Shown here piece by piece: positions 1 to 64,000 of a stretch of DNA of 64,000 nt (position 1 is the first letter of the stretch; the number at the start of each line of letters is the position of its first letter). This stretch comes from a virus (taxonomy: Duplodnaviria; Caudoviricetes). The position numbers and the translations under genes were made by a program. The stretch lies in the IMG/VR virus record IMGVR_UViG_3300037067_027684, positions 128,001-192,000 of that record. The stretch is one strand, 5' to 3'. The notes beneath the pieces are model-generated. The model saw nothing but the letters and a program-made list of their open reading frames with translations. It was not told the origin of the DNA and did not search any database.

Positions 1-201
1 TAGCAATCTATTGTCTAGTTATCTATGTCTTCCCGCGAAGCAATGAGAATGTGGTAGATCCTGCTTCGTCGTTGATGTCAGAGGTTGGCGGAAAACATTC
101 GTTTGCAGTTTATCGAATTACGATTGATGGAAATAACTACCTTGTTGCCAGAGGCTTTAATGGGATTTCAATAATTCCAGAGACCAAGAAGTGAGGTAAG
201 G

Positions 202-540
202 ATGTTGGTTGCAATAGTCGGCTCTAGATCACTCTCCCCTGACGATAAGGCTATCGCCAGACATTTGCCAGGCGACACAACAGGTATTATATCAGGTGGA
301 GCTATTGGAGTTGACAGAGCAGCCGCCCAATACGCAAGGTCACATAACTTAACCCTTCGTGAATTCTTGCCAGATTATGAAATTTACGGGCGTAGAGCGC
401 CATTGGTTCGCAATCAATCAATTGTGGATCAAGCTGATTACTTGCTTGCATTTTGGGATGGTAAGTCAAAAGGAACTGCCCACACAATCGGAATTGCCAA
501 GAAAAAGGGAATTCCAATTAAAATCGTTAGGAGGAAATAA
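202..540 (+). CDS. SLOG-superfamily protein (YspA/DUF2493-like)
   Basis: Motifs VAIVGSR, IISGGAIGVD, APLVRNQSIV and AFWDGKSKGT are typical of the small YspA-like SLOG family. Confidence 0.85.
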   Translation: MLVAIVGSRSLSPDDKAIARHLPGDTTGIISGGAIGVDRAAAQYARSHNLTLREFLPDYEIYGRRAPLVRNQSIVDQADYLLAFWDGKSKGTAHTIGIAKKKGIPIKIVRRK

Positions 541-776
541 TGACTCCTACCAAACGCCTATATCAGAAATCACACAGTCCGTACGATACTTGGGAATCGT
601 GTCAGGTGCCTGAGAAAAGATCGTCTGTCTGCTTTAATTGTGGGTGGCTAAAGAGGCATCATCTAACTACCAAACTCCTAAAGAAGATTAAGAAGGCAGT
701 TCGCAAAGCAACTAAGGGATTCGTCTTTGATGGTCCTAAGACCCAAATCATTACGCTCACTCTAAGGAGGAAATAA
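540..776 (+). CDS. hypothetical protein
   Basis: TAATG overlaps at both ends with SD sites (AGGAGG). Confidence 0.6.
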   Translation: MTPTKRLYQKSHSPYDTWESCQVPEKRSSVCFNCGWLKRHHLTTKLLKKIKKAVRKATKGFVFDGPKTQIITLTLRRK

Positions 777-2734
777 TGACTGACCAGGAACTGGAGACAG
801 AAGTCAAGACCCTTGAAGAAGCCGCCAAGTATTACTACAACGCACCCGATGAAGTTACGATGGAAGACGCAGAATATGATCGGCGAGTAGACTACCTCAA
901 GGCAAATCACCCTGAACATCCGCTAGTCAAACCCTTCCTTCAAAAGGTTGGCGCTCGCCCGTTGGGTGTAGTGATCAAGCATGATTATCCGGTTGGCTCT
1001 CAGGAGAAGTTGAAGACCAGGGAAGAATTCTATTCGTGGTGTCTTAATGTTTTGGCTAAGCATAAGGGTCCTAAGAAGCCTTTTGTCCTACAGTGGAAGT
1101 TGGATGGTGGCACGATTGTGCTTACTTATGAGAATGGTCGCTTGCTCCGTGCGGTGACGCGGGGAACTGGAATTGAGGGCGAAGATGTTACCGAGAATGC
1201 TCTCAAGATGAAGAATGTTAAGAAGAATCTTCCAGGATTCTCTGGTACTCTCCGTGGTGAGTGTTTGATTTCGAAGAGTGATTTTGAGCGTGTTTTCAAA
1301 CCTCTTGGTTATAAGAATCCGAGAAATACCGCAACTGGTCTTACTCGTGATCAGAAGGGTGGGAGTCTCCAGAAGGATATTATTGTTAAGTATTTCGATC
1401 TTATTCAGAATGTGGCTAAGCTTGAGACTGAGATGGAAAATATTAACTTCATCAATGGGTCTTTGGTGTTGGAAACTGTTGAAACTGAAGAGTTTGACAA
1501 TCCCGATACGCTTTGGGCTGCTATCAAGAGGATGGAGGAGCAGCGTCCGGATTATCAATATGAGGTTGATGGTGTGATCGTTCGGGCTAATAGTTTGGAA
1601 CTTCAAGAAGAGATGGGAATGAGTTCTGATCTTCGTCCGCGTATGCAAAGGTGTGTCAAGTTCCAGGCGCAAAGTGCTGTTACTCAACTACTTGGTATTA
1701 CGTGGTCTTTGGGACATACTGGGGCGCATATTCCAACTGGCAATGTTAAGCCTGTGGAGATTGGTGGGGTCACGGTTAGTAATGTTCTTTTGAATAATCC
1801 GACTTATATGAAGGAGTTGGATCTTGAGATTGGCGATACTTTCTTGATTGAAAGAGCGGGTGATGTTATTCCGCATGCGGCTAAAGTTCTTGATAGGTCT
1901 GGTAGGACTGGTACGGTTGTCCCGACTGTTTGTATTGCTTGTGGTGGTCCTCTGGTTACTGAGGGTGCCTTCCTTCTGTGTAAGAATGAGGAGTGTGAGG
2001 GTAAGGCTATTCGCCGTTTGAAGAATTGGGTTTCTAAAAGATCGATCAAGTTCCTTGGTGATACTTTGATTGAGGAGTTGTGGGATAATCATAACATTAA
2101 GGAGCCTCAGGATTTGTATAAGTTGACTGAGGAATTTTTGGCTACTGTGGGTAGGGGTGCGGGAGTGGTTGGTTCTTCTTCTGTTTTGATTATGTCTGAG
2201 ATTAATAAGTCGAAGAAGTGTTCTTTGCCTGATTTTCTTGGGTCGTTGTGCATTAAGTTCTTGGGTCGGCGTCAGGTTGAGATTGTGATGGAATCTGCTC
2301 CTTCGGTTGGTGTGAAGGCTGATACTTTGGAATCATGGTTGGTGATGAAGGTTGAGGATTTGGTGAAGGTTCCTGGGTTTGCTGCTGATGGTTCTAAGGC
2401 TGGTGCGATTATTGAGGGTATCAAGAAGGCTCGTCCTACTATTTCTGGTTTGTTGTCTGCTGGTGTTGAGGTTAAGGAGCCTGTTCAGGTTGAGACTATT
2501 GCTGGTCATCCTTTTAATGGCAAGTCTGTGTGTTTTACGGGGGTTAGGATGAAGCCTTCTGAGGCTGAGCGGTTTAGGGCTGTTGGGGCTATTGAGAAGT
2601 CTGGTGTGTCTAAGGGTCTTGACTTTTTGGTCGCCAAAGATACTACATCTTCTTCTAATAAGGCTGAGAAGGCCAAGGCTCTTGGGACGGAGATTCTTGG
2701 GTGGGATGATTTTTTAAGGATTCTTAACTCATGA
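776..2734 (+). CDS. ligA: NAD-dependent DNA ligase
   Basis: AKYYYN/DAEYD N-terminal domain, KLDG adenylation motif, TRGTGIEGEDVT, LRGE, NPRN, YEVDGVIV, ERAGDVIP, C4 zinc finger, C-terminal BRCT (GKSVCFTG...KAEKAKALG). Confidence 0.97.
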   Translation: MTDQELETEVKTLEEAAKYYYNAPDEVTMEDAEYDRRVDYLKANHPEHPLVKPFLQKVGARPLGVVIKHDYPVGSQEKLKTREEFYSWCLNVLAKHKGPKKPFVLQWKLDGGTIVLTYENGRLLRAVTRGTGIEGEDVTENALKMKNVKKNLPGFSGTLRGECLISKSDFERVFKPLGYKNPRNTATGLTRDQKGGSLQKDIIVKYFDLIQNVAKLETEMENINFINGSLVLETVETEEFDNPDTLWAAIKRMEEQRPDYQYEVDGVIVRANSLELQEEMGMSSDLRPRMQRCVKFQAQSAVTQLLGITWSLGHTGAHIPTGNVKPVEIGGVTVSNVLLNNPTYMKELDLEIGDTFLIERAGDVIPHAAKVLDRSGRTGTVVPTVCIACGGPLVTEGAFLLCKNEECEGKAIRRLKNWVSKRSIKFLGDTLIEELWDNHNIKEPQDLYKLTEEFLATVGRGAGVVGSSSVLIMSEINKSKKCSLPDFLGSLCIKFLGRRQVEIVMESAPSVGVKADTLESWLVMKVEDLVKVPGFAADGSKAGAIIEGIKKARPTISGLLSAGVEVKEPVQVETIAGHPFNGKSVCFTGVRMKPSEAERFRAVGAIEKSGVSKGLDFLVAKDTTSSSNKAEKAKALGTEILGWDDFLRILNS

Positions 2735-3117
2735 AGAAAAACAAAAAGAAGTGTAATTGTGGAGTCTGTAAATTTAGCAGGCGTTTTAGTAAGTGGCGTG
2801 ATAAGCTTCCTAAATCAGCGTTGAAGTTCGCTGATGAGTTGTACGAGCGTATGGCTAATTTTGAGGATGACGCTGGTTATTATCATGCGATTGTCGATGG
2901 TTCGTGGTTAGATGCTGATAGGATCATCAAACACGCAAGAGAAAAGCGTCAGGAGACTTGTAAAGTGCGTAAGGTTGAGAAGAAGGTTGATGGCCCGACT
3001 TATACTCCTCCTGGTTTGAAGGTTGATGGTTACTCGGGTAAGATTTTGTCTCGTCCTCAAGCTCTTGATAAGGCTACTGAGAAGGCGTTCTACGATGGCT
3101 TGAAGAAGATCAAGTAA
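2731..3117 (+). CDS. hypothetical protein
   Basis: ATGA overlap with ligA; 128-aa ORF. Confidence 0.65.
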   Translation: MKKNKKKCNCGVCKFSRRFSKWRDKLPKSALKFADELYERMANFEDDAGYYHAIVDGSWLDADRIIKHAREKRQETCKVRKVEKKVDGPTYTPPGLKVDGYSGKILSRPQALDKATEKAFYDGLKKIK

Positions 3118-3141
3118 ACATGGTGTACAAATGGAGGTCAC

Positions 3142-3555
3142 ATGATTCATGAACTTGGCGATTTTCCGAAGTATGCGCCTAACCCACCACCTTGGAGTGT
3201 CACCTATGTCAACGATCAATGTGAGGGATACGAGGCTTTCACGGTACTCCCAGTTGCCCACACTGTTGGTCTAGAGAAGTTGGGTTATCCTGAGTTGATG
3301 ATCAGAAAATCGTCGCCTGGTCAAGCGGCTTACTTGCTTGATATAATTGGTATTTGGTTCATGGATAATCACAATAAAGTTGGTCGGTTGGATGAGTTTT
3401 TGGTTTTTGGTGAGAAGTTTAAGGTTATACCAGTGGTTATTGGTAACACACCTTGGCTTAGGTTATCTTGGTATAAAGATGATGATGAGGATTTTGCTTC
3501 AGTTGAGGATTTCAAGGTTGCTTGTGTCAGTCGGCGTATTCCTAATTCGTTTTAG
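3142..3555 (+). CDS. DUF4262-like protein
   Basis: HTVGLEKLGYPEL resembles the DUF4262 signature; GGAGG SD. Confidence 0.5.
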   Translation: MIHELGDFPKYAPNPPPWSVTYVNDQCEGYEAFTVLPVAHTVGLEKLGYPELMIRKSSPGQAAYLLDIIGIWFMDNHNKVGRLDEFLVFGEKFKVIPVVIGNTPWLRLSWYKDDDEDFASVEDFKVACVSRRIPNSF

Positions 3556-3558
3556 GGG

Positions 3559-3993
3559 TTGAATATGGATAAAAGAGAGGCTTTTAGATTGGTTTTTAAT
3601 CGAGAGAATAGGTTGTTTAAATTAAGGAAGTTGTGCGCTCCTAAGAAAATTCTTGATAATGAGGAGAGGTTATTCAATCTGGCTAAAGAACGTCTTTCGA
3701 GTTTTGGTGCTACTTGGGCTGACTATGAAAAGTTTCGCGCCTATTATGGTGTAGTCTTTGAGTTAGAACAGGTTGAATTTGATATTGCAGATGATTGTTT
3801 GACCAATCTTCTTGCTCTTCAGAAAGATTCTCCTCAATGTCCTCATATTGAGGAGAATCATAGACCAGATGGTAGAATTCCATGTGGACCTTTGTGTTCT
3901 TTTTATAAGAAGGCTTCAGATAAACAGAATAGTGATTTTGCTAATCGCATTGATATTATAACTGGTGAATCTTTGCCTCTTAACGAGGTTTAG
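3559..3993 (+). CDS. hypothetical protein
   Basis: 144-aa ORF in the co-oriented gene run. Confidence 0.6.
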   Translation: MNMDKREAFRLVFNRENRLFKLRKLCAPKKILDNEERLFNLAKERLSSFGATWADYEKFRAYYGVVFELEQVEFDIADDCLTNLLALQKDSPQCPHIEENHRPDGRIPCGPLCSFYKKASDKQNSDFANRIDIITGESLPLNEV

Positions 3994-4055
3994 TACCTCC
4001 CTATAGAATCGAGAAAGTGCCACAAGACGGTAGGACAAGAATAGGAGGATTGCTC

Positions 4056-4274
4056 ATGGATGATAAGACACATCCGTGCCCTATCTGTGGCTGCTCAGTC
4101 CCAGATGAAAGAACGGAGTTGACTGGTGCGGAGACTTGTATTCAACACACGTTTCAAAGGCCAAAGCCGTTGGGGATTGTTGAATACGCGGAGAAGGCTG
4201 GGGGAGTTCTCTTCATCACTGAAGATCGGAAGGTTTTTGAGATGTTGAAGCGTCCAGCGAATAGGAGGCGATGA
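4056..4274 (+). CDS. TraR/DksA-type zinc-finger protein
   Basis: CPICGCSVPDERTELTGAETCIQH matches the DksA C4-finger pattern; AGGAGG SD before ATG 4056. Confidence 0.65.
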   Translation: MDDKTHPCPICGCSVPDERTELTGAETCIQHTFQRPKPLGIVEYAEKAGGVLFITEDRKVFEMLKRPANRRR

Positions 4275-5596
4275 TGAAGAAACGCAAATTGACTAAGAAG
4301 GAATTGAATTTCATTAAGAATAACGTCGAATTTCGTTGCTATGAACAAGGTGATATACTGTTTGCTGAATTCACAGTCCATCTTGGTGTTTTTGATGATG
4401 CTACTAAGAACATGATGAAGCTTTATAATAAGCCTGTGAAGTGTCTCTCTATTAAACAAGCAATCGCCTTGTTGAAGCGTCTAGCTATTGACGAGCAAAA
4501 TAAAATGCTCGTCAATTTTTCAAATGGTTCGAACGGCATAGTGGAGATTAAGTGATGAAATTCGATGAAACCAATACCGAGTTCGTTCTATCACTAGTAC
4601 ATCAGCTAATGCAAGCTCGCCCTGATAAGTTCAGGGATGTTGTTGATGCGGCAGTCGAAGGTGTTAAAGTCTATGCTGAGAAGCAGAGTGATACTTCTTC
4701 GGCGTTGGCAGCGCGATTGATTACTGTTCTTGAGTTGAACAAGATTTCTGACACTGGGAATTTCACTCCGAAGGAAGTGCTTTCGGTGCTTGAGCCAAAT
4801 TACGGTGGGACGCCAGCACTTAAGGCGCTCCACAAGAAACTCACAAAGGAGGCAAAATGAGTAAGACAATCAAGGAATGGCGTGCACACCTGAAGAAGGC
4901 TGAAGGAATGCGTGATAAGCCTCTTGATGCGATTACTCATGAAAGTTGGCAGAATACAGCCGAGACGGCTAAGAAAGCCATTGAAGATTATAAGAAGTAC
5001 AAGCTGCTGCTCAAGCCTAAGATGATTCGCTTTCTTAAGCGTTGGGTTAAGAGTGATCGTGGTATTGATTGCTTCTGCCTTCATGGTGATCAGCAGAATG
5101 TCTTCGTGACATATAATGGTCGTTGGACTTGTAACGGCAAGGGTGAAATAATCGACCACGATTATAACGGTAGTGATTTCCCATGTTGTGATAAACATGA
5201 TGATTCGGTTGTGGTGGCTTCGGATGTGATCACTGATCTTAAGGAGATTACTGAGTTTGCTGAAGTTGTTAAGATTCTGAATAATGGAGAATTCTAATGA
5301 AAACCAAGGAAGAGGCGAGGAAGCTGCTGTTTTACTGCCTTCCTCCCCACCGTCAGATTTCGTATTTGGTTCAGCAGACTAAAGCTGGTGCTTATGTGCG
5401 GTTGTTCTTCGCCAGTGATTCTCATATGATTGAGGAGTGCTCTAAGTTGGCTGCTATTGCTATTGAGGCGACTTATGTGGAAGATAAGGGAATTTACCGC
5501 AAGGGCACTGGTTACGGTTATGGCTCTGATACGGTTCAGGAATTGAGTTATGCTATCTATAAGGATAGCACGATCATTCCTTCCAGCAAGCTCTAG
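4271..5596 (+). other. four translationally coupled hypothetical genes (4271-4555, 4552-4860, 4857-5297, 5297-5596)
   Basis: Consecutive ORFs with ATGA/GTGA/TAATG overlaps. Confidence 0.65.
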
Positions 5597-5674
5597 AATA
5601 TTAGTTCGCGTCAGAAATGTCTGCTCCATAGGGCGATACTTGCAGGCGGTGCGTTTGTAGATAGAAGACAGCAC

Positions 5675-5703
5675 TTGACAGAAACACCTCGATGATGTAA
5701 AAT
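5675..5703 (+). promoter_or_regulatory. sigma70-type promoter for the phage sigma factor gene
   Basis: TTGACA-17 nt-TAAAAT in the intergenic gap. Confidence 0.75.
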
Positions 5704-5770
5704 AAACGTACTGTAATGTCGTTCCTATGGCGTGAAGAGAGGGGAAACACGTAGGAAAAGGAGAAAACCC

Positions 5771-7654
5771 GTGGAAGAACAAGGTGCTTCCGTCGTCGAA
5801 GAGAAAGTAACGACAGACGCAGAAGTCGCTCTAAAGCAAAAAGCTATCGCTATCCTCACCGAAATCGGACGCAACCCCGAGGCTATCCAGACGTGGGCCA
5901 GCATGAAGCGAAGCCCGAAAGTCTGGAACAAAATCGTCAGCCGACTCCAAAACGCTCCCAAGCTCCAAGAAGACCCAAACCTGGAGAATGAAAAGCGAAA
6001 TGCTCTTCCTACGCGGGCGCATTTTGAAGAGTGGGAGAAGCTGCCTCATGAGATTAGCAGCCTGAACAAGATCCTTTATCCGACTCTCTGCGGCTGGACT
6101 GCAGAGGAGGTCTGTCAGATTCTGACGCCTTATGTTGGCAAGGTGGTGCAGAAGTTCCAGACCAGCCGGATTCCTTATGAAGATTGCTGCCAGCAGGGCA
6201 TCATGGGCATTCTCCAGGCGCTTCGGACTGATGCTGGTATTGCTCCTTTTGCTAAGCACGTCTTCCTTCATATTAAGACGAAGGTGCGCCGTGCTTCGGT
6301 TGGGTCTGGTGCGATTCGGAAGCCTGAGAAGATGCCTTCTCGCACTGAGGTTCGGCGAGAAATTAGCATTTGGGTTGGTGGCTGGTGGATGGAATATGAG
6401 ATGCAGAAGATTGCTGGGGAGTTGAAGCTGCCTCAGGCTAAGCTTCCCATTAATGAGTTCCGCCAGTGGCTTGCCACAGCCAAGGAACAGCACACTGTTC
6501 TGTTGGCTAGGGCTGAGAATCGGCTGAAGTTGCTGAATGCTCCTATCAATCAGGAATGTCTGACTAATCCTGATGATTATGTTATTGCGCCAGTCCAGGT
6601 GATTGGGGTGTCGGATGCGAAGGAAGTTCTTCTTCGTGAGGATTTTGTGTTGGCGAGGCTTTGCTCTTCTGATGTGCCTGATCCTGAACAGGTTCCTGAT
6701 CCTGAGCAGGTTCCTGAGAACAAGCTTCACGATTTGTTTGCTTATCTAAATCGTAAGTTCCAATACCCGTTGAAGCGTGTACTTTTGGCTCGTCAGAAGT
6801 ACAACAAGTCCAAGGGTTGTTTCTCTAGGCTCAAGAAGGTGGATGAGGTTGAGACCGAGACTGTCCTTGGTGATGATATGTCGAAGTACAAGACTGTTGC
6901 TGATTTGGTTGGTGCGATTGCTACTCCGCCTGAGTTCCACGATAGTCTGGTTCCTTTGGATGCTCCGATGGATGAGGAGGGCTATACTCATGAGCAGACG
7001 ACTGCTGATGAGAAGGTTGTTGAGCCTTCTTCGGAGTTGGAGCGTCAGGAGAATTTGGATAAGTATCGGATTATTCTTCAGGAGGTTCGTTCTCGATTGC
7101 AGTTGTCGTTGGAGCAGGAGACTGTTTTGGTTTACACGTTTGGTTTGGATGGTGAGAAGCCGGTGAATGGTTCGGAGTTGGCTCGGAATTTGGGTCAATA
7201 TTTGACTTTGATGGCTCAGAAGAAGGGTCGGGTGGCTCAGGACCCGTCGAAGCATGTTAGTCGTCAGCGGATTACTCAATATATTGATACGGTTAAGCGT
7301 CGGATTCGGGATGTGATGTGGGTATATTTCTTCATTGATGGTCGTAAGTCGGTGCGGAACATCATGCGTGATGTGGAGTTGACTTCTGTTGAGCTTAAGA
7401 TTTTGCGTGCTGTGTTTCAGACTGATCGGCCTGTGGCTGAGTTGGAGCGTGAGGTTGAAATCACTATGAAGGAGCGTGATTTGTCTCGCTCGGATGCTCA
7501 GGGTGTGCTGGTTGACGAGAGTTTGGAGTGCGTGGCTGAGCAGTATCGGGATGTGACTGGTCTGGATTTGGATTTGAACCTTCAGGGTCGTAAGACTTTG
7601 GTGCGGGATCAATTCGACACAATCAAGTTGAAGTTGGTTGCGGCTTGTTTGTGA
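5771..7654 (+). CDS. large sigma70-family RNA polymerase sigma factor with insertions
   Basis: Region-2-like EDCCQQGIMGILQAL...FAKHVFLHIKTKVRRA; region-3.2-like PLDAPMDEEG; region-4-like LSLEQETVLVYTFGLDGEKP...ELARNLG...VSRQRITQ; GTG start at 5771 follows AAGGAG. Confidence 0.8.
   Translation: MEEQGASVVEEKVTTDAEVALKQKAIAILTEIGRNPEAIQTWASMKRSPKVWNKIVSRLQNAPKLQEDPNLENEKRNALPTRAHFEEWEKLPHEISSLNKILYPTLCGWTAEEVCQILTPYVGKVVQKFQTSRIPYEDCCQQGIMGILQALRTDAGIAPFAKHVFLHIKTKVRRASVGSGAIRKPEKMPSRTEVRREISIWVGGWWMEYEMQKIAGELKLPQAKLPINEFRQWLATAKEQHTVLLARAENRLKLLNAPINQECLTNPDDYVIAPVQVIGVSDAKEVLLREDFVLARLCSSDVPDPEQVPDPEQVPENKLHDLFAYLNRKFQYPLKRVLLARQKYNKSKGCFSRLKKVDEVETETVLGDDMSKYKTVADLVGAIATPPEFHDSLVPLDAPMDEEGYTHEQTTADEKVVEPSSELERQENLDKYRIILQEVRSRLQLSLEQETVLVYTFGLDGEKPVNGSELARNLGQYLTLMAQKKGRVAQDPSKHVSRQRITQYIDTVKRRIRDVMWVYFFIDGRKSVRNIMRDVELTSVELKILRAVFQTDRPVAELEREVEITMKERDLSRSDAQGVLVDESLECVAEQYRDVTGLDLDLNLQGRKTLVRDQFDTIKLKLVAACL
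6677..6717 (+). repeat. 18-bp in-frame tandem repeat (PDPEQV x2)
   Basis: cctgatcctgaacaggtt / cctgatcctgagcaggtt. Confidence 0.9.
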
Positions 7655-8031
7655 GGCAAAGATCAGTCATGCGAGCGTTTTTACGTGGTGTGGCTAGTAT
7701 TTTGGTGTTGAATCCTCAACCGTTTCGTTTGAAGCATAAAACTACTTGTGAGGCTTTGTGTGATGATTGGAAGAACGTTGGTCGCTCGTTCCACGCAGTA
7801 TTGGGGCGGAGGATCGACCAAAATGAAAAAGGAATCAAGAATCAAGGCGGAGGAGGCTGTTGAGAGGGTTCTGGCCAAGCATTCACCGGATGTTGTCAGA
7901 CGTATTATAAGTGAGGCGACTGGTGTTGAAGTTAAGGATGTTAGTGCTTTTACTGATGAGCAGTTGGAGCATGTTCTTGGTTTGGCTAGGATGTATTTGC
8001 GGTTGCGTAGTTAATTGAAAGGCGGTGGTTA

Positions 8032-8220
8032 GTGAAAGGGCGGTGGGCGTTCAGAGTGAGGAAAGGTGAAGGACCTGTCAGCGGTACGGAGACGTTTGTT
8101 TTGATGGTTGGGTGGGTAATATTGTTTGTCGGTGTCCCTTTCTTTTTGGTTTACTTGATGTTTGTGACTTTTACTGCGGTTTTTATGGGAGTTTTCAGGG
8201 CAATTTTTGGTGGAGGTTAG
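8032..8220 (+). CDS. small membrane protein
   Basis: Long hydrophobic stretch. Confidence 0.5.
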   Translation: MKGRWAFRVRKGEGPVSGTETFVLMVGWVILFVGVPFFLVYLMFVTFTAVFMGVFRAIFGGG

Positions 8221-8282
8221 ACCCCTAGGGGTCGGAAGGGCATCCCCTTTGTTGCGGTTTTACCGCCCGACCCCTAATTAAG
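8221..8282 (+). repeat. 62-bp structured intergenic element, copy 1 (candidate cis-regulatory RNA)
   Basis: Exact reverse complement of 33626-33687; folds into a three-way junction. Confidence 0.9.
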
Positions 8283-8296
8283 TTCTGGTTGGTGAA

Positions 8297-8530
8297 ATGA
8301 CTAAACTTGACCAAATGGTTAAACTAGCTAAGAAACTTGGTTTCACCAATAGTGATCTAGACTGGCTCGTGAATAGAGAAAAGAATCTAGAAGCCGATAA
8401 AATTAATAATCGTGGTTATAGATCACAACTCAGATATCTGCTTGCTGGACATCACCCAGAATTAACGTTGAAGAAGCTCAAGCGTGAGTTGACCATCATT
8501 GATAACAGGATTAGGAATAGTGAAGAATAA
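8297..8530 (+). CDS. hypothetical protein
   Basis: 77-aa ORF directly downstream of the 62-bp element. Confidence 0.6.
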   Translation: MTKLDQMVKLAKKLGFTNSDLDWLVNREKNLEADKINNRGYRSQLRYLLAGHHPELTLKKLKRELTIIDNRIRNSEE

Positions 8531-8707
8531 GGAGACTGCTATGTATGAAGTTCAAGTCCGGAAATCGGAAGTTGAAGAGTGGAAGTTGGTAGTCAATGCG
8601 AATATGCCTGGTTTGGCTCGTTCTCAAGTTGATGGTGTAAAGAAATATTATCCAGGTTGTGAGGTTAGGGTTTGGGATTCAAGGAAGAATAAGGATATTA
8701 CGAACGG

Positions 8708-8974
8708 TTAATTCAACGGTTCTTGATCTGTCATTGATTCTAATTCTTCGATTTCTTGAGCAGATGGACCTTGATCTGGTATTTTCTGCGCGATTTGTTC
8801 TGGTGTTTGTACTTCATCTTCTGGAGTTTGAATAGACATAGCACAAGTGCCATTCCATTCATCAATCCCCATAACTTGATACTCGGCGTCACCTTGGTCT
8901 GGTGGTGGAACTACTATGAAATCCATTTGCGGATTGAATTTGGCCAGTAGGGCTTGAAGTTCTCCGACTTTCAT
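8708..8974 (-). CDS. acidic hypothetical protein
   Basis: AAGGAG SD; MKVGELQALLAKFNP is a common phage N-terminal pattern. Confidence 0.65.
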   Translation of the reverse strand: MKVGELQALLAKFNPQMDFIVVPPPDQGDAEYQVMGIDEWNGTCAMSIQTPEDEVQTPEQIAQKIPDQGPSAQEIEELESMTDQEPLN

Positions 8975-8990
8975 CTTACTCTCCTTGTGA

Positions 8991-9311
8991 CTAAGAACTA
9001 CGCCCGTAATTCTTAAAGAAATTTAAATGTCTCTGCCCTAGTTCGTAGCCTTGATCTGGTACCTTCGGTGATGCTTTTTTCTTCTTGACGCCAGATAGCG
9101 TCTTGATTCCATGTTTCTTCTCGACAACAACTCTGGTTACGGCTGGAGCTATTCTGGCTTGAGGAGATACACCAGCCGTTCTGATGGCTGGTAATTTGTG
9201 CTCAATGACTGGTTTCACTGGAGGGTTAATCGGGATTAATCCTGGATAGATCGGCCTTTGGTTGACGGTCATTAGTTTTAGTGATACCATCTTGGGCATG
9301 GTCTTGAACAT
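8991..9311 (-). CDS. basic hypothetical protein with near-C-terminal ELGQRHLNF motif
   Basis: GGAG SD; degenerate copy of the shared terminal motif. Confidence 0.55.
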   Translation of the reverse strand: MFKTMPKMVSLKLMTVNQRPIYPGLIPINPPVKPVIEHKLPAIRTAGVSPQARIAPAVTRVVVEKKHGIKTLSGVKKKKASPKVPDQGYELGQRHLNFFKNYGRSS

Positions 9312-9358
9312 GTGTTATCTCCGATTACCCAAAGTAATTTTGATGATAGGAGGACCAA

Positions 9359-11089
9359 ATGGAGCAACTTGGAGAGAGAAAGCTGGCTTTCGAGGAGCGG
9401 GAACCTGTTCTCGCCGTGGGCGAGAAGAGGGTTAACAAGAATTGGTTTGGCTTGTCGAATGCTGGTTGGGTAGCAATGAATAAGGCCCGCAGTATGGGGC
9501 ATTTGGTTCGTGAGGCTGTTGCTAATGCTTTTGATGCTAAACCTGCTACTGTCAAATTGTTTTTGGAACCTGGATATATCTGTGTTGAGGATGATTCGGT
9601 TGGATTTTCATCTCCTGAACTTATTTATACGGTTTTTCTGACCGATAAGGAGGATTCCCATCTTCAACGTGGCCGTAAGGGTCGAGGTTTGAAGGAGTTG
9701 TTGGCTGCTGGTAATCAGGCTAACGTGGAAACTGTTGGTTGTACTGTGACCTTTAGCAAAGAAGGCCGTATTGAGGTTGGGAATACTAGGAAGAATGGTA
9801 CCAAGATCGAAGTTTGGGGCGACTGGAAGAATTATGATGTCGAAATAGCTGTTGAGTATCTTCGTACTTTCATTCCTCCGTGCACGCTCATAATCAACGA
9901 CAAGGAGGTTAATCTTCCGGAGTTGGTTGAGACGTTTAAAGCGGAACTTCCTACTGTGGTTTTCTCTAACGGCGCTCAGACTACCAGAACTATTGAGACT
10001 GAAGTTAAACTATATAAGTCTGAATCTATTGATTTTTCCCATCTTTACGAGATGGGTATTCCTATTCAAGTACTCGGAGACAGGTTTAATGTAGATATTC
10101 AACAGCGGGTCCCCGTTAGTGATGATAGGAATACTGCTGATTCCTCGTTCGTGTCGAAGTTGGATGCGGTTATGTTGAAGAATTTTGTGGATCGATGGAC
10201 GCGTGTTGAGTTGATGTCATCTAGGTGGATTTCGAACGGTCTATATTGGGTTGATTCCGATGTTAAGAAGAAATTTGCTGATAAGTTTGTTGATAAAAGA
10301 CCGACTGCTCTTAAATCAACCAATACCAAGGCTAATACTAGACTGAAAGAGCGTGGCTATGAATTGATTGAGACTAATAGCTTGCAATATTCTGTGAAAT
10401 CAGCTTTGGAAGGAAATATTCTAGACGCAGAAGTAATTGCTAAACGTTTGGATTCTGAAGCTCCTGATGGAGTGGTGGTACTTACCGAGCAACATCGTGC
10501 TTTTCAGTCTGTTATTTCTTGGTTGATTAAAGATGCTTTTGATCTTCAATGTGCTGGTGATCATTATATTAGACTTAATCAAGTCACTTTCTTCGCTAAG
10601 GGTGAGGGTATTGATGGGACTCATCAGAGTTGTAAGGTGATTAAAAATCCTGATGATACCAATATTTCTGTCGCAGAGAATAATGGGTCTCTTCCTATGA
10701 ATATTGCTTTTAATGTCTCTCATCCTTCTTTCAACATCGAGAAGCCTTTGAGTTCTGGGGTTATGACTTCTCTGGTTGAGGCTCTTCTCAATTATTGGTG
10801 GGACCCGAATCTGGATCATTGTCCAGATACTCCTTTCTCGGAAGTTGCGAAAATTGCTGGTGCTTTGGCTAGTGCAGTTAGTAGATTGCCTAGGGATATT
10901 CGTGAAGTTACTAAGGTTCATCCTGGTAAGACGACTTTTATTACTTGTGTTGATTGTGGTGTTAAGCGTGAGATTAAGGTTCAGGATGTTCACCAATGTT
11001 CGCGCTGTCTGGAGTGCCAGAGGAAAGCTGCTAGGTTAAGGGCCAAGATGAGGAGGATCAATCGTGAAGCTTTTGGATCAGTTACCTGA
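9359..11089 (+). CDS. GHKL (HATPase_c) ATPase with C-terminal zinc ribbon and N-terminal QLGERKLAF tag
   Basis: Bergerat motifs LVREAVANAFDA, VEDDSVGF, GRKGRGLK, GTKIEV; C-terminal CVDC...CSRCLEC. Confidence 0.85.
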   Translation: MEQLGERKLAFEEREPVLAVGEKRVNKNWFGLSNAGWVAMNKARSMGHLVREAVANAFDAKPATVKLFLEPGYICVEDDSVGFSSPELIYTVFLTDKEDSHLQRGRKGRGLKELLAAGNQANVETVGCTVTFSKEGRIEVGNTRKNGTKIEVWGDWKNYDVEIAVEYLRTFIPPCTLIINDKEVNLPELVETFKAELPTVVFSNGAQTTRTIETEVKLYKSESIDFSHLYEMGIPIQVLGDRFNVDIQQRVPVSDDRNTADSSFVSKLDAVMLKNFVDRWTRVELMSSRWISNGLYWVDSDVKKKFADKFVDKRPTALKSTNTKANTRLKERGYELIETNSLQYSVKSALEGNILDAEVIAKRLDSEAPDGVVVLTEQHRAFQSVISWLIKDAFDLQCAGDHYIRLNQVTFFAKGEGIDGTHQSCKVIKNPDDTNISVAENNGSLPMNIAFNVSHPSFNIEKPLSSGVMTSLVEALLNYWWDPNLDHCPDTPFSEVAKIAGALASAVSRLPRDIREVTKVHPGKTTFITCVDCGVKREIKVQDVHQCSRCLECQRKAARLRAKMRRINREAFGSVT

Positions 11090-11590
11090 TATTACGCCGT
11101 CTAAATATTCAGAGATGTTGAGAGCTAGGAATGAGGTTGTACAACGAAATGCTTCTCGTCGTAAGCGTGGACTGTCAGTGTTGCCGCTTCCTGATAAGCC
11201 TGAGAAGCCTTTGTGTTACGTTGCTTACTCGGATGACGGTACTTATGAGGGGCGGCTTAAGTCCCGTTCGTTGGCTGAGGCTCGTGAGGAAGCACCTGGG
11301 TTTAAGATCGTGGTTGAAGAATGGGTCAATGAAACTTACTAAGGAGAATCATCATGATCACGTATGAAGATAAGACTAAGGTTGATGACATTGAAGCCGC
11401 TAAGGAAGTTATCAAGAAGAATCTGAAGTTTGAGGCTAAGTTTACTGAGAATCGTGTGATTCGATATCTCTTCCAGCAAGATGGGGTATTGTATTTCCGC
11501 GTTAATTTTCACAATACTTCTCGGTCTAATTATATTGATCGGTCGTATTGGCTCGGCGTTTCTGGTGATAAGATTGTCGGAGTGAATTAA
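11064..11590 (+). other. two hypothetical genes (11064-11342, 11354-11590)
   Basis: Co-oriented ORFs with SD sites. Confidence 0.6.
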
Positions 11591-11668
11591 TGAAAGACAT
11601 AAGATTCTATGTTGACTTGATTTAATGGACTTTTTGATTCTTGGTATGTTGATGTCTTAGGAGACTTT

Positions 11669-12625
11669 ATGATAGGCAAAATTGACCTTGACTCAAGAAT
11701 TGACGAAATATCAAGATTAATAGAAGAAAAAAGAACAACTAGAGAGATATCGCTAGTACTAAATATTAGTAGATCAACTCTAATTAATTTCTTGAAGCTT
11801 CATCCAGAATTTAAAATTAAATTGCGAGTGAATTATGATTCCAGACGGTCAGAGGTTGCACGGAAAAATTGGTCTGATCCTAATCATAGAAGGAAGTGGG
11901 AGGAAGCACGCCGGGCACGCCGGTCTCCTGAAAGAATAGCTAGAAAGAATAAAGAAACAGCTAAAGAAAAGTGGGATAAAAGATTACCGGAAATTGAACG
12001 TCTAATTACAAACGGTCTTACTCTCCCTCAAATTGCTAAGGAATTAAATGTTGATTATGGTAACATAGTCGATAGAATCAAAAGATATCCGAATTATTCC
12101 TCTCTTAAGGAGGGGTTATATCGTAATTGGTTGGGGAAAGTAAAATCAAATGAATACAGGACCAAGAGAAGTACTCAAACTAAGTTGTTTTATCAAAAAC
12201 ATCCGGAGGTCCTCCAAAAAATGAAGGAAAAGACTCTCATGATGTTTAGGAATGAAGCCTTTAAGAATAATTTTTTAGATGCGATGTCAAGAATGTGGGC
12301 AAATCAAGATTATCGCAATAAAATGTCAAAAGTTAGTTCGGAGAAGTTCAATCAAAAGCCAGAGTTGAGAGAAAAAGCTCGAAAACATTTCAAGGATTTA
12401 TGGGCTGATCCAGCCTTTTATGGAAAAGTTTTTTCATTAGAAAATAGAACACAAGCATCTAAGAGAATGAAACTTTTATGGCAAGATTTCGAATATCGCA
12501 AAAAAGTAATGACAAACTGTAAACCAATTGCTGATTTTTGGAATTGGCTATCTGACTTTAGTGAAGAAAAACAAACGAAAATTTTAGTGGCAATCCATAA
12601 GAAAAAATGGAAAAGGAAATTCTGA
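11669..12625 (+). CDS. basic DNA-binding protein with two HTH segments and W-x-D-P-x-Y-R-like repeats (homing-endonuclease-associated type)
   Basis: REISLVLNISRSTL and LPQIAKELNVD HTH-like segments; repeats NWSDPNHR, MWANQDYR, LWADPAFY, LWQDFEYR; A-rich composition unlike neighbours. Confidence 0.6.
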   Translation: MIGKIDLDSRIDEISRLIEEKRTTREISLVLNISRSTLINFLKLHPEFKIKLRVNYDSRRSEVARKNWSDPNHRRKWEEARRARRSPERIARKNKETAKEKWDKRLPEIERLITNGLTLPQIAKELNVDYGNIVDRIKRYPNYSSLKEGLYRNWLGKVKSNEYRTKRSTQTKLFYQKHPEVLQKMKEKTLMMFRNEAFKNNFLDAMSRMWANQDYRNKMSKVSSEKFNQKPELREKARKHFKDLWADPAFYGKVFSLENRTQASKRMKLLWQDFEYRKKVMTNCKPIADFWNWLSDFSEEKQTKILVAIHKKKWKRKF

Positions 12626-13455
12626 TGAATCGGCTATTTATGATTTTACTCGTGTTAATTTGTACCCAAGTGCGATCCGAGGAAGCAAAGACTCGCATCC
12701 AAAACCTGTTGGCCGTTCATCAGACAGTCACTGACAAATATCAAGTTCTGCGCCAAAAAGTTATCCAAGGCATCGAATTGCTGAACCAAGCTAGAGAAAC
12801 AGAAAATAGATGCAAAGCTCATATCGAATCGCTTAACAATCAACGTAGCAATATCGTTCGATCTGAATCGCAAGAAGCACAAGCGTACTCATATTACATG
12901 AATACTTCGTATTGGTATTATCGACCTTACTGGTATGACTACACATCTGTTTATCGTTCCTATTCTTATAGTTATAGGCTTGACAATCTAGATAATGATA
13001 TCAATAGGGTTAGGCGTCTTCAAGAGAAGCAATCTGCAATTATTAATGAATTTTATGGTTCGAAACTTGAGACCTATATTATTCCGCCTCCAGAAAAAGG
13101 AATTAGTCAGGGGAAGAGCGCAGGTGATTATGTTTATTTGTTGAATAATTTAAAGAGTGATCATTATGTTGGCTTGGGTGGTATTCTTCTTGATTTGCAT
13201 ACTTGTCTGGCTAGTCTAGCTCTGGATTATCCAGATTATGCAGCTGAGATTAGTTTGGCGTTGGAGAAGTCACGTCCTCTATTGACTGGTGAGAGGGTGA
13301 AATCCAATAAGGTTTTGGTTCTTAAGGACGGTAGAGAAATACCAATCTCTATGATTATCGAGTCGAATGGTATTCTGACTGTTAGGACGCAGGATGGGAA
13401 GTTGTTTGAGATATCTAGGGATAAGGTTCTTGAGGTTAAGCAACTTCAAAAATAA
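12625..13455 (+). CDS. exported protein with signal peptide
   Basis: MNRLFMILLVLICTQVRS signal-like N-terminus; Tyr-rich middle; C-terminal small beta domain (VLVLKDGREI...VRTQDGK). Confidence 0.6.
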   Translation: MNRLFMILLVLICTQVRSEEAKTRIQNLLAVHQTVTDKYQVLRQKVIQGIELLNQARETENRCKAHIESLNNQRSNIVRSESQEAQAYSYYMNTSYWYYRPYWYDYTSVYRSYSYSYRLDNLDNDINRVRRLQEKQSAIINEFYGSKLETYIIPPPEKGISQGKSAGDYVYLLNNLKSDHYVGLGGILLDLHTCLASLALDYPDYAAEISLALEKSRPLLTGERVKSNKVLVLKDGREIPISMIIESNGILTVRTQDGKLFEISRDKVLEVKQLQK

Positions 13456-13471
13456 ACTCAGGAACATATTT

Positions 13472-14152
13472 ATGGGCATTCAACAAGGTACGAAAGTCTT
13501 TTGGAAGAGTGCTTACGATCCAAATTATTGGGGTGGCTATGTCAAGACTGGCGACACCGGTACGGTACTGAGGGTGCGTCAACTTGGCAATATGGTTAGT
13601 GTTCAGGTGGAATGGGATAGAATTATTAAATCTCAATTTGGGAATGATATTCATCAAGTTACCAATGCCGACACCAGAGACCTTGGGGTAGTTCAGGAGG
13701 AGAGCATGAGCTTCAGTAATCGGCTTGATAGGGCTATTAATGAGGCTCTGGCTGGTGAGGGTGATTTTGGATCTCTAGGCTCGGATGTTAGTACTTGGCG
13801 TATTCCTCTTTCTCAGTGTCATAAGGAAGATGATGGTTTATACACTTGGTGGTCTGATTGGGATGTTGAACAGAATGCCGGTGCTTTGGTTGCTTATGTT
13901 GATAAGAAGAATTTAGATGCTTTTACTGGCCAAGATCCTAGATGGGCAGATGCTGAATTTGATATGAGGTCTGCTTTCGATCCAGCTAAGTTGGCTGTGG
14001 CTAAGCCTGATGCGAATGGCCTTTACTATATTCCTGATCTTTACACTGAGGAAGCGAAGGCTGAGGTGCTTGAGAGATTTAGGAAGGCTCAGGAAGAGTC
14101 TGAGAGTTTAGCTCTTGCTAGGAATCGACAAGAGCAGGGTGGTTTGGAATAG
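13472..14152 (+). CDS. hypothetical protein, possible capsid-internal protein (internal start at 13706)
   Basis: Internal GGAGGAG-AGC-ATG gives MSFSNRLDRAINEA; CAAAAATA upstream of 13472. Confidence 0.6.
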   Translation: MGIQQGTKVFWKSAYDPNYWGGYVKTGDTGTVLRVRQLGNMVSVQVEWDRIIKSQFGNDIHQVTNADTRDLGVVQEESMSFSNRLDRAINEALAGEGDFGSLGSDVSTWRIPLSQCHKEDDGLYTWWSDWDVEQNAGALVAYVDKKNLDAFTGQDPRWADAEFDMRSAFDPAKLAVAKPDANGLYYIPDLYTEEAKAEVLERFRKAQEESESLALARNRQEQGGLE

Positions 14153-14161
14153 TCTTAAACT

Positions 14162-14197
14162 AAGAGGGAGAGAGGTTAAAACCTTGTCTCCCTCTTT
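14162..14197. terminator. hairpin between convergent genes
   Basis: AAGAGGGAGA pairs with TCTCCCTCTT (10 bp). Confidence 0.7.
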
Positions 14198-14219
14198 CCA
14201 TATTTCCACTTAGGAAATA

Positions 14220-14633
14220 TTAAGGCCCAAACTTGGCTTTCTTAAACGCAGGAAGACTTAAAAAAGTCTTACTCCACTCATCTAAAGCAACACACCCAAA
14301 GTGTTCATTAATTTGACTGAATAATCTTAGGAATAATTCATCCTTGACAGTGCTTACAGCGTTTATGGAATAGACTTGCTTACTTACTGACGAATCAGTA
14401 TAACCATAGAGTATTACGCCAGTTTCCACCTTCCAAAGAAATCTAAATATTGGTCTATCACTTAGGGTCGATATTTGTACTGTCCGCATTAGGGGGATTT
14501 GGCATAATCCTTCTATTACCGAATCTACATGACCAAATGCTATTAGGCTGAATTCTTGGTGCACATTGAGTTTGGCTACTGGGATTGGGTCTGGTTTCCA
14601 GAAGGAGTAAAATTTCACTTCGGAAGCATTCAT
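14220..14633 (-). CDS. hypothetical protein
   Basis: AAGGAGG SD and upstream promoter-like sequence. Confidence 0.65.
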   Translation of the reverse strand: MNASEVKFYSFWKPDPIPVAKLNVHQEFSLIAFGHVDSVIEGLCQIPLMRTVQISTLSDRPIFRFLWKVETGVILYGYTDSSVSKQVYSINAVSTVKDELFLRLFSQINEHFGCVALDEWSKTFLSLPAFKKAKFGP

Positions 14634-14650
14634 CTAGGTGGCCTCCTTAC

Positions 14651-14678
14651 CTTATATTTGTATCTTCAACCTTGTCAA
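14651..14678 (-). promoter_or_regulatory. possible sigma70-type promoter
   Basis: TTGACA-16 nt-TATAAG on the minus strand. Confidence 0.5.
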
Positions 14679-14716
14679 AGATACAATGAACAGGTTCTGT
14701 AAATAACTACTTTGGG

Positions 14717-15046
14717 ATGACGGTGAAGATTGAACTCAATGTTGGTGGATTGAACAGGAGTGATAAAGTGGAATCGATTGACTTTCGTCTAACCAAACGT
14801 CTTGGTCAGCTTACGGAGGCCGATGGCGCTGAAGAGACTCCTGGGGATGTTCTGGTTGTGCAGAATCTAGCGAAATATTTGAATGCTTATGGTTCGGAGT
14901 TATTGAAGCATTCTCAGACTGGTAATGTTCGGGAAGCTAGATTGAGGATTATTGAGATTGCTAGCGTTGTGGAGCAGGCTAAGGCTGAGTTGAGTAAATT
15001 GGCTAAGGAAGCTGGTTTACCTGATTTGGAGCTTGGTGGTAAATGA
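14717..15046 (+). CDS. hypothetical protein
   Basis: 109-aa ORF coupled to the next gene. Confidence 0.6.
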   Translation: MTVKIELNVGGLNRSDKVESIDFRLTKRLGQLTEADGAEETPGDVLVVQNLAKYLNAYGSELLKHSQTGNVREARLRIIEIASVVEQAKAELSKLAKEAGLPDLELGGK

Positions 15047-15687
15047 TGCGTTTTGAGAGGGTTCTCGCTGAAGCTTTTGAACGTGCTCTCACTGAGGAGT
15101 ATATCCCTCAGAAAGATGTGGCTACTTGGCGCGATATTGAACGGATGTACGCTGATGCTGGTAAACACCATTGTTTGAGATTGTCTTGTGTGAAGTGTGG
15201 TAATGTTCAGACTTGTAGGTGTCGAGAGCCTAAGGAAGAGAAGGAAGGGATTTGTCCGTATTGTACTGGTGAGTTGTCAGAGTCTATTAATGAGTCCAAA
15301 TGTCCAGCTTGTGGTCAGAATGCTTATGTTGGTTTTAGGGAGGTTGAATGTTCGAATCCTGATTGTAAAAATTTTAAACCTTCGAATACTGGATTATCCA
15401 ATACTTGTTGGTTATGGGATGAGATTACTATTGATGTCACTAGTGTGAAATTTCCAAAGAAATTTTTGGAATTCTGGCGAGCGGGGCGAGACCCAAATAC
15501 TTTCATGATTGAGGTTGATGATTGGTTAGCTTTTAACTCTTTAGACCGTGGTCATGATCGCAATGTTACTGTTAAGGACAGTGTCTATATTCTCCAGGGT
15601 AAGTTCGGTAAGGATTTGCAGTATGTTGTGTGTTGGTCGCCGGTCAGTAGTGATTCTGCTAGGAAGATGGCTGGGACGTTTGCCTAA
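15043..15687 (+). CDS. zinc-finger protein with capsid-targeting-like N-terminus
   Basis: MRFERVLAEAFERALTEE; multiple CxxC pairs; internal LSESINES. Confidence 0.6.
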   Translation: MMRFERVLAEAFERALTEEYIPQKDVATWRDIERMYADAGKHHCLRLSCVKCGNVQTCRCREPKEEKEGICPYCTGELSESINESKCPACGQNAYVGFREVECSNPDCKNFKPSNTGLSNTCWLWDEITIDVTSVKFPKKFLEFWRAGRDPNTFMIEVDDWLAFNSLDRGHDRNVTVKDSVYILQGKFGKDLQYVVCWSPVSSDSARKMAGTFA

Positions 15688-16112
15688 TCTTGCTTTAACT
15701 TTTTCAAACCCAATTCTCGTAGTGCGATACAATCTTTCTTTCGCAAATGTCGTCTAGCTTCTTTGGCGACTTCAAGAGTTTTATCTGTTGTGTAGTAATC
15801 GAAATCAAATCCACAGTTACCCATTCCGAGGCATTTGCCATAATCGTTGATTACTGAGAGCATCCATTTGGCGTCTTCGCTGGTCAGCTTTCCATATCTG
15901 TCTAGTGAGTAGTGGAAGTATCTCTTTACGACTGGTAGTTCGCAGTCTCTTAGGATATCATGGACTTGGTCGTCTAGGTAGTTTCTGAGGTATCCGCTGG
16001 ATTTTTGTCGTGAGTAGAAGAATGTTCTTGCTGGGAATCCGGATAGTAGGCTTGCTATGATCCATTTGCGCATGTCATAGCTTTTTCTGAATTTGTCGAA
16101 TATTTTGCTCAT
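15684..16112 (-). CDS. hypothetical protein
   Basis: 142-aa ORF downstream of GC-rich element copy A. Confidence 0.6.
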   Translation of the reverse strand: MSKIFDKFRKSYDMRKWIIASLLSGFPARTFFYSRQKSSGYLRNYLDDQVHDILRDCELPVVKRYFHYSLDRYGKLTSEDAKWMLSVINDYGKCLGMGNCGFDFDYYTTDKTLEVAKEARRHLRKKDCIALRELGLKKLKQD

Positions 16113-16149
16113 TTGTTGTTAAATACTTGTTCTCCGGTGAACGTGGTTA

Positions 16150-16337
16150 TTGAGCGGTGGCGGGATGGCTACCGGTACCGGCTCCGCCCGTGGTTTGGTC
16201 TCCTGTAAACGAGGACGCGTCCGGACGGGTGCTCCGGACGGGGTGCCGTCCCGTACGCGCATCGTTTACCACCGTGTAAGCGGACGGGACGGGCGGTATC
16301 CGGACGGGTGGTACGAGCGCTTGGTCGTCCTGTTCAC
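16150..16337 (-). promoter_or_regulatory. GC-rich fixed-spacing element, copy A (about 1.5 units)
   Basis: Shares blocks GTRAACA-nn-ACSACCAA, ATACCGCC, CCGCTTAC and TAAACGA with 32166-32282 and/or 48656-48771. Confidence 0.65.
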
Positions 16338-16345
16338 TTGTGCGC

Positions 16346-16391
16346 AAGGCTGGACAACTAATTTTTAATGTTTGGTGTTGTGATAGTAGAT
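16346..16391 (+). repeat. 46-bp perfect direct repeat, copy 1
   Basis: aaggctggacaactaatttttaatgtttggtgttgtgatagtagat, identical at 16680-16725. Confidence 0.95.
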
Positions 16392-16395
16392 TGAT

Positions 16396-16659
16396 ATGAT
16401 TAAATGGCAATCTATCAAAAAAGATGGCTTTCCGAAACTTAAGAAGCCGTGTGATCACGGTGGGATGACATCAGAACGCTTACTCTTATGGATTACTGAT
16501 CATATTGGATTTGGATCATATAGAGTTTATGATCATGATGTGTTGATGTCTAGTCGTATTAAGGGGAAGGCTTATGCGTTTTGGAGTATTGAAGATCACG
16601 GTGGTGAATGTGATGTGACACACTGGGCAAGGATTACGCCTCCAAAAGGTGTTCGATAA
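16396..16659 (+). CDS. DUF551-like phage protein
   Basis: MIKWQSI...P...VTHWARITPP pattern. Confidence 0.6.
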   Translation: MIKWQSIKKDGFPKLKKPCDHGGMTSERLLLWITDHIGFGSYRVYDHDVLMSSRIKGKAYAFWSIEDHGGECDVTHWARITPPKGVR

Positions 16660-16679
16660 GAATGAGTTTAGGCGTCTGT

Positions 16680-16725
16680 AAGGCTGGACAACTAATTTTT
16701 AATGTTTGGTGTTGTGATAGTAGAT
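16680..16725 (+). repeat. 46-bp perfect direct repeat, copy 2
   Basis: Identical to 16346-16391. Confidence 0.95.
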
Positions 16726-16729
16726 CTTA

Positions 16730-16864
16730 CTAATGCAGAAGGCATTCGGTGCCAACAGCATCTGGTTGCCGTGGGTGGGTGTGCAGATGTCCCGAGACGA
16801 GTGATGCATGCCACGACGTTTCGCTGATTACCACGGTTGTCGGTTAAACTCCGACCTGCATTAG
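16730..16864 (+). ncRNA. candidate structured RNA (tRNA-like arms plus pseudoknot) in a 5' leader
   Basis: 9-bp closing stem CTAATGCAG/CTGCATTAG with four internal hairpins and a 7-bp pseudoknot. Confidence 0.65.
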
Positions 16865-16883
16865 GCTTAAAAGGAGAAAAAGC

Positions 16884-17369
16884 ATGGTGAGCAAGCGCAA
16901 AGCGGTGTTGAACAAAAAGATCATGAAGGTCATCCTGAAGGGTAGGAGCAATGGTTTGAAGTGGCGGGAGATTTGTAAGCAGGTTAAGGATAAGTTTAAT
17001 ATCTATATTAGTACTTCTGCTCTTCAACAGAGGTATCAATACTTCATGAAGATGAATAATAGCTTTACTACCGCTACCGTCCTCCTATCTCCTAAATTAA
17101 AGAAAGCTGCTAAAGCAGCGGTTAAGTCTTGGTCGAAGAAGGTCAAGGATGTTACTGTGACGGTTGAGACCTATGATGGGAAGGTAAATGAGTTCCAGAG
17201 TTATCTTGATTCGTATATTGCCAAGAAGATAGCTGACGCCAAGGCTCAGATGAAGGGTAATCTTCAAGTGGCGATTGACAATTTGATGTCGATGATTGAT
17301 TCGAGTGTCAAGCACTTTACTGATAATATTAAGCAGGATCTTGGCGAAGCTCTAAATAAACTGGAATGA
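16884..17369 (+). CDS. basic protein with N-terminal HTH/Myb-like segment and coiled-coil tail
   Basis: GLKWREICKQV...STSALQQRYQ; AAGGAG SD. Confidence 0.6.
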   Translation: MVSKRKAVLNKKIMKVILKGRSNGLKWREICKQVKDKFNIYISTSALQQRYQYFMKMNNSFTTATVLLSPKLKKAAKAAVKSWSKKVKDVTVTVETYDGKVNEFQSYLDSYIAKKIADAKAQMKGNLQVAIDNLMSMIDSSVKHFTDNIKQDLGEALNKLE

Positions 17370-17514
17370 AAATTACCGAGATGTTGATGGTCGGAGAGAA
17401 AGTTCGTCCTGCTAATATTTCAGAGGAAGTTGTGAGACTGTTGCTTGAGAAGGAAAATGAGTATGTTATGGTCAGGGATAGAGATGGTATTCTTCGTATC
17501 TTGAAGGCGAAGAA

Positions 17515-18084
17515 ATGAGTTACACTTCTCAAACTGAGGCTGGTTTAAAGTCTCTTCTTATGGATTTATTAGAACAGAAACCCCTGGGTTTCGTTTGGGG
17601 TTTCATGCCTTATGAATCTGAAAAAGAGATTACGATTGCTAAGGGCATGATTGGTCGAACTCGAATTCAAAATCATCCTCCGCTTGTGGTGCCAGTTGAT
17701 CATACTTTCTCACTCAAGCATTTGCTTTTGGATTATGAGCAACCAATACGACCAACAACATGGTATCACGTTTTTGTGATTTGGGATGATGAGGGGAATT
17801 ATGATTTTCGGGCAACTAGATTCGTTCATTGGAGTGATACTCAACATCCTGGTAATGATCGGTATATGAGGTTTCCTTATTATCGTCATATTGCGTCTTA
17901 TTTGACTGATGCTTTTGGGAAAGTTCGTCGGGCTAATACTGACGAATTGCCATTTGCTTGGACACCTCCTGAGGCTTTGGCATCTCCTCCTAAAGCTTGG
18001 ACACCTTACACTAACGCCAAGCCAGAGGGGTCATTTAATACCCCAGAGATGGGTGATAGAACACTCGAACTGGAGGTCTCATGA
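17515..18084 (+). CDS. hypothetical protein with C-terminal EMGDRTLEL tag
   Basis: Ends PEMGDRTLELEVS after a Pro-rich linker. Confidence 0.75.
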   Translation: MSYTSQTEAGLKSLLMDLLEQKPLGFVWGFMPYESEKEITIAKGMIGRTRIQNHPPLVVPVDHTFSLKHLLLDYEQPIRPTTWYHVFVIWDDEGNYDFRATRFVHWSDTQHPGNDRYMRFPYYRHIASYLTDAFGKVRRANTDELPFAWTPPEALASPPKAWTPYTNAKPEGSFNTPEMGDRTLELEVS

Positions 18085-19053
18085 ATTCAATGTTTGAGTC
18101 GGTTGAACAACGCCATATACCTCGGTTGGTCTATGTTCTTGAACGTGAGATGGCGAATGGCGGAGACAGTATCCGGACGCATCTTGGAGTATTTGAATCT
18201 TTAATTAATGCTAAGAATGCTGCTGAAGCTTTGGTAACTGAGGATGACCGTGCTAGGGCTGTGAAAGATGGATCTGAGTGCTATAATAAGTGGGTCGATG
18301 ATGACTTGAGTTTGTTGAGAGCTTGGCAATTTAGGACTAGTACTTGGGGTTACACTGTTTTTAGCATTGTTGAGATTCCTCTTAACACTTTGTTGAAATC
18401 ATCATTGACTTTAGATGAGATGGAGTAACCAATGATCGATCAGGTTGGTGTCAAGAAGAAGTATCAAGTTAAGCGGCTTGATGGTAAGGATTGTAGGGGA
18501 GGGAAGCACGAGAATTGTGCATATTACGTTCTTGACTTAAATCACGATAGATATGCGGTTGCTGCTCTTGAGGCGTACGCTAACGCTTGCCGCCTTGATT
18601 ATCCAGAGTTGGCTGGTGATATTGATGAGTGGGTTGATTTCATGCGTACTGGTCAGGGTAAACCGGATTGGGTGGTTAGATGAGTTGTGTGTGTGTGAAA
18701 GGTGTGGTGGGTACTTTTCTTCAGAAATTCTGCAGAAGGATGTTTATAAATATATTGTTTTCATCAATAAGAAGCCTATATGTTTGAGATGTGCGAATAC
18801 TGCTCATCCTCGTTTAGGGGTAAAGTCTTTAATTAAATGTACTGCTGCCATTTGCGAAGAGCGTGCTTATGGTTGTATCAATACTGTTAAGTTTAAGTGT
18901 TGTTGTGGTATGTTACTTTGTAATAGTTGTGTTGAAGCTCATTTTAAGTGGCATAATTCAATTTTAGAGACTCAGAAGTCTAAAGATCAAATTGAGGATG
19001 TTGAGACAGAGCCTCTTTTCAATATGGCCAAGAAGCTCCAAAATGATTTATAG
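18081..19053 (+). other. three hypothetical genes (18081-18428, 18432-18683, Cys-rich ORF ending 19053)
   Basis: Coupled ORFs; the last has many CxxC pairs and an uncertain start. Confidence 0.55.
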
Positions 19054-19345
19054 ATTGAACGAGGAAAAGACAGATGAATTCCTACGGACCTGCCTTATTA
19101 ATAATGGGATTTATGCTTTTTGTAAGGAAAAATTAGGTTCTAGTAGAATTGGGCAGTTATATGATGGTGAATTTACTGATTTCTTTGCATTGCGAGAGTT
19201 GAGTGATGGTGAATGTCAGATGGACAGGGACGAGATTTGGTCACTTAACACGATGTGGGTTGGGTGGATGTTTGATCGAGTTTATGATGTGGTTGAGGAT
19301 GATAATACTGTGACTGAGCTTGGAGATAGAGACCTTGAACTTTAA
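19043..19345 (+). CDS. hypothetical protein with C-terminal ELGDRDLEL tag
   Basis: Ends TELGDRDLEL*. Confidence 0.7.
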   Translation: MIYRLNEEKTDEFLRTCLINNGIYAFCKEKLGSSRIGQLYDGEFTDFFALRELSDGECQMDRDEIWSLNTMWVGWMFDRVYDVVEDDNTVTELGDRDLEL

Positions 19346-19474
19346 TCTTAGTGGTGATTTGCAGAGGTTCAAGGGTTGCTTGAATGAGATGGCGATTCCT
19401 ATTTTGGTTGGTGTTGGATTGGTTTTTATTCTTTGGATATTTGGGTTTTTTGATTGGTTGGCGGGGGTGTGGTG

Positions 19475-19879
19475 ATGCACCTTATTAAACAAGAAACTAA
19501 TTATGATTGTTGTGCTGCTGTATTGGCTATGTTGCTTGATTGCTCTTTGGCTGATGCTAAGTTGGAGTTTATGGGTATTAATCTTGATATACCACCACAG
19601 AATAAGGTGTTTGTCAATGATATGTTGATGATTTTGGCTCGTAAGGGCTATTGGGTTTCTCCGTTTTGGAAGACTTGTTGTACGGTGGAAGTAGTTCTGC
19701 CTCAGATTAAGGGTCCTGGTTTTGCTATGATCCAGTGGAATGCTAGTGTTAATGACACTCATCTTGTGGCGATTTCTGAGAACAATTTAGTTTTAGATCC
19801 AATGAAGGATGAGCCAAGGCAGCTGAATGTATATGATTTTGTTTTCATTGCTGCTGTTCGAAAAGGGAATGAATTATGA
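19475..19879 (+). CDS. C39-like cysteine peptidase domain protein
   Basis: QETNYDCCAAVLAMLL (Q-x5-C) with downstream HLVAI and VLDP. Confidence 0.7.
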   Translation: MHLIKQETNYDCCAAVLAMLLDCSLADAKLEFMGINLDIPPQNKVFVNDMLMILARKGYWVSPFWKTCCTVEVVLPQIKGPGFAMIQWNASVNDTHLVAISENNLVLDPMKDEPRQLNVYDFVFIAAVRKGNEL

Positions 19880-20423
19880 GTGATGAATGTGAAATAAGTG
19901 AGAGTGGTTGCGCAACCTTAATGACGTTGTTGGGCGCTATTATTACTTCTATTTGTGTTGGTTATATTTATGGTGCCATTTTTGGATGGCTATTATTTGG
20001 TGGTGTACTGATATTTTATGGTGGCGTATGCTTGCTGTACTATATGGTTAGTGGTTTGATTTCCGCCGTTAAGGAGGATCAGAATGACCCCAAAGATAAA
20101 GAAAATTAGCTCGGTAGTTGCTCCTCAAGAGAAGTTGGCAGAGCTTAATGCCTATATTGATGACATAGCTAAGGTTTTGCGTCCTGGGGAATGTGTTGGG
20201 TTAAGTCGCGAGATTATGATAGAAATTGCTACTGCTTATGTTGGGTGTCGAATTCTCCATTTAGGTGCTAAGTTTGGTGATCCTTCTGATAATTTCGAAT
20301 ACGCGATTTATTTGCCTAAATCTAAATTGGGTACTGTTTGTTCTATTTGTGGTGAGCCTCAGTTTGAGACTCCTTCTGGTGCTTCTTGTAAGAATGGTCA
20401 TGGTGGGGCGGAGGGGAGACCAA

Positions 20424-20852
20424 ATGAGGTTTCGTGAATTAAAAGTTGGGGAGTTCTTTGGTTTTAATGATAACTTCTTTATGAAGATCGATGAGATTCA
20501 TATTGGGTGTGGCATGAAGCAAGCAATTAGGGTTAAAGATGCTGGTTTCGTTGAATTCTGGGGTGATGAACCGGTGGAATTTGCTGAAGTTAATTTCTAC
20601 CATAGAGCTGCAATTTGCGGAGACAAAGGTGTGAATGATAAAACAATCCTAATCAACGGAAAACCACACACGCTGACGGATAAGTCTCTATCTTATGCAG
20701 AGATTGTCGAGCTTGCATTCCCTAGGCCGTTGTATACAGTGATTTTTACTGGTGGTCCTAAGTCTCAACCGATTGGTACTGTGATACCAAAGCAGGCCAT
20801 TGCGGTGAGGGACGGGATGAAAATAGAGGTCGCTTTTACTGGTAATGCATAA
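20424..20852 (+). CDS. protein with C-terminal ubiquitin-like (multi-ubiquitin type) domain; possible internal GTG start at 20631
   Basis: TILINGKPH...LSYAEIVELAF...YTVIFTGGP...GTVIPKQAIAVRDGMKIEV matches the bacterial multi-ubiquitin beta-grasp pattern. Confidence 0.7.
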   Translation: MRFRELKVGEFFGFNDNFFMKIDEIHIGCGMKQAIRVKDAGFVEFWGDEPVEFAEVNFYHRAAICGDKGVNDKTILINGKPHTLTDKSLSYAEIVELAFPRPLYTVIFTGGPKSQPIGTVIPKQAIAVRDGMKIEVAFTGNA

Positions 20853-20864
20853 AAGGAGATTGAA

Positions 20865-21410
20865 ATGAGGATTGTGTTGCTTTCGTTGGTGTTGTTTGCT
20901 TCTTCTCTGTTTGCGGTTGAGAAGTTAGATACTGATGGTCTTAGTGCGGAACAGAAAGCCAAGATTCAGCTTCAAATTGAGCAGATGAAGCGGGATGAGG
21001 ATAAGACAAAGACTATTGACGTTGCAAAGGAATATGTCCAATTAGGTGAGATGATTGGTAAGGCTTTTGGTTCTTGTGCTAAGGAATTGAATGTTCAGGT
21101 TAATGATTTTATTACTACTCCCGCTGGTATGCTTACTATTTCAATTATTTGTTGGAAGACGATTGGCCGAGATATGGTTCATTTTGGATTTGGATTCTTG
21201 GTTCTTGTTGTTGGGAGTTGGTTTTGGTACATTTGCGCTTATCGGCCTCTGAAGGTTGCTTCTATTGAATATGGTCAGGGTTTTTGGATTTTTAGGTCCC
21301 GTAAGGTTACTTTGAAGAAGGATTCTGAAATTAGTGATGGTTGGGCTGCGGCCACAGTAATTTTCATACTCATAATTGTGGGCATGAGCCAAATAATCAT
21401 GTGGAGCTAG
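20865..21410 (+). CDS. membrane protein with signal peptide
   Basis: N-terminal signal peptide; ELNVQVNDFITTPAG motif; 2-3 hydrophobic helices. Confidence 0.7.
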   Translation: MRIVLLSLVLFASSLFAVEKLDTDGLSAEQKAKIQLQIEQMKRDEDKTKTIDVAKEYVQLGEMIGKAFGSCAKELNVQVNDFITTPAGMLTISIICWKTIGRDMVHFGFGFLVLVVGSWFWYICAYRPLKVASIEYGQGFWIFRSRKVTLKKDSEISDGWAAATVIFILIIVGMSQIIMWS

Positions 21411-21665
21411 ACATGACTAAGATCAGGAAGGAATATATTCGACTTCAATATGAAATTGCTGATGAAGATTCTAGGTATGAAAGGAAGATACAGAGAATTA
21501 ATAAAAAGATTTCTGAACTTAGATCGAAATGTCCACATAAGCGAACCACATTTCATGGTGATCCTGCTGGTGGTTTTGATAGTTTCTCTGAGTGTTGTGA
21601 CTGTGGGAAGCATATCTAAAATATATTCCCTGATCCAAATATAATAGGGATTAGGGATAAAAACA

Positions 21666-23123
21666 ATGAGAATAGTAACATCATTTTGTTTCAACTTGTC
21701 GGGACTTGTGGCGTATGTTGATAATACATCAGAACCATTTCGTGTCTCTTACGACAGTAGTTCATCTGAGAGATTATCTGGCTCTATATTCTCGAATCTG
21801 ATTGGTTCGAATTATCCAGATATTGTTGATTTTCAGAATAGTTTGTTGCCTGCAGTTTGGAGTTTCGCACCAATAAATGTAGGCAAAGAAATTAGGGATG
21901 TTACTATTCATCTTTATGGTACGGTTGCCTATGATGACAATACTGTTGAGATGTTTGATATTGAGAGGAATCGTAGTGAAACTGTTAATCATAACAGTAA
22001 TTATGGCTTATCTGACATTACTGAACAATCGGATACGAATTCATTATTGACTAACATTATTTCCCCAATTAATGATGGAGCAGTGGTTATAGACAATGGT
22101 ATTGGTAGGGATTGGGTTAAGGTCCTAGAAGTTCCGCGTACTCCAGGTGATAATATTCAGGGGTATCTTTATCTTGAAGGTGGTATATATTTCTTCATGA
22201 TCGAGAGGTATGATGTTGACTGGAATACAATTGGATCTTCTGTTTATAGGTCAACAGATGGTGTGAATTGGACGAATGTCCTAACGACAACTGGGTTACA
22301 TGATTTGGTGAAATATTTGGGCAATGGAACTTACTTGGTAAGTGATGCGCAGAATTATGTTGTTTACAGATCATTTGATTATGGAGTGACATGGGCTACT
22401 ATACCTGGTGTTGTTGATGTTCGTTACTTTGCTACTGATTTAAATGGGGTTGGAATTATTAGTGGTGATAATATTTATAGGACTGCTAATTATGGTTTAA
22501 CTTGGACTGAGGTAGTTCATGGTACTGGGTATTACTTCACTGATGTTATATATTCCCCATTAAGACCAAATGAATATTTGACCACAGGCACTGCGGGCAT
22601 GGGGTTGTCAACTGATAAAGGACTCACTTGGTCTAGTCTAAATTCGATTAGCGGACTAGTTCCCCTCTACCAAGGCAGTACTTTGTTTATGATTTCTGGT
22701 GATGGGACTCCTCAGACTTTGATCAAATCGACTGATTTTGGTCGGAATTGGACAACCATTTTCTCAATTCCAGCAGTGGCGATGGGTTCTATTTGGCTGA
22801 CAAGTATCTCGGATGATGTCACTGGTTTTGTTCATTTAAATGCTCTTGATCCAGGTTGGACTAACACAGAAGCTACTTTCTATTTGATAACTAATCAAGG
22901 CGATAAATTGACGGTCATGAATACGTATTCAAATCTCGCGCAGTTGGCGGCGAACGGTTTTATAGTTTACTTTGAACTCGCAGGTCAGCAAAGCATACTT
23001 AGGTCTAGTGATTTTGGCAAAACGTATTCTTCGCATTTAGATGCGTACAATTTGCGTTTGATAGCTGGTAGGGTGTTGTACTCTGATACTACGACATCTG
23101 ATGTGCTTTATTATGCAACTTGA
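21666..23123 (+). CDS. BNR/Asp-box repeat beta-propeller protein, probably virion-associated
   Basis: Six Asp-box-like repeats: STDGVNW, SFDYGVTW, TANYGLTW, STDKGLTW, STDFGRNW, SSDFGKTY. Confidence 0.8.
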   Translation: MRIVTSFCFNLSGLVAYVDNTSEPFRVSYDSSSSERLSGSIFSNLIGSNYPDIVDFQNSLLPAVWSFAPINVGKEIRDVTIHLYGTVAYDDNTVEMFDIERNRSETVNHNSNYGLSDITEQSDTNSLLTNIISPINDGAVVIDNGIGRDWVKVLEVPRTPGDNIQGYLYLEGGIYFFMIERYDVDWNTIGSSVYRSTDGVNWTNVLTTTGLHDLVKYLGNGTYLVSDAQNYVVYRSFDYGVTWATIPGVVDVRYFATDLNGVGIISGDNIYRTANYGLTWTEVVHGTGYYFTDVIYSPLRPNEYLTTGTAGMGLSTDKGLTWSSLNSISGLVPLYQGSTLFMISGDGTPQTLIKSTDFGRNWTTIFSIPAVAMGSIWLTSISDDVTGFVHLNALDPGWTNTEATFYLITNQGDKLTVMNTYSNLAQLAANGFIVYFELAGQQSILRSSDFGKTYSSHLDAYNLRLIAGRVLYSDTTTSDVLYYAT

Positions 23124-23204
23124 TTAATATATTTAGTCTTTTATTTCGAGATACTTTGCTGGCTTAGTATCCCTACGGACGAGAAAAGAGCAGATTTCTC
23201 TGCT

Positions 23205-23627
23205 CTACTTCTCTGCCTCTGTAATTGCTTCCTTTAAACGCTTAATGACAACTGGGAGCGTCGTGTCAATGTCACGTGGCTGCTTATTTAAACCGCCCTC
23301 TAGGCAGACTATTGAAACTTTCGCTAGGTCGATAAAACGCTTCTTGTCAGCTTTGGAGCACCTTGGTAAGTTAGAAGCGGTAGCTGCGTTGCAGTCGGCT
23401 AAATACAATGCCACAATCATCCAGTATTCTAGTTCCTTGCTACGAGGCTCTGGCTTAAAGCGCCATTCATAACGGCTGTCATCTTTGTTGAGTTGACTAA
23501 GAAATTGGTGTACCGGAGAAACAATTGAGTCGTCTTTGACAATGTTGTAATCTGTCCAATCATCGGTTGGATGGAAATCAGCAACCTTGTCAGCTAGTTC
23601 CTTGCGCCTTCGGTATTGTAGGGTCAT
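23205..23627 (-). CDS. hypothetical protein
   Basis: Last gene of the long minus-strand run. Confidence 0.6.
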   Translation of the reverse strand: MTLQYRRRKELADKVADFHPTDDWTDYNIVKDDSIVSPVHQFLSQLNKDDSRYEWRFKPEPRSKELEYWMIVALYLADCNAATASNLPRCSKADKKRFIDLAKVSIVCLEGGLNKQPRDIDTTLPVVIKRLKEAITEAEK

Positions 23628-23974
23628 TCAAATCCCTCCTCGTATTCTCGTTTCCTTTTATTCAAAATATCACAAATAGGACATTGGAGTTTATTGAAGA
23701 TTTCTGAATTTGGATTCTTTTTAACGATCATAGGATAACTGTAATATTCATTCTCAAAACGAATGCGATAATCCCTATCCCGCTTAGGCTGGAAAAACGC
23801 AGTATTAGCTCCCCCACTAACCTCTCCACAGTCTATGACTGACGGCGGAGAAACCAAGAAACCATCTGCATCCGTTGAACCTCCACCAACCAGAGTCCTA
23901 TAGACTGTTTGTGGAGGTTTGGGTGGTTCAGGAGGAACTCCTAGATCTAGTTCCCTATCGCCTAACTCAGGCAT
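23624..23974 (-). CDS. hypothetical protein with N-terminal ELGDRELDL tag
   Basis: Starts MPELGDRELDLGVPPEPPKPP. Confidence 0.75.
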   Translation of the reverse strand: MPELGDRELDLGVPPEPPKPPQTVYRTLVGGGSTDADGFLVSPPSVIDCGEVSGGANTAFFQPKRDRDYRIRFENEYYSYPMIVKKNPNSEIFNKLQCPICDILNKRKREYEEGFE

Positions 23975-23992
23975 CTTGCGTCTCCAGCTTCT

Positions 23993-24229
23993 TCAAAGGA
24001 TATTCTCCTCAATCCATTTGGCTTCAGCCATTAAAGCTTCAGATCGAGTTTCGAACGGACCCATGACGGGTCCAGAGCTTGGGCCAAGATCAGCGGTCCA
24101 GCGGCCATCTGAGGTTGGTTCAACGTGTGAAGCACGCTTGATTTCGGACTTCCCAACATTCATCAAACCACGGAGTTTGTCAGAGTAAATGAATTGAACC
24201 GTCCCATTGGGAGAAATTTTGATCTTCAT
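23993..24229 (-). CDS. small conserved protein of the DUF1257/DUF2997 gene cluster
   Basis: IKRASHVEP...WTADL...GPFETRSEAL.AE..W pattern, recalled from such clusters. Confidence 0.6.
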   Translation of the reverse strand: MKIKISPNGTVQFIYSDKLRGLMNVGKSEIKRASHVEPTSDGRWTADLGPSSGPVMGPFETRSEALMAEAKWIEENIL

Positions 24230-24725
24230 TTTAACTCCCTAGTTTGTAACACTCTCAATCATCCAGCGTTTCCCACAACGTAGCAACCACCGAGTGCCCT
24301 TGAAGACGTTGATGCCTCTTGCGTGCATCCAGTTGTCGGTCCAAATCCGGAAGCGCTTTCCGTTGCAATCCACGCCTGTGACAACATATTTGTCGCCTTG
24401 CATACATACCCAGTTTTTCTTACCTTCCTTGAAGAAGAAGGGATAAATATCCCTAAAAGAGGAGACTGGAGCAATAATCATGATTGACCTCCTTGGGACT
24501 CCCGTCTGACTTCCTCCTGAAGTCTTTTGTTCTCAGCAATCAGATGCGGTATGGAACCTACTTGGAGGTGTTCTTTAAGAGCCTTTTCGATGGTTTCGTG
24601 GAGCTTGCCAGCTAGCTCGTCACCACAAGGTCCAGATGATTTCCTGGTTGCATTTTTGGTGGCTTCATCAATGACGGCCAGAGAAGCACTTACAGCTTTG
24701 TGGATTACATCATCTAAATTCCCGT

Positions 24726-24926
24726 TCATGATTGACCTCCTTGGTCTAGATATTGTTGGTTCTCGACTGCCTGCTGTTGCTCGTAGTATTCACCCTTCAG
24801 CTTCTCCTTGGTGGTTGAGCCAAGTGCATTTTCAAGCTTTCGAGTGAGGTCCTTACAGCCTGTGCCTTTGACACCATCGACATCGATGGTTGTCACACCC
24901 TTTGGGGAAATTGAAATCTTAATCAT
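24726..24926 (-). CDS. DUF2997 family protein
   Basis: ISISPKGVTTIDVDGVKGTGCKDLTRKLENALG...EYY. Confidence 0.8.
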   Translation of the reverse strand: MIKISISPKGVTTIDVDGVKGTGCKDLTRKLENALGSTTKEKLKGEYYEQQQAVENQQYLDQGGQS

Positions 24927-25287
24927 TCGTCATCTCCAATGATCCAACAAGGTTTGGACATTATCTTGGTTGCTGCTCTTGGGCAGGTGATTTTGATCTT
25001 CCTCTCAACGAAGAGGCCAACACAGTCATCTCCAACTGAGCGGAGGTACCAACCTTTCCTATCCTTCTCTGGAAGGTTGTTGAAGGCGTCACGAAGCTCA
25101 TAGAACCAATCAAAAGCCTTAGTGTAAACAAACTTCTTAGGCAGGTTGTTGGCTTGTTTTAGCGCCTTAAACTTCTTCGGACCCAGGATCTTCTTCAAGA
25201 GGCAAACAATTCGCTTATGAGTACATGAGGTGTAAAAATCCCATGTTTCACCAAATTCGATCTTAGTAATCCAGTTCATAAAACCTC

Positions 25288-25641
25288 CTAGGTCAAGTAG
25301 AGTTCCACAGTTCCATCAACCAGTTGTCGCTGTTCGACGGTGTAGCCAGCGTTGTGGGCCTCTTGGATGGAGACTTCCTTGGCATAGTCTTGGGTTAGCT
25401 TGTCGAATTGTTTTTGGTCTCCCCATGAGCCGTTGAAGTTATCCATGGAGGCGTCTCCATTATTAATGACAATGGGGTAGCGCCAACCAGGGATTTCGAT
25501 ACTGATATCACCAGATGCTGAGCTTGAGTAGAATTTCTGGGTAACAGCTCCCTTTGTCATTTTGTAATTCAACCTATCACAAACCTTTTTGAGGATTGTA
25601 TGGTTCTTAAATTGTGTCTTGACTGTCACTGTGTGGGACAT
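25288..25641 (-). CDS. DUF1257 family protein
   Basis: MSHTVTVKTQ...PGWRYPIV...DNFNGSWGD...LTQDYA...GYTV...DGTVEL. Confidence 0.8.
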   Translation of the reverse strand: MSHTVTVKTQFKNHTILKKVCDRLNYKMTKGAVTQKFYSSSASGDISIEIPGWRYPIVINNGDASMDNFNGSWGDQKQFDKLTQDYAKEVSIQEAHNAGYTVEQRQLVDGTVELYLT

Positions 25642-28600
25642 TTATCTTCTCCTAGAGTGAGGGTGATATTCAACCCAAAGAAACGAGCCACAGATTCCAA
25701 CAAGAGCAACTTATTCAGTTCAAAGCAATCAACTATCTTATCACTTGGTTGCTCTCCGGTAACATTGACATAATACCTACCATTGGTTATGTTGTGACAG
25801 ATATGAAAGTACATTGTCTTCGACCAATCGCGCCCATAGCAAGACTTCAGGTTAATTTCAATGGTTCCGAATCTACGGATATTGGAGCAGGAAAGTAAAC
25901 CCCGATTTGGAGATTTAGTTTTACTCTTGGATTTGATTTTGTTTTTGCTAAGAATTTCCTTAACAAAATCAAGAGCTTCTTTCAATTGATCCATTTGGAT
26001 CTCCTTAATTCATGTCCAGTAGTTTCTTGAGAATCAAAATAGCTGCCGCCTCTTCTAGCTTGTTGTGGCTCAAGTATCTCTCTACTTTTACCTTCCTGAG
26101 GACTTTCCGCAATTCAATTTTTTCTGCGTGATTTAGTTCATCTACTTGGTCGGTTGCTTGATCAACGTAGTTACTCATCATATCTGCTGCGTTAAGCGCT
26201 CGTTTGAGCCAAGCTGACATTTTCCAACGTGGCTTTTTCATTACATTGCCCTCCCGATGGTTTCGACTTCCTTTTGAGTTCCTTCGAAGATCTTATGTTT
26301 CTTGTGGATTGGTCGGTCTTCCATGAAGATTCCAGATACTTTGATGACTTCTGTGTTTGTACTAAAGAGGCTTTGCTTGTCCTCTTGGTTTTGCTGCTTG
26401 GCGATTTCTTCGATGATGAGGAGTGGTCCTCCCATTTTCCCGACAAATTCCCTAATCGCAAGCTTCCATTCTGCGGTTCCAGGGGTTCGGGCGTGGTTAC
26501 TTACCCTAGCCATTCGGCCTATTGTTTTTCGCATGATTCTCCCTCATTCTTAAAAGAGTGTGAAACCTCACAACCAGCTCGGTCACAATCAGATTGGTCG
26601 TCCTGCAAATCCCAAGCGTTGATGATGTTATAACTCGAAACAACGATAATCTCCTTCTGATAAGGTTGCTTCTTTCCGTATTTCTTATCATTCCAGCAAT
26701 CAAAAGCTTTTCGAACTTGTAATTTGAGATTCTTATTGTTCTTATGGATATTTGGGACTGTTGGGGATCCAATTAGAACTTCGTCAGAAGTCTCTTCGTT
26801 TTCCAAGTCTTTCTTGAATAATTCATATTGTTCTTCGGTGAGGTAGAGTATATCTACCCAATGCCTTTCAGATGCTCCGTTCCATTCTGCGGCTATAGAC
26901 CAACAGACCTTAATCATGCCTGTTCTCCTTTGTTCAGCATTTAGTTCCATGACAGCATTCGTAAAATGAAGACGAAAATTTAAATGGGCGAGAACCATTC
27001 TGATCGTCAATGGTGAAGTAAGAAGGGTGATTGTATTGGTCATGCTGAATTAAACGACCACCATCACGCAAAGCCCAATCGGCTTCTTGCTTCTGCCACC
27101 AATTAAGGGAACATGTTTTCACTTCATATGATCGAACGCTGTCACTCATCGTGTGATCCTTTTCAATTTGTCAATCAAATTCTTCAAACGAGCTTCACCG
27201 TCTGAATTATGGACTTGTCCTGCCTCCAGAACTGCCAGGACCTCTTTGATTCGCTTTGAATTCCAACTATAAGTCTCATCATAAGCTTCGGCTGGTGCCA
27301 TTGGGTAATCCCAAGAAGCTGCTCGTTTGATTGGTTGTTCCAATTTCCAGATGATGTTTTGTAGCTTCTTGACTCGTGGGTCATCACCACCAAGGAAGTC
27401 TACGCAGTCCGTGATGAGGTTGCATTCGATCATGTTTAACTTGACTTGGTAGCCATTTCGCATGGTTTTCTCCATCCTACTGGCTTGAGCACCAGTTCTC
27501 TTAGTTGACCTAGGCCAAAATCCATCTTGAATGTCACTATAACTTGATCGTCTTCAAAGCGACATCCTTCTAGGGTTATATCATGGTTTTTGTCTAGGTG
27601 AACGTAGCATCCCATTCCTTCAGGGCTTGAATCGATGATTTCCTCCCCAATGTGGTCGGCGAATACTTCGGCCATTTCAACGAAATAGGGGATTTCTTTA
27701 CTCATAAATATACGTTCCTCCATTTGCTTCGGCGTCTTTAATTCTGGATAGTGTGGCTGTGTAGCCAGAGAGTGCTTCTTCGCAAACTATGGGTTGACCG
27801 CCTCCGATTGGCTCTCCGACTGTTATTACTTGGTCGGGTTTTTCTTTGTGTTGGAAGATGTAGACATTCCGTCCGCGCCATTTGTTGATGAAGTGTCCGA
27901 GTAGGACGCCTTTTACTGCTTCTGCTTGTTCTTGTCTTTCTTTGCGGCATGCTTCGGCTTGTTTGTCGTGATCTTCTCTAGTGCACATAATTTATCCTTT
28001 CACTTTCATGGTGGTGACGAAGGCTGTGCCGGTTGTGTTGTCGTCGTTATCGTAAAGAGGGACAATCTTCTTGCCGAAGGCGAATATTTCACATAAGGCG
28101 TTGTTACCGTGGTAGAAGATTTCTTTGCATTTGGGGCAGACCATTTCACAACCGCTGTGGTCGTCTTCAGGTTCGGTGAAGATTCCCAGGACGTGGCCAC
28201 ATTTGTGTTTGATTTCAGCGACTTTAATCTTCTTGGTCTTCATTTCCTCAATTCCTTCAAAATGATCCTCTTGAGTCTGGGAAAGTAGCATGGTTCTAGA
28301 ATCTCATAGGGAGTCATACATTCAATGTCTTCTATGATTATTCCCTTTAGAAGTTCTAGTTCTTCGCCAGAAGCCTTTTCCTCTAGAAGTTTAGCGACTT
28401 TAGAATCCGCCTGGAGCTTTGCGAATAGTTTATTCCACTCAGGTCCTTCACAATAATAATAACTGTCCACCAATTTACGGACTGTTTTCTCTAAGAGTGA
28501 TACCTTAGAGAAAACAACAGCAACAAGGATACCATTGCGGCCATCATTTTCATAACAACTATGAATTCCGTACTTAGAGCCTCTCCAGTAATAGAAGTCA

Positions 28601-28746
28601 GTCTCATCTGTGTCTGTGGAGATGGAGTAAGAGTGATGTTTGTTGAATTTTGATATCGCAGCAAGAATATTCTTTCTCTTGCCAAGATCCTTTACATCAG
28701 ACCAATCCCCAGCACCAGTTTCGTTAATGAGATATGCGTGTTTCAT
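25626..28746 (-). other. run of about nine short hypothetical genes
   Basis: Tightly packed minus-strand ORFs (e.g. 25626-25994, 26005-26241, 26241-26534, 26519-27043, 27146-27475, 27436-27723, 27698-27988, 28240-28746). Confidence 0.55.
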
Positions 28747-28974
28747 TTTGCCTCCTAGGCAGTCTTAATAATTCTACCATTGCTGAGTTTGCGTACAATT
28801 ACAGCACGAGCCTCACGCAAGGTGGGATTACGACGTTCGACGTGCTCGGTCTGTTCCTCAGATCCCTTCAGTTCGGCGAAGAGAGTCTTGAGCACGGGGT
28901 TAACCTGCCACAGTGTCTTAAACATGTGTCTCTCCTTTAGAAGGTGAATTAAAAAGTGAACTAAACCTAAAAAC

Positions 28975-29667
28975 TTAATCGTTCCAGTTTTCAGCGCAGT
29001 TGCAAGAGAAACAACGGCATTCATAACCATCCAATGACTCATATCCTAGTATTGTTCTATAGAATTTATCAGATCCAGAACCACCAATAATTCTCCTTTC
29101 TTTATTTCCACCTCCGTTTGAGTGGTGGACTGTTAAAATCCTAATATCATTCTTACCACAAATAGAACAAGACCCACCAAGTAGAGACATAATCTTCTGT
29201 TTGATTTCCATTGCAGTTTTGCGCTTGCTTCTTGCCGAGAAATGGTTAGACAGGACAAGATCTCTTTTTCTTAAGAATTCAAGATGGTTACAATTCATAC
29301 AAAGAACTCTATAACCTTTGGGATATTGATTCTTTTTCAACCATCTGTAGAATTGACTCCCGCCTTGACCAATATCTCTTCTATGTTCAGAACCACCACC
29401 GTCAATGTGGTCAATAGTAAGAGAGCTAATTCTTTTGTCACCGCAGATACAACAAAATCGCCCTCCATAAGCATCAAAAGCTGCAAGCTTGGTTTTTCTA
29501 TTGTAATTTCTGTGGTGTTGGTGTAATCTATCCAGATATTCTGGGTCTTTTCTTCTGCGTTCTCTAACACGCCTAGCTGCTTCCTTATTAAGATAATCCC
29601 TATGTTCTTTCTGATACTTTCTCTGATAATCCTTTTCCTTATCCTTGTCGTGGAAGCTCATAGACAT
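28975..29667 (-). CDS. protein with two tandem HNH-like zinc-binding domains
   Basis: CCICG...LTIDHIDGGG...LCMNCN and CSICG...LTVHHSNGGG...CFSCN. Confidence 0.8.
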   Translation of the reverse strand: MSMSFHDKDKEKDYQRKYQKEHRDYLNKEAARRVRERRRKDPEYLDRLHQHHRNYNRKTKLAAFDAYGGRFCCICGDKRISSLTIDHIDGGGSEHRRDIGQGGSQFYRWLKKNQYPKGYRVLCMNCNHLEFLRKRDLVLSNHFSARSKRKTAMEIKQKIMSLLGGSCSICGKNDIRILTVHHSNGGGNKERRIIGGSGSDKFYRTILGYESLDGYECRCFSCNCAENWND

Positions 29668-29723
29668 ATTTACATTTAATCGAACAGTCCAGCAGTATTG
29701 TAAGTTTTGGAGACTTCGTCCTC

Positions 29724-32135
29724 CTAGAATAGTGGGTTATCCGAATCTTCTTTAAGGCAAAGAGATGTAACTTTTCTGCGATGAAGGTACGGCATGTAGA
29801 ACCATTCAGTGCCAGCCTCAGAACCTCCATTGGCAGGAATTTCCAACATCTTAATCAATTGCGCCTTTGTTAGCTTCTCTAACCGAGTTGGTAGATTCCT
29901 ATCGATTGAGATGTAGAGGTATGAATGGCCATATAGCGTTAATCCAATATATGCATCTGCATTATCGCACTTGCAGAACATCTGCATCTTTAGACCGCAG
30001 AGTTCCAAATGAGTAATCCAACCTGATCGGCGTCCTTCGTTGGTTGCGGCAACATTATAACCATAAGACTTCAATGCTTCTCTTAGGATTCGTTTGCGTT
30101 CTTCTCCTCTTTCGTCATAAGTATAAACGTTGGAGTTAGCCAATCTTGCTTTCATAAAATCGAAAGTTTCTCGATAATACGATTTAATTAGTTTGTCTTT
30201 GAGTTTCCCAAATTTATCCATTTTTAGATCCCTCTGGTGCTTCCTTGACCAATTCCAGAACTACTCCAACTTTCTTCAGGTCTGGCCAAACGGAAAGTGG
30301 AGGTTCTCCAACTTTGGTTACTTCGGAGACTGCTACCAGTTGGCCGTTGGGCCTCTTGTAGATTGCTGAGCCGCATTGACGGTCGGCTTGTTCACTGTAG
30401 TATGCCATCCACCATTGTTGCATTTTAATCTCCTTCAATCGATCTCAAATCTCTTGACGACTTCAACAGTTCTTGGCGTAATCACCTCACCTTTGATGAT
30501 TAGTTTTTCGCCGATCTGTATTCCTTCTTCTGGGAACTGACTGAGATATTTGAATCCAGTTTCCCCGCGCTGCATATCGCTGGCTTCTTCGGCGAGATCA
30601 TCCAGAAGCTCATCACGCGTCAACTGTTCGGTATGTGGGCAGTGCTCGTCATCACTGCCGGTAAAGACAAAGTAGGCACTCATTACTTTAATCTCCTCCA
30701 ATGAAATCCATGAACTTGCCAACATTCAGGGCTTCACAAATCTTATTCGCCTGAAGTTCGCGTCCCTCTTGGTGTTTCTTATCAAGCTGTTCTTGCAGCC
30801 ACTTCTCAAAATGATCAGGGTGCTTCGCAAAGAATTCTAGAGCGACCTTAATAATTAAACTACGAAGTTTGGCAACTGCACGCTTTGGGATGCTATCACG
30901 ATATTTCCGTTCCTCGGCGTGCATTTGGTCGTTGTAAACAACTCCTGGCTTCACTAGGAGTCGAATCTTATCAACCTCGGGCTTCAGTTGTTCCTCCAAC
31001 TTTTCATAACCATGGATTTTGATTCCGAGATCTTCCACAGAAGCGAGGGTAAAATCACCGAAGCTTACGTCTACACCATGGGAGTCAACCACCGTGTGGG
31101 CAGTGGTGCGCCTTTCGTCTCCGCTCTGTTCCTCTACTTCTAGATAGTCGAAAAATGACATGGTATTCTCCTAAAATGGAATTATTGGCTCCAGTTCTCG
31201 TCTTGACTTCACTTTGACTGATTTTCCTCGAACCCATCTAAAGATGGTTCGGATTAACTTTCCACCCAGGAAATCATATTGGCATAAGTCATCCTTGGTT
31301 TTGTAGGAGACCCTGATTTGGCCACCATCAAGAACGTGGGTGCCAAGTGCTCTGCAGAATAGTTCCGGATTCCTCAATTTACTGTCGATTCTGGTGATCC
31401 GGAAGATTTCTCCAGAGCTGTGGAGTTTAACTCTGCCTACTATGTGGAAGGTTCGATCCCAACTTCCACCATAGGCGAAGTTGATGCAGTCTAGTAGGTA
31501 TCCTTGTCTGTCTTTTTTGAATCTGAGGTTGGTTGGTTCAATCATATGCGGTCCCATTCTCCGTAAGAGTATTCGCCTCGGCTGAGGATTAGGTCGATGT
31601 ATTTCTTTGCTGTTGCGATTGAGTTGGAATTACCCGCTCCTACGCAGCAGAAGTTGGGGCCTGGGCTGTCAACGAATCCTTTGGGGTAGTAGAGGTAGAC
31701 TGCGGTCCTGCGGACTGGCTGAGAAGCGGTGAATCGGGCACTGTTTCTTACAATGATGCATCCTCGGTGGATGGTGTAGGTTTCCCGTTTGCCGAAGGGC
31801 TTTCGGAAGAATCCTGGGCAATTTCGCTGCATGTCTACGAGGCTTGCTCTGGTGTCTACTTCTCCAGATATTGATCCATGGGATTTAATGGTGATCAGGT
31901 GTTTCTTATTCTTCCTGAAGTCTCCTGGGAGGATTCGCTGTTTGAACCATGCATTTTCTTCTTCTTTTGAGGAGATGTAGGATTGCCACAATTGTCGTTC
32001 TTTTGCGCATTGATTGCAGCAACAGCCTGTTTTGATGCATGGGCTTCCATCTCTGTCGATTTCGGCTAGGGAGATTTGTATTCCCATTCCTTCGCTGGGG
32101 GTTAGCGTGTGTCCACAGCTTGCGGTGATTGACAT
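29724..32135 (-). other. run of six hypothetical genes
   Basis: ORFs 29724-30221, 30214-~30422, 30435-~30683, 30688-31161, 31171-~31545, 31542-32135 with SD sites. Confidence 0.55.
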
Positions 32136-32165
32136 GTTTTTCTCCTTTTGTGGGCGGCAGGACCA

Positions 32166-32282
32166 GACGGGCGGGTGCGGCGGGATTTTGCCGGTCTTTG
32201 AGCGTCGTTTGCCGTCCTGCGAATCGTGTGCCGGTGGCGGTATCCCCGTACCGACTGGCGCGGGTTTGGTGGTGGTGTTTAC
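32166..32282 (-). promoter_or_regulatory. GC-rich fixed-spacing element, copy B
   Basis: Aligns to 48656-48771 with a single 1-nt indel; about 30 nt upstream of the 32135 start. Confidence 0.7.
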
Positions 32283-32410
32283 TGGTGTTCTAGGTCTAAT
32301 CTTCGTTTAGTCCTCCGCATTTCTTGCCATCACATTTTGCAGTTTTTGTGTTGTTTGCAGCGCTTTTTGGTTGTTGGTTGTTTGCACCAGCTACAGGTTG
32401 GTATCTTCAT
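32279..32410 (-). pseudogene. small zinc-finger gene interrupted by TGA at an expected Cys
   Basis: MKIPTCSWC...NCKM*WQEMRRTKRRLDLEHQ; TGA at 32330-32332; AAGGAG SD. Confidence 0.4.
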
Positions 32411-33232
32411 TGTTTACTCCTTTAATGGTTTAGTGAATGTCGGAAAACTTATAGAGGCTGGGATCTCACCTTGTCTGCAAGCTTCAAGACTGGAGGGGCT
32501 TGAAGCGAGTCATGGGAGTTCTACCAGCCTCTATAACTGAATTTTGTGGTGAGCCTCTTTGGGAGGCTCACGATACTACTCCGGATCGATTTGTATCATT
32601 TGAGAGCCTCGTTTTCGATTTGTTCGACATCTTCAATACGAAGGCGGATGATTGCGGGTGCATCTTCTTCATAGTGACCCTTTGGGCCGAAACGGGGTTT
32701 GCGTCCGAGAATTACCAGTCTGCGGCTGTTATCACCAAGGCCAATCAGGTATTCGAGAAGCCAGCCTATTTCTCCTTTGTCTGCTATTTGGCCTTCTGCT
32801 GTGATAATGTCATTGATCAAGCGTACTTTGGTCACGTTAACACTCCTTTCAGACCATTTCGTTTTCTTTGTATCAAAGACCGTGAGAAGAAATACCTGCC
32901 ACAAAGAGTTCTTCAAGCTTTTGGAAGTTATCTCGTTCAAGCCTGATGACCTTTCGGGCTTCATCCAGGGTGGCGAGGACTGCTTCGTTGGGGTTTGCGT
33001 AGCTATGGAGTGTCCAGCGACAATCGCCGCTGCAATGTCCTCGGTATCCGGCTAGACAGACGAAGCCTTGTGGCTGGCTCGGGTAGACGGTGATTTCTTT
33101 GTTGTCGCCTAGATAAGCGGCGTAGTGCCAACCAAGGTTTTCCCAGACGTGGGGTTTCCAGGGTTTGCCTCCTAGTTGCTTGCAGAGCAAGTCTGCTGCG
33201 ACTTGTGCGTCAAACTTTTCCATTTTAGTCTC

Positions 33233-33589
33233 CTATGGATTTGGGTCTGCGAAATTGAACTGTATTTCTTTGCGGTTTGCCCGTTCGGGATTAGATTTCC
33301 ATCTTTCTTTGAAGTACCATTTGAAGGCGTGTTGTTCATCGTCAAATTCCAACCCTTCACCTTCAGCATCTTCAAAGATCCAACCTTCCAGACGGCTAGA
33401 ATATTTGGTGCAGGGTCCCAAACCTGTGTCGTCCATAAACAAAATTCGATCCCCGATGATGGACTCGACACCTTCAAGGAGGTCGCCCCATTTGATTTGC
33501 TCACCTTCTAGGAGGAAGATGATTTGTTTGTTGATTAGTTTGGCTGTGAAGCCTTTTCGATTGAGTAGGTCGATTTTCTCTTTGGTCAT
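33233..33589 (-). CDS. hypothetical protein
   Basis: AGGAG SD; downstream of the 62-bp element copy 2. Confidence 0.6.
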   Translation of the reverse strand: MTKEKIDLLNRKGFTAKLINKQIIFLLEGEQIKWGDLLEGVESIIGDRILFMDDTGLGPCTKYSSRLEGWIFEDAEGEGLEFDDEQHAFKWYFKERWKSNPERANRKEIQFNFADPNP

Positions 33590-33625
33590 TTGAATCTCCT
33601 AAATCGGATATTCCGGCATTGGCTC

Positions 33626-33687
33626 CTTAATTAGGGGTCGGGCGGTAAAACCGCAACAAAGGGGATGCCCTTCCGACCCCTAGGGGT
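33626..33687 (-). repeat. 62-bp structured intergenic element, copy 2
   Basis: Exact reverse complement of 8221-8282. Confidence 0.9.
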
Positions 33688-33698
33688 TTAATTTCTTA

Positions 33699-33860
33699 TC
33701 AGGCTCCGCAGAGGTCGTCAAGGTATTCGTCTTCGAACTCCCAGATGGAAGTCTGGTCGAGTCCAAACTTTTGGATCAGGAATCCACCAATCTCCAGGAG
33801 TTCAGATGCGGCGAGGTTGGGGTTGTGGAGCAGGAGCATTCCGATTAGGCGATACCACAT
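33699..33860 (-). CDS. 53-aa protein missing from the ORF track
   Basis: AAGGAGG SD; MWYRLIGMLLLHNPNLAASELLEIGGFLIQKFGLDQTSIWEFEDEYLDDLCGA. Confidence 0.6.
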   Translation of the reverse strand: MWYRLIGMLLLHNPNLAASELLEIGGFLIQKFGLDQTSIWEFEDEYLDDLCGA

Positions 33861-33881
33861 GTTTCGTCCTCCTTGAAGTTG

Positions 33882-34093
33882 TCCCTAACGGGATGTTAGG
33901 GAATTAGTCTGGACTTGAGACCAGTCTGGCGGTTGCCAGGGCCTTAAGCAGGGTCGCAACCCTGCTCTCTCGGTTTTGAGTTTTGACCTGTGTGTTCGGC
34001 CTTTAGGACCATCGCCGCATAAAATTTGCCTCCTCTTGAAATCAGACCACCTTCTGAAAAGGTCGGGCCAAAAGATGGCCCTTCTCTATGCGG
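33882..34093 (-). ncRNA. candidate structured leader RNA with minigene MRRWS
   Basis: Several perfect stems; AGGAGG-8 nt-ATG CGG CGA TGG TCC TAA (34020-34003). Confidence 0.45.
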
Positions 34094-35249
34094 TAGGATA
34101 ATGGCACTCGCTCAGAAGTATGGGGATATTACTTTGGTACTATGTTGATTGAATCCAAATACGTTCAATATCTGCCCAATCATAGAAATGGTTCATAGCA
34201 CGATTGAACGCCGCTTCAGTCTTGGCCTTCTTGAATCGTTCGATAATTTCAACGGGGACGCGTTCATTCTTGAGGACTTCGATAGCTTTTGCTGCTACCT
34301 TTGGGATTTCTTCCAATTCATTCTCAGGGTTGTAATCGTCGTTATTGATGATGCCTTTGAATTGGATGGTGCGTCGCCAGTTAGGCATTCTTAATCTCCT
34401 TTTTCTTGATCTTCTTCACTTTGCCATTTTCATCATAGGTTACTTTGGTCTTGCCGTCTGTGGCAGTTAGTCCACCACATTGTTTGGCTACTTTCTCTTT
34501 TCCTCGCTTCCTCGTAGGCTGCTCTATCCGCAAATGTGAAGTCAACGCATTCGTGGAGTTTGCAGTTAGAGCAATGGAGGTTGGCGTACGGTCGCCATTT
34601 GCCGTTTCTACATCTGTGTGCGATGAATCCTGCGTCCATTAGTGACAATCCCAACCAGCTTTGACCCCTTTGATTTTATTCAGCGCCTTTTTAGCTCCTT
34701 CTTTAGCTATGGTGGCTAGTTCATAGGAGGTCAAGCCAGATGTGCTTTCAATATCCAAACTCCATTCCTCGTTATTATCAAATTCAGATTGACGAACGGA
34801 GATAAACAGGTCAAATTTCTTGACTTTCTTCTTTTTCATTTGCGCCCTCCAGCCTGATTGGGCCTTTTAACCCAACGTTTGAATGTGATTTCGACTAAGG
34901 CAATACCACACTCCTTAAAATTGTGCTTCCTATTGATTGTCTTAAGGTTTGGGTAAACTGTGGTGTCAGTACTTTCTAGTTCGTCAAGGAAAGCAATACC
35001 ACACATGTAGCCGGTCTTAGTCTTCTTCATTTGTGTCCCTCAAGCGTTTGAATCGTGGATTGTCGTCCTTGGTGACTTCGACACTCTTAACAACTGTGTC
35101 GTCATCGCATTCATCGTAGTCGTTGAAGTCAATGGCATTGGCTTGGACGAGTCGATCTACCTTATCTGCTGCTTCAAGATCATTTTCTGCTCTGGTCCTG
35201 AAGAAGCGTCGGCGGGTAAAAGTCCGCTCGACAATTACATCAAAGTCTT

Positions 35250-35565
35250 TCATGGTTTGCCTCCTTTGTTGGAAGTTGACATCTGGAATATCAACGCAGT
35301 GACGCTCTCCAAGGAGCGTGTTGGTCGCTCAAAGATTTCGGGTAATCCTTGCTTACGGATGTTCTCCATCTGTTTGTCCGTAAACCCCGACTCTGACTCA
35401 GCAATCTTAACCGCCCATCGAAATAAGTCTAACTGAACGTCATCGGGAGTCTCAGCAGGAATTGTGTCTGATCCGGTTTGAAGTTCGATTTGCTTCCATA
35501 CTGGCCCAAGCTTTACGCCACTTCGGAGGGAAGCTATCCCCTGTTAGTAACCATCCCATTTTCAT
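35250..35565 (-). pseudogene. frameshifted (+1) hypothetical gene
   Basis: ATGA overlaps at both ends, length 3n+1; the distal frame is open for about 98 codons with no upstream start. Confidence 0.6.
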
Positions 35566-38269
35566 TTGTTGTACCACTCCCAAGTATGGACTTGAAGAAA
35601 GTCACCATTATCCAATGGCGCAAACAATCCGATGATTTGGTGCGAACCATCACTAGGGCGGCAGAAACCAGTGTACCCAGTCCCAAGCATTATTTTGTTG
35701 ATGTTTGGAATATGGTTCAAGTCTTGATAAGATGGCATCATTTTCTCATGCCAATCCAGATCGAAGGCATAATCAAAACTTGAGTCGGTGTAAGGCTTAT
35801 GCCGATACCTGCGAACGTCGTCAGTCCAGATGGCGACTGGCACTACAACCCAGAATTCGAGTCCAGTTACTCCGCATTCGTAACGGAGGTTGAGTTGTTC
35901 GGCATCTACGCCTAGATTCCTGAGGCTCTCCCATGGGTGTTCCCAAATGGCGCTGGCTGTGAGTCTTTTCTTGCCAGGGATTGTTTGGGCACCAACTGGC
36001 AGGATGTTCTTGAGTGATGTCAGCCATTCGTTGATGTCATTCTGTCCCCAATTCAGGTCTCCACATTCGGGCTTATAGGGGATTTTTGGTTTTACGAGCT
36101 TTATCATTGATCGTCACCTTTCCCTTAGCCAAGGCTTTGTCCAATTCCCAAATGATTGGGCCGATTTCTGTGAGTTTTTCGTATGGCGACATTTCCTTTG
36201 ATCTGAGGATTTCGGTGCAGTAGTAAATCTTCTTTTCGAAACTGTCTTTATGGACATTCATTTTTGATCCTTTCTAGGATAGGTCCTGAGGTTTCATACC
36301 AGGGGTAGAATCCGGAATCATCGCCTGTGAAGACGGTTCGTCCTGAACTATCCTGGAATCCTTTGGCTCCCCAACGGTCAATGATTGGTGTCCATTCGGG
36401 TTTCTCTTCGTCAATTATATGTTCGAAGAGGGTGTTGTAGCGGGACGCCAGCCCTTCGGCATCATATTTTGGTCCATCTAGACCGTCATAGAAGGCATAA
36501 CCTATCTTCTTGGCTTTACGGAGGGCTTTCATAGCTTTGGTTTTGAAGCAGACATCTGCGAAGTGGTAGATGGCGATTGGGGCTATGATGTCGAATTCTT
36601 GATTATTGGTCATCTTGGTTCTCCTTTGATGATCAATCGTCCATCTTCCTTGCGGATTACGTGGCCTGTGATCAATTCACCAATTTCAGCTAGAATCTTA
36701 AACGATTCCAAGCCATTGCGCCCGAAGTGCCACAATACTCCATCTTCTTCGATTATTCCACAGATGGAGGTTTCGACGACCCTTTTTACTTCTGTGGCTA
36801 CGGCTTCTGGATCGTCTCCTTCGATGCAGTAGTGATGCCTTTTGGTAGTATCTTCTTTTCTGTCACAGATAATTCGGAATCGGTGGATGTTGGTCATTTG
36901 ACTTCCCTTCCGCAGGAGGACTGCAATGGTGTAATGGTCCAAATGATGAGGGGTTCATTCGAAAGTTCTGGGAACTGTTTAGAACATTCTTTGCCTGCCA
37001 TAATTGCGACATAATCCCTCTTGATTTTGAGCCTACAAGTATTATGAAACTCTTTGAGGAATTCTTTGGCTTCTCTAACTGCGAATTCTTTAGCTTTTTT
37101 GCGAGTGAACAATCCGAAGACATTGCTATTGTTCGCTGAAGCTGATTCGACTACAACCACATATTCACTGTTGCTTTTCATCCGAAGCTCCTTCGAAATC
37201 CAGAGTGGTTTCTTCATCGTCCACTTCAACCGAATACCCAATTTGTCGTAATAGGAATCGAACATCCCTTCTAGAGTACAACTCTCTACAAGCTTCGACA
37301 GCATCCTGCATATTCTTTGTTTCTGAATCTTTCTCGATTTCAACATAACCAGTCATGGTGATTTTGAATTTAACCCTAAACATTTCACCAGTTTTCATCT
37401 TCACCATGCTCCTTTTCAGTCCAAGGAATTTTCACCCAAGCAGAAACCCAACACTCCTTAGTGTCAAGATAAGGATCAATCGTCGGGTCATTATCGATCT
37501 GGATTGATTCAGTTTGATAGAGTTTTTGTGCTATCTCGACTGCGATAGCTTGCCGTTCTGTTCCCAGTTCCTTTAACTCCCTTCGGACTCGACGTGCTAA
37601 ACCCTGAAGGTGCGTAAAGATATCACCGTCAGGAATCAGATCAAGAAGTTGTTGTGCTGTTTCACGGTTCATTTGGATGACAATGTTAGAGGGCTGATCC
37701 ATGTTTGGACTCCTTATAGGTTGTGGTTGAATCGCCACAACACAAAATGGTCACGGAGGTATTCTTTGAATTCTTTCAATGCTTGGTCTTTGCATTGGTC
37801 ATGTGGACGGCTGGGATCGAGGTAGGCAAGTGATTTGGCTCTATCCTCGATTACATCCGACATGATCTCAGTCACTTCGTTAGCTTTCGGTCTCATGTAA
37901 TCTCCTTAAGCAGTCGGCCAAACTCTTGGGGGAGGTGACATCGACGGCAACCATTTCTTCACCAAGCCAACCAACCACGAGTTTCGTGGTTAAGAGTCCA
38001 TCAAGTACTCCCTTAGACCAATATTGGTTGACATAATATTCAGTATGACTTTGATCACGACCAATCACCAATACTTGATTCGCAACTGGGTAATTCTCAG
38101 TGGTTGAGTCAAGAAACGATTTCTGATCTGTAATCAGTGGTGTGATAATTAGCGAACCCAAAGCTTTCACATCCTTGATATCGCCATGCTTCTTGATGAA
38201 ATTGATAACCTTCTTTAGGTGGGCTAGATTCTTGTGTTTGGGTGCAAGGATTTGGATTGTTAGGAACAT
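35562..38269 (-). other. run of about eight hypothetical genes
   Basis: Overlapping minus-strand ORFs (e.g. 35562-36107, 36248-36613, 37385-~37702, 37880-38269). Confidence 0.55.
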
Positions 38270-38803
38270 TCACTTCTCCTTTACATGGTCAATGAAGAGC
38301 TTTCCGGACAAGTGATCCACCTCATGTTGGTAGACTCTTGCTTCCCAACCCTCTGCTTCAAAGCTTAGGGGTTCACCTTTAATGTTTAGGCCATTAACGC
38401 GAATTTTCATGTAGCGTTCGACTTCATCGTGCCTTCCAGGGACGGATAGGCATCCTTCGTGTTCGCGCATTTTAAGGGCGACCAATACTTCTATTGCGGG
38501 GTTGATGATCGCTTTGAATTGTGAGGGTCCACTCAACATGGAGGGGTCACCTGTTGGGTCAACGACAATGACTCGGAGTGGAATTCCTGCTTGGGGTGCT
38601 GCTAATCCTACTCCTTTCTTGTGGTACATTGTCATCTTCATTCGCCTGACAAGCTCCTCCAATTTCATGACTTTTTGCTTGCCTTTGTGATTGGTGAAGG
38701 CGACTTGTCCAGTCTGAATTTCCGCTAAGGAAACTTCGCGGCTGGTCTGCCTCAAAATTGGGTTGGGTAGAGTTACGACCTCAAACGGCTCTGTTGGCTG
38801 CAT
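38270..38803 (-). CDS. def: peptide deformylase
   Basis: All three motifs present: GVGLAAPQ, EGCLS, QHEVDHL; AAGGAG SD before ATG 38803. Confidence 0.97.
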   Translation of the reverse strand: MQPTEPFEVVTLPNPILRQTSREVSLAEIQTGQVAFTNHKGKQKVMKLEELVRRMKMTMYHKKGVGLAAPQAGIPLRVIVVDPTGDPSMLSGPSQFKAIINPAIEVLVALKMREHEGCLSVPGRHDEVERYMKIRVNGLNIKGEPLSFEAEGWEARVYQHEVDHLSGKLFIDHVKEK

Positions 38804-38977
38804 GTGTTCTTTCTCCTTTCTCCACCGTCCTTGTGGCGTTTCGTTGCCTCTATAGGGAGGTGTCAATATGTGCTTAGAGCATTTGTACTTCTAATACTTA
38901 GTGGTTTGTATCAAATTTAGACAGTATTTTAAATTGGTTGTTAGTAATTTAAAAATAGTTTAAGGAGGATTAGAGCC

Positions 38978-39853
38978 ATGAGACTAATTCTAGTGCTGGT
39001 TCTCGCCTTGATGTGCGGTTGTGTGAAGCCGACTGCTAACCCTGATGGTGAAATAGCCACCCCAACTAAAAAAGCACTAATAGTTGGGATCAACACTTAT
39101 CCTGGGGCACCCTTATCTGGCTGTGTCAACGACGCTAATGATATGAAGGATTTCTTGATTAAGAATTATGGTTATAGGGACAGTGAGATTAAGATGCTTC
39201 TAAATGATAAGGCTAAGACTGCCGATATTATTGATGGGCTTATATGGCTTACTCAAGACGCGAAAGCCGGTGATAAGCGAGTATTCCACTATAGTGGACA
39301 CGGCGCGGAGTATGCTTATGAGACTACTGGTCAGCCAGGTAATATGAACCAAGTTATTTGCCCCTATGACTTTGATTGGACTCCAGGTCACATGATTATG
39401 GATATTGATTTTGCTAAGATGTTTAAAGAAATGCCAAATGGAGTCATCTTCAATTGGGTTAGTGATTCTTGCTTCTCTGGTGATTTGACTAAGGAGCTTC
39501 CGAAGAATGGGTTGAAGATTGTCTCAAAGTCTTATCCTAACGTTCCCGAGAAGATTGCCAATAGGGTTCGTTTGGCTAAGGCTGCGAAGAAGCCTCGTGG
39601 GATGGTAAATGGTGTGTTGGATGTTGGGTACGTGTCTGGTTGTAGGTTCGATCAGACTTCTGCTGATACTGAGGATGTGTCTGGTAGGCCATGTGGCGCT
39701 TTGACTCATTTCTTCTTGGCTAACTTGGGTCGGAATTTGACTGTTAGTCTGAGAATGGTGGTTACTTTGACTGATGAGTCGTTAGCCGCCAGAGGTTACG
39801 AACAGGTGCCGCAGGCGGAAGGTGCTAGGATTGATAGGGCTTTTCAAGAATAA
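38978..39853 (+). CDS. caspase-family (C14, metacaspase-like) protease with lipoprotein-type signal peptide
   Basis: KALIVGIN.Y...LSGCVNDA, FHYSGHG (His), SDSCFSG (Cys), GALTHF; N-terminus MRLILVLVLALMCG-C. Confidence 0.92.
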   Translation: MRLILVLVLALMCGCVKPTANPDGEIATPTKKALIVGINTYPGAPLSGCVNDANDMKDFLIKNYGYRDSEIKMLLNDKAKTADIIDGLIWLTQDAKAGDKRVFHYSGHGAEYAYETTGQPGNMNQVICPYDFDWTPGHMIMDIDFAKMFKEMPNGVIFNWVSDSCFSGDLTKELPKNGLKIVSKSYPNVPEKIANRVRLAKAAKKPRGMVNGVLDVGYVSGCRFDQTSADTEDVSGRPCGALTHFFLANLGRNLTVSLRMVVTLTDESLAARGYEQVPQAEGARIDRAFQE

Positions 39854-40115
39854 TTTCAATTCCTGGCATTGAGTTACGCAACCAACTTATGGCTTTGGTT
39901 GCGTCTAGAATTCCATCTGTGATTGCTGTGTTTACGATTCCTATTGCTTTCTTACCAAGTACGTCTTTTTCTTCTTGTGAGGTTGTTTGAATCCAATGTT
40001 GTCTTATTTCTGCGAGCATCATTAGAATTCGACTGTAGGCGTTAGGGTCTACGTTGGGTGCTTTTAGGTCGAATTCTACTATTAGTGCAAGGTTCAATTT
40101 TTGGTCGAAGTTCAT
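39825..40115 (-). CDS. small protein with capsid-targeting-like N-terminus
   Basis: MNFDQKLNLALIVE; GGAGG SD; GCAAAAATA upstream. Confidence 0.6.
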   Translation of the reverse strand: MNFDQKLNLALIVEFDLKAPNVDPNAYSRILMMLAEIRQHWIQTTSQEEKDVLGKKAIGIVNTAITDGILDATKAISWLRNSMPGIEIILEKPYQS

Positions 40116-40147
40116 GATTGCCTCCAACCATTATTTTTGCTATTTTG

Positions 40148-40744
40148 TTATTGTATTCTTGCAGGCTCGGTCCAGATTTGTTGTCCTAAATTTAGGGAAC
40201 CTGGTTTAATTATTTCATTAACATAACCATTAATCATTTTATAAATACCAGTCATTTCTGATATATTGACATCTCTTAATATTCTAAGAGCGCAATAATT
40301 TGGGTCATGCATGTATTTGAGGTACAATTTACTCAATATGTTGTCTTCTTCGTGGACTCCATGTTTGGAGATATAATCGAGTATTTTTGGATGAATTGGA
40401 TGAGATGGCCATTCTGTTTTTCGCTTTTTTATATCGACATTTTTGTAAAATCCTTTTTCTGGGTTTGAATCAGCATGTTTTGGTATTTCTTCGTCATCTA
40501 ACCAGAGGAATTCGTACCCTTCTGCCCCCAGAGAATTGGGTGGAATTAATATCTCAAACAAATATGTTGGATTACCATGGTCATATGCGCCATCTGCCGT
40601 CTTTGCTACCCATGGTTTCTTAATTTTTCTACTTTTTACGATTGCGGAATAGGTACCTTCATTAACTCCTACCCAATAGGGTCCAGCTAGATGTTCTTCA
40701 ATTAACAATTTAAGACGAGAATTAAGTTTTGTCTCTAAGCTCAT
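40148..40744 (-). CDS. protein with capsid-targeting-like N-terminus
   Basis: MSLETKLNSRLKLLIEE; GCAAAAATA immediately upstream. Confidence 0.6.
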   Translation of the reverse strand: MSLETKLNSRLKLLIEEHLAGPYWVGVNEGTYSAIVKSRKIKKPWVAKTADGAYDHGNPTYLFEILIPPNSLGAEGYEFLWLDDEEIPKHADSNPEKGFYKNVDIKKRKTEWPSHPIHPKILDYISKHGVHEEDNILSKLYLKYMHDPNYCALRILRDVNISEMTGIYKMINGYVNEIIKPGSLNLGQQIWTEPARIQ

Positions 40745-40942
40745 GTTGTATTTTTGCTATATTGCTACCCATTGTTTGGTTGCGATTTTGGTTAGAATAG
40801 CTTTCTTCTGCATGTTCTGCATCATTTCCTCATGTTTCTTGTGCCCGTAAGATAATCCGGAGTTGAATTTAGTAATCCATTTACTTAATTCTTTTTCACT
40901 CAGATTACTTGGTGGTATTGCGCAGTGGAATAATAAGATCAT

Positions 40943-41638
40943 TTATCGGCTCCGTTCGTATTTGTTGACAATATCGATGAGTCGGCGTTGAACTTTACCG
41001 TTGACTTGGAATTCTTTGTAGATTGGTTCTACTCCGGTTTTGATGCGTTGTGGGGCGACAGCGCCACTATATCTCCAGGTATAAACGTCTCGGTATCCCG
41101 TAATGATGCGGTGGTACCAGAGTCCTTTACGTCGGGCGTAGGTTTGGCCTTCGATTACGGTTACTTCTGCCACGAGTTTTTGGTGTGGTACTCGAACGCC
41201 TTGTTCTTTTACGTAGTAAGTCTCGAATTCTTGTGAGAAGCAGGATGGTTTTCGGTGTTGTTTCTTCCAGACTCTTCCGACTTTGCGGAGGATTCCGTTG
41301 GTGTCTACGAAGAATTTGTTCCATTCGTATGGGCCGGTTTGTTGTGGTGCTTTTGGGTCTCCTACGAGTTTGCTTGTAAAGAACCATTCGGGGTATTGGT
41401 TCAGGTGAGATGGGATTTTCTGGATGACTTTCTTTCAGGGTTTTCCGATGTTGTTGTTGAGGTAGCGCAGGAGTGGTGCGTAGCTGTATCCTGCGGGGTG
41501 TACGGTGTCGCGTGGGCGCATTCTTTCGCGGCTTGGGGAGTTTTCCCATTGGTTTTTGGCGTACAGGTTGTTTAGGCGGGCGTAGCCTTTTTCAGCGTCT
41601 TTGTTTTTTGCGCATTTTGGTGAGTCTCTTAGGCTCAT
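40943..41638 (-). pseudogene. 231-codon gene split by one in-frame TGA (41435-41437)
   Basis: Reads ...PLLRYLNNNIGKP*KKVIQ...FFVDTNGILRK... in one frame into the track ORF 40943-41173. Confidence 0.75.
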
Positions 41639-42687
41639 TGTGGTCTCCTTTCATCTCAAATTCTGCTAGTGCTAGAACTGAACAGGATGGACACAACATT
41701 TGTGGATCTTTACCATATTTTGTCCAACTCCTTGCTCCTTTGTTTCCGCAAACATATGGGCCGTTGAGGTATTCACAATTCATATTTCGATTATCCAGCC
41801 TTCTGGATTCTTCAGGAATTCCGCTTGAGATTTCCTGTCTTTGCCCATCAGAAACCAACCACTTTTGGTGCCTTTTACGAAGAAAATTACGTGTTTTGCG
41901 GCTTTGGTTCTGTTGGCTTTACTGAGTAGTTCAAAGGCTTCTTTGTAGTTTTTGCGTTTGGCGATTACAAATTCGGTGAATAGGCAAATTTTCTTCATGT
42001 TATTCTCCTTTCTCCAGTTTGATCCACCAGCATTCTGATCCCCATAGAGTAGTTCCATCGTCCAAAGTTATACGTATTCTCCCTTTGATTTCTTCAGCGA
42101 ATCCTTTCTTACCGACGTGGGGTTTAGATTCTGGCGGAGTTCTGGCTACCAGATATGGCTTTTTGCCGCCTTTGGGGCGTAGGGCTAATCCGTCTGGGTC
42201 GATGACTTTGCAGCGGCATGGCACCCAGTCACTACCGGCTTGTTTCTTTGGTTTCTTCATTTTATCCTCTCACAAGTTGTTGGATTATCGTTCCTATGAC
42301 AATTGCCAATACTGCTAGTGAGAGTGTCGAAATCATAATTAGGTCGATGGTTTCTATTTTAATCATTTAAGTGCTTCCTTTGCTTTTGCTGCGATTATGC
42401 TGAAGTCGTGGCCATTGGTGGAATCGAGATGGAGTTGTTGTGCTGTGACGATTGAGACATTGTATTCCTTCGCCACTGCTTCGCAGGCTTCTAGGATTTT
42501 CTTGAGAGTTTCGTATTTGGCTAATTCTTCGTCTCGATAGGGTCCGAGTTCAATGCTGCGAGGCCAGTCGGAGATGTCATAGGTTCCTAATTCGATGTGG
42601 ATGTCTCCTTCTTGGTCGAAGTAGACATTCATTACGTAGCTGCTGCTTTTGTCGGCTCCTGTGATCTTTTTGAGTTTGAGGAAGATT

Positions 42688-43083
42688 TTATGAATTTCTG
42701 TCCAGGTCATATGCTTGCCCTCGTGTTGTCATCCACTTTCGGTAGACATCTTCTACACAATCCGTTGGCTTCACTTTGACTAACGTTTCGTTGAACTTCA
42801 TCCAAACATCTTCTTCTACTGCTCTTTTGACGAATTGGATAACCTCGTCGGTAGCTTTGCCAAATTCTTCTCCAAAGTTTGGGGTCACAACCCACTCCAT
42901 ATTATCGTTTAGATCGAGAGATGCAAACATTGGTTTGAAGGTGTTCAGATAATCTACGTCAACTCGTGGGAATAGTAGTCTCTTGATTCCATCTGGGGTG
43001 AGTTTGGTTTTAGGTATTGGTGCTGTGACATTGGTTTGTGTTAATGTTTCTCCAATGTCTAGTGTTCTGTCTCCTAGTTCCAT
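42688..43083 (-). CDS. hypothetical protein with N-terminal ELGDRTLDI tag
   Basis: Starts MELGDRTLDIGE; paralog of the adjacent gene (EDVWMKFN vs EDTWLKFN). Confidence 0.8.
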   Translation of the reverse strand: MELGDRTLDIGETLTQTNVTAPIPKTKLTPDGIKRLLFPRVDVDYLNTFKPMFASLDLNDNMEWVVTPNFGEEFGKATDEVIQFVKRAVEEDVWMKFNETLVKVKPTDCVEDVYRKWMTTRGQAYDLDRNS

Positions 43084-43092
43084 GTTATTCTC

Positions 43093-43419
43093 CTAGATTG
43101 TGTCGTTGGTTGAAATCCAGTCATTATAATAAGCGTAAGTATCAAGTAATGGGTCATCATTAAGGTCAATTCGAAGCATACATCTGTTGAACTTTAACCA
43201 TGTGTCTTCACCTGATTCTCGTGCATAGATTCTGCTATTCCGGACTGCTTCTAGAATTGGTGTGCCACCTAATGGTTCAAGGATGTGCTTGCCGTTATCG
43301 AATATGATTTGGTATAATCCTAACCTAGTCAGCGTTTCTCTACTCGCGTAGAATTTACGCTTTATGGGTTGGGGTTGTGGTGGTACCCCAAGGTCCAATG
43401 TTCTATCGCCTAGTTCCAT
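43093..43419 (-). CDS. hypothetical protein with N-terminal ELGDRTLDL tag
   Basis: Starts MELGDRTLDLGVPPQPQP. Confidence 0.8.
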   Translation of the reverse strand: MELGDRTLDLGVPPQPQPIKRKFYASRETLTRLGLYQIIFDNGKHILEPLGGTPILEAVRNSRIYARESGEDTWLKFNRCMLRIDLNDDPLLDTYAYYNDWISTNDTI

Positions 43420-44072
43420 TTAAGTCCTGCTCTTTAGCCAGTGTGGGAAGAAAAGATTTTTCATTAGGAGATCTTTTAACTCCTTGTCATTTACCTTTCT
43501 TTTAAGAGCTTCTTTAATCTCAAGACTGATTTGGTTACTGAATAACATAGAATAGCCTTTTTCATCTGTGATTAGATAGCCGACACAATCTCCGATTGAG
43601 ACATCTGTTAACCGGAACTTCTTGCTATTAAGTTTAAGATTGCGTGTCATGTTTTGCCTTTTGTGCCTTCCCAAATGCGGCCCATTCCTTACATTTGGTG
43701 AGGGCTTCTTCGCGGGTCAAGCCTGTAATATAGTACTGTTGTTTCCACTCCTTCCAGTAAACTTCCCTAGAATGAAGCTTAACTCGCCACTCTGATTTGC
43801 GGTTTACATTCCGCCAAAATTCTCCATACCAATTTGACTTATCAGCAGCCGCCCAGATAGAACCAGTGAAGTTAAGATTATTAATGTGGTCATCTCCGTT
43901 CACATCTCCACGGAGGCAGACTCCTTTGTAGACTTCGTTGACCATATTTGCGTAACTTATTTGTTCATTGAGATTTTCTAGTTGGCCTGTGAGTTTCTCG
44001 AACTTCTTTTCGAGATTTTGATGCTTCTGTTTAAGCGTTTTCTTTTGTTTAAACAGTCGTAGGAGTGTGGCG

Positions 44073-44591
44073 TTAGTCATTTTCTGTGTCCTCTTCTTCG
44101 ATTTCTTCATCTTCTTCGTCGAAGTCATCTTCGTCTTCGTCGTCAGAGTGGTCAGTCACAATTTGCACATCGCCGATGATTGCATTCCCAGCAGAAATCC
44201 CAACTAGACCATCAAGAGTGCCATCAAGAGTGACTTCAACGCCTGTGTGGTTATTGTTTTTAGGGATTAGTTCCTTAGGAATAACTGCTACCTTACCGGA
44301 GTCAACGCCAAACTCGCCAATCATAATACCACTTTGGTAAACCGGATAAGAACCATCTCCGTAAGCTGTGCCAAACATAAGAATTGTCTTGCCGTCCTTC
44401 TCGCAGGTCACCCAGTCGTGGCCACAGTTATTGGGGTATTTGTCCCATTCCCACATTTTGTGGATTTCGTCCCAAGCCTTAGACGAGTGATGCAAGCTAC
44501 CCCAGATGTAGCATGGGTCGATGATCACATATTCACCCTTAAGGTGAAGTTTCTGGGGTTGATGTTGCCCACCTTTGACGTTGGTAAACAT
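44073..44591 (-). CDS. DUF4241-like phage protein with acidic tail
   Basis: IIDPCY, TAYGDGSYPVY and FGVDSG motifs. Confidence 0.55.
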   Translation of the reverse strand: MFTNVKGGQHQPQKLHLKGEYVIIDPCYIWGSLHHSSKAWDEIHKMWEWDKYPNNCGHDWVTCEKDGKTILMFGTAYGDGSYPVYQSGIMIGEFGVDSGKVAVIPKELIPKNNNHTGVEVTLDGTLDGLVGISAGNAIIGDVQIVTDHSDDEDEDDFDEEDEEIEEEDTEND

Positions 44592-45156
44592 GTTCTCTCC
44601 TTAGTAGTGACCTGTGTGAAGCATTGAATCTGAGTATTTCTTCCTTGCTACTTCAAACCAAGCTGGCGTATTCCTTGGGCGGGTGAGTTTGATATCGACG
44701 TAGAACGCACCCTTACTGTCTCCGCTCAATTTGCGGATTCTTTGTTTCCTCTTAAAGAGGACGCTCTCTTCAGGGGAGAGTGTTATGGTTGTTTCTTTGG
44801 TGCGTGGGTTATATCCTATTGTCACTTTTGATTCCTCCATTGTATTGGGCGTTTGTGTTCGGGGAAGCGATCCCAGTATGCTTTCCAGAAGAGTATTCGT
44901 GTTGTTTTGCTTTCATAAGTGTAATTAGGGGAATCTTTGGCTTTGTCCTTCTGGAGTTTGTCGAAGATGGACACTAGGCGTGTGAAGGAGCTTTTGCGTC
45001 CTAGTTTTTTGTTCATGGTGACATCACTATAGGAGCTAAGGAAGTTTTCATTATCGATTTTGCCATTAGTGCTTAGCATGCAGATGGTTATGTTGCCTGT
45101 GGGGCCTGGGATGTGGTGCCACCAGACTCGGTATTCGTTGTTGTTGGCTTTGATGA

Positions 45157-45873
45157 TCATAGTCTTGCTTCCGCTCCTGTGCTCACGCTGGTTCTGGTTG
45201 ATTCCAACCTTATCATGACTTGGGTTAATGCTTTGTCGTAAGACCCTGGGTATTCACCAGTGGAGGTTACTACCATTTCTGCTGCCTTATCTGATAGGAT
45301 TACTCTGCGTAATCTACTATCACTGAGACAGTTATTGCCAACCACATCCAATATTCTATAGACTATTTTGACGATATTGTTATCTGACAGCAAAATCTGC
45401 TTCTCTTCTAGAACATAGGCCCATAGGATGAACTTGTCATCCTTGAAGTCAATGTACCATGTTCCATCGGGAATTGGGGTTTCATATTTCTTCTTCAATG
45501 CAGCTAATTGCTCTCGCTCTTCTTTCTCTCGGCGTTCTCGTGTTTTCTTAGAAAAATCTAAGATTTCGGCCAAGAGTCTTGACGCTGCTTCTTTGCAGAG
45601 TTTTTCACGATTTTCACAGCCAACCAATATATCGAGTCCGATTTGGACATCTACGCAATCATCTGATAGTGTGATGTGTTTTTCTGAGAAGTTTTCTTCT
45701 GTTATGTATTCGCCCAATTTGCCAAAGTCAGTCTTGATTGTTAGTTCGTCCATTTCGAAGTCGCATTTTGGGTCTTTTTCTACGCCTTCTTTGATTTGGG
45801 CTGCGATAAAATCGAGTGTTTGGTGGAATTTAGGCCATGTTTGTAGGAAGCTGATGAGTTCTGGTTTAGTCAT
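45157..45873 (-). CDS. hypothetical protein
   Basis: 238-aa ORF coupled to PolX. Confidence 0.6.
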   Translation of the reverse strand: MTKPELISFLQTWPKFHQTLDFIAAQIKEGVEKDPKCDFEMDELTIKTDFGKLGEYITEENFSEKHITLSDDCVDVQIGLDILVGCENREKLCKEAASRLLAEILDFSKKTRERREKEEREQLAALKKKYETPIPDGTWYIDFKDDKFILWAYVLEEKQILLSDNNIVKIVYRILDVVGNNCLSDSRLRRVILSDKAAEMVVTSTGEYPGSYDKALTQVMIRLESTRTSVSTGAEARL

Positions 45874-46349
45874 TTTCCTCTCCTGCTTGGTTCTTTGTAC
45901 GGCATACCAAATGCCGCGTAGATACTTTCTTCCGTCTCTCCTGCGATCTTCACGTTATTCTTATCGAAGAGGCCATATTGGTTAAGTAGGTATCCTTTGG
46001 TTTTCGACTTCAATCTCATACCTATTGTTGAACCTTTCGGCCCAGTCATATAGAGAAGCAATGCTCCCCAATAGGAGGGTTCGCCTCTGTAGCAGTTGAC
46101 TTGCATGCCTTGGTAGATGAAGGTGACGTGGGTGTCGCCGGATTCCTTGATTTCGATGCCTGGGATTTGTGGGATTAGGCGTAGGTCGCCTTGGATTGCT
46201 ACGTCTAGGTCTCCGATTGTTTGTTCGCCGCGTCTGAGTGAGCCGCAGAACATGATTTCTGCGAAGCCGATGTTTTTCATTGCGGTTCGGAGTTCGCCTG
46301 AGATGCGGAGTGCTTCGGCTCGTGGTGTTGCTGTTTTGTAGCTAGGCAT
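45870..46349 (-). CDS. minimal X-family DNA polymerase (palm and thumb only)
   Basis: CGSLRRG...GDLDV, LLYMTGP, MR...GYLLNQYGLF, ETEESIYAAFGMPY.EP..R. Confidence 0.9.
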   Translation of the reverse strand: MPSYKTATPRAEALRISGELRTAMKNIGFAEIMFCGSLRRGEQTIGDLDVAIQGDLRLIPQIPGIEIKESGDTHVTFIYQGMQVNCYRGEPSYWGALLLYMTGPKGSTIGMRLKSKTKGYLLNQYGLFDKNNVKIAGETEESIYAAFGMPYKEPSRRGK

Positions 46350-48253
46350 TCTTATCTCCTGGGATGTCTTTCGCAGTTATGAATCCAAGTTCTGTGGCCA
46401 GCTCAATGGCATATTCAAAACCATCGGTATCGCAACAGCGAAGAGCATCGATTAAAGAGTCAATATCAAGAGCCAACTCAAGTTCTTTTGAAGATAGCCT
46501 TTTCTTAGAGGCGATGTACCAAGTGTCACCACCAAAGTCAATATAATCATTCATAAAACAACGAACTTTGGTCTTGGGCGGTGTGTCGATGTCAATGCCC
46601 ATAATTTCCATCTTCTTAATGGCTACGTTGGCCTTTTTGAGGAGTAATTTCTTGAATTCTTTCCATTTCTTGTTCATTCTTATCTCCTAGAAAGATGGAT
46701 TATGGATAATCCAGGTTCGGCCTGTTCCATCGGCAGAAACGCAAAGGGTATCCCATCGGGAGACTTCTCGGGGATGTTCTTTGCAGTATTGGCACTGACA
46801 GCCACTACCCATTGTGGCACTTATTGTTTCTGCGAGCGAGGGTGGGATTCGGATGTAGATGGATTTACCGTCTTTGGATTTACTAACTGGTTGGTGGCTT
46901 AAGTCTCTGATTGGGGGTCTCTTTTTCATGTTCTACTCCTTATTTCCATTGAGGAAATGTTGGTAATCTCTAGTTTTCTCGATCTCACCTTCCCCAACGC
47001 CGATCTTCTTCCTGTTTGCGAACTGTTTTGAGTATTTCGACTTGGGGTGATTCGATTTTGAATGTTCGGACTGCCGGTAGCCATGCGAAACTTGTGATTG
47101 TCTCCTCGTGTTCCAGCACGATCCTCTGTAGTGCATCGTACCAGCAGGAGTCGTGGGATGTAACAAATTCCCAATTCTCCCAATTGAACTTGTGTTCAAT
47201 AAAACCGTCTGAGGGTCCAATCTTCTTGTAGATTGAGATGTAGTTGCTTGGGGCGTAGATGAGGATGCCGAGCCAGGGGAGTGGCTTGATGTTGTCGTAG
47301 ACTTCGTTCCATTCTTCTCGTCGGAATCCGATGAACCCTACTTGTTCTCGTCTGATTTTGTCGAATGGTCCTTTGGTGTATTTCTCTTCGATTTGTTGAC
47401 GTAGGCTCCAGAGGAGCATGTGGTACATTTCTGTGTGTTTTCGAACGAGTAGTTCTGGCTTTGATCCTATTGTAAGCATTTGGGTGCTCCTTTTATTGCG
47501 TGGGTTTGATTCGTCTTCTAGGAGATTTCTTTCTTTCCGCCATGTCCGTATTTCCTTGCATTGCGAGCAATCTGCACGCATGTTACAGCATGCTCATAGG
47601 TGCGTGGTACTTGATAGCCATGCCAAGCTGAGATTGCGTGATGGTCACGAATAGCTTTCTTGGCAATTTCTTTTGCATTCTTTGCGTACTTGGTATGTTC
47701 CATGATCTTAATTCCTCTCGTTATTTCTGGAAGATCCCGAATTTGTTCCCACAGGGTCTGACTTCAAGGTGTTCTGATTCGGCGTTGAAGTCTTTAGCGC
47801 ATTGTAGAATTCGGCAACGAAGTTCTTGGTCGGGTGTTTCGCCTGCTGCTCCAGCCATTGTGACGTAGTTGGCGTGGATTTCAATAAGCAGGGATATTGC
47901 TCCGACGTATTTGGTTTTCAGGGGGAAGTCCATTTTGTTATCCTTTCATGGGTTGACCGGCTTTGGTTAGCCGGTTGTGTTCGTCTTTGAGAGCGTCTTT
48001 AAGCTTATCGGCCCATTCTCGGTCTGTGAGTTTTGAGCCTGCTTGTTTGAATGTGTTGATGAGGTGTGCTAGGTCATGCAGGTATGCTTGTTTGAGCATT
48101 TGACTCTCCTTCTGTTTCTGAATTCTTGTATGATCATTCGCATTTCTCTACGGGCTGCTGAATGGATTCCACCAAGGCGGTAGAATCGGAAGGCTATGTC
48201 CAATTCCACGGGGCTGAATCCTGAGTAGAAGGTTATTCGCATTTTGGATCTCC

Positions 48254-48622
48254 TTAATCTTCGGAAGGCCAGTAATTATTTTCAACCATAAGGTTGAATA
48301 TTTCGTTTTCGGCATCGGGGTTGTTTGCGACTTGCGCCATGACTTTAATTTCTTTATGAAGATTACTAAATTCTTTGGTTGCCAGATATTCAGTTGCTGT
48401 TGGGGGCACACCAGCTTCGTTTGTGTAAGGCGCACCATCTTTGATTTCGTCTTTTTCGGAGGGGGCAAAGACTACGAAATCCACGTCAACGAATCGTACG
48501 CCGAGTGGTCCTTTCGCTCTTTCACGAACCCAGGTGAATGCTTCTTTGAGCTTTTCCTTCATTTGTTTTGGACTGATGAATCCTTCTGTACTAAAAACAA
48601 TGGCCACTGCATTCTTAGACAT
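48254..48622 (-). CDS. hypothetical protein
   Basis: AAGGAG SD before MSKNAVAIV; downstream of GC-rich element copy C. Confidence 0.65.
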   Translation of the reverse strand: MSKNAVAIVFSTEGFISPKQMKEKLKEAFTWVRERAKGPLGVRFVDVDFVVFAPSEKDEIKDGAPYTNEAGVPPTATEYLATKEFSNLHKEIKVMAQVANNPDAENEIFNLMVENNYWPSED

Positions 48623-48655
48623 TTTGGATCTCCTTTTCTCGCTGCGCGGGCAGCG

Positions 48656-48771
48656 GACGGGCGGCACGCGCCGGATTTTGCCGGTAATTGAGCGTCGTTT
48701 ACGATCCCGTAAGCGGCGTGGCGGGGCGGTATGCGGGTACCACCAGCCGGTAGTTTGGTGGTCCTGTTTAC
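48656..48771 (-). promoter_or_regulatory. GC-rich fixed-spacing element, copy C
   Basis: Blocks GTAAACA, ACCACCAAAC, GGTAC, ATACCGCC, AAACGACGCTCAA, ACCGGCAAAATCC and CCGCCCGTC shared with copy B. Confidence 0.7.
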
Positions 48772-49529
48772 GGAGTTCCGATGGTCGAACATTTCTTGAA
48801 TGTTGTTGAAAGCACGAAGTTAGCCGTGGCAATCGGGCCAAATCCGAAACCAAGGCCATTGATTGCGTGTGAGAAAATAATTTGATGATATCTCTCTCGA
48901 TATCTGGCGCAGAGTCCTGCAAAGCGCCGGTTTGCCTCTAGAAAAATCAGAGTTCTTGTATGATCATTCGCATTTTGCGGGCTGATGTGTGGATTTCCGA
49001 TGTATCCAAATTCCCAACGTGGGGAAATTTTCATATTGTCTGGGAACCAGAAATTACTGTTGGTGAACAGTCTATGTCCTTTTCTTAGTTGGTTCACTAG
49101 TTGGGCGTTGGTGTAGGTTTCGGATGGTTTGGTGTATTTCTTTTGGGTCATTGCGAATTGGAGCAATTCTCGGGCGATTTCCATGTCTGATTTTTCAATA
49201 TTGTTGAATAATTCTTGGAGGATTCTGAGAGCTGTGGGTTTGTCTTGGACAGTATATGCCCAGCAAGTACAATGTGGTAGATATGTCTTATAGGCGTGTT
49301 TCGAATTTAGCTTGTCTTCTTGGATTAAGCGTTTGAATTTTCTCATTTATTTTCTCCTTGGTTTGTTGAGAAATCAGCTTGTTATTCCGTACCGGCACAA
49401 TGGCATCTGGTCACTTTTATGGGGAGCGAATGAACACTCCTCAAGGGAGCGTGTGGTGAGTATGTGATGTTGAGGAGATTTGACATGGACGTAAAGACAG
49501 CAAATGCTGCGTACCTAAAGGAGAGGAAA

Positions 49530-50176
49530 ATGTCAGATAAATGCCAGTCAGAAGAGCCAGAACCAAAATTGAGAAGTTTGGGTGACATTTCTGGTTTAAT
49601 AAAGGGGATATCTAGTAGGTTAGTTAATATTAATGTACGAGCAAGCCACTTACGTCGTAGTCTGATCGACTTTCCTGATGCCAATAAGGTAGCAGCTAAA
49701 GAAGCCAACATTGGCAAGCAGGATACTACCTTCCTCTTCGCTACTCTTCATGATCTTGGGGCAATTAGGATTGAACTTAACGAGCTTGAAAGTCATTTGG
49801 ATGCGCTTGAGAATGGTTGTAATTGGCGTGATGTAAAACAGAAAGATTAAAGGGAGATCACATGACAGACCGACCTGAAGTAGAGAAAAAGTCAATCCAT
49901 CAAATTCTGCGTGAACAGGAAGATATCTGTAAGAGCTTGTCACATCTAAACAGGCGCTTAACTAATATAAGGACTAATCTTTTTGGATACGAGGACTTCG
50001 AAGAACCACATCCTGAAAGCTTCCTAGATAGGTCCTTGGACCTTATTAAAATCAGTAAGGATAATCTTAGTTGTCTCGATCACCAATTGAGAATTCTTGA
50101 GAATGTTTGTGGTGTTGCTGCTTGTGGTGAGGAGGGTATGGCAGCGACTGGTCCGCAAATTCCTAGGCGAATCTAG
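49530..50176 (+). other. two paralogous helical proteins (49530-49850, 49862-50176)
   Basis: Similar ends: LESHLDALENGC vs LDHQLRILENVC. Confidence 0.55.
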
Positions 50177-50564
50177 AGAATCTAAGCGGCGGATACCTAG
50201 GAGATGAGTTGTGATCAATCAGTATCCATCTGTTTTCTACTTTGATCCAGAATGAATGTCCTGGTTGAAGAAAAACTTCTCCAAGTCTGAATGGGCCTGA
50301 GAAAACACCTGGATATTCTGGGTTCGTTCCAATTCCGACGAATAATTTTGCTGTCACGTATTGCCCTCGCACTGCTTGACGGATTTCATCGTCTGTTAAG
50401 CGTGGGTCGATGTTGTCTGATTCGATGATTTTTGATATATCGATGTTGTGCACACTCTTAAGGTCATAAATTGTTGCTTGTGATGGATATGCTGAGTAAT
50501 CGAGTTCGGTCGAAACTTTTACCTCTTTGACTCCTAGATCTAATGTTCTGTCACCTAATTCCAT
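50163..50564 (-). CDS. hypothetical protein with N-terminal ELGDRTLDL tag
   Basis: Starts MELGDRTLDLGVKE; contains YDLKSVHNID. Confidence 0.75.
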   Translation of the reverse strand: MELGDRTLDLGVKEVKVSTELDYSAYPSQATIYDLKSVHNIDISKIIESDNIDPRLTDDEIRQAVRGQYVTAKLFVGIGTNPEYPGVFSGPFRLGEVFLQPGHSFWIKVENRWILIDHNSSPRYPPLRFSRFA

Positions 50565-51335
50565 GATTAAACTCCAGGTTCTACCTTACGCTCAAGCAGG
50601 AAAACCACAATACCACCGTGATCATGTGTTCCTGATCTATGTGGTGAAATCATGTTAACGACTCGCCAGCCTTTGCTTAGGAAGCTATTAATAGAATCAG
50701 GACATTCACCTCTTGCATCAAGGTCATAAGTGACAACTAATTGTTCCATAATAGGAGGACGAGGTCCACCGAGTGGGGGAGGACGGGGTGGTGGAGGGAC
50801 TACTCTTCGTTCATTCATGTTGACCCTTTCGCCTCTTCTTCATCTGGCACCCGCACAAATACCAAATATAATAACAATCGCCACAACCTCGCTTTAGTGG
50901 CATAAAACTCCCGTCATAGTCCGGATGCTCTTTACAAGGCTTATATTTAGGTTTTCTGCTCAAACGCCAACTCCTATCTTGCCACCCACCAGACAGCATA
51001 GGTGTAAACACAGAAGCACACAGCAACCGCCCAAATGAGATGAATCACTGCCGCTGGTCCAAATATCCTCCCAGCGTTTTCAAGGAAGAGCCTGTTCCAT
51101 TCGCGTTTCTTATCGTTATCTAGCTGAATCGCACCAGCATCAGGGTGCTCACTTGGAAGCTTATAACCCTCAAAGCTTCCTCGAATTTCTGGTGGTATTG
51201 CAGCTAATGTCTTTATGACTGAGCATCGAGACTCTTCCTTTGCGGCTTCTGCTCGATCAGCTTGAGCCTTTGCTTCCAATAACTTGGCATCAGCCCCATC
51301 TCTTAATTCACCGTGTTTGATCGGTGTCCAGTTCA

Positions 51336-51656
51336 TTACCCCTCCAGAATTAGTTGGCGTTCGCCCAACTCTGCTACTTTTTCGGGTGGTTGTGGTATGA
51401 TGAGTCTGATATATGTTTCAGCAATGCCTCTACGAATAACTGGTAAAAAATCATTGGCGAATTTTGTAGAATCTCCATATCCAATTAATTGAGCGCCATA
51501 CCAAGAGCATTCTAACATCAAAGCAAACTTCTCACGATCTGTGACTGGAATCTCTGCGCACTTTGATATTACAGGCCACCATTTTCTTAGACACTCTGAG
51601 GGAGTAGCTTTCATTTCAGACATCAAAGCTTGGCATTCAGCGGGAGTTTTCATCAC
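51336..51656 (-). CDS. protein resembling the N-terminus of T4-type major capsid protein, with C-terminal ELGERQLIL tag
   Basis: LRKWWPVI...EI...ALMLE...PVIRR; ends AELGERQLILEG. Confidence 0.65.
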   Translation of the reverse strand: MMKTPAECQALMSEMKATPSECLRKWWPVISKCAEIPVTDREKFALMLECSWYGAQLIGYGDSTKFANDFLPVIRRGIAETYIRLIIPQPPEKVAELGERQLILEG

Positions 51657-51946
51657 TCCTCCAGAATAAGTTGGCGTTCGCCCAACTCTGAAGCCGGAAC
51701 TTTTACTGCGTCATGGATTCTACACCAACCGTATTTGCGCATATCATCTTCGTTTAAATTACTAATGTCTGTTTTACCATCGGTAACTATGACGAGGCAT
51801 TTAACGGGCAATTTCTTTAGAGCGAGTCCAATTTGACTAACCAAATGCCTATATGACTCTCTACTGTCATTTACTTTAACATGAATGACGCTCCTGTCAT
51901 TCGCGTAATTACAGACTTCTGTGACTATTGCGTCAAGCATGTTCAC
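51653..51946 (-). CDS. hypothetical protein with C-terminal ELGERQLIL tag
   Basis: Ends SELGERQLILEE. Confidence 0.75.
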   Translation of the reverse strand: MNMLDAIVTEVCNYANDRSVIHVKVNDSRESYRHLVSQIGLALKKLPVKCLVIVTDGKTDISNLNEDDMRKYGWCRIHDAVKVPASELGERQLILEE

Positions 51947-52448
51947 TCTTTGATTGCATCAGGCCAGATTGAGAGCAATGTTTTCTCACGATCCTTGGTG
52001 CTGTAGCCCCTACTCCCATCCTCCAAACCTGCTCCTACACCATATCCTGACCAACCGTGCCAGATAGTCCCCTCACAATGTTCGGCTCTGATGTATTGGT
52101 AGATATTGTCTTCCTCCTTCCACCAAACTGTTGTTTTATATCCAAAACCATCCATGAGTAGTGGCTTATTGGCTTTTCTGAGTTTCTCAGAATTAATATA
52201 CAGCTTACCCAGATATTCATCGATTGCGTCCTTATCCTTGACTAGAAGGATAAGGTCTCTTTCTCTCTCAACGTCTCGATAAGAAATATAAGTCTGCTTA
52301 TACAAACAAATGTAGATTGGTTTTTCACCAATAATTACGTGAAATTCTGGCTCTTTGACTATCCCTAACGGGGTGATTTTACAGTCTGATCTTTCTGGCA
52401 TTCGCTTGCCATTCCGGTAAGCGTAACCACCGTAATCTGAGTAGGCCA

Positions 52449-52967
52449 TTATTTTGTATCCTCGAAAAATTCGCGGCATCCTGCTGCAGTTATACTCGAT
52501 TCGATAATCCCGTCTTTAATCTCGTCTCGAACTTCCATCCACAACTTACCAAGCATATTGGTACCATCTTTGTTCTCACCCCAACCCCAGAAGTTGTCAC
52601 GCCATGAATTCTCGATAATTTGTCTATCACCTGTTTCTAGGAGTTTTCTGCGGACGTATTCGTGTCGTCCTGCTTTGGCACGTAGGATACGTCTCATTAC
52701 TTCTACTTTGACGGATTCCCAATTTGGGCGCACCGACATGTGGTTTACACGAGCTATCCGGAATGCTTCGTGTGCGGAGGGTGCTGTGCGGATGGATTCT
52801 CTCAGAATTGAGAGTTCGGGTGGGAATTTTTGCCATTGGTAGGCGTGTTCTGATGTTGGGAAGAGATTGGTATTCCAGATGAGGTCAAAGGCTGAGAAGT
52901 TACTGAGGGGGTAGAATTCTTGTTCGTAGAAGAATACTTCTTTTTGTGTGTCTAATCCGTGTGGCAT
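52449..52967 (-). CDS. NADAR (YbiA-like) family protein
   Basis: LSNF, FPTSEHAYQ..KF, W..VK..VM...LRAK, LLETG...IENS..D.FWG, NMLGKLWM.VR. Confidence 0.93.
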   Translation of the reverse strand: MPHGLDTQKEVFFYEQEFYPLSNFSAFDLIWNTNLFPTSEHAYQWQKFPPELSILRESIRTAPSAHEAFRIARVNHMSVRPNWESVKVEVMRRILRAKAGRHEYVRRKLLETGDRQIIENSWRDNFWGWGENKDGTNMLGKLWMEVRDEIKDGIIESSITAAGCREFFEDTK

Positions 52968-54317
52968 TTTTACCTCCTAGTCACTGAGGGTCCGATCTAG
53001 GAAATTTATGACATGCTCTTTGACGAATTCAAATGGTAGTTCAGTTTCTTTGATAATTATCTTAGTCATGGTCTCTGATCCCATCAATTCTTCTCCATTC
53101 TTCAGCGCTCGATCATAGTCCTTTGCGGTCCAATCTTTAGTTAGGCCATGGAGTTTTTCGCAGAGTTGTTCTATTTGGTAGACTAGGAAGTCACTGTGGT
53201 CTATTCGGTTGCAGTGCGCGCATTGTTTGTAGACGATTTTGGTTTTGAGGGTTTTGGAATATTTGATTCTGTAGGTGTAGTAATGGAAGAGGACATTTCT
53301 GCTTTGTGTGTTTTGTTCTCGTAATTCTGACATTAGGACCTCCAAGCGCGTCGTCGGAGGCCATCCCGACGCAAAGCAGATGCCACAACCCACTCAGCTT
53401 GCGCTATGGTATCACTGCACCGCGCTTATCTAATTCTTCCACGGTTTCTGTTTAGTCGTGCTCTTGCAGCTTCAGCGTCAGAATTCATATTCAGGTGTGT
53501 TTTCGCAGAATCAGCATGTCTTACTTCGGCTGATACCAAATAAGCTTCATCTTCTTCATAGCGAAATTGAAAGTTCACAGTAGAGTCCATTGGCATATTA
53601 GCTGCTTGTTTGAGATATATTTCGATATCAGAAACATTGAATGTTACGACGGTTGTTTTTTCGATTTTCCTGTCCATGCTGTCTCCTTACCATTCCCACC
53701 AGTGCACGCAGGACCATAGCAGATGATTCTGAATGGCGGCGGGTCAGGGAATTGTACGGTCACGTTCCCAACAACCAACGTCAGCATCAGTTGGGATTCT
53801 TTTTTCTTTCGTTTTCGCTTCATTTCTTCTCCTGTTCTTGATTTCGATAACACGTATCTACATTGTGCTCAATCCCTTCTATGTCTCGAAAGAATGACAC
53901 TTCACCTATAAACTTAGCAACTAACTTCCCACATATGTTGACTCGTAACCATCCAGTCTCAACTTCTATGTCGTGAAGTGGCCATTCGTCACCACTATAG
54001 AAATGTGCCACCAACGGCTGTGGCAGGCTGTCAATATGCTCCATTCTCAATTTGTCCATCACCTTCTTCTCCTTGAAGGCCCAAAGCTTATCACGTGGAG
54101 TTTGGGGATCAGGCGATTGAAGAGGTTGACAAAGTATTGCATCAGCTCCATGATCACGCTTCATAATTTCTTCGATCTTGCGTTCTGGGTCTGCTGGTAC
54201 TCCCGCACCATCTTCTATCAAAATAGTCAGGTCTTCTTCAAGAGTCAAATTACCCTTCCTATACATGCAGTGTACTTTGAATGGGATCATTTCAACTAGA
54301 GTAAGATTCTTCATTGT

Positions 54318-55535
54318 TTACCTTTCGTCTAAAACATTCTTGCCATCCTTGGCCATTTGATTATAGAAAATATCTGCTGCCATCTTAAGTTGAAGGTTGC
54401 TATCTAACCAATCCTTAAGCTCAGTAATCTCCTTATCCAACATCCTTCTCTCTTCGGTTACATCTACCAGTCTTTGGGATTTGCGGATGTAAGTTATCAA
54501 GTCATCTAACGTTGGTTGGGCATGAATTGGTTCAAGGTGCTCAACGATTGGTTGGAGTCTTGATTCTACTTGTTTGGTTACTGCTTCTGCCTTCTCTAAT
54601 TCAGGCTCCAGGGCTACGGCTTGGATTACTTCTGGTGCTTGGTGGCTTACTTCAATCCATCCTTCTTCTGTGACTTCATATCCATCTTGAGTCTTTTTGA
54701 TCCAGCAAGTATCTCTTGAGTGACAGATTGTGGTGAAGAGCCTTAGGACTCCCTTGGGATGGATGTCTTTGGCTTTGTACTTGTCTTTAAAGAAGTCAGT
54801 CATCCATTTAATTGCTTCTTCATATGGAACTGATTTGGGTTTGTGACTTTCGGCGATTATTGAGAATACTTGTACGAATTCATGGATTCTGTTTGGGTCT
54901 TTGGTGTAGGAGAGTAGTGATAGGCGTCCATCCGAGTCTGGTTGGCCTGAGAATAGGTCATTCTTGGAGGTTGTGGTTGCGATGCCATCGGTTCGGATGG
55001 TGCAGGGGTATGGTTTGCTAGTGTCTGCTATTACTACTCTTAGTAGTGATCCTACTGGGTATTTGTTTAAGTCTTTTTTGTCGTAGGATTCAGACACGTC
55101 TTGTAGTGGAATGAATCCTTCATATTTCTCATCGATTAGGATGTCCATTCCGTGTTGTAGGTGGGTGACTATTCTGGCTTTTCTGAGTTGGTTTACTGTT
55201 GGTTCTTCGACTTCTTCGGTTGGTGTTTCTACTTCTTGTGCTACTTCTTTTTCATTGAGTTGTTCTATGTCGAATCCTTTGGGTGGTCGTACTGTGATTC
55301 GCCAGCTTGAGCTTTTATCAAATGGCCTCACTGCGTAGATTGCGTATTGGTTTTCTTTTGAAATCTTACGGAGTTCTATCTTTTCGGTGGTATTTTCTCC
55401 TGTTTTCTTGAATAGTTCTGCTTCCCAATCTCCTTCGTATCCTCGTTCGTTCAGGTAACTTCGGAGGATAGATTTGATTTGGTTGGCTAGGTTACTTCTG
55501 ATTTTGTTAGATGATGGGAAGGATAGGTTTATCAT
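54318..55535 (-). CDS. S1 (OB-fold) domain protein
   Basis: ARIVTHLQHGMDILID..YEGFIPLQDVS...YPVGSLLRVVI. Confidence 0.65.
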   Translation of the reverse strand: MINLSFPSSNKIRSNLANQIKSILRSYLNERGYEGDWEAELFKKTGENTTEKIELRKISKENQYAIYAVRPFDKSSSWRITVRPPKGFDIEQLNEKEVAQEVETPTEEVEEPTVNQLRKARIVTHLQHGMDILIDEKYEGFIPLQDVSESYDKKDLNKYPVGSLLRVVIADTSKPYPCTIRTDGIATTTSKNDLFSGQPDSDGRLSLLSYTKDPNRIHEFVQVFSIIAESHKPKSVPYEEAIKWMTDFFKDKYKAKDIHPKGVLRLFTTICHSRDTCWIKKTQDGYEVTEEGWIEVSHQAPEVIQAVALEPELEKAEAVTKQVESRLQPIVEHLEPIHAQPTLDDLITYIRKSQRLVDVTEERRMLDKEITELKDWLDSNLQLKMAADIFYNQMAKDGKNVLDER

Positions 55536-55930
55536 TGGCTTGCCTCATACTTGGCCAATATTTCTTCCATCTTCTTGATTTGGGTTCGCAATTCTCGTAC
55601 GAGGGGAGATTTCTTGCTAGACACAGATTCGTCGGGTGTCTTTAGTAGGAATTGTCGATTGAATCCTTCACCTTGTTGAATTATTTGGTCTGCTTTGCAT
55701 AATTTACGGCATTGGGCCATTATTACCCATCGTTTGCCCATTTGGATTTGTTCTTCTAAAGGTCTTGTTTGGTCACGTTTGCCGCTTTTTTGGTAAGTTA
55801 AGTAGATTTGTGATGCTTTTTCTGAGGTTATGCATTGTCCAGCGATATTCAGGAGTTCACCTAATTCATGCCATTGTTTATCCTGCAATATTTCAAGAAT
55901 CTTCGCTCGTATGGTTTGGTTGATTGACAT
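55532..55930 (-). CDS. possible winged-helix protein
   Basis: ILEILQDKQWHELGEL pattern. Confidence 0.4.
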   Translation of the reverse strand: MSINQTIRAKILEILQDKQWHELGELLNIAGQCITSEKASQIYLTYQKSGKRDQTRPLEEQIQMGKRWVIMAQCRKLCKADQIIQQGEGFNRQFLLKTPDESVSSKKSPLVRELRTQIKKMEEILAKYEASQ

Positions 55931-56162
55931 TTCACGCTCCCAAGGGGTCTACTACGATGCCAATAGTGTGAGTAATTTCACCAATGTGGTTCGGCTTGAA
56001 GAAATGCTCAACTGAATAGACTTTGAATCTGTGAGGACCATCATCAAGAAACAACATGACAACTTCCCCTACTCTAGGGATAAACTCTAGGTTAATATCT
56101 TTAATGAAATCTTCTTTCTTAGAACCATGGCAAAATCTAGCCAACATGTGACCTCCCATCTC

Positions 56163-57113
56163 TCAGATTCTCGCTTTGAGGTCTTTGAGGGAATCAATGA
56201 TTTCGTTCACGTCACTCTTGAGTTCTTTCCTTTCTTTCTTATCGTTGGTGAGTTTTTCAATTGGCGGGAAGCACTTACCATTATTCCCCGTAGCTAGGAA
56301 GCTCCGCATCCTAGTCAATTCTCGTCGGAGGTTGGTTTCGGGGCGATTCTTCTTACCAGTATTCTGGTCATTGATTTTCTTCTTCCAAGCAACAATAACA
56401 GCAATCTGCTCGTCTTCGGTTTGCTTCTCCCTAATATCCTTGACCATTTCTTCAACTTGGGCAGTTGGAAGTTTGTAGTCAGAGACTACTCGTCCTGCGT
56501 CCTTTAGGACGTTGATGTTGTCCTTAACGGGGGAGAGTGATGCCAGGACCGAGGAGCAGATTCCCTTGGTATCGACGTTTTTGGATTGGAGCCTCTCCCG
56601 CACGTCTTGGGCGGTGTTTTCAGCGGTGATTTTGCTATAGGTTTCTGGTTTGCCGCCGAAGAATTGGTCGTTAAGATCTCTCATCGAGATTTTGTACTTG
56701 CGGTGTTGTTCGACGCAGGCTGCGATTTTCTCTTCTGTGTTGAGGTTCCTGCCGTGGCGGATGTTGTCTTGGCGAATGAATGCGTCTCGTTGAAGGTCTG
56801 TGATTGAGCTATCGCAGACGTAGGCGTCTACTATTTTGAGTCCTGCTTGGATTGCGCCGTTGACTCGGTTGTTGCCGCCTAGGATATAGCCTCCTTCGAC
56901 GATTACGATTGCGGGGAAGCGTACTCCTTCTTTCATTTTGCTGGCGTAAAGGGTGCAGTCGTCATCGTTTAGGGCTTTGCCGAATCGGGCGTTGTTTTTC
57001 TTGGAGTCCTCTACTTTGAGGGTGTTGATTTTGAGGTTCTCGACGTACTTCCATTTAATCTTGAGGGAGTCGAGCAACTGTTCAACGGATGAGTCCTTTT
57101 CCCACATGGTCAA
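56163..57113 (-). CDS. ParB/Srx-like N-terminal domain protein
   Basis: YASKMKEGVRFPAIVI...ILGGNNRV.GA...VDAYV; N..HG..L. Confidence 0.65.
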   Translation of the reverse strand: MTMWEKDSSVEQLLDSLKIKWKYVENLKINTLKVEDSKKNNARFGKALNDDDCTLYASKMKEGVRFPAIVIVEGGYILGGNNRVNGAIQAGLKIVDAYVCDSSITDLQRDAFIRQDNIRHGRNLNTEEKIAACVEQHRKYKISMRDLNDQFFGGKPETYSKITAENTAQDVRERLQSKNVDTKGICSSVLASLSPVKDNINVLKDAGRVVSDYKLPTAQVEEMVKDIREKQTEDEQIAVIVAWKKKINDQNTGKKNRPETNLRRELTRMRSFLATGNNGKCFPPIEKLTNDKKERKELKSDVNEIIDSLKDLKARI

Positions 57114-57589
57114 GTATCTCCTTTTGGTTGTCCCTTGGTATTGGTGTCGCGGTTATGAGGAATTAGAAGTTACATCTAAAGAGAATAGCTGTAATTGTTG
57201 AAATGAGCAGTCCTAATAGTAACCCAATCAGGAGTCCTCGATGATATCCTTCTTTATAACAAAAACCAGCTAATTCTGATGCTTTCGAGCAGATTTCTGT
57301 TTCCCTTTTGGTTTGCGGCCATGGCATTGGTGCTTTCGGCATTTGGATTCTCCACCCAGAGTGCGAATTAGAAATTCTATTAGATTTTCACCACCAACTT
57401 TTCGCTCTTTGGGAGTCTTCCTGTCTTGGGTTGACAACTCTTCAATAACTAGATCGATTGCGTCTTCAAGTTGGTCAATGCGCTTTTCAACATCTTTATA
57501 GAAAACAAATTCACCATTTTTGTGTTTACATAAACGGAAGGAGGGTCCATGGAACAAGCGGGGGTTGCATCTTGATAATCGATATCGTG

Positions 57590-58162
57590 TCATTTGTTCT
57601 CTCCGTAGAAATGGGAGATTAGGTCGGCCTGGGCACGTAACTCAGCAACCAAATTACACATTAATTCAGGTGCGTCATTCCAGAGAGCATCAGCCAATTG
57701 TAGACTTTCAAATGCATACAGCCTCTTGAAAGCAGGACTTGCCTCATCTTCCATCAATTCTTTGAGGTTATCAATCCTATCGACTAATTTGATGATTTTG
57801 ACTTCAAGCGGTTGTTTACTTAACCGTTCTCGGTCTTTCTGTTTACGTTCGGCTCTGGTCAATCCACGTTTCTTCGGTTGGTTGGTTAATCCAAGAACCC
57901 ACAAGCATACTTGCTCACCGAAGATTTGATCAATATCGTCTAGGACTTTCTGGTACCGGTCTTTACCACACTCTTCTAACACATCGTGGAGTTCGCCAGC
58001 AATACAAACGTTATCTGGTAAGCCTAATTCGATTAACCTATCGCAAACTCTATCAGGGTGGGTGATGTAGGGTCTTCCGTTATACTTTCTGGTTTGGCCT
58101 TTATGAATTTCTGTGGCGTATTCTTTGGCTCTAACGACTTTGGGCGACATTGTTTGGGTCAT
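57590..58162 (-). CDS. HD-domain small alarmone hydrolase (Mesh1/SpoT-HD-like)
   Basis: A..YA...HKGQTRK...PYITHP..V, LHDVLE, LTN, IKLVDRIDNL. Confidence 0.9.
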   Translation of the reverse strand: MTQTMSPKVVRAKEYATEIHKGQTRKYNGRPYITHPDRVCDRLIELGLPDNVCIAGELHDVLEECGKDRYQKVLDDIDQIFGEQVCLWVLGLTNQPKKRGLTRAERKQKDRERLSKQPLEVKIIKLVDRIDNLKELMEDEASPAFKRLYAFESLQLADALWNDAPELMCNLVAELRAQADLISHFYGENK

Positions 58163-58574
58163 TTAGCACTCCTTTCTCAAGTCTAGGCGTAAAATCGGGT
58201 TTACGCTTTTGTCGTTCGATTAATTCTAGGCAATGGTGGCAGATTACTTTATCATGCCAGCAACGTTCTTCGTAGTTGCAAGAGATTTGGACCCATCCGG
58301 ATGGTGGCTTAGTCAGCAGAGGGATGGTTTCGCTTGTCCAACAGAGGTCACATACCCATTTAGTCAGGTGTTCTACTGCCATTTTTGGTTTCCTCCAAAT
58401 AGATTAATCGTGCTTGTTGCTTCATGGCTTCTGTTAAACCTCGTTCAAATTCTTTATATACTCGGAAGTATGCGTCCTTTTTAGTCATCTTCCCATTCTC
58501 GGTTAGTTGTTTGAATCGTTTGGTCATGACGTTTTGAATTGCTGCTATTACGTCTGGTGTTTCAAACCAAGGCA

Positions 58575-59156
58575 TTAGTTCCCCTCCATAATCAATTTTC
58601 TATCGCCAATTTCTGCATTTGGTGTTCTAGATCCAGGGATTAGTCGCCCGAGGACTTTTGGGTATGAGTATGCGCATTGAAATATCCCAGTTTTAAGGAT
58701 TGTTTCCATCTTGTAGATTACTAATTTTGGGGCGTTGATTATCATTCCTTTGTCATTTACGACATTCCCATTGAGGCATGGGTGATTGATCAGTGGCATT
58801 GCTTCAACTAGTAACTTATCCCAATTTTGATGTAGGAAGCAAATATCATCATCTGCTTTGATGACGTATTCATATTTCGACATCCACGAGTAACTTGGGT
58901 TCATACGTAGACAATCTACATAGGAGTACCAATTCATGTATTCAACGTCGTGATGGAATATGCAGTGGGCGGTTGGTAGTCTATCTTCTGGGAAGGTTAC
59001 GTCTCTTAGGGCTGTTTTGTCCAGCATGAATATTCTTGCGACTGGGGAGTCTGCTGAGTGCAATGTCTGTCGATCAACAGATACTGTCTCGATCAGTGAG
59101 TCGTCCATTTCGACCCAGTGGTTACAGGTTATCTTTACTAGAATTAGTACTTTCAC
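58575..59156 (-). CDS. hypothetical protein with KADDD segment and C-terminal EIGDRKLIM tag
   Basis: YEYVIKADDDICF (glycosyltransferase-like segment); ends AEIGDRKLIMEGN. Confidence 0.6.
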   Translation of the reverse strand: MKVLILVKITCNHWVEMDDSLIETVSVDRQTLHSADSPVARIFMLDKTALRDVTFPEDRLPTAHCIFHHDVEYMNWYSYVDCLRMNPSYSWMSKYEYVIKADDDICFLHQNWDKLLVEAMPLINHPCLNGNVVNDKGMIINAPKLVIYKMETILKTGIFQCAYSYPKVLGRLIPGSRTPNAEIGDRKLIMEGN

Positions 59157-60372
59157 GATTTCTTTTGAAATCCACCATGGGCCTGTAGGTTGAGGGTGTC
59201 CATTTGGCGTCGGTAAGCTTGTTTGACTGCAAGAAAATGTCGTTCCATGGCCTCAATCTGTACTCGTAGTTCGCTCATGCTGTCTTGGTTGAGGTTTTTG
59301 ATGCCTGGAATCAATCCGTTTTCTAGGGCGTAAAGCTCTAATTCGGCTCGACCAGCTAAATCCAAAATCAGTTTGTCAACGGCTGGATCACCTTGGCAAG
59401 GTTCACTCATTTTCTTTCTCCTTAGTGTCAGATACTCTCGATTGTTCGACTACAGCTTCAACATCTTTCTTTATCTCTTGTAGAGCTGACATAAAGGCTG
59501 CTGTGTCTTCTTCATACGTGGTGTCAGGGGTGCACCATCTAAATTCGATGCCAAGTCTTTTCATTTCTGGGCTAATGTCTTTGGTGTGTAGGTTGAATAT
59601 TGTGTTGAATTTGAATTCTGGTCCTGCTTTGGAGTTATAGATGGTTTCTGCTCTGTTAATTAGTTCGAGTAGTTTCTTCATGCATCCTCCTTGTTAAACG
59701 TCTTGGGCTAGGGCTTCTATTCTTGAGGCTAGGTCTCCTAGTTCGTTGGCTTCTTCCATGAAAGATTGCCAATTATATTTTGGCTCTTCTCCTTTTAGCT
59801 TAGATATTTGGTTTGCTGCTTTCATTGCTGCTATTCGTGCGTTACATTGATCTGCTTGGGTTCTTAGTGCTATGATTTTGCCGACGTAGTAATTCATGGG
59901 TTACTCACCTCCCAAAGCCGCAATCATCGTGTCTAGAATGTTGCTGTACGCAACACTGGCTCTCCTAGCCTCCGAGAAGAGGGCAGGCAACATTGAATGC
60001 TCTATGTGGTCAATATTTTGACTTCTCTCGTTTCATTCATCGTTTTCTCCTACTTTCCTTACTGGAAACATTTGATCCCATTCTTAAGGATGTAATCGAC
60101 CTTCTTGTAAGTCTCCCACAATGTCAAAGCATCACACAACAGTTTCTGGCGAACGTTCGGTGGAATACGTTTAAATGAAGTAATTTTCTTGGGCTTAAAA
60201 TCACCCCATTCTGCGTCTAACTCTTCGAACCACAGGAATTCAGCAATCTTAATAAGCTCTTTCTTGTGGGGGTGTTTGGCCATGAAGGTTGGACTGGGAG
60301 AATAGGTTCGTAGGTCCATTTTTCTGATTGCTTCGGACCAACCTTCAAGCCAATTTTTACAAGCTTTGTTCT

Positions 60373-61173
60373 TCATTGTAATTCCTTCTTGACGTGGACG
60401 ATTTCAACTTGGGTTGAAACTCCGGACCACTCTTTCAGGTACACTGAGGTATCGATGCTGGTTGCTTCGAAAATGATACCTGTTTGGTCTTTAAACTTCT
60501 CGTATTCTTTATTCAAAACCTGTTGGTAATTCATACATCCACTGTAATGGAATGGACAGGATCGTTGGTCTACAATAAAGGTTGCAAACTTCACATATTG
60601 TAAGGCGATTTCTGCAAGCGCGTATGTGGATTTACCACCGGTATAGTTCAGGCCGGTGAAGTTGGTTGGCTTGATTTTGAGGAAGGGTGGGTTGCTGATT
60701 ACCTCGTAGGCTGAGCCAATTTGTTCCCAAGTTTTGGCGTCAAAGGCATCCCCTAGAATCCATTTGGCGTCTGGGAGGATTCGTTTGCCTACTTCTATGA
60801 AGGTTGGGTTGTTTTCAACACAGATGTGTTTTGCCCCACCGCCTCCCATTATTTCTTCTGCGAAGCTTAATGCTCCAATTCCTGCACATACGTCCACAAT
60901 GGTTCCGATCCCAATTACTTCTAGAGAAAAATCTCTTGCTAAGTCATAAGGGGTGAAGAATGTTCCTGTTTTGCCAACATTGTGGGAGGCTTGTGGGTTC
61001 CAGTTTTTGAGGATGTAGATTTTCTCGTCTATGGTTAGGGGTTTGTCTTGTTTGTGACATTTTACCCAATCATAGGAGTCTGTTTTTTCGTGATAGAAGA
61101 GGCATGCTGTGCCGTCAACTAATTGTTGGGCTTGTTCGTGATTTTTGGTTGCTATTTTGCTTAATTTAGACAT
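60373..61173 (-). CDS. SAM-dependent methyltransferase, probably DNA amino-methyltransferase
   Basis: GTFFTP (motif X), VDVCAGIG (motif I), VEN, GDAF, ISNPPF (motif IV). Confidence 0.88.
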   Translation of the reverse strand: MSKLSKIATKNHEQAQQLVDGTACLFYHEKTDSYDWVKCHKQDKPLTIDEKIYILKNWNPQASHNVGKTGTFFTPYDLARDFSLEVIGIGTIVDVCAGIGALSFAEEIMGGGGAKHICVENNPTFIEVGKRILPDAKWILGDAFDAKTWEQIGSAYEVISNPPFLKIKPTNFTGLNYTGGKSTYALAEIALQYVKFATFIVDQRSCPFHYSGCMNYQQVLNKEYEKFKDQTGIIFEATSIDTSVYLKEWSGVSTQVEIVHVKKELQ

Positions 61174-62124
61174 TTTTCTCCTTAACCGGCCAGAGTTTGG
61201 GGAATTTACCATCACGCATTTGATTTACTCGTCGTGTGATCAATTCGATGTGATCTGTGTTTAGCCCTTCACCAAGAAGGGAGACTAGGGCTTTGCACCA
61301 TAATTTGTCTCGTTCAAGGCATTCTTGTGGCTCACTGGTTTTGTCGTTAACGAATTTAAACTCTACCATCAAATCAGGGAATCCTTGGTCGATTGTGGAT
61401 TCAAGGCTCACTACAAGTTGCGCAACCGTAAGTCTCTGTGGGATGTCCGGTTCGGGTGGGTACGGGAAATCTTTTGGGTCGTATGAGTTTACAATTGGTC
61501 TGTCTTTCATTCTTTCACCTTTAGCACTTTGGCTGTCCCTTCATCCAAATCAAGTTCAATCCTGATGTTCTCACCCCATTCGATAAATTTTTGGGCAACT
61601 TCCTTAATCTTTTCGCACTTTTCTTCGGATTCTTCGGAGCCGTGCATTTCTATTTCGTTTTCGCAGGCGTAGGACACAACATCTGGTGTTTTGAACCTGA
61701 GGCATACTTTACCATATTTCTTCTGAGATACTCCAGTGGGCGAGTTTGCCTTTTCTTTAAGAATAGTTTCTGGAAGGTAGACGCAATAAGAGTTGCATTG
61801 GTCGAACGCTACCTCGACTTCTCTGCCAACTGGATTAGGGTAATCCTTCTTGAGGTCTTGGACATTTAGGATGCGAAATGTAGATCCTTGGAGTCTGCCT
61901 GTGCTGAGTATTGCTTGGTATTCTTTGGTTGCTTCGTAGATTACGACGTGTGCGTGTTCTATCATTGGTCTCTCCTTCGTATGTTCTTTACTAGTTCAGC
62001 CATTTCTTTGAGCCATGGTTTGGGGATTGCTTTGCCTGCTTTCAGGTATCGGTTTCCTGCTTCGATGATTTCAAGCAAGCGTTCTTCCTCCGCTATCCAG
62101 CGGGGTCTGAGTCCTAGTGGAGGC

Positions 62125-62361
62125 TTAGTAGGTTGCTGCATCTCTGCGATTCCAGCAGTCAGCCATCTTTTGTTTGAGTTGGTCGGTATTTTGACCTTTT
62201 TCATGGAGGTCAAATTCATCGTAAATCACATGCATCGACCCGAAACAATCCTTATTCTTGCAGACTATATTGAGTGATGGGAATGATTTCATATTCCCGT
62301 ATGTTTCGGTGAATTTGGCTTCTGATCCACAGTGGGGGCATGGCTTTAGGGTCGGTTCCAC
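62125..62361 (-). CDS. Lar-like (restriction alleviation) zinc-finger protein
   Basis: LKPCPHCGSEA...IVCKNKDC. Confidence 0.55.
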   Translation of the reverse strand: MEPTLKPCPHCGSEAKFTETYGNMKSFPSLNIVCKNKDCFGSMHVIYDEFDLHEKGQNTDQLKQKMADCWNRRDAATY

Positions 62362-62846
62362 GTTATTTCCTCTTTAACGTTCTGGATGCCATCCACATAG
62401 CTGTATCAATTGTTTCGTAACGGAGGTCGGACATTTGATCCCGATCATTGGCATTCCAATCTTTTGGTATTACTAGGTGTTTGTTGGCTTCAGCTAGCCA
62501 TTGGCTGAGCTTGACATAATTATGCTTCTCCCAATAGTGACCGTGGTTGATTATGTAGGAATGTTCATCGAACTTGGTGAAGTCAATTCCATCGTGATAA
62601 CCACGGATGAACTTCATTAGGTCTTTCTTGGTGAACTTCTTCATTTTGGGCTTCATTTTTCCTCCTTAATAACTGAGACTTTGGGTACCCAGACTGCTCC
62701 TTTTTCGCCTTTGAATTTGACGAAAATCTTATTGTCGGTTCCGGCCCAATAGACTTTACCGGTTTTCTTTCCGTCTGCTGTTTTGATCTTGTCACCTTGG
62801 GTGAGGATTACTTGTTCTGGTTTCATCTTGATCCTTTCTTGTTAGC

Positions 62847-63509
62847 TCACTCATTCTTTAGCTCATTCATCATGGACCTGAGGCGCTCAAATTCGTTGTC
62901 TAAGGAGGCTCGATCTTCAATCCTGCCTGTACTTGGGTTGACCCATCTTAGTGTCTGTGCTGGTGGTCTTATTTCTGGTTTGGGTGTGGTTGGTTTATTA
63001 GGTCTAAACCAGAATTTACGAAAACGCCCCATTATAGTTCCAAACCAAGTTTTTCGATAATAATCAACTTCTGTTTCTGCTCCATCAATTAGATCCCTAA
63101 CGCGGGCATCTTCTTCAGCTTCGGCTGCGGCATCCCTAACGCGAGCATCCTCTTCAGCTTCGGCTGCGGCGATAAGGGCTTGCTGACGAATCCTACGTAA
63201 ACGATCCTTAATTTCTCGATTTTCTCTGTCCCTCTGAAGTATCCTCGTCATTTGGACAGCAGCATCATCAGGTCGTGGGAGTTGAACTACGGAACATGGT
63301 GTTCTTAATTCAGTTTGATCAACAACTGCCTTCTTCGTCTCGGATTCAGCAATAATACTATCAACAGCTTTGGAGAACTTCTCCAAAACTTCTAACTGAA
63401 CAGCCTTGTTGAGATTCTCAAAACTTTTAGTGAGCTTGGTGATCTGCTTAGTTAGTTCCTCAGATGGATTCTCACCAAAATCAAGCTTCCTATCACCAAG
63501 CTCACCCAT
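62847..63509 (-). CDS. coiled-coil protein with N-terminal ELGDRKLDF tag
   Basis: GAGGT SD before MGELGDRKLDFGE. Confidence 0.7.
   Translation of the reverse strand: MGELGDRKLDFGENPSEELTKQITKLTKSFENLNKAVQLEVLEKFSKAVDSIIAESETKKAVVDQTELRTPCSVVQLPRPDDAAVQMTRILQRDRENREIKDRLRRIRQQALIAAAEAEEDARVRDAAAEAEEDARVRDLIDGAETEVDYYRKTWFGTIMGRFRKFWFRPNKPTTPKPEIRPPAQTLRWVNPSTGRIEDRASLDNEFERLRSMMNELKNE
63093..63170 (-). repeat. 39-bp in-frame tandem repeat (AAAEAEEDARVRD x2)
   Basis: Two near-identical consecutive units. Confidence 0.9.
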
Positions 63510-64000
63510 GTGAACCTCACGCGACCCGCACTCTTCCGTAGTCCACGTCTGACACAATTTCATGACTCTCTAACCTGTCTAGCTCTTGCACCAAAGCGGA
63601 AAATTCCTCACTCGTATCCTCGTTAGTAAGATACCAAGCCATATACGCATCTTGGGCTAACGATTCGACTTCACGTACGTACTCAAGCATATTAATCCAT
63701 CCTTATAACAAGGACTCGGACCGACCCACCTTTGTTCGGTGGCAATTTAGACATAACCTCCACTGATCATCTCCAAAGCCAGGATAACCATGTTCGTCCA
63801 ACACCAAAAAGCGCTTCTTCTTGATCATCTTACTGCTTCCTTTTCTGCTTCCATTTTCGACAACAGACGCTCTATTAGTTTATCCACGTTAAGATCACGC
63901 GAAAGGAATGAGTGATCACCAATACTGATTTTCAAATGATCTACCAAATACGCTTGAGCATTCTCATCCTTAGTGTCGCCCACAACCTGCTGAACCAAAT

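Follow-up and report, generated by a model that had tools for sequence, protein, structure and literature searches.

Why should a large phage place the same short peptide at the ends of proteins that have little else in common? The question is raised by a 64,000-nucleotide stretch of phage DNA (the whole of the sequence analyzed, here termed the window), in which the tag E-L-G-[DE]-R-x-L-x-[LFI] recurs on mostly unrelated proteins. All 12 copies listed in an earlier sequence-only reading were found at their coordinates and in their frames (Table 1). Further copies are located outside the window, on an AAA+ ATPase, a DUF6744 protein, two WGR proteins and others, and about 19-20 copies were found in the 247-kb phage genome as a whole. 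In nearly all of them, no more than 5 residues separate the tag from a start or a stop. Six are N-terminal and about half are C-terminal, several of the latter with two to three trailing residues, and Tyr is absent. The phage copies carry the core R-x-[LIVM]-x-[LIFM] on a flexible segment, no more than a few residues from the terminus, and Pro-rich linkers were seen in several carriers.

Table 1. Tag carriers, the internal match and tag-less module proteins in the window (window coordinates).
Feature	Position	Strand	Tag (position)	Remarks
106-aa ORF	8991..9311	-	Weaker copy E-L-G-Q-R-H-L-N-F (9018-9044), 8 residues from C-terminus	No Pfam or PHROG family matched
GHKL-type ATPase, 576 aa	9359..11089	+	N-terminal M-E-Q-L-G-E-R-K-L-A-F (9365-9391)	Tag on ~27-aa extension; Pfam HATPase_c_3; ATG preceded by TAGGAGG ribosome-binding site; copy begins Q-L-G-E-R and was found only with a relaxed pattern
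189-aa ORFan	17515..18084	+	C-terminal E-M-G-D-R-T-L-E-L-E-V-S (18046-18072)	TGA stop; tag unchanged in 95-97% relative
ORFan, ~100-117 aa	18992..19345	+	C-terminal E-L-G-D-R-D-L-E-L (19316-19342)	TAA stop; start codon uncertain; positive coding score
116-aa ORFan	23624..23974	-	N-terminal M-P-E-L-G-D-R-E-L-D-L-G (23942-23968)	Tag followed by Pro-rich linker; directly downstream of DUF1257/DUF2997 cluster
78-aa conserved module protein	23993..24229	-		No tag; I-S-P-x-G...F-I-Y...R-A-S-H-V-E-P type; receptor candidate
DUF2997 protein, 66 aa	24726..24926	-		No tag; PF11211, 53.5 bits, E = 6e-15; receptor candidate
DUF1257 (Ycf35-like) protein, 117 aa	25288..25641	-		No tag; PF06868, 27.4 bits, above cut-off; favoured receptor candidate
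Internal match I-G-D-R-I-L (IGDRILFM)	33440..33457	-		44 residues into 118-aa ORF; probably chance, left out of tag count
131-aa ORFan	42688..43083	-	N-terminal M-E-L-G-D-R-T-L-D-I-G (43054-43080)	AGGAG ribosome-binding site
108-aa ORFan	43093..43419	-	N-terminal M-E-L-G-D-R-T-L-D-L-G (43390-43416)	Tag followed by Pro/Gln-rich linker
133-aa ORFan	50163..50564	-	N-terminal M-E-L-G-D-R-T-L-D-L-G (50535-50561)	GGAG ribosome-binding site
106-aa ORFan	51336..51656	-	C-terminal E-L-G-E-R-Q-L-I-L-E-G (51345-51371)	Tag preceded by Pro-rich linker
97-aa ORFan	51653..51946	-	C-terminal E-L-G-E-R-Q-L-I-L-E-E (51662-51688)	
193-aa ORFan	58575..59156	-	C-terminal E-I-G-D-R-K-L-I-M-E-G-N (58587-58613)	Part of minus-strand gene run with stop/start overlaps
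220-aa ORFan	62847..63509	-	N-terminal M-G-E-L-G-D-R-K-L-D-F-G (63477-63503)	Search of 1.8 billion representative proteins gave one real homologue, at 85% identity

The tag is a real short linear motif on which selection acts at the peptide level. The pattern [LMIV]G[DE]R.L had 15 matches in the six frames of the 246,684-bp genome, 13-14 of which lay within 5 residues of a stop codon or of an ATG with an upstream ribosome-binding site of the GGAG type. In a set of 434 genes 14 matches were observed compared to 0.91 after residue shuffling, and terminal matches numbered 10 against an expected 0.08 (shuffle maximum 2, n = 1000; binomial P = 3e-9), which bears out the terminal position noted in the earlier reading. 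A degenerate DNA pattern for E-L-G-[DE]-R-x-L matched the 0.25-Mb phage genome eight times and its reversed control not at all; the same pattern gave 7 matches in a 5.5-Mb bacterial genome and 8 in the reversed control. The codons vary synonymously, as had been stated: Leu at -3 is encoded by CTT, TTG, TTA or CTA, Gly by GGT, GGC or GGA, Arg by AGA, AGG, CGC or CGT, and Leu at +2 by six codons. This does not hold for the adjacent genes 51336..51656 and 51653..51946, whose ELGERQLILE copies have about 40 nt of near-identical DNA in common, indicating a recent copy. At the peptide level Gly, Arg and Leu are invariant, the most variable position in the phage immediately precedes the conserved Leu (T, Q, K, V, M, D, E), and hydrophobic and acidic residues alternate downstream of Arg. 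Where C-terminal copies continue into L-E-[GE], these residues overlap both the GGAGG ribosome-binding site and the ATG of the following gene.

The carriers do not form one homologous family. All-against-all BLASTP found only two related pairs, the two WGR proteins and the paralogues 42688..43083 and 43093..43419 (27% identity over 125 aa), and the rest match in the tag alone. Homologues of a carrier domain elsewhere were also found to be untagged, as expected for a portable peptide: of 98 GHKL homologues, 96 begin directly at the conserved NWF..GW..NAGR block and have no N-terminal extension. The extension was present in only two relatives, one at 96% and one at 37%, the latter starting with M-R-E-L-D-L. 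The untagged homologues are located outside the module described below, and the sole distant homologue with a tag-like start adjoins a DUF1257 gene.

The phage also encodes a Ycf46-like AAA+ ATPase (genome positions 116999-120103), the C-terminal end of which is A-R-T-L-D-I-G. Its homologues almost universally terminate in [AG]-G-R-Q-L-[DE]-[LI] with an invariant Arg (alignment of 30 sequences), and the tail R-x-hydrophobic-[DE]-hydrophobic was seen on Ycf46-like AAA+ proteins of cyanobacteria, Myxococcales, Verrucomicrobia, actinobacteria and many phages. In 80 bacterial loci the same kind of tail was found as a terminal Q-R-[ML]-E-F in cyanobacteria, E-R-K-L-E-L in Myxococcales and R-R-M-E-[FL] in Verrucomicrobia. 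More than 40 DUF6744 homologues terminate in [PG]-R-x-[LI]-[DE]-[LIV], the WGR proteins of loci L020, L024 and L028 in G-x-R-x-L-[DE]-L, and DUF6744 and WGR partners with this tail are present in viral modules including that of the phage studied here. The tag is an extended form of this ancient tail and not a phage invention; its ancestry lies with the tails of the AAA+, DUF6744 and WGR proteins. We found no published description of such a tail or tag system. The Ycf46-type family of Cdc48-like ATPases is itself widespread and uncharacterized.

Matched tails also occur in pairs. In locus L096 G-F-R-G-L-E-F-D is paired with G-F-R-N-L-E-L-G-D-D, and in L106 G-G-R-I-L-D-I with G-G-R-T-V-D-F. The lineage-matched second tail is in some bacteria carried by a rhomboid-family or HHH-domain membrane protein; in Verrucomicrobia, rhomboid-family proteins ending in R-I-[RS]-R-L-E-L adjoin AAA+ proteins with the tail R-R-M-E-[FL]. 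In five cyanobacterial genomes R-M-E-F terminates Ycf46 itself only; the tail may therefore have begun with a role inside the ATPase and not as a multi-client hub. The AlphaFold2 model of the AAA+ has a tandem p97/Cdc48-like fold that aligns with D1-D2 of p97, Cdc48 and Rix7 (Rix7 N-terminally deleted). A degenerate AAA-like D1 makes up the front half, there is no p97-type N domain and no MIT domain, and the tail is disordered (pLDDT <50).

The bacterial AAA+ gene is directly followed by a DUF1257 gene. When tails were compared with adjacent DUF1257 (Ycf35) and/or DUF2997 genes at 78 bacterial loci, 67 loci had both, 3 the tail only, none the neighbour only and 8 neither (Fisher P = 7e-9, phylogeny uncorrected), although the loci are not phylogenetically independent and the co-occurrence could reflect a subfamily difference instead of a tail-receptor pair. 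The phage has the tailed Ycf46-like AAA+ together with DUF1257 and DUF2997 above the Pfam cut-offs; it encodes two DUF1257 and three DUF2997-like genes in two sets, one of which adjoins a tagged gene. The DUF1257 protein of the window was modelled by AlphaFold2 with a pLDDT of 84. No recognizable protease fold was found in DUF1257 or DUF2997, nor did the DUF1257 model match the Ntn-hydrolase fold. The C-terminus of Verrucomicrobia DUF2997 is somewhat tail-like (R-[LI]-D-Q-R-x), so DUF2997 may be a client and not the receptor. The 78-aa protein aligns with counterparts in L020, L024, L015, L027 and L028, and matched no Pfam family.

The tag is probably a docking peptide for one receptor site in the Ycf46-like AAA+ module. 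Being an extended copy of the tail of the AAA+ and its partners, it most likely plugs its carriers into one putative docking site. A tail on a flexible linker would be read by a single receptor site of the module, the favoured receptor being the tag-less core protein DUF1257 (Ycf35) with DUF2997, and the alternative a site on the AAA+ ring. The phage has copied the peptide onto the GHKL ATPase and about a dozen ORFans, at either terminus, and the tagged proteins would thereby be recruited to, or compete for, one remodelling machine. We infer the binding, its partner and the effect of recruitment from these comparisons. Of the earlier proposal, a docking or addressing motif that recruits diverse cargo to one hub, the portable peptide-selected motif on unrelated proteins stands; of the hubs that it named, the AAA+ unfoldase direction alone fits, since the Ycf46/Cdc48-like AAA+ module has this motif as its signature tail.

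The AAA+ could instead recognize the peptide directly, by its pore or D1-like domain, as a degron or substrate tag for unfolding or turnover, with its own tail as an auto-regulatory pseudo-substrate. The link to a Cdc48/p97-like unfoldase, the location on exposed and flexible protein ends, N- or C-terminal like ClpX and Lon degrons, and the many small ORFans among the carriers, for which timed removal is plausible, agree with this. We nevertheless find it rather unlikely: it would be strange for the AAA+ and its conserved partners DUF6744 and WGR to retain a degradation signal over such great evolutionary distances, the phage genome, a very divergent one and the only one covered by this search, had no match to PF00227 (proteasome) or PF00574 (ClpP), and the co-occurrence with DUF1257/DUF2997 would be left unexplained. 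A homotypic zipper, in which tags pair by an amphipathic beta-strand (L-x-L / L-E-L-E) and co-assemble without a dedicated receptor, would explain the tag on both ATPase and partners and is consistent with the alternating residues past Arg. However, an invariant Gly and Arg together with the conserved prefix E-L-G indicate specific recognition over generic strand pairing, and cyanobacteria have the tail on one protein per genome, which makes a zipper very improbable.

Phage proteins might also be docked onto a conserved host protein such as the beta sliding clamp. Many unrelated proteins carry clamp-binding motifs, at the N-terminus in some and the C-terminus in others. Like the tag, the beta-clamp motif (QL[SD]LF / QLxLxL) and the T4 gp45-binding tails are portable elements of 5-6 residues; the AAA+ family consensus G-R-Q-L-D-L includes Q-L-D-L, resembling Q-L-[SD]-L-F, and DNA-related functions recur among the carriers and their neighbours (WGR, GHKL and an NAD-dependent ligase nearby). 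The conserved Gln followed by Leu is missing from the tag, however, in agreement with the sequence-only reading that the clamp motif is not matched: the Gln-equivalent position is the most variable one, and the cyanobacterial Q-R-M-E-F tails are in a different register. Neither PF00712 nor PF09116 had a match in the phage genome, so this search, confined to the phage, found no gene for a beta-clamp or gp45-type clamp, and the tail follows DUF1257/DUF2997, not replication genes. The chance of a host hub is thus slim, and clamp binding is unlikely. Capsid targeting is also unlikely, and a signal loading carriers into the virion or a phage-made compartment is the least probable of these readings. 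The Pro-rich linkers and terminal position recall encapsulin cargo-loading peptides and the T4 capsid-targeting sequence, and the L-G-x-x-x-L spacing is, we presume, loosely like that of encapsulin targeting peptides. However, the tail is present on Ycf46-type ATPases of free-living, capsid-less cyanobacteria, Myxococcales, Verrucomicrobia and actinobacteria, which argues against the capsid, prohead or phage-compartment hub suggested before; smaller phages place the module among replication and not structural genes, and the carriers here lie within arrays of small non-structural genes. A T4-type capsid-targeting sequence or prohead-protease leader, which is N-terminal only, sits on proteins inside the virion, is followed by an [LI]-x-E cleavage site and is confined to viruses, was rejected, as it had been in the earlier reading, because C-terminal copies make up about half of the total and cellular Ycf46 proteins share the tail.

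Docking onto one site of an AAA+ module has parallels in known systems. The HbYX/GQYL docking tails of proteasome activators (PAN/Rpt, archaeal Cdc48, Blm10/PA200; mycobacterial Mpa and Bpa) are likewise short conserved tails on flexible linkers, carried by an AAA+ ring and by unrelated proteins, and one partner receives all of them in the same pockets; the fold of the AAA+ here is Cdc48-like and its tail is disordered. In contrast to those C-terminal tails, the phage tag R-x-L-[DE]-L lacks the penultimate Tyr, and its N-terminal copies and trailing residues indicate that a free carboxylate is not needed. The proposed partner DUF1257/DUF2997 also differs in having no recognizable protease fold. 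The C-terminal tail of HslU (acidic, Leu, small residue, Arg, hydrophobic, Leu) inserts into HslV, docking and activating a partner encoded by the adjacent gene, and is not known to be copied onto other proteins. It is a peptide of similar flavour, and the position of the bacterial DUF1257 gene is comparable, whereas HslV is an Ntn-hydrolase. The SHP box, VIM and VBM of p97/Cdc48 cofactors and the MIT-MIM system of Vps4 also bring diverse cofactors to a classic-clade AAA+ ATPase by one linear motif, but there the ATPase is without the motif and the sequence pattern differs, and the AAA+ here lacks the N domain bound by SHP box, VIM and VBM. Derlins, rhomboid pseudoproteases with a C-terminal SHP box, parallel the tailed rhomboid-family proteins beside the Verrucomicrobial AAA+.

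The sequence-only reading had described a portable terminal peptide, E-[LMI]-G-[DE]-R-x-L-x-[LIFM], on about 12 proteins of the window, which covers bases 128001-192000 of a 246,684-bp IMG/VR virus record. A six-frame scan of the window with the pattern E-[LMIV]-G-[DEQ]-R-x-L-x-[LIFMV] found 11 of the 12 listed copies at exactly the places reported, while the copy of the GHKL ATPase, Q-L-G-E-R-K-L-A-F, was found with the core pattern [LMIV]-G-[DE]-R-x-L. In six frames of the whole genome this core occurs 15 times. Seven of these copies lie 0-5 residues ahead of a stop codon, six or seven lie 2-3 residues past an ATG preceded by a GGAG-type ribosome-binding site, and one is clearly internal. 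Among 434 genes called by coding potential the core was observed 14 times, compared to 0.91 in residue shuffles. Terminal enrichment was borne out, with 10 terminal copies against 0.08 expected (maximum 2 in 1000 shuffles; binomial P = 3e-9), and the 10 copies are an undercount, some N-terminal carriers having been called from their longest possible start. For some small carriers it is uncertain where the gene begins. A degenerate DNA pattern for E-L-G-[DE]-R-x-L gave 8 matches in this genome and 0 in the reversed control. The same pattern gave 7 matches against 8 in the control in a 5.5-Mb bacterial genome, the one holding the closest relative in the bacterial collection (L028), so the tag shows no expansion there.

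The aligned copies have G at position -2, D or E at -1, R at 0 and L at +2 in 14 of 14 cases, L at -3 in 12 and E at -4 in 10; positions +1 and +3 are variable, and L, F, I or M is found at +4. Many synonymous codons are used at the conserved residues, in agreement with the earlier statement on codon variation. Shuffle enrichment and codon profile together led us to reject chance as the source of the copies. A DNA repeat was likewise rejected, except for two adjacent E-L-G-E-R-Q-L-I-L-E copies: with about 40 nt of nearly the same DNA in common, they are a recent copy. The two genes are otherwise dissimilar, and within the shared stretch lie the GGAGG ribosome-binding site of the next gene and its overlapping ATG; recombination may here copy a cassette of tag plus gene junction. 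Behind C-terminal copies, the trailing residues are encoded by DNA that also holds the ribosome-binding site and start codon of the following gene. Amber read-through was rejected: the stops of the five C-terminal copies in the window are TGA or TAA, and TAG was found only in a WGR copy outside the window. Weaker copies are an N-terminal M-E-L-G-N-R-T-L-I-L, the end A-R-T-L-D-I-G of the AAA+ ATPase, a second, internal copy within one WGR protein, P-D-R-E-L-D-L ahead of the acidic, Pro-rich end of the DUF6744 protein, and the end G-E-R-H-L-E-L of one uncertain ORF.

The carriers had been called mostly unrelated. In an all-against-all BLASTP this held for all but two pairs, the matches extending over the 9-15 tag residues only; the exceptions, which are homologous, are two WGR proteins and the products of two adjacent genes. 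Pfam matches among the carriers are to GHKL ATPase, WGR, DUF6744 and AAA, the last of these domains being split by an intein. Ten small carriers matched no Pfam or PHROG family, and a search of 1.8 billion representative proteins with one of them gave one real homologue only. The virus itself is very divergent, with few PHROG matches and no megablast match of 15 kb of the window to GenBank phages. An exact degenerate pattern for M-E-L-G-D-R-x-L-D-L found no other contig in IMG/VR.

Coordinates of features in the window, elsewhere in the virus genome and in a close relative
Feature	Position	Strand	Remark
NAD-dependent DNA ligase	776-2734	+	full-length, untagged; PHROG 3869, E = 6e-130
GHKL ATPase	9359-11089	+	N-terminal tag
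Site matching the TnpB genes of relative L013	~14758-15683		only ~0.6-0.9 kb of other sequence
Two IS605-type TnpB (OrfB/Cas12f-like) genes	L013:15169-17928		relative 95-97% identical
Tagged gene	23624-23974		directly follows the second partial set
78-aa protein	23993-24229		second partial set
DUF2997 protein	24726-24926	-	second partial set
DUF1257 protein	25288-25641	-	second partial set
Homologous carriers, adjacent genes	42688-43083; 43093-43419
Adjacent E-L-G-E-R-Q-L-I-L-E junctions	51320-51420; 51637-51737	-
Module outside the window	genome 116999-125559	+	AAA+, DUF6744, DUF1257-like gene, two DUF2997-like genes, WGR
AAA+ ATPase of this module	L008:8999-12100 (genome 116999-120103)	+	intein with LAGLIDADG domain, residues ~347-828

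The weak copy on the AAA+ ATPase, a Ycf46-like and Cdc48-like protein, was found to be old. The best 120 homologues of the ATPase are about 510-550 aa long and come from phages and metagenomes; in almost all of them a short linker leads to a terminal [AG]-G-R-Q-L-[DE]-[LI] or something very similar, and the Arg is invariant in a 30-sequence alignment. At about 40% identity, 80 loci from bacterial genomes carry the same tail in lineage-specific dialects: A-E-Y-Q-R-[ML]-E-F in cyanobacterial Ycf46, E-R-K-L-E-L or G-R-I-E-L in Myxococcales, R-R-M-E-[FL] in Verrucomicrobia, R-K-I-E-F in Planctomycetes and G-G-R-x-V-[DE]-F in actinobacteria. The AlphaFold2 model of the ATPase (pLDDT 84) places an active AAA domain behind a degenerate AAA-like one, and aligns with D1-D2 of p97, Cdc48 and Rix7. 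The last 11 residues have a pLDDT below 50, and the tail is therefore predicted to be free. An orthologue of 555 aa in a close relative is 97% identical and lacks the intein, so gain or loss of the intein was recent.

In bacteria the DUF1257 (Ycf35) gene lies directly downstream of the AAA+ gene, and outside cyanobacteria a DUF2997 gene comes after it. Distant viruses, namely marine contigs of 318 and 531 kb, Rhizobium phage RHph_I4 and a Samunavirus, have a larger set of AAA+, DUF1257, DUF2997, a small protein with an R-A-S-H-V-E-P motif and a WGR protein. The WGR protein of the marine viruses ends in G-A-R-V-L-E-L, and one of these viruses has a third protein ending in A-R-K-L-E-L-D. With hardly an exception, homologues of the DUF6744 protein finish in [PG]-R-x-[LI]-[DE]-[LIV], in some cases with an acidic extension behind it. 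In Mycobacterium phage Corndog the member of the set that was established is the AAA+, with the tail V-R-V-L-D-L. Untagged GHKL homologues sit outside any such module; the only distant GHKL homologue starting with M-R-E-L-D-L adjoins a DUF1257 gene, with an AAA gene nearby. PADLOC and NCBIfam gave the module proteins only generic AAA similarity (IetA, CDC48, FtsH), far under the cut-offs. In the two marine contigs, which are very large and virus-like, the module was seen beside zf-PARP, SET-domain, Prok-RING and poly(A)-polymerase-like genes.

The tail was found to track the neighbouring genes. In the 78 bacterial loci whose flanking DNA was long enough, a DUF1257/DUF2997 gene lies downstream of 67 AAA+ genes with the tail and is missing from 3, whereas none of the 8 AAA+ genes without the tail has one (Fisher P = 7e-9, uncorrected for relatedness). 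The tail-less AAA+ came from Armatimonadota, one proteobacterial MAG, two Verrucomicrobia and one unclear KSB1 locus. In several bacterial loci a second protein carries a tail in the dialect of the ATPase of that locus. Four Verrucomicrobia have such a tail on rhomboid-family membrane proteins, one further locus (L096) has it on a 157-aa protein and a Gordonia MAG has it on an HHH-domain membrane protein. Since these second tails co-vary with the ATPase dialect, the sequences suggest that both are read by one co-evolving site. In the Verrucomicrobia (L051, L054, L085 and L087) the rhomboid-family gene is located about 1-1.5 kb upstream of the ATPase gene and its product ends in R-I-[RS]-R-L-E-L; this parallels the recruitment of p97 by Derlin, a rhomboid pseudoprotease, in ERAD. 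In real ORFs of five cyanobacterial genomes no protein beyond Ycf46 ends in R-M-E-F, and use by multiple clients therefore seems to be a feature of viral modules and some bacterial ones.

Our tentative reading, held with rather low confidence, is that of an undescribed tail-and-receptor system extending from cyanobacteria and, judged by the gene names ycf46 and ycf35, probably plastids to jumbo phages. The C-terminal peptide of Ycf46 would dock onto Ycf35 (DUF1257), which the neighbouring gene encodes, alone or together with DUF2997, and viruses would have made the peptide a portable address label for either terminus, by which about 20 otherwise unrelated proteins, among them DNA-binding WGR proteins and a GHKL ATPase, are wired into a single remodelling hub. 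In the mechanism that we propose, a flexible terminal peptide would be read by one site of the Ycf46/DUF1257/DUF2997 machine, the peptide probably being a turn (L-G-[DE]-R) that leads into a short strand (x-L-x-hydrophobic). The N-terminal copies and the copies with trailing residues show that the peptide needs no free carboxylate. The ATPase, its ancient partners DUF6744 and WGR, the GHKL ATPase and about 12 ORFans of this phage would be brought to, or compete for, the same hub. DUF1257, DUF2997 and the 78-aa protein are the conserved module members that are never tagged, and we therefore favour them, with DUF1257 as first choice, as the putative receptor. Complex prediction of monomeric DUF1257 and DUF2997 with residues 1-36 of the tagged protein beside the second partial set gave ipSAE values of 0.00 and 0.01 (mark 0.32), which speak neither for nor against docking. 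DNA-binding modules among carriers or neighbours (WGR, HHH, zf-PARP in marine viruses, Ku in Corndog) hint, speculatively, at DNA-associated remodelling as the task of the hub.

The same observations bear on other functions of the tag. It is possible that the tag is a degron for the ATPase, but this is hard to square with a tail kept for so long on the ATPase itself and on its conserved partners. A clamp-binding motif would depend on a Gln-equivalent position that is here the least conserved one, and a clamp gene was not found in the phage. A signal for targeting to a capsid or compartment is at odds with the presence of the tail in free-living bacteria. Homotypic pairing of tag with tag, in place of docking to a receptor, is conceivable though unlikely.

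Shared docking tails of the same kind are found in the proteasome (HbYX, GQYL), HslUV, sliding clamps and the cofactors of p97 and Vps4. The literature searched yielded no mention of this motif, of a link between it and Ycf46/Ycf35/DUF2997 or of about 20 proteins bearing it at one terminus or the other, and no functional work on Ycf35/DUF1257, DUF2997 or the Ycf46 tail. In cyanobacteria and algal plastids, Ycf46 and Ycf35 have long been known as conserved genes without an assigned function, and a conserved terminal peptide that tracks DUF1257/DUF2997 genes offers a direct and cheap handle on the partners of the ATPase. The tag also defines a client list of about 20 otherwise unapproachable phage ORFan proteins, and a single machine is suggested as the place where they act. 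As the N-terminal copies show, the label is orientation-tolerant and transplantable, and it would be a candidate synthetic recruitment tag.

The DUF1257 fold has no clear PDB match: Foldseek gave no match to the model with E <= 0.001, and the best VIA-align Z was about 5 (KA1 / AMPK C-terminal-like), within the noise range. In the DUF1257 alignment the start M-S-H-[FTV] is almost invariable, and Tyr, Asp, Trp and Gly in the middle of the protein are nearly invariant. The strict conservation of the N-terminus suggests a functional N-terminal Ser/His. DUF2997 proteins, of about 65 aa, have a beta-hairpin and a helix, with an acidic tail that is disordered. Several viral and myxococcal members have Gly-Gly at or just before the end (G-V-G-G, G-G-Y or Q-G-G-Q-S), where the verrucomicrobial proteins instead end in R-[LI]-D-Q-R-x. 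Gly-Gly ends beside a Cdc48-like ATPase recall ubiquitin-like or Pup-like modifiers.

Follow-up and report, generated by a model that had tools for sequence, protein, structure and literature searches.

A candidate structured leader RNA with a highly conserved 56-nt core upstream of a putatively HTH-like gene in a rare giant-phage lineage

A 56-nt core, present in two lineages at the same position upstream of a gene for a 161-aa protein, was found to be identical at 55 of its 56 positions; it is put forward here as a candidate RNA motif that rests on this conservation and to which a putative function is assigned. In the window, the whole 64,000-nt stretch of DNA that was analysed (bases 128001-192000 of a 246,684-bp phage record in IMG/VR), the core is interrupted by a 79-nt expansion and forms an element of 135 nt. 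The explanation that we tentatively prefer, at slightly less than an even chance, is that of a selected, cis-encoded structured 5' leader RNA in which the 56-nt junction is the functional unit and would protect the 5' end of the transcript.

The element is located in a 224-nt gap between an 87-aa ORF (16396-16659) and a 161-aa ORF (16884-17369), both on the plus strand and within a long plus-strand gene block. A sequence-only reading of this DNA had described a tRNA-like, pseudoknotted RNA of 135 nt, and all of the helices that it listed, together with an AA linker and a loop pairing, were found in 16730-16864. The features of the locus were the following.

16346-16391, plus strand: first copy of a promoter-like 46-bp box, with its end 4 nt upstream of the SD-less ATG of the 87-aa ORF
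16396-16659, plus strand: 87-aa ORF with an SD-less ATG
16680-16725, plus strand: promoter-like box, copy 2, an exact duplicate of copy 1, ending 4 nt before the closing stem
16730-16738, plus strand: 5' strand of the closing stem P1, CTAATGCAG / CUAAUGCAG, with nine Watson-Crick pairs to 16856-16864; identical in the related locus L006
16741-16753, plus strand: D-like hairpin, GGCA-TTCGG-TGCC = GGCAU-UCG-GUGCC, 4 bp and a U-G pair; identical in L006
16758-16764 with 16784-16790, plus strand: middle hairpin GCATCTG/CAGATGT, read from the sequence
16763-16841, plus strand: 79-nt expansion, absent from L006, holding all or part of each of three middle helices
16768-16774 with 16831-16837, plus strand: loop pairing GCCGTGG/CCACGGT ("pseudoknot"), read from the sequence
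16793-16799 with 16817-16823, plus strand: middle hairpin CGAGACG/CGTTTCG, read from the sequence
16839-16855, plus strand: T-like hairpin, GUCGG-UUAAACU-CCGAC, 5 bp and a 7-nt loop, abutting the closing stem
16856-16864, plus strand: 3' strand of P1, CTGCATTAG / CUGCAUUAG, pairing with 16730-16738
16871-16876, plus strand: SD AAGGAG, unpaired with the element and with local pairing of its own in the minimum free energy (MFE) fold
16884-17369, plus strand: 161-aa gene, whose product is modelled with a three-helix domain at the N-terminus and a long helix at the C-terminus

The AAGGAG begins 6 nt past the closing stem, as the sequence-only reading had stated, and the ATG of the 161-aa gene follows at 16884; the distances from the end of P1 were 6-8 nt to the SD and 20-23 nt to the ATG. 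Contigs from four DNA runs were identical to the window across the element; they departed from it only by the loss of 1 nt at 16869, in a single contig of low depth, and by three substitutions within the 87-aa ORF. The 161-aa protein received no Pfam or PHROG family assignment. Its AlphaFold2 model (pLDDT 72) gave HTH proteins as the best fold matches in the PDB, with E>=0.9, and an atlas fold search likewise returned weak matches of the HTH type. The DNA-binding gene that had been proposed downstream of the element kept these weak fold matches on its side and gained no family; the protein may be HTH or winged-helix-like, a DNA-binding role being weakly supported by the model. A small-terminase/pac-site reading of this protein was dropped, with no significant match and no adjacent gene for a large terminase.

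The strongest evidence came from the comparison with an orthologous locus. Among billions of proteins, the 161-aa protein was found in two close clusters only. The members of the first one were 99% identical (loci L003-L005), and their element was identical as well. The second consisted of P0002, a protein with 61-68% identity encoded on a 1,440-nt Logan contig (L006), where an element of 56 nt occupied the same position and read CUAAUGCAG, AA, GGCAUUCGGUGCC, GACAGCA, UCGGUUAAACUCCGA, C and CUGCAUUAG, that is, a 9-bp closing stem, AA, the D-like hairpin, a 7-nt linker and the T-like hairpin. With the insert removed, the window and L006 shared 55/56 positions of the core. By comparison, the adjacent CDS was 79% identical (78% at the third codon positions over its first 50 codons), and the values for the promoter-like box and for a GC-rich block upstream were 69% and 94%; the binomial P for the conservation of the core was 3.7e-5. 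This conservation formed a mosaic at the scale of tens of nucleotides and, therefore, one recent recombination tract does not explain the identity of the core. Strong purifying selection on the core is supported by these comparisons. The only substitution, A/G at 16754, was unpaired in every model, and the paired positions were invariant across the two lineages found; hence, covariation was nil and speaks neither for nor against any helix.

Conservation, rather than the stem alone, is also what would lift the element above chance. According to our estimate, about 50 inverted repeats of 9 bp within 200 nt are expected by chance in 64 kb, so the closing stem is not significant on its own, and the 7-bp loop pairing would be within chance once G-U pairs are allowed.

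The 79-nt expansion included the 3' partner of the loop pairing and spared P1 and the D-like and T-like hairpins. Since L006 lacks these 79 nt, the middle hairpins and the pseudoknot are lineage-specific and dispensable, and of the 135-nt pseudoknotted unit proposed from the sequence it was the 56-nt core that stood. The site of the expansion corresponds to the place of the anticodon arm in a tRNA. Short similar repeats were present at its ends (TCTGGTTG at 16761-68 and CGGTTG-TCGGTT at 16834-45), and no copy of the insert above chance was detected elsewhere in the phage genome. The two arms of P1 were 38 nt apart in L006 and 117 nt apart in the window, a variable spacing that is easier to reconcile with RNA pairing than with a dimeric DNA site. 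As for antisense targets of the element in the genome, only chance-level 12-mers were obtained (E of 1.5 or more).

The comparison also supports a non-coding, plus-strand element. An AUG inside P1 opens a short uORF in both lineages (16733-16804 in the window and 341-376 in L006; MQKAFGA(N/D)SI...), which runs for 23 codons in the window and for 11 in L006, with different C-termini and a stop that in L006 is the UAA of the T-like loop. This uORF has no SD and its AUG is buried in P1, and it is probably not translated. A further ORF, of 41 aa from 16702, has lost its ATG in L006.

Additional searches indicated that the element, as known from these two lineages, is confined to one rare phage lineage in the collections covered. 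An exhaustive HMMER search with the 161-aa protein returned P0002 (locus L006) only, plus four distant relatives; a model built on the 56-nt core (R1) found no element in the DNA of three of these four, P0005 being left out, and a search for shorter protein fragments gave nothing. A distant blastn search of the INPHARED phages produced nothing that matched the element. In IMG/VR, neither scans seeded with the 161-aa and 485-aa proteins nor exact or gapped DNA patterns gave any hit; two 15-mer seeds hit 41 and 37 loci, which model R1 rejected as chance matches, none of them having both hairpins. Two patterns run on the JGI metagenomes found nothing, and two on the GTDB genomes found none and then 9 chance matches in GC-rich coding DNA. 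Within the phage genome and all of the loci fetched, R1 recognised only the element itself.

Other sequences around the locus were recorded. A GC-rich non-coding block at 16134-16270, with TCCGGACGGG repeats and the potential for a long hairpin, is the block with 94% identity in L006; a similar GC-rich block occurs at a second divergent gene junction (L021 7540-7680), where no similar box or leader was found downstream. In a 99%-identical relative (L003 1-1697, NCBI GCA_043956695.1 contig), two genes for TnpB (IS605 OrfB) lie about 0.8-2.5 kb upstream of the 87-aa ORF, and no ORF of TnpB size was found at the matching place in the window.

The 46-bp box that precedes the element occurred in two copies only in the 247-kb genome. 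Copy 2 contains the sub-boxes AACTAATTTTTA (16690-16701) and TGtGATAGTAGA (16713-16724, extended -10-like). L006 has a single copy, in which AACTAATTTTTA and GATAGTAGA are conserved and the rest of the box is 69% identical; it has no 87-aa ORF, the whole cassette being absent. From its sequence, we infer that the box is a promoter whose extended -10-like element is TGtGATAGT, and its duplication before an SD-less ATG fits this. Transcription would start at about 16729-16730, as judged from the spacing (8-9 nt past GATAGT), on the first base of P1. Since the box ends 4 nt before the stem, the fold is probably at the extreme 5' end of the mRNA. A simple sigma-70 scan called no promoter at the box, and no terminator was found at the element. 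On the upstream side, the 87-aa ORF would be leaderless and, bracketed as it is by the 46-bp direct repeat, looks like a gene cassette that was inserted together with a duplicated promoter or through recombination at it.

The folding calculations were in agreement with a robust P1 in both variants. When the inferred transcript starting at 16729 was folded, P1 had a pair probability of 0.99 and the SD was unpaired with the element, as it was in L006 too. The 56-nt form of L006 had a z-score of -3.7, and 0/200 shuffles folded as well. Thermodynamic support for the 135-nt form was modest: an MFE of -50.1 kcal/mol, z = -2.3, with 6/200 shuffles folding equally well, and a diffuse ensemble in which the MFE structure accounted for 4%. 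The T-like hairpin was kept in that MFE fold, and in L006 it is predicted with 4 bp and an A-C mismatch. Forcing the 135-nt form to keep P1 and the D-like and T-like hairpins gave -49.2 kcal/mol, compared with the MFE of -50.1. Furthermore, the plus strand of the element folded better than the minus strand. The 56-nt core had two isoenergetic folds of -19.5 kcal/mol, one with the two tRNA-like hairpins and the other with a central hairpin, UCGGUGC/GCAUCGG; an alternative hairpin of this kind, UCGGUGC/GCAUC(U)GG, competes at equal energy with the D-like hairpin, and in the 135-nt form the two differ by no more than 1 kcal/mol. Because of this second fold, the two-hairpin interior of the core is not established.

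The likeness to tRNA that the sequence-only reading had seen was maintained in the connectivity of the core, which has connectors of 2 nt and 0-1 nt, a 7-nt loop with U1 and A5 and a T-like stem stacked on P1, and was not matched by any tRNA model. The RF00005 (tRNA) model did not match the element of either lineage at the gathering threshold or at E<=10. As had been noted, neither an anticodon arm nor a CCA is present, the closing stem being followed directly by GGCU or GGUU, and ARAGORN found no tRNA at the element; with 56-135 nt the element is likewise too short for a tmRNA, and ARAGORN found none in the window or in the genome. In intron mode, this program detected only two other genes of the tRNA type in the genome. 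One is the sole canonical tRNA of the phage, with the anticodon CUA (amber suppressor; genome 301-374, L015), with which the 5' strand of the element has in common the 11-mer AATGCAGAAGG in the same register (shuffle p = 0.002-0.005). The other is a tRNA body with canonical D/T arms and an insert of about 92 nt at the anticodon loop (genome 223996-224169, minus strand, about 12396-12569 of L023). A crude ORF-length test for TAG recoding gave no clear signal.

The novelty claimed with respect to Rfam also held. At gathering thresholds, nothing was found over the whole window; with E<=10, only noise-level matches appeared around the site (freshwater-2, 15.5 bits, and DUF2815, 15.3 bits), driven mainly by the SD. 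As a positive control, other parts of the genome were searched with the same library, which detected one tRNA and three Twister-P5 ribozymes. The three Type-P5 twisters, above the Rfam gathering threshold, are on the minus strand in one gene block (L023 3278-3351, 8104-8170 and 10903-10972; genome 214878-222572).

The preferred explanation, that of a 5' leader RNA, brings these results together as follows. The 56-nt core would form a three-way junction in which the 9-bp P1 encloses two hairpins, linked in the manner of the acceptor, D and T arms of a tRNA. Directly past the promoter-like box, P1 would be the 5' terminus of the mRNA from an operon led by the HTH-like gene. The 79-nt expansion in the anticodon-arm slot would be optional, as the relative has none. 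A stable 5'-terminal junction of this kind would leave almost no single-stranded 5' end and, we propose, would shield the transcript from 5'-end-dependent decay (of the RNase E/RppH or RNase J type). With 20-23 nt between the end of P1 and the ATG, the A-rich SD region would stay open. The near-invariant loops and linkers suggest, in addition, that a specific factor may read the tRNA-like top half. Protection of the 5' end with an open RBS appears to be the most economical mechanism, one with precedents among the simple 5' hairpins of bacteria and phages. Nevertheless, several points count against the leader reading: a generic stabiliser hairpin would not need invariant loops; read-through from the upstream copy of the promoter, in the window, would put the element inside the transcript; and zero covariation, two lineages only, the lack of a sigma-70 call and the second isoenergetic fold weigh in the same direction.

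The main rival to this explanation, rather unlikely in our view, is a mimic of the top half of a tRNA that is excised by tRNA-end enzymes: RNase P would cut read-through transcripts 5' of P1, and either RNase Z or RNase E would cut on the 3' side. A stable small RNA of 56-135 nt would be released and a short-leadered mRNA defined, and the anticodon slot would be free for an optional cargo domain. Such an excision would make sense of the tRNA-like connectors and stacked T-like stem, of a conservation confined to the acceptor-, D- and T-like parts with the indel exactly at the anticodon position, and of the 11-mer AATGCAGAAGG in common with the phage tRNA in the same 5' register; RNA processing is, besides, a theme in a genome that has a tRNA body with an insert of about 92 nt and twisters at gene junctions, and RNase P is the enzyme that matures the P1/P7 C4 and P4 CI leader RNAs. 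It is opposed by the tRNA model and ARAGORN, which found no match, by a closing stem of 9 bp and not 7, a T-like loop without C56, a D-like loop of 3-5 nt and the lack of a CCA, and by a phage genome in which no CCA-adding enzyme, RtcB or Ro/TROVE protein was found; moreover, the coaxial stack of 13-14 bp misfits the 12-bp ruler of RNase P and RNase Z. A more specific proposal is improbable: the 56-nt core would be a minimal mimic of the tRNA top half (acceptor, elbow and T arm), excised by host tRNA-end enzymes and persisting as a small RNA, which would act either as a scaffold with an exchangeable cargo slot or as a decoy or sponge, the target then being a defence nuclease or host factor that recognises the acceptor or elbow. 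If true, it would be the second such design in a phage that already has the tRNA body with the large insert. The decoy for anticodon nucleases imagined in the sequence-only reading was rejected, since the element, and the 56-nt form most of all, offers no anticodon arm. At the same low level of probability we place a site acting as DNA, either an operator for the HTH-like protein or a recognition site for packaging or replication, in which the hairpins would be incidental inverted repeats. Near-total conservation that includes the loops (55/56) is typical of protein-binding DNA, the position between a promoter-like box and an HTH-like gene is apt, the core contains four occurrences of GCAT(T/C) or its complement, and the second conserved non-coding block with TCCGGACGGG repeats is just upstream; on the other hand, the nesting of three inverted repeats, whose loops measure 3 and 7 nt, resembles an RNA fold, P1 arms 38 and 117 nt apart are unsuited to a dimeric site, and support for DNA binding by the protein is weak (no family, E>=0.9).

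The conservation could also be incidental, a reading that we hold to be more doubtful still: a decaying tRNA relic or a neutral spacer, possibly with a leader peptide, and without RNA function. Two lineages without covariation, and a uORF that starts at the same AUG (16733) in both, leave room for it, but 55/56 identity set against 79% in the coding flank does not suit a spacer, and a uORF of 11 or 23 codons with no SD, a buried AUG and divergent C-termini does not suit a leader peptide. A novel self-cleaving ribozyme, which the first reading had entertained, is a very unlikely addition to it; the phage is rich in ribozymes, yet no ribozyme model (twister, hammerhead, pistol, hatchet, HDV-like and others) matched at E<=10 over 16500-17100 or L006 60-430, with a library that finds three twisters elsewhere in the genome. 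The lowest probability of all is given to a bistable, riboswitch-like element that would alternate between a fold A with two hairpins and a fold B with the central hairpin in response to a ligand, a protein or temperature. Two mutually exclusive folds of exactly equal energy in the 56-nt core (within 1 kcal/mol in the 135-nt form) and an invariant junction and loops are what such a switch would need. Against the riboswitch suggested by the sequence-only reading, no expression platform was found: the 9-bp P1 is stable in both folds and neither touches nor overlaps the SD, there is no terminator, and the CUCC of the T-like hairpin can make only 4 bp with GGAG. In addition, the 79-nt insertion adjoins the junction, and neither a metabolic gene context nor an Rfam riboswitch match was found.

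If the core is a working RNA, it would be an uncatalogued and very compact three-way-junction leader from a rare giant-phage lineage. The RNA biology of this lineage is unusual: several twisters lie at gene junctions, one tRNA is an amber suppressor, and a tRNA body contains a large insert. The 56-nt and 135-nt forms are a natural pair that shows which parts are essential and where foreign RNA fits, and it could show how a phage protects or processes the 5' ends of its transcripts, or how the upper half of a tRNA is imitated. Other features of the genome include a gene for Cas3 (HD and helicase) and a CRISPR array (46545-49184 and 53378-53950, L017), the latter with at least 8 full 29-nt repeats of type I-E-like form, GTCTTTCCCGCGTAAGCGGGGATAAATCG, and 32-nt spacers, followed by 2 truncated copies; by eye, the element had no similarity to this repeat. 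A dockerin-domain protein, a Mom-family protein and a C-methyltransferase interrupted by a LAGLIDADG intein are encoded at 10280-13120, 41995-43575 and 91687-94161, the first of them being a hint of a cellulolytic Clostridia host.

Several known systems resemble the element in part. Compared with a tRNA (RF00005), its closing stem has 9 bp instead of 7 and there is no anticodon arm or CCA; its UUAAACU loop keeps U54, U55, R57 and A58 of the T loop, with A in place of C56, and its D-like loop of 3-5 nt differs from the GG-containing D loop of 7-11 nt. The element would accordingly be outside the tRNA family and, at most, a mimic or a distant derivative. A tmRNA has a tag reading frame and pseudoknots, for which 56-135 nt are too short. 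The tRNA-like domain of tmRNA, the YrlA-type Y RNAs and the phage's own tRNA with an insert of about 92 nt likewise have a tRNA frame in which the anticodon position is empty or holds an unrelated insert, but those bodies keep canonical D/T arms and are found by tRNA, tmRNA or Y-RNA models, whereas the element is not; for a YrlA-type Y RNA, both the Rfam match and a Ro/TROVE gene in the phage are missing. The P1/P7 C4 (RF01695) and P4 CI RNAs share with the element their leader position in a phage operon and a tRNA-like form, and differ in that no Rfam match and no antisense target above chance were found here. The freshwater-2 motif (RF02980), a metagenomic cis-regulatory RNA, likewise has small hairpins, with a 4-bp stem and a 7-nt loop, upstream of an AAAGGAGAAA-ATG region, but its scores, 15.5 bits for the window and 18.6 for L006, are far below the gathering threshold of 49.9, and P1 falls outside that model. 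The junction strands of 2, 7 and 1 nt do not, in our own reading, fit a hammerhead core.

The closest functional parallel for the preferred leader reading is with the 5'-terminal stabiliser stem-loops, such as those of the ompA and the B. subtilis aprE and ermC leaders, the phage SP82 stabiliser and the T7 gene 10 leader. These likewise have a stable helix near the 5' end (in the element, an end placed from the position of the box), an open, strong SD after it and a cis action on the downstream gene; a strong and accessible RBS was found here as well, the AAGGAG being free of the element and 6 nt downstream. They are, however, simple hairpins with unconstrained loops, while the element is predicted to be a three-way junction with near-invariant loops and linkers. 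On the comparisons made, the element belongs to no catalogued RNA family and is a new candidate motif among the structured leader RNAs of phages.
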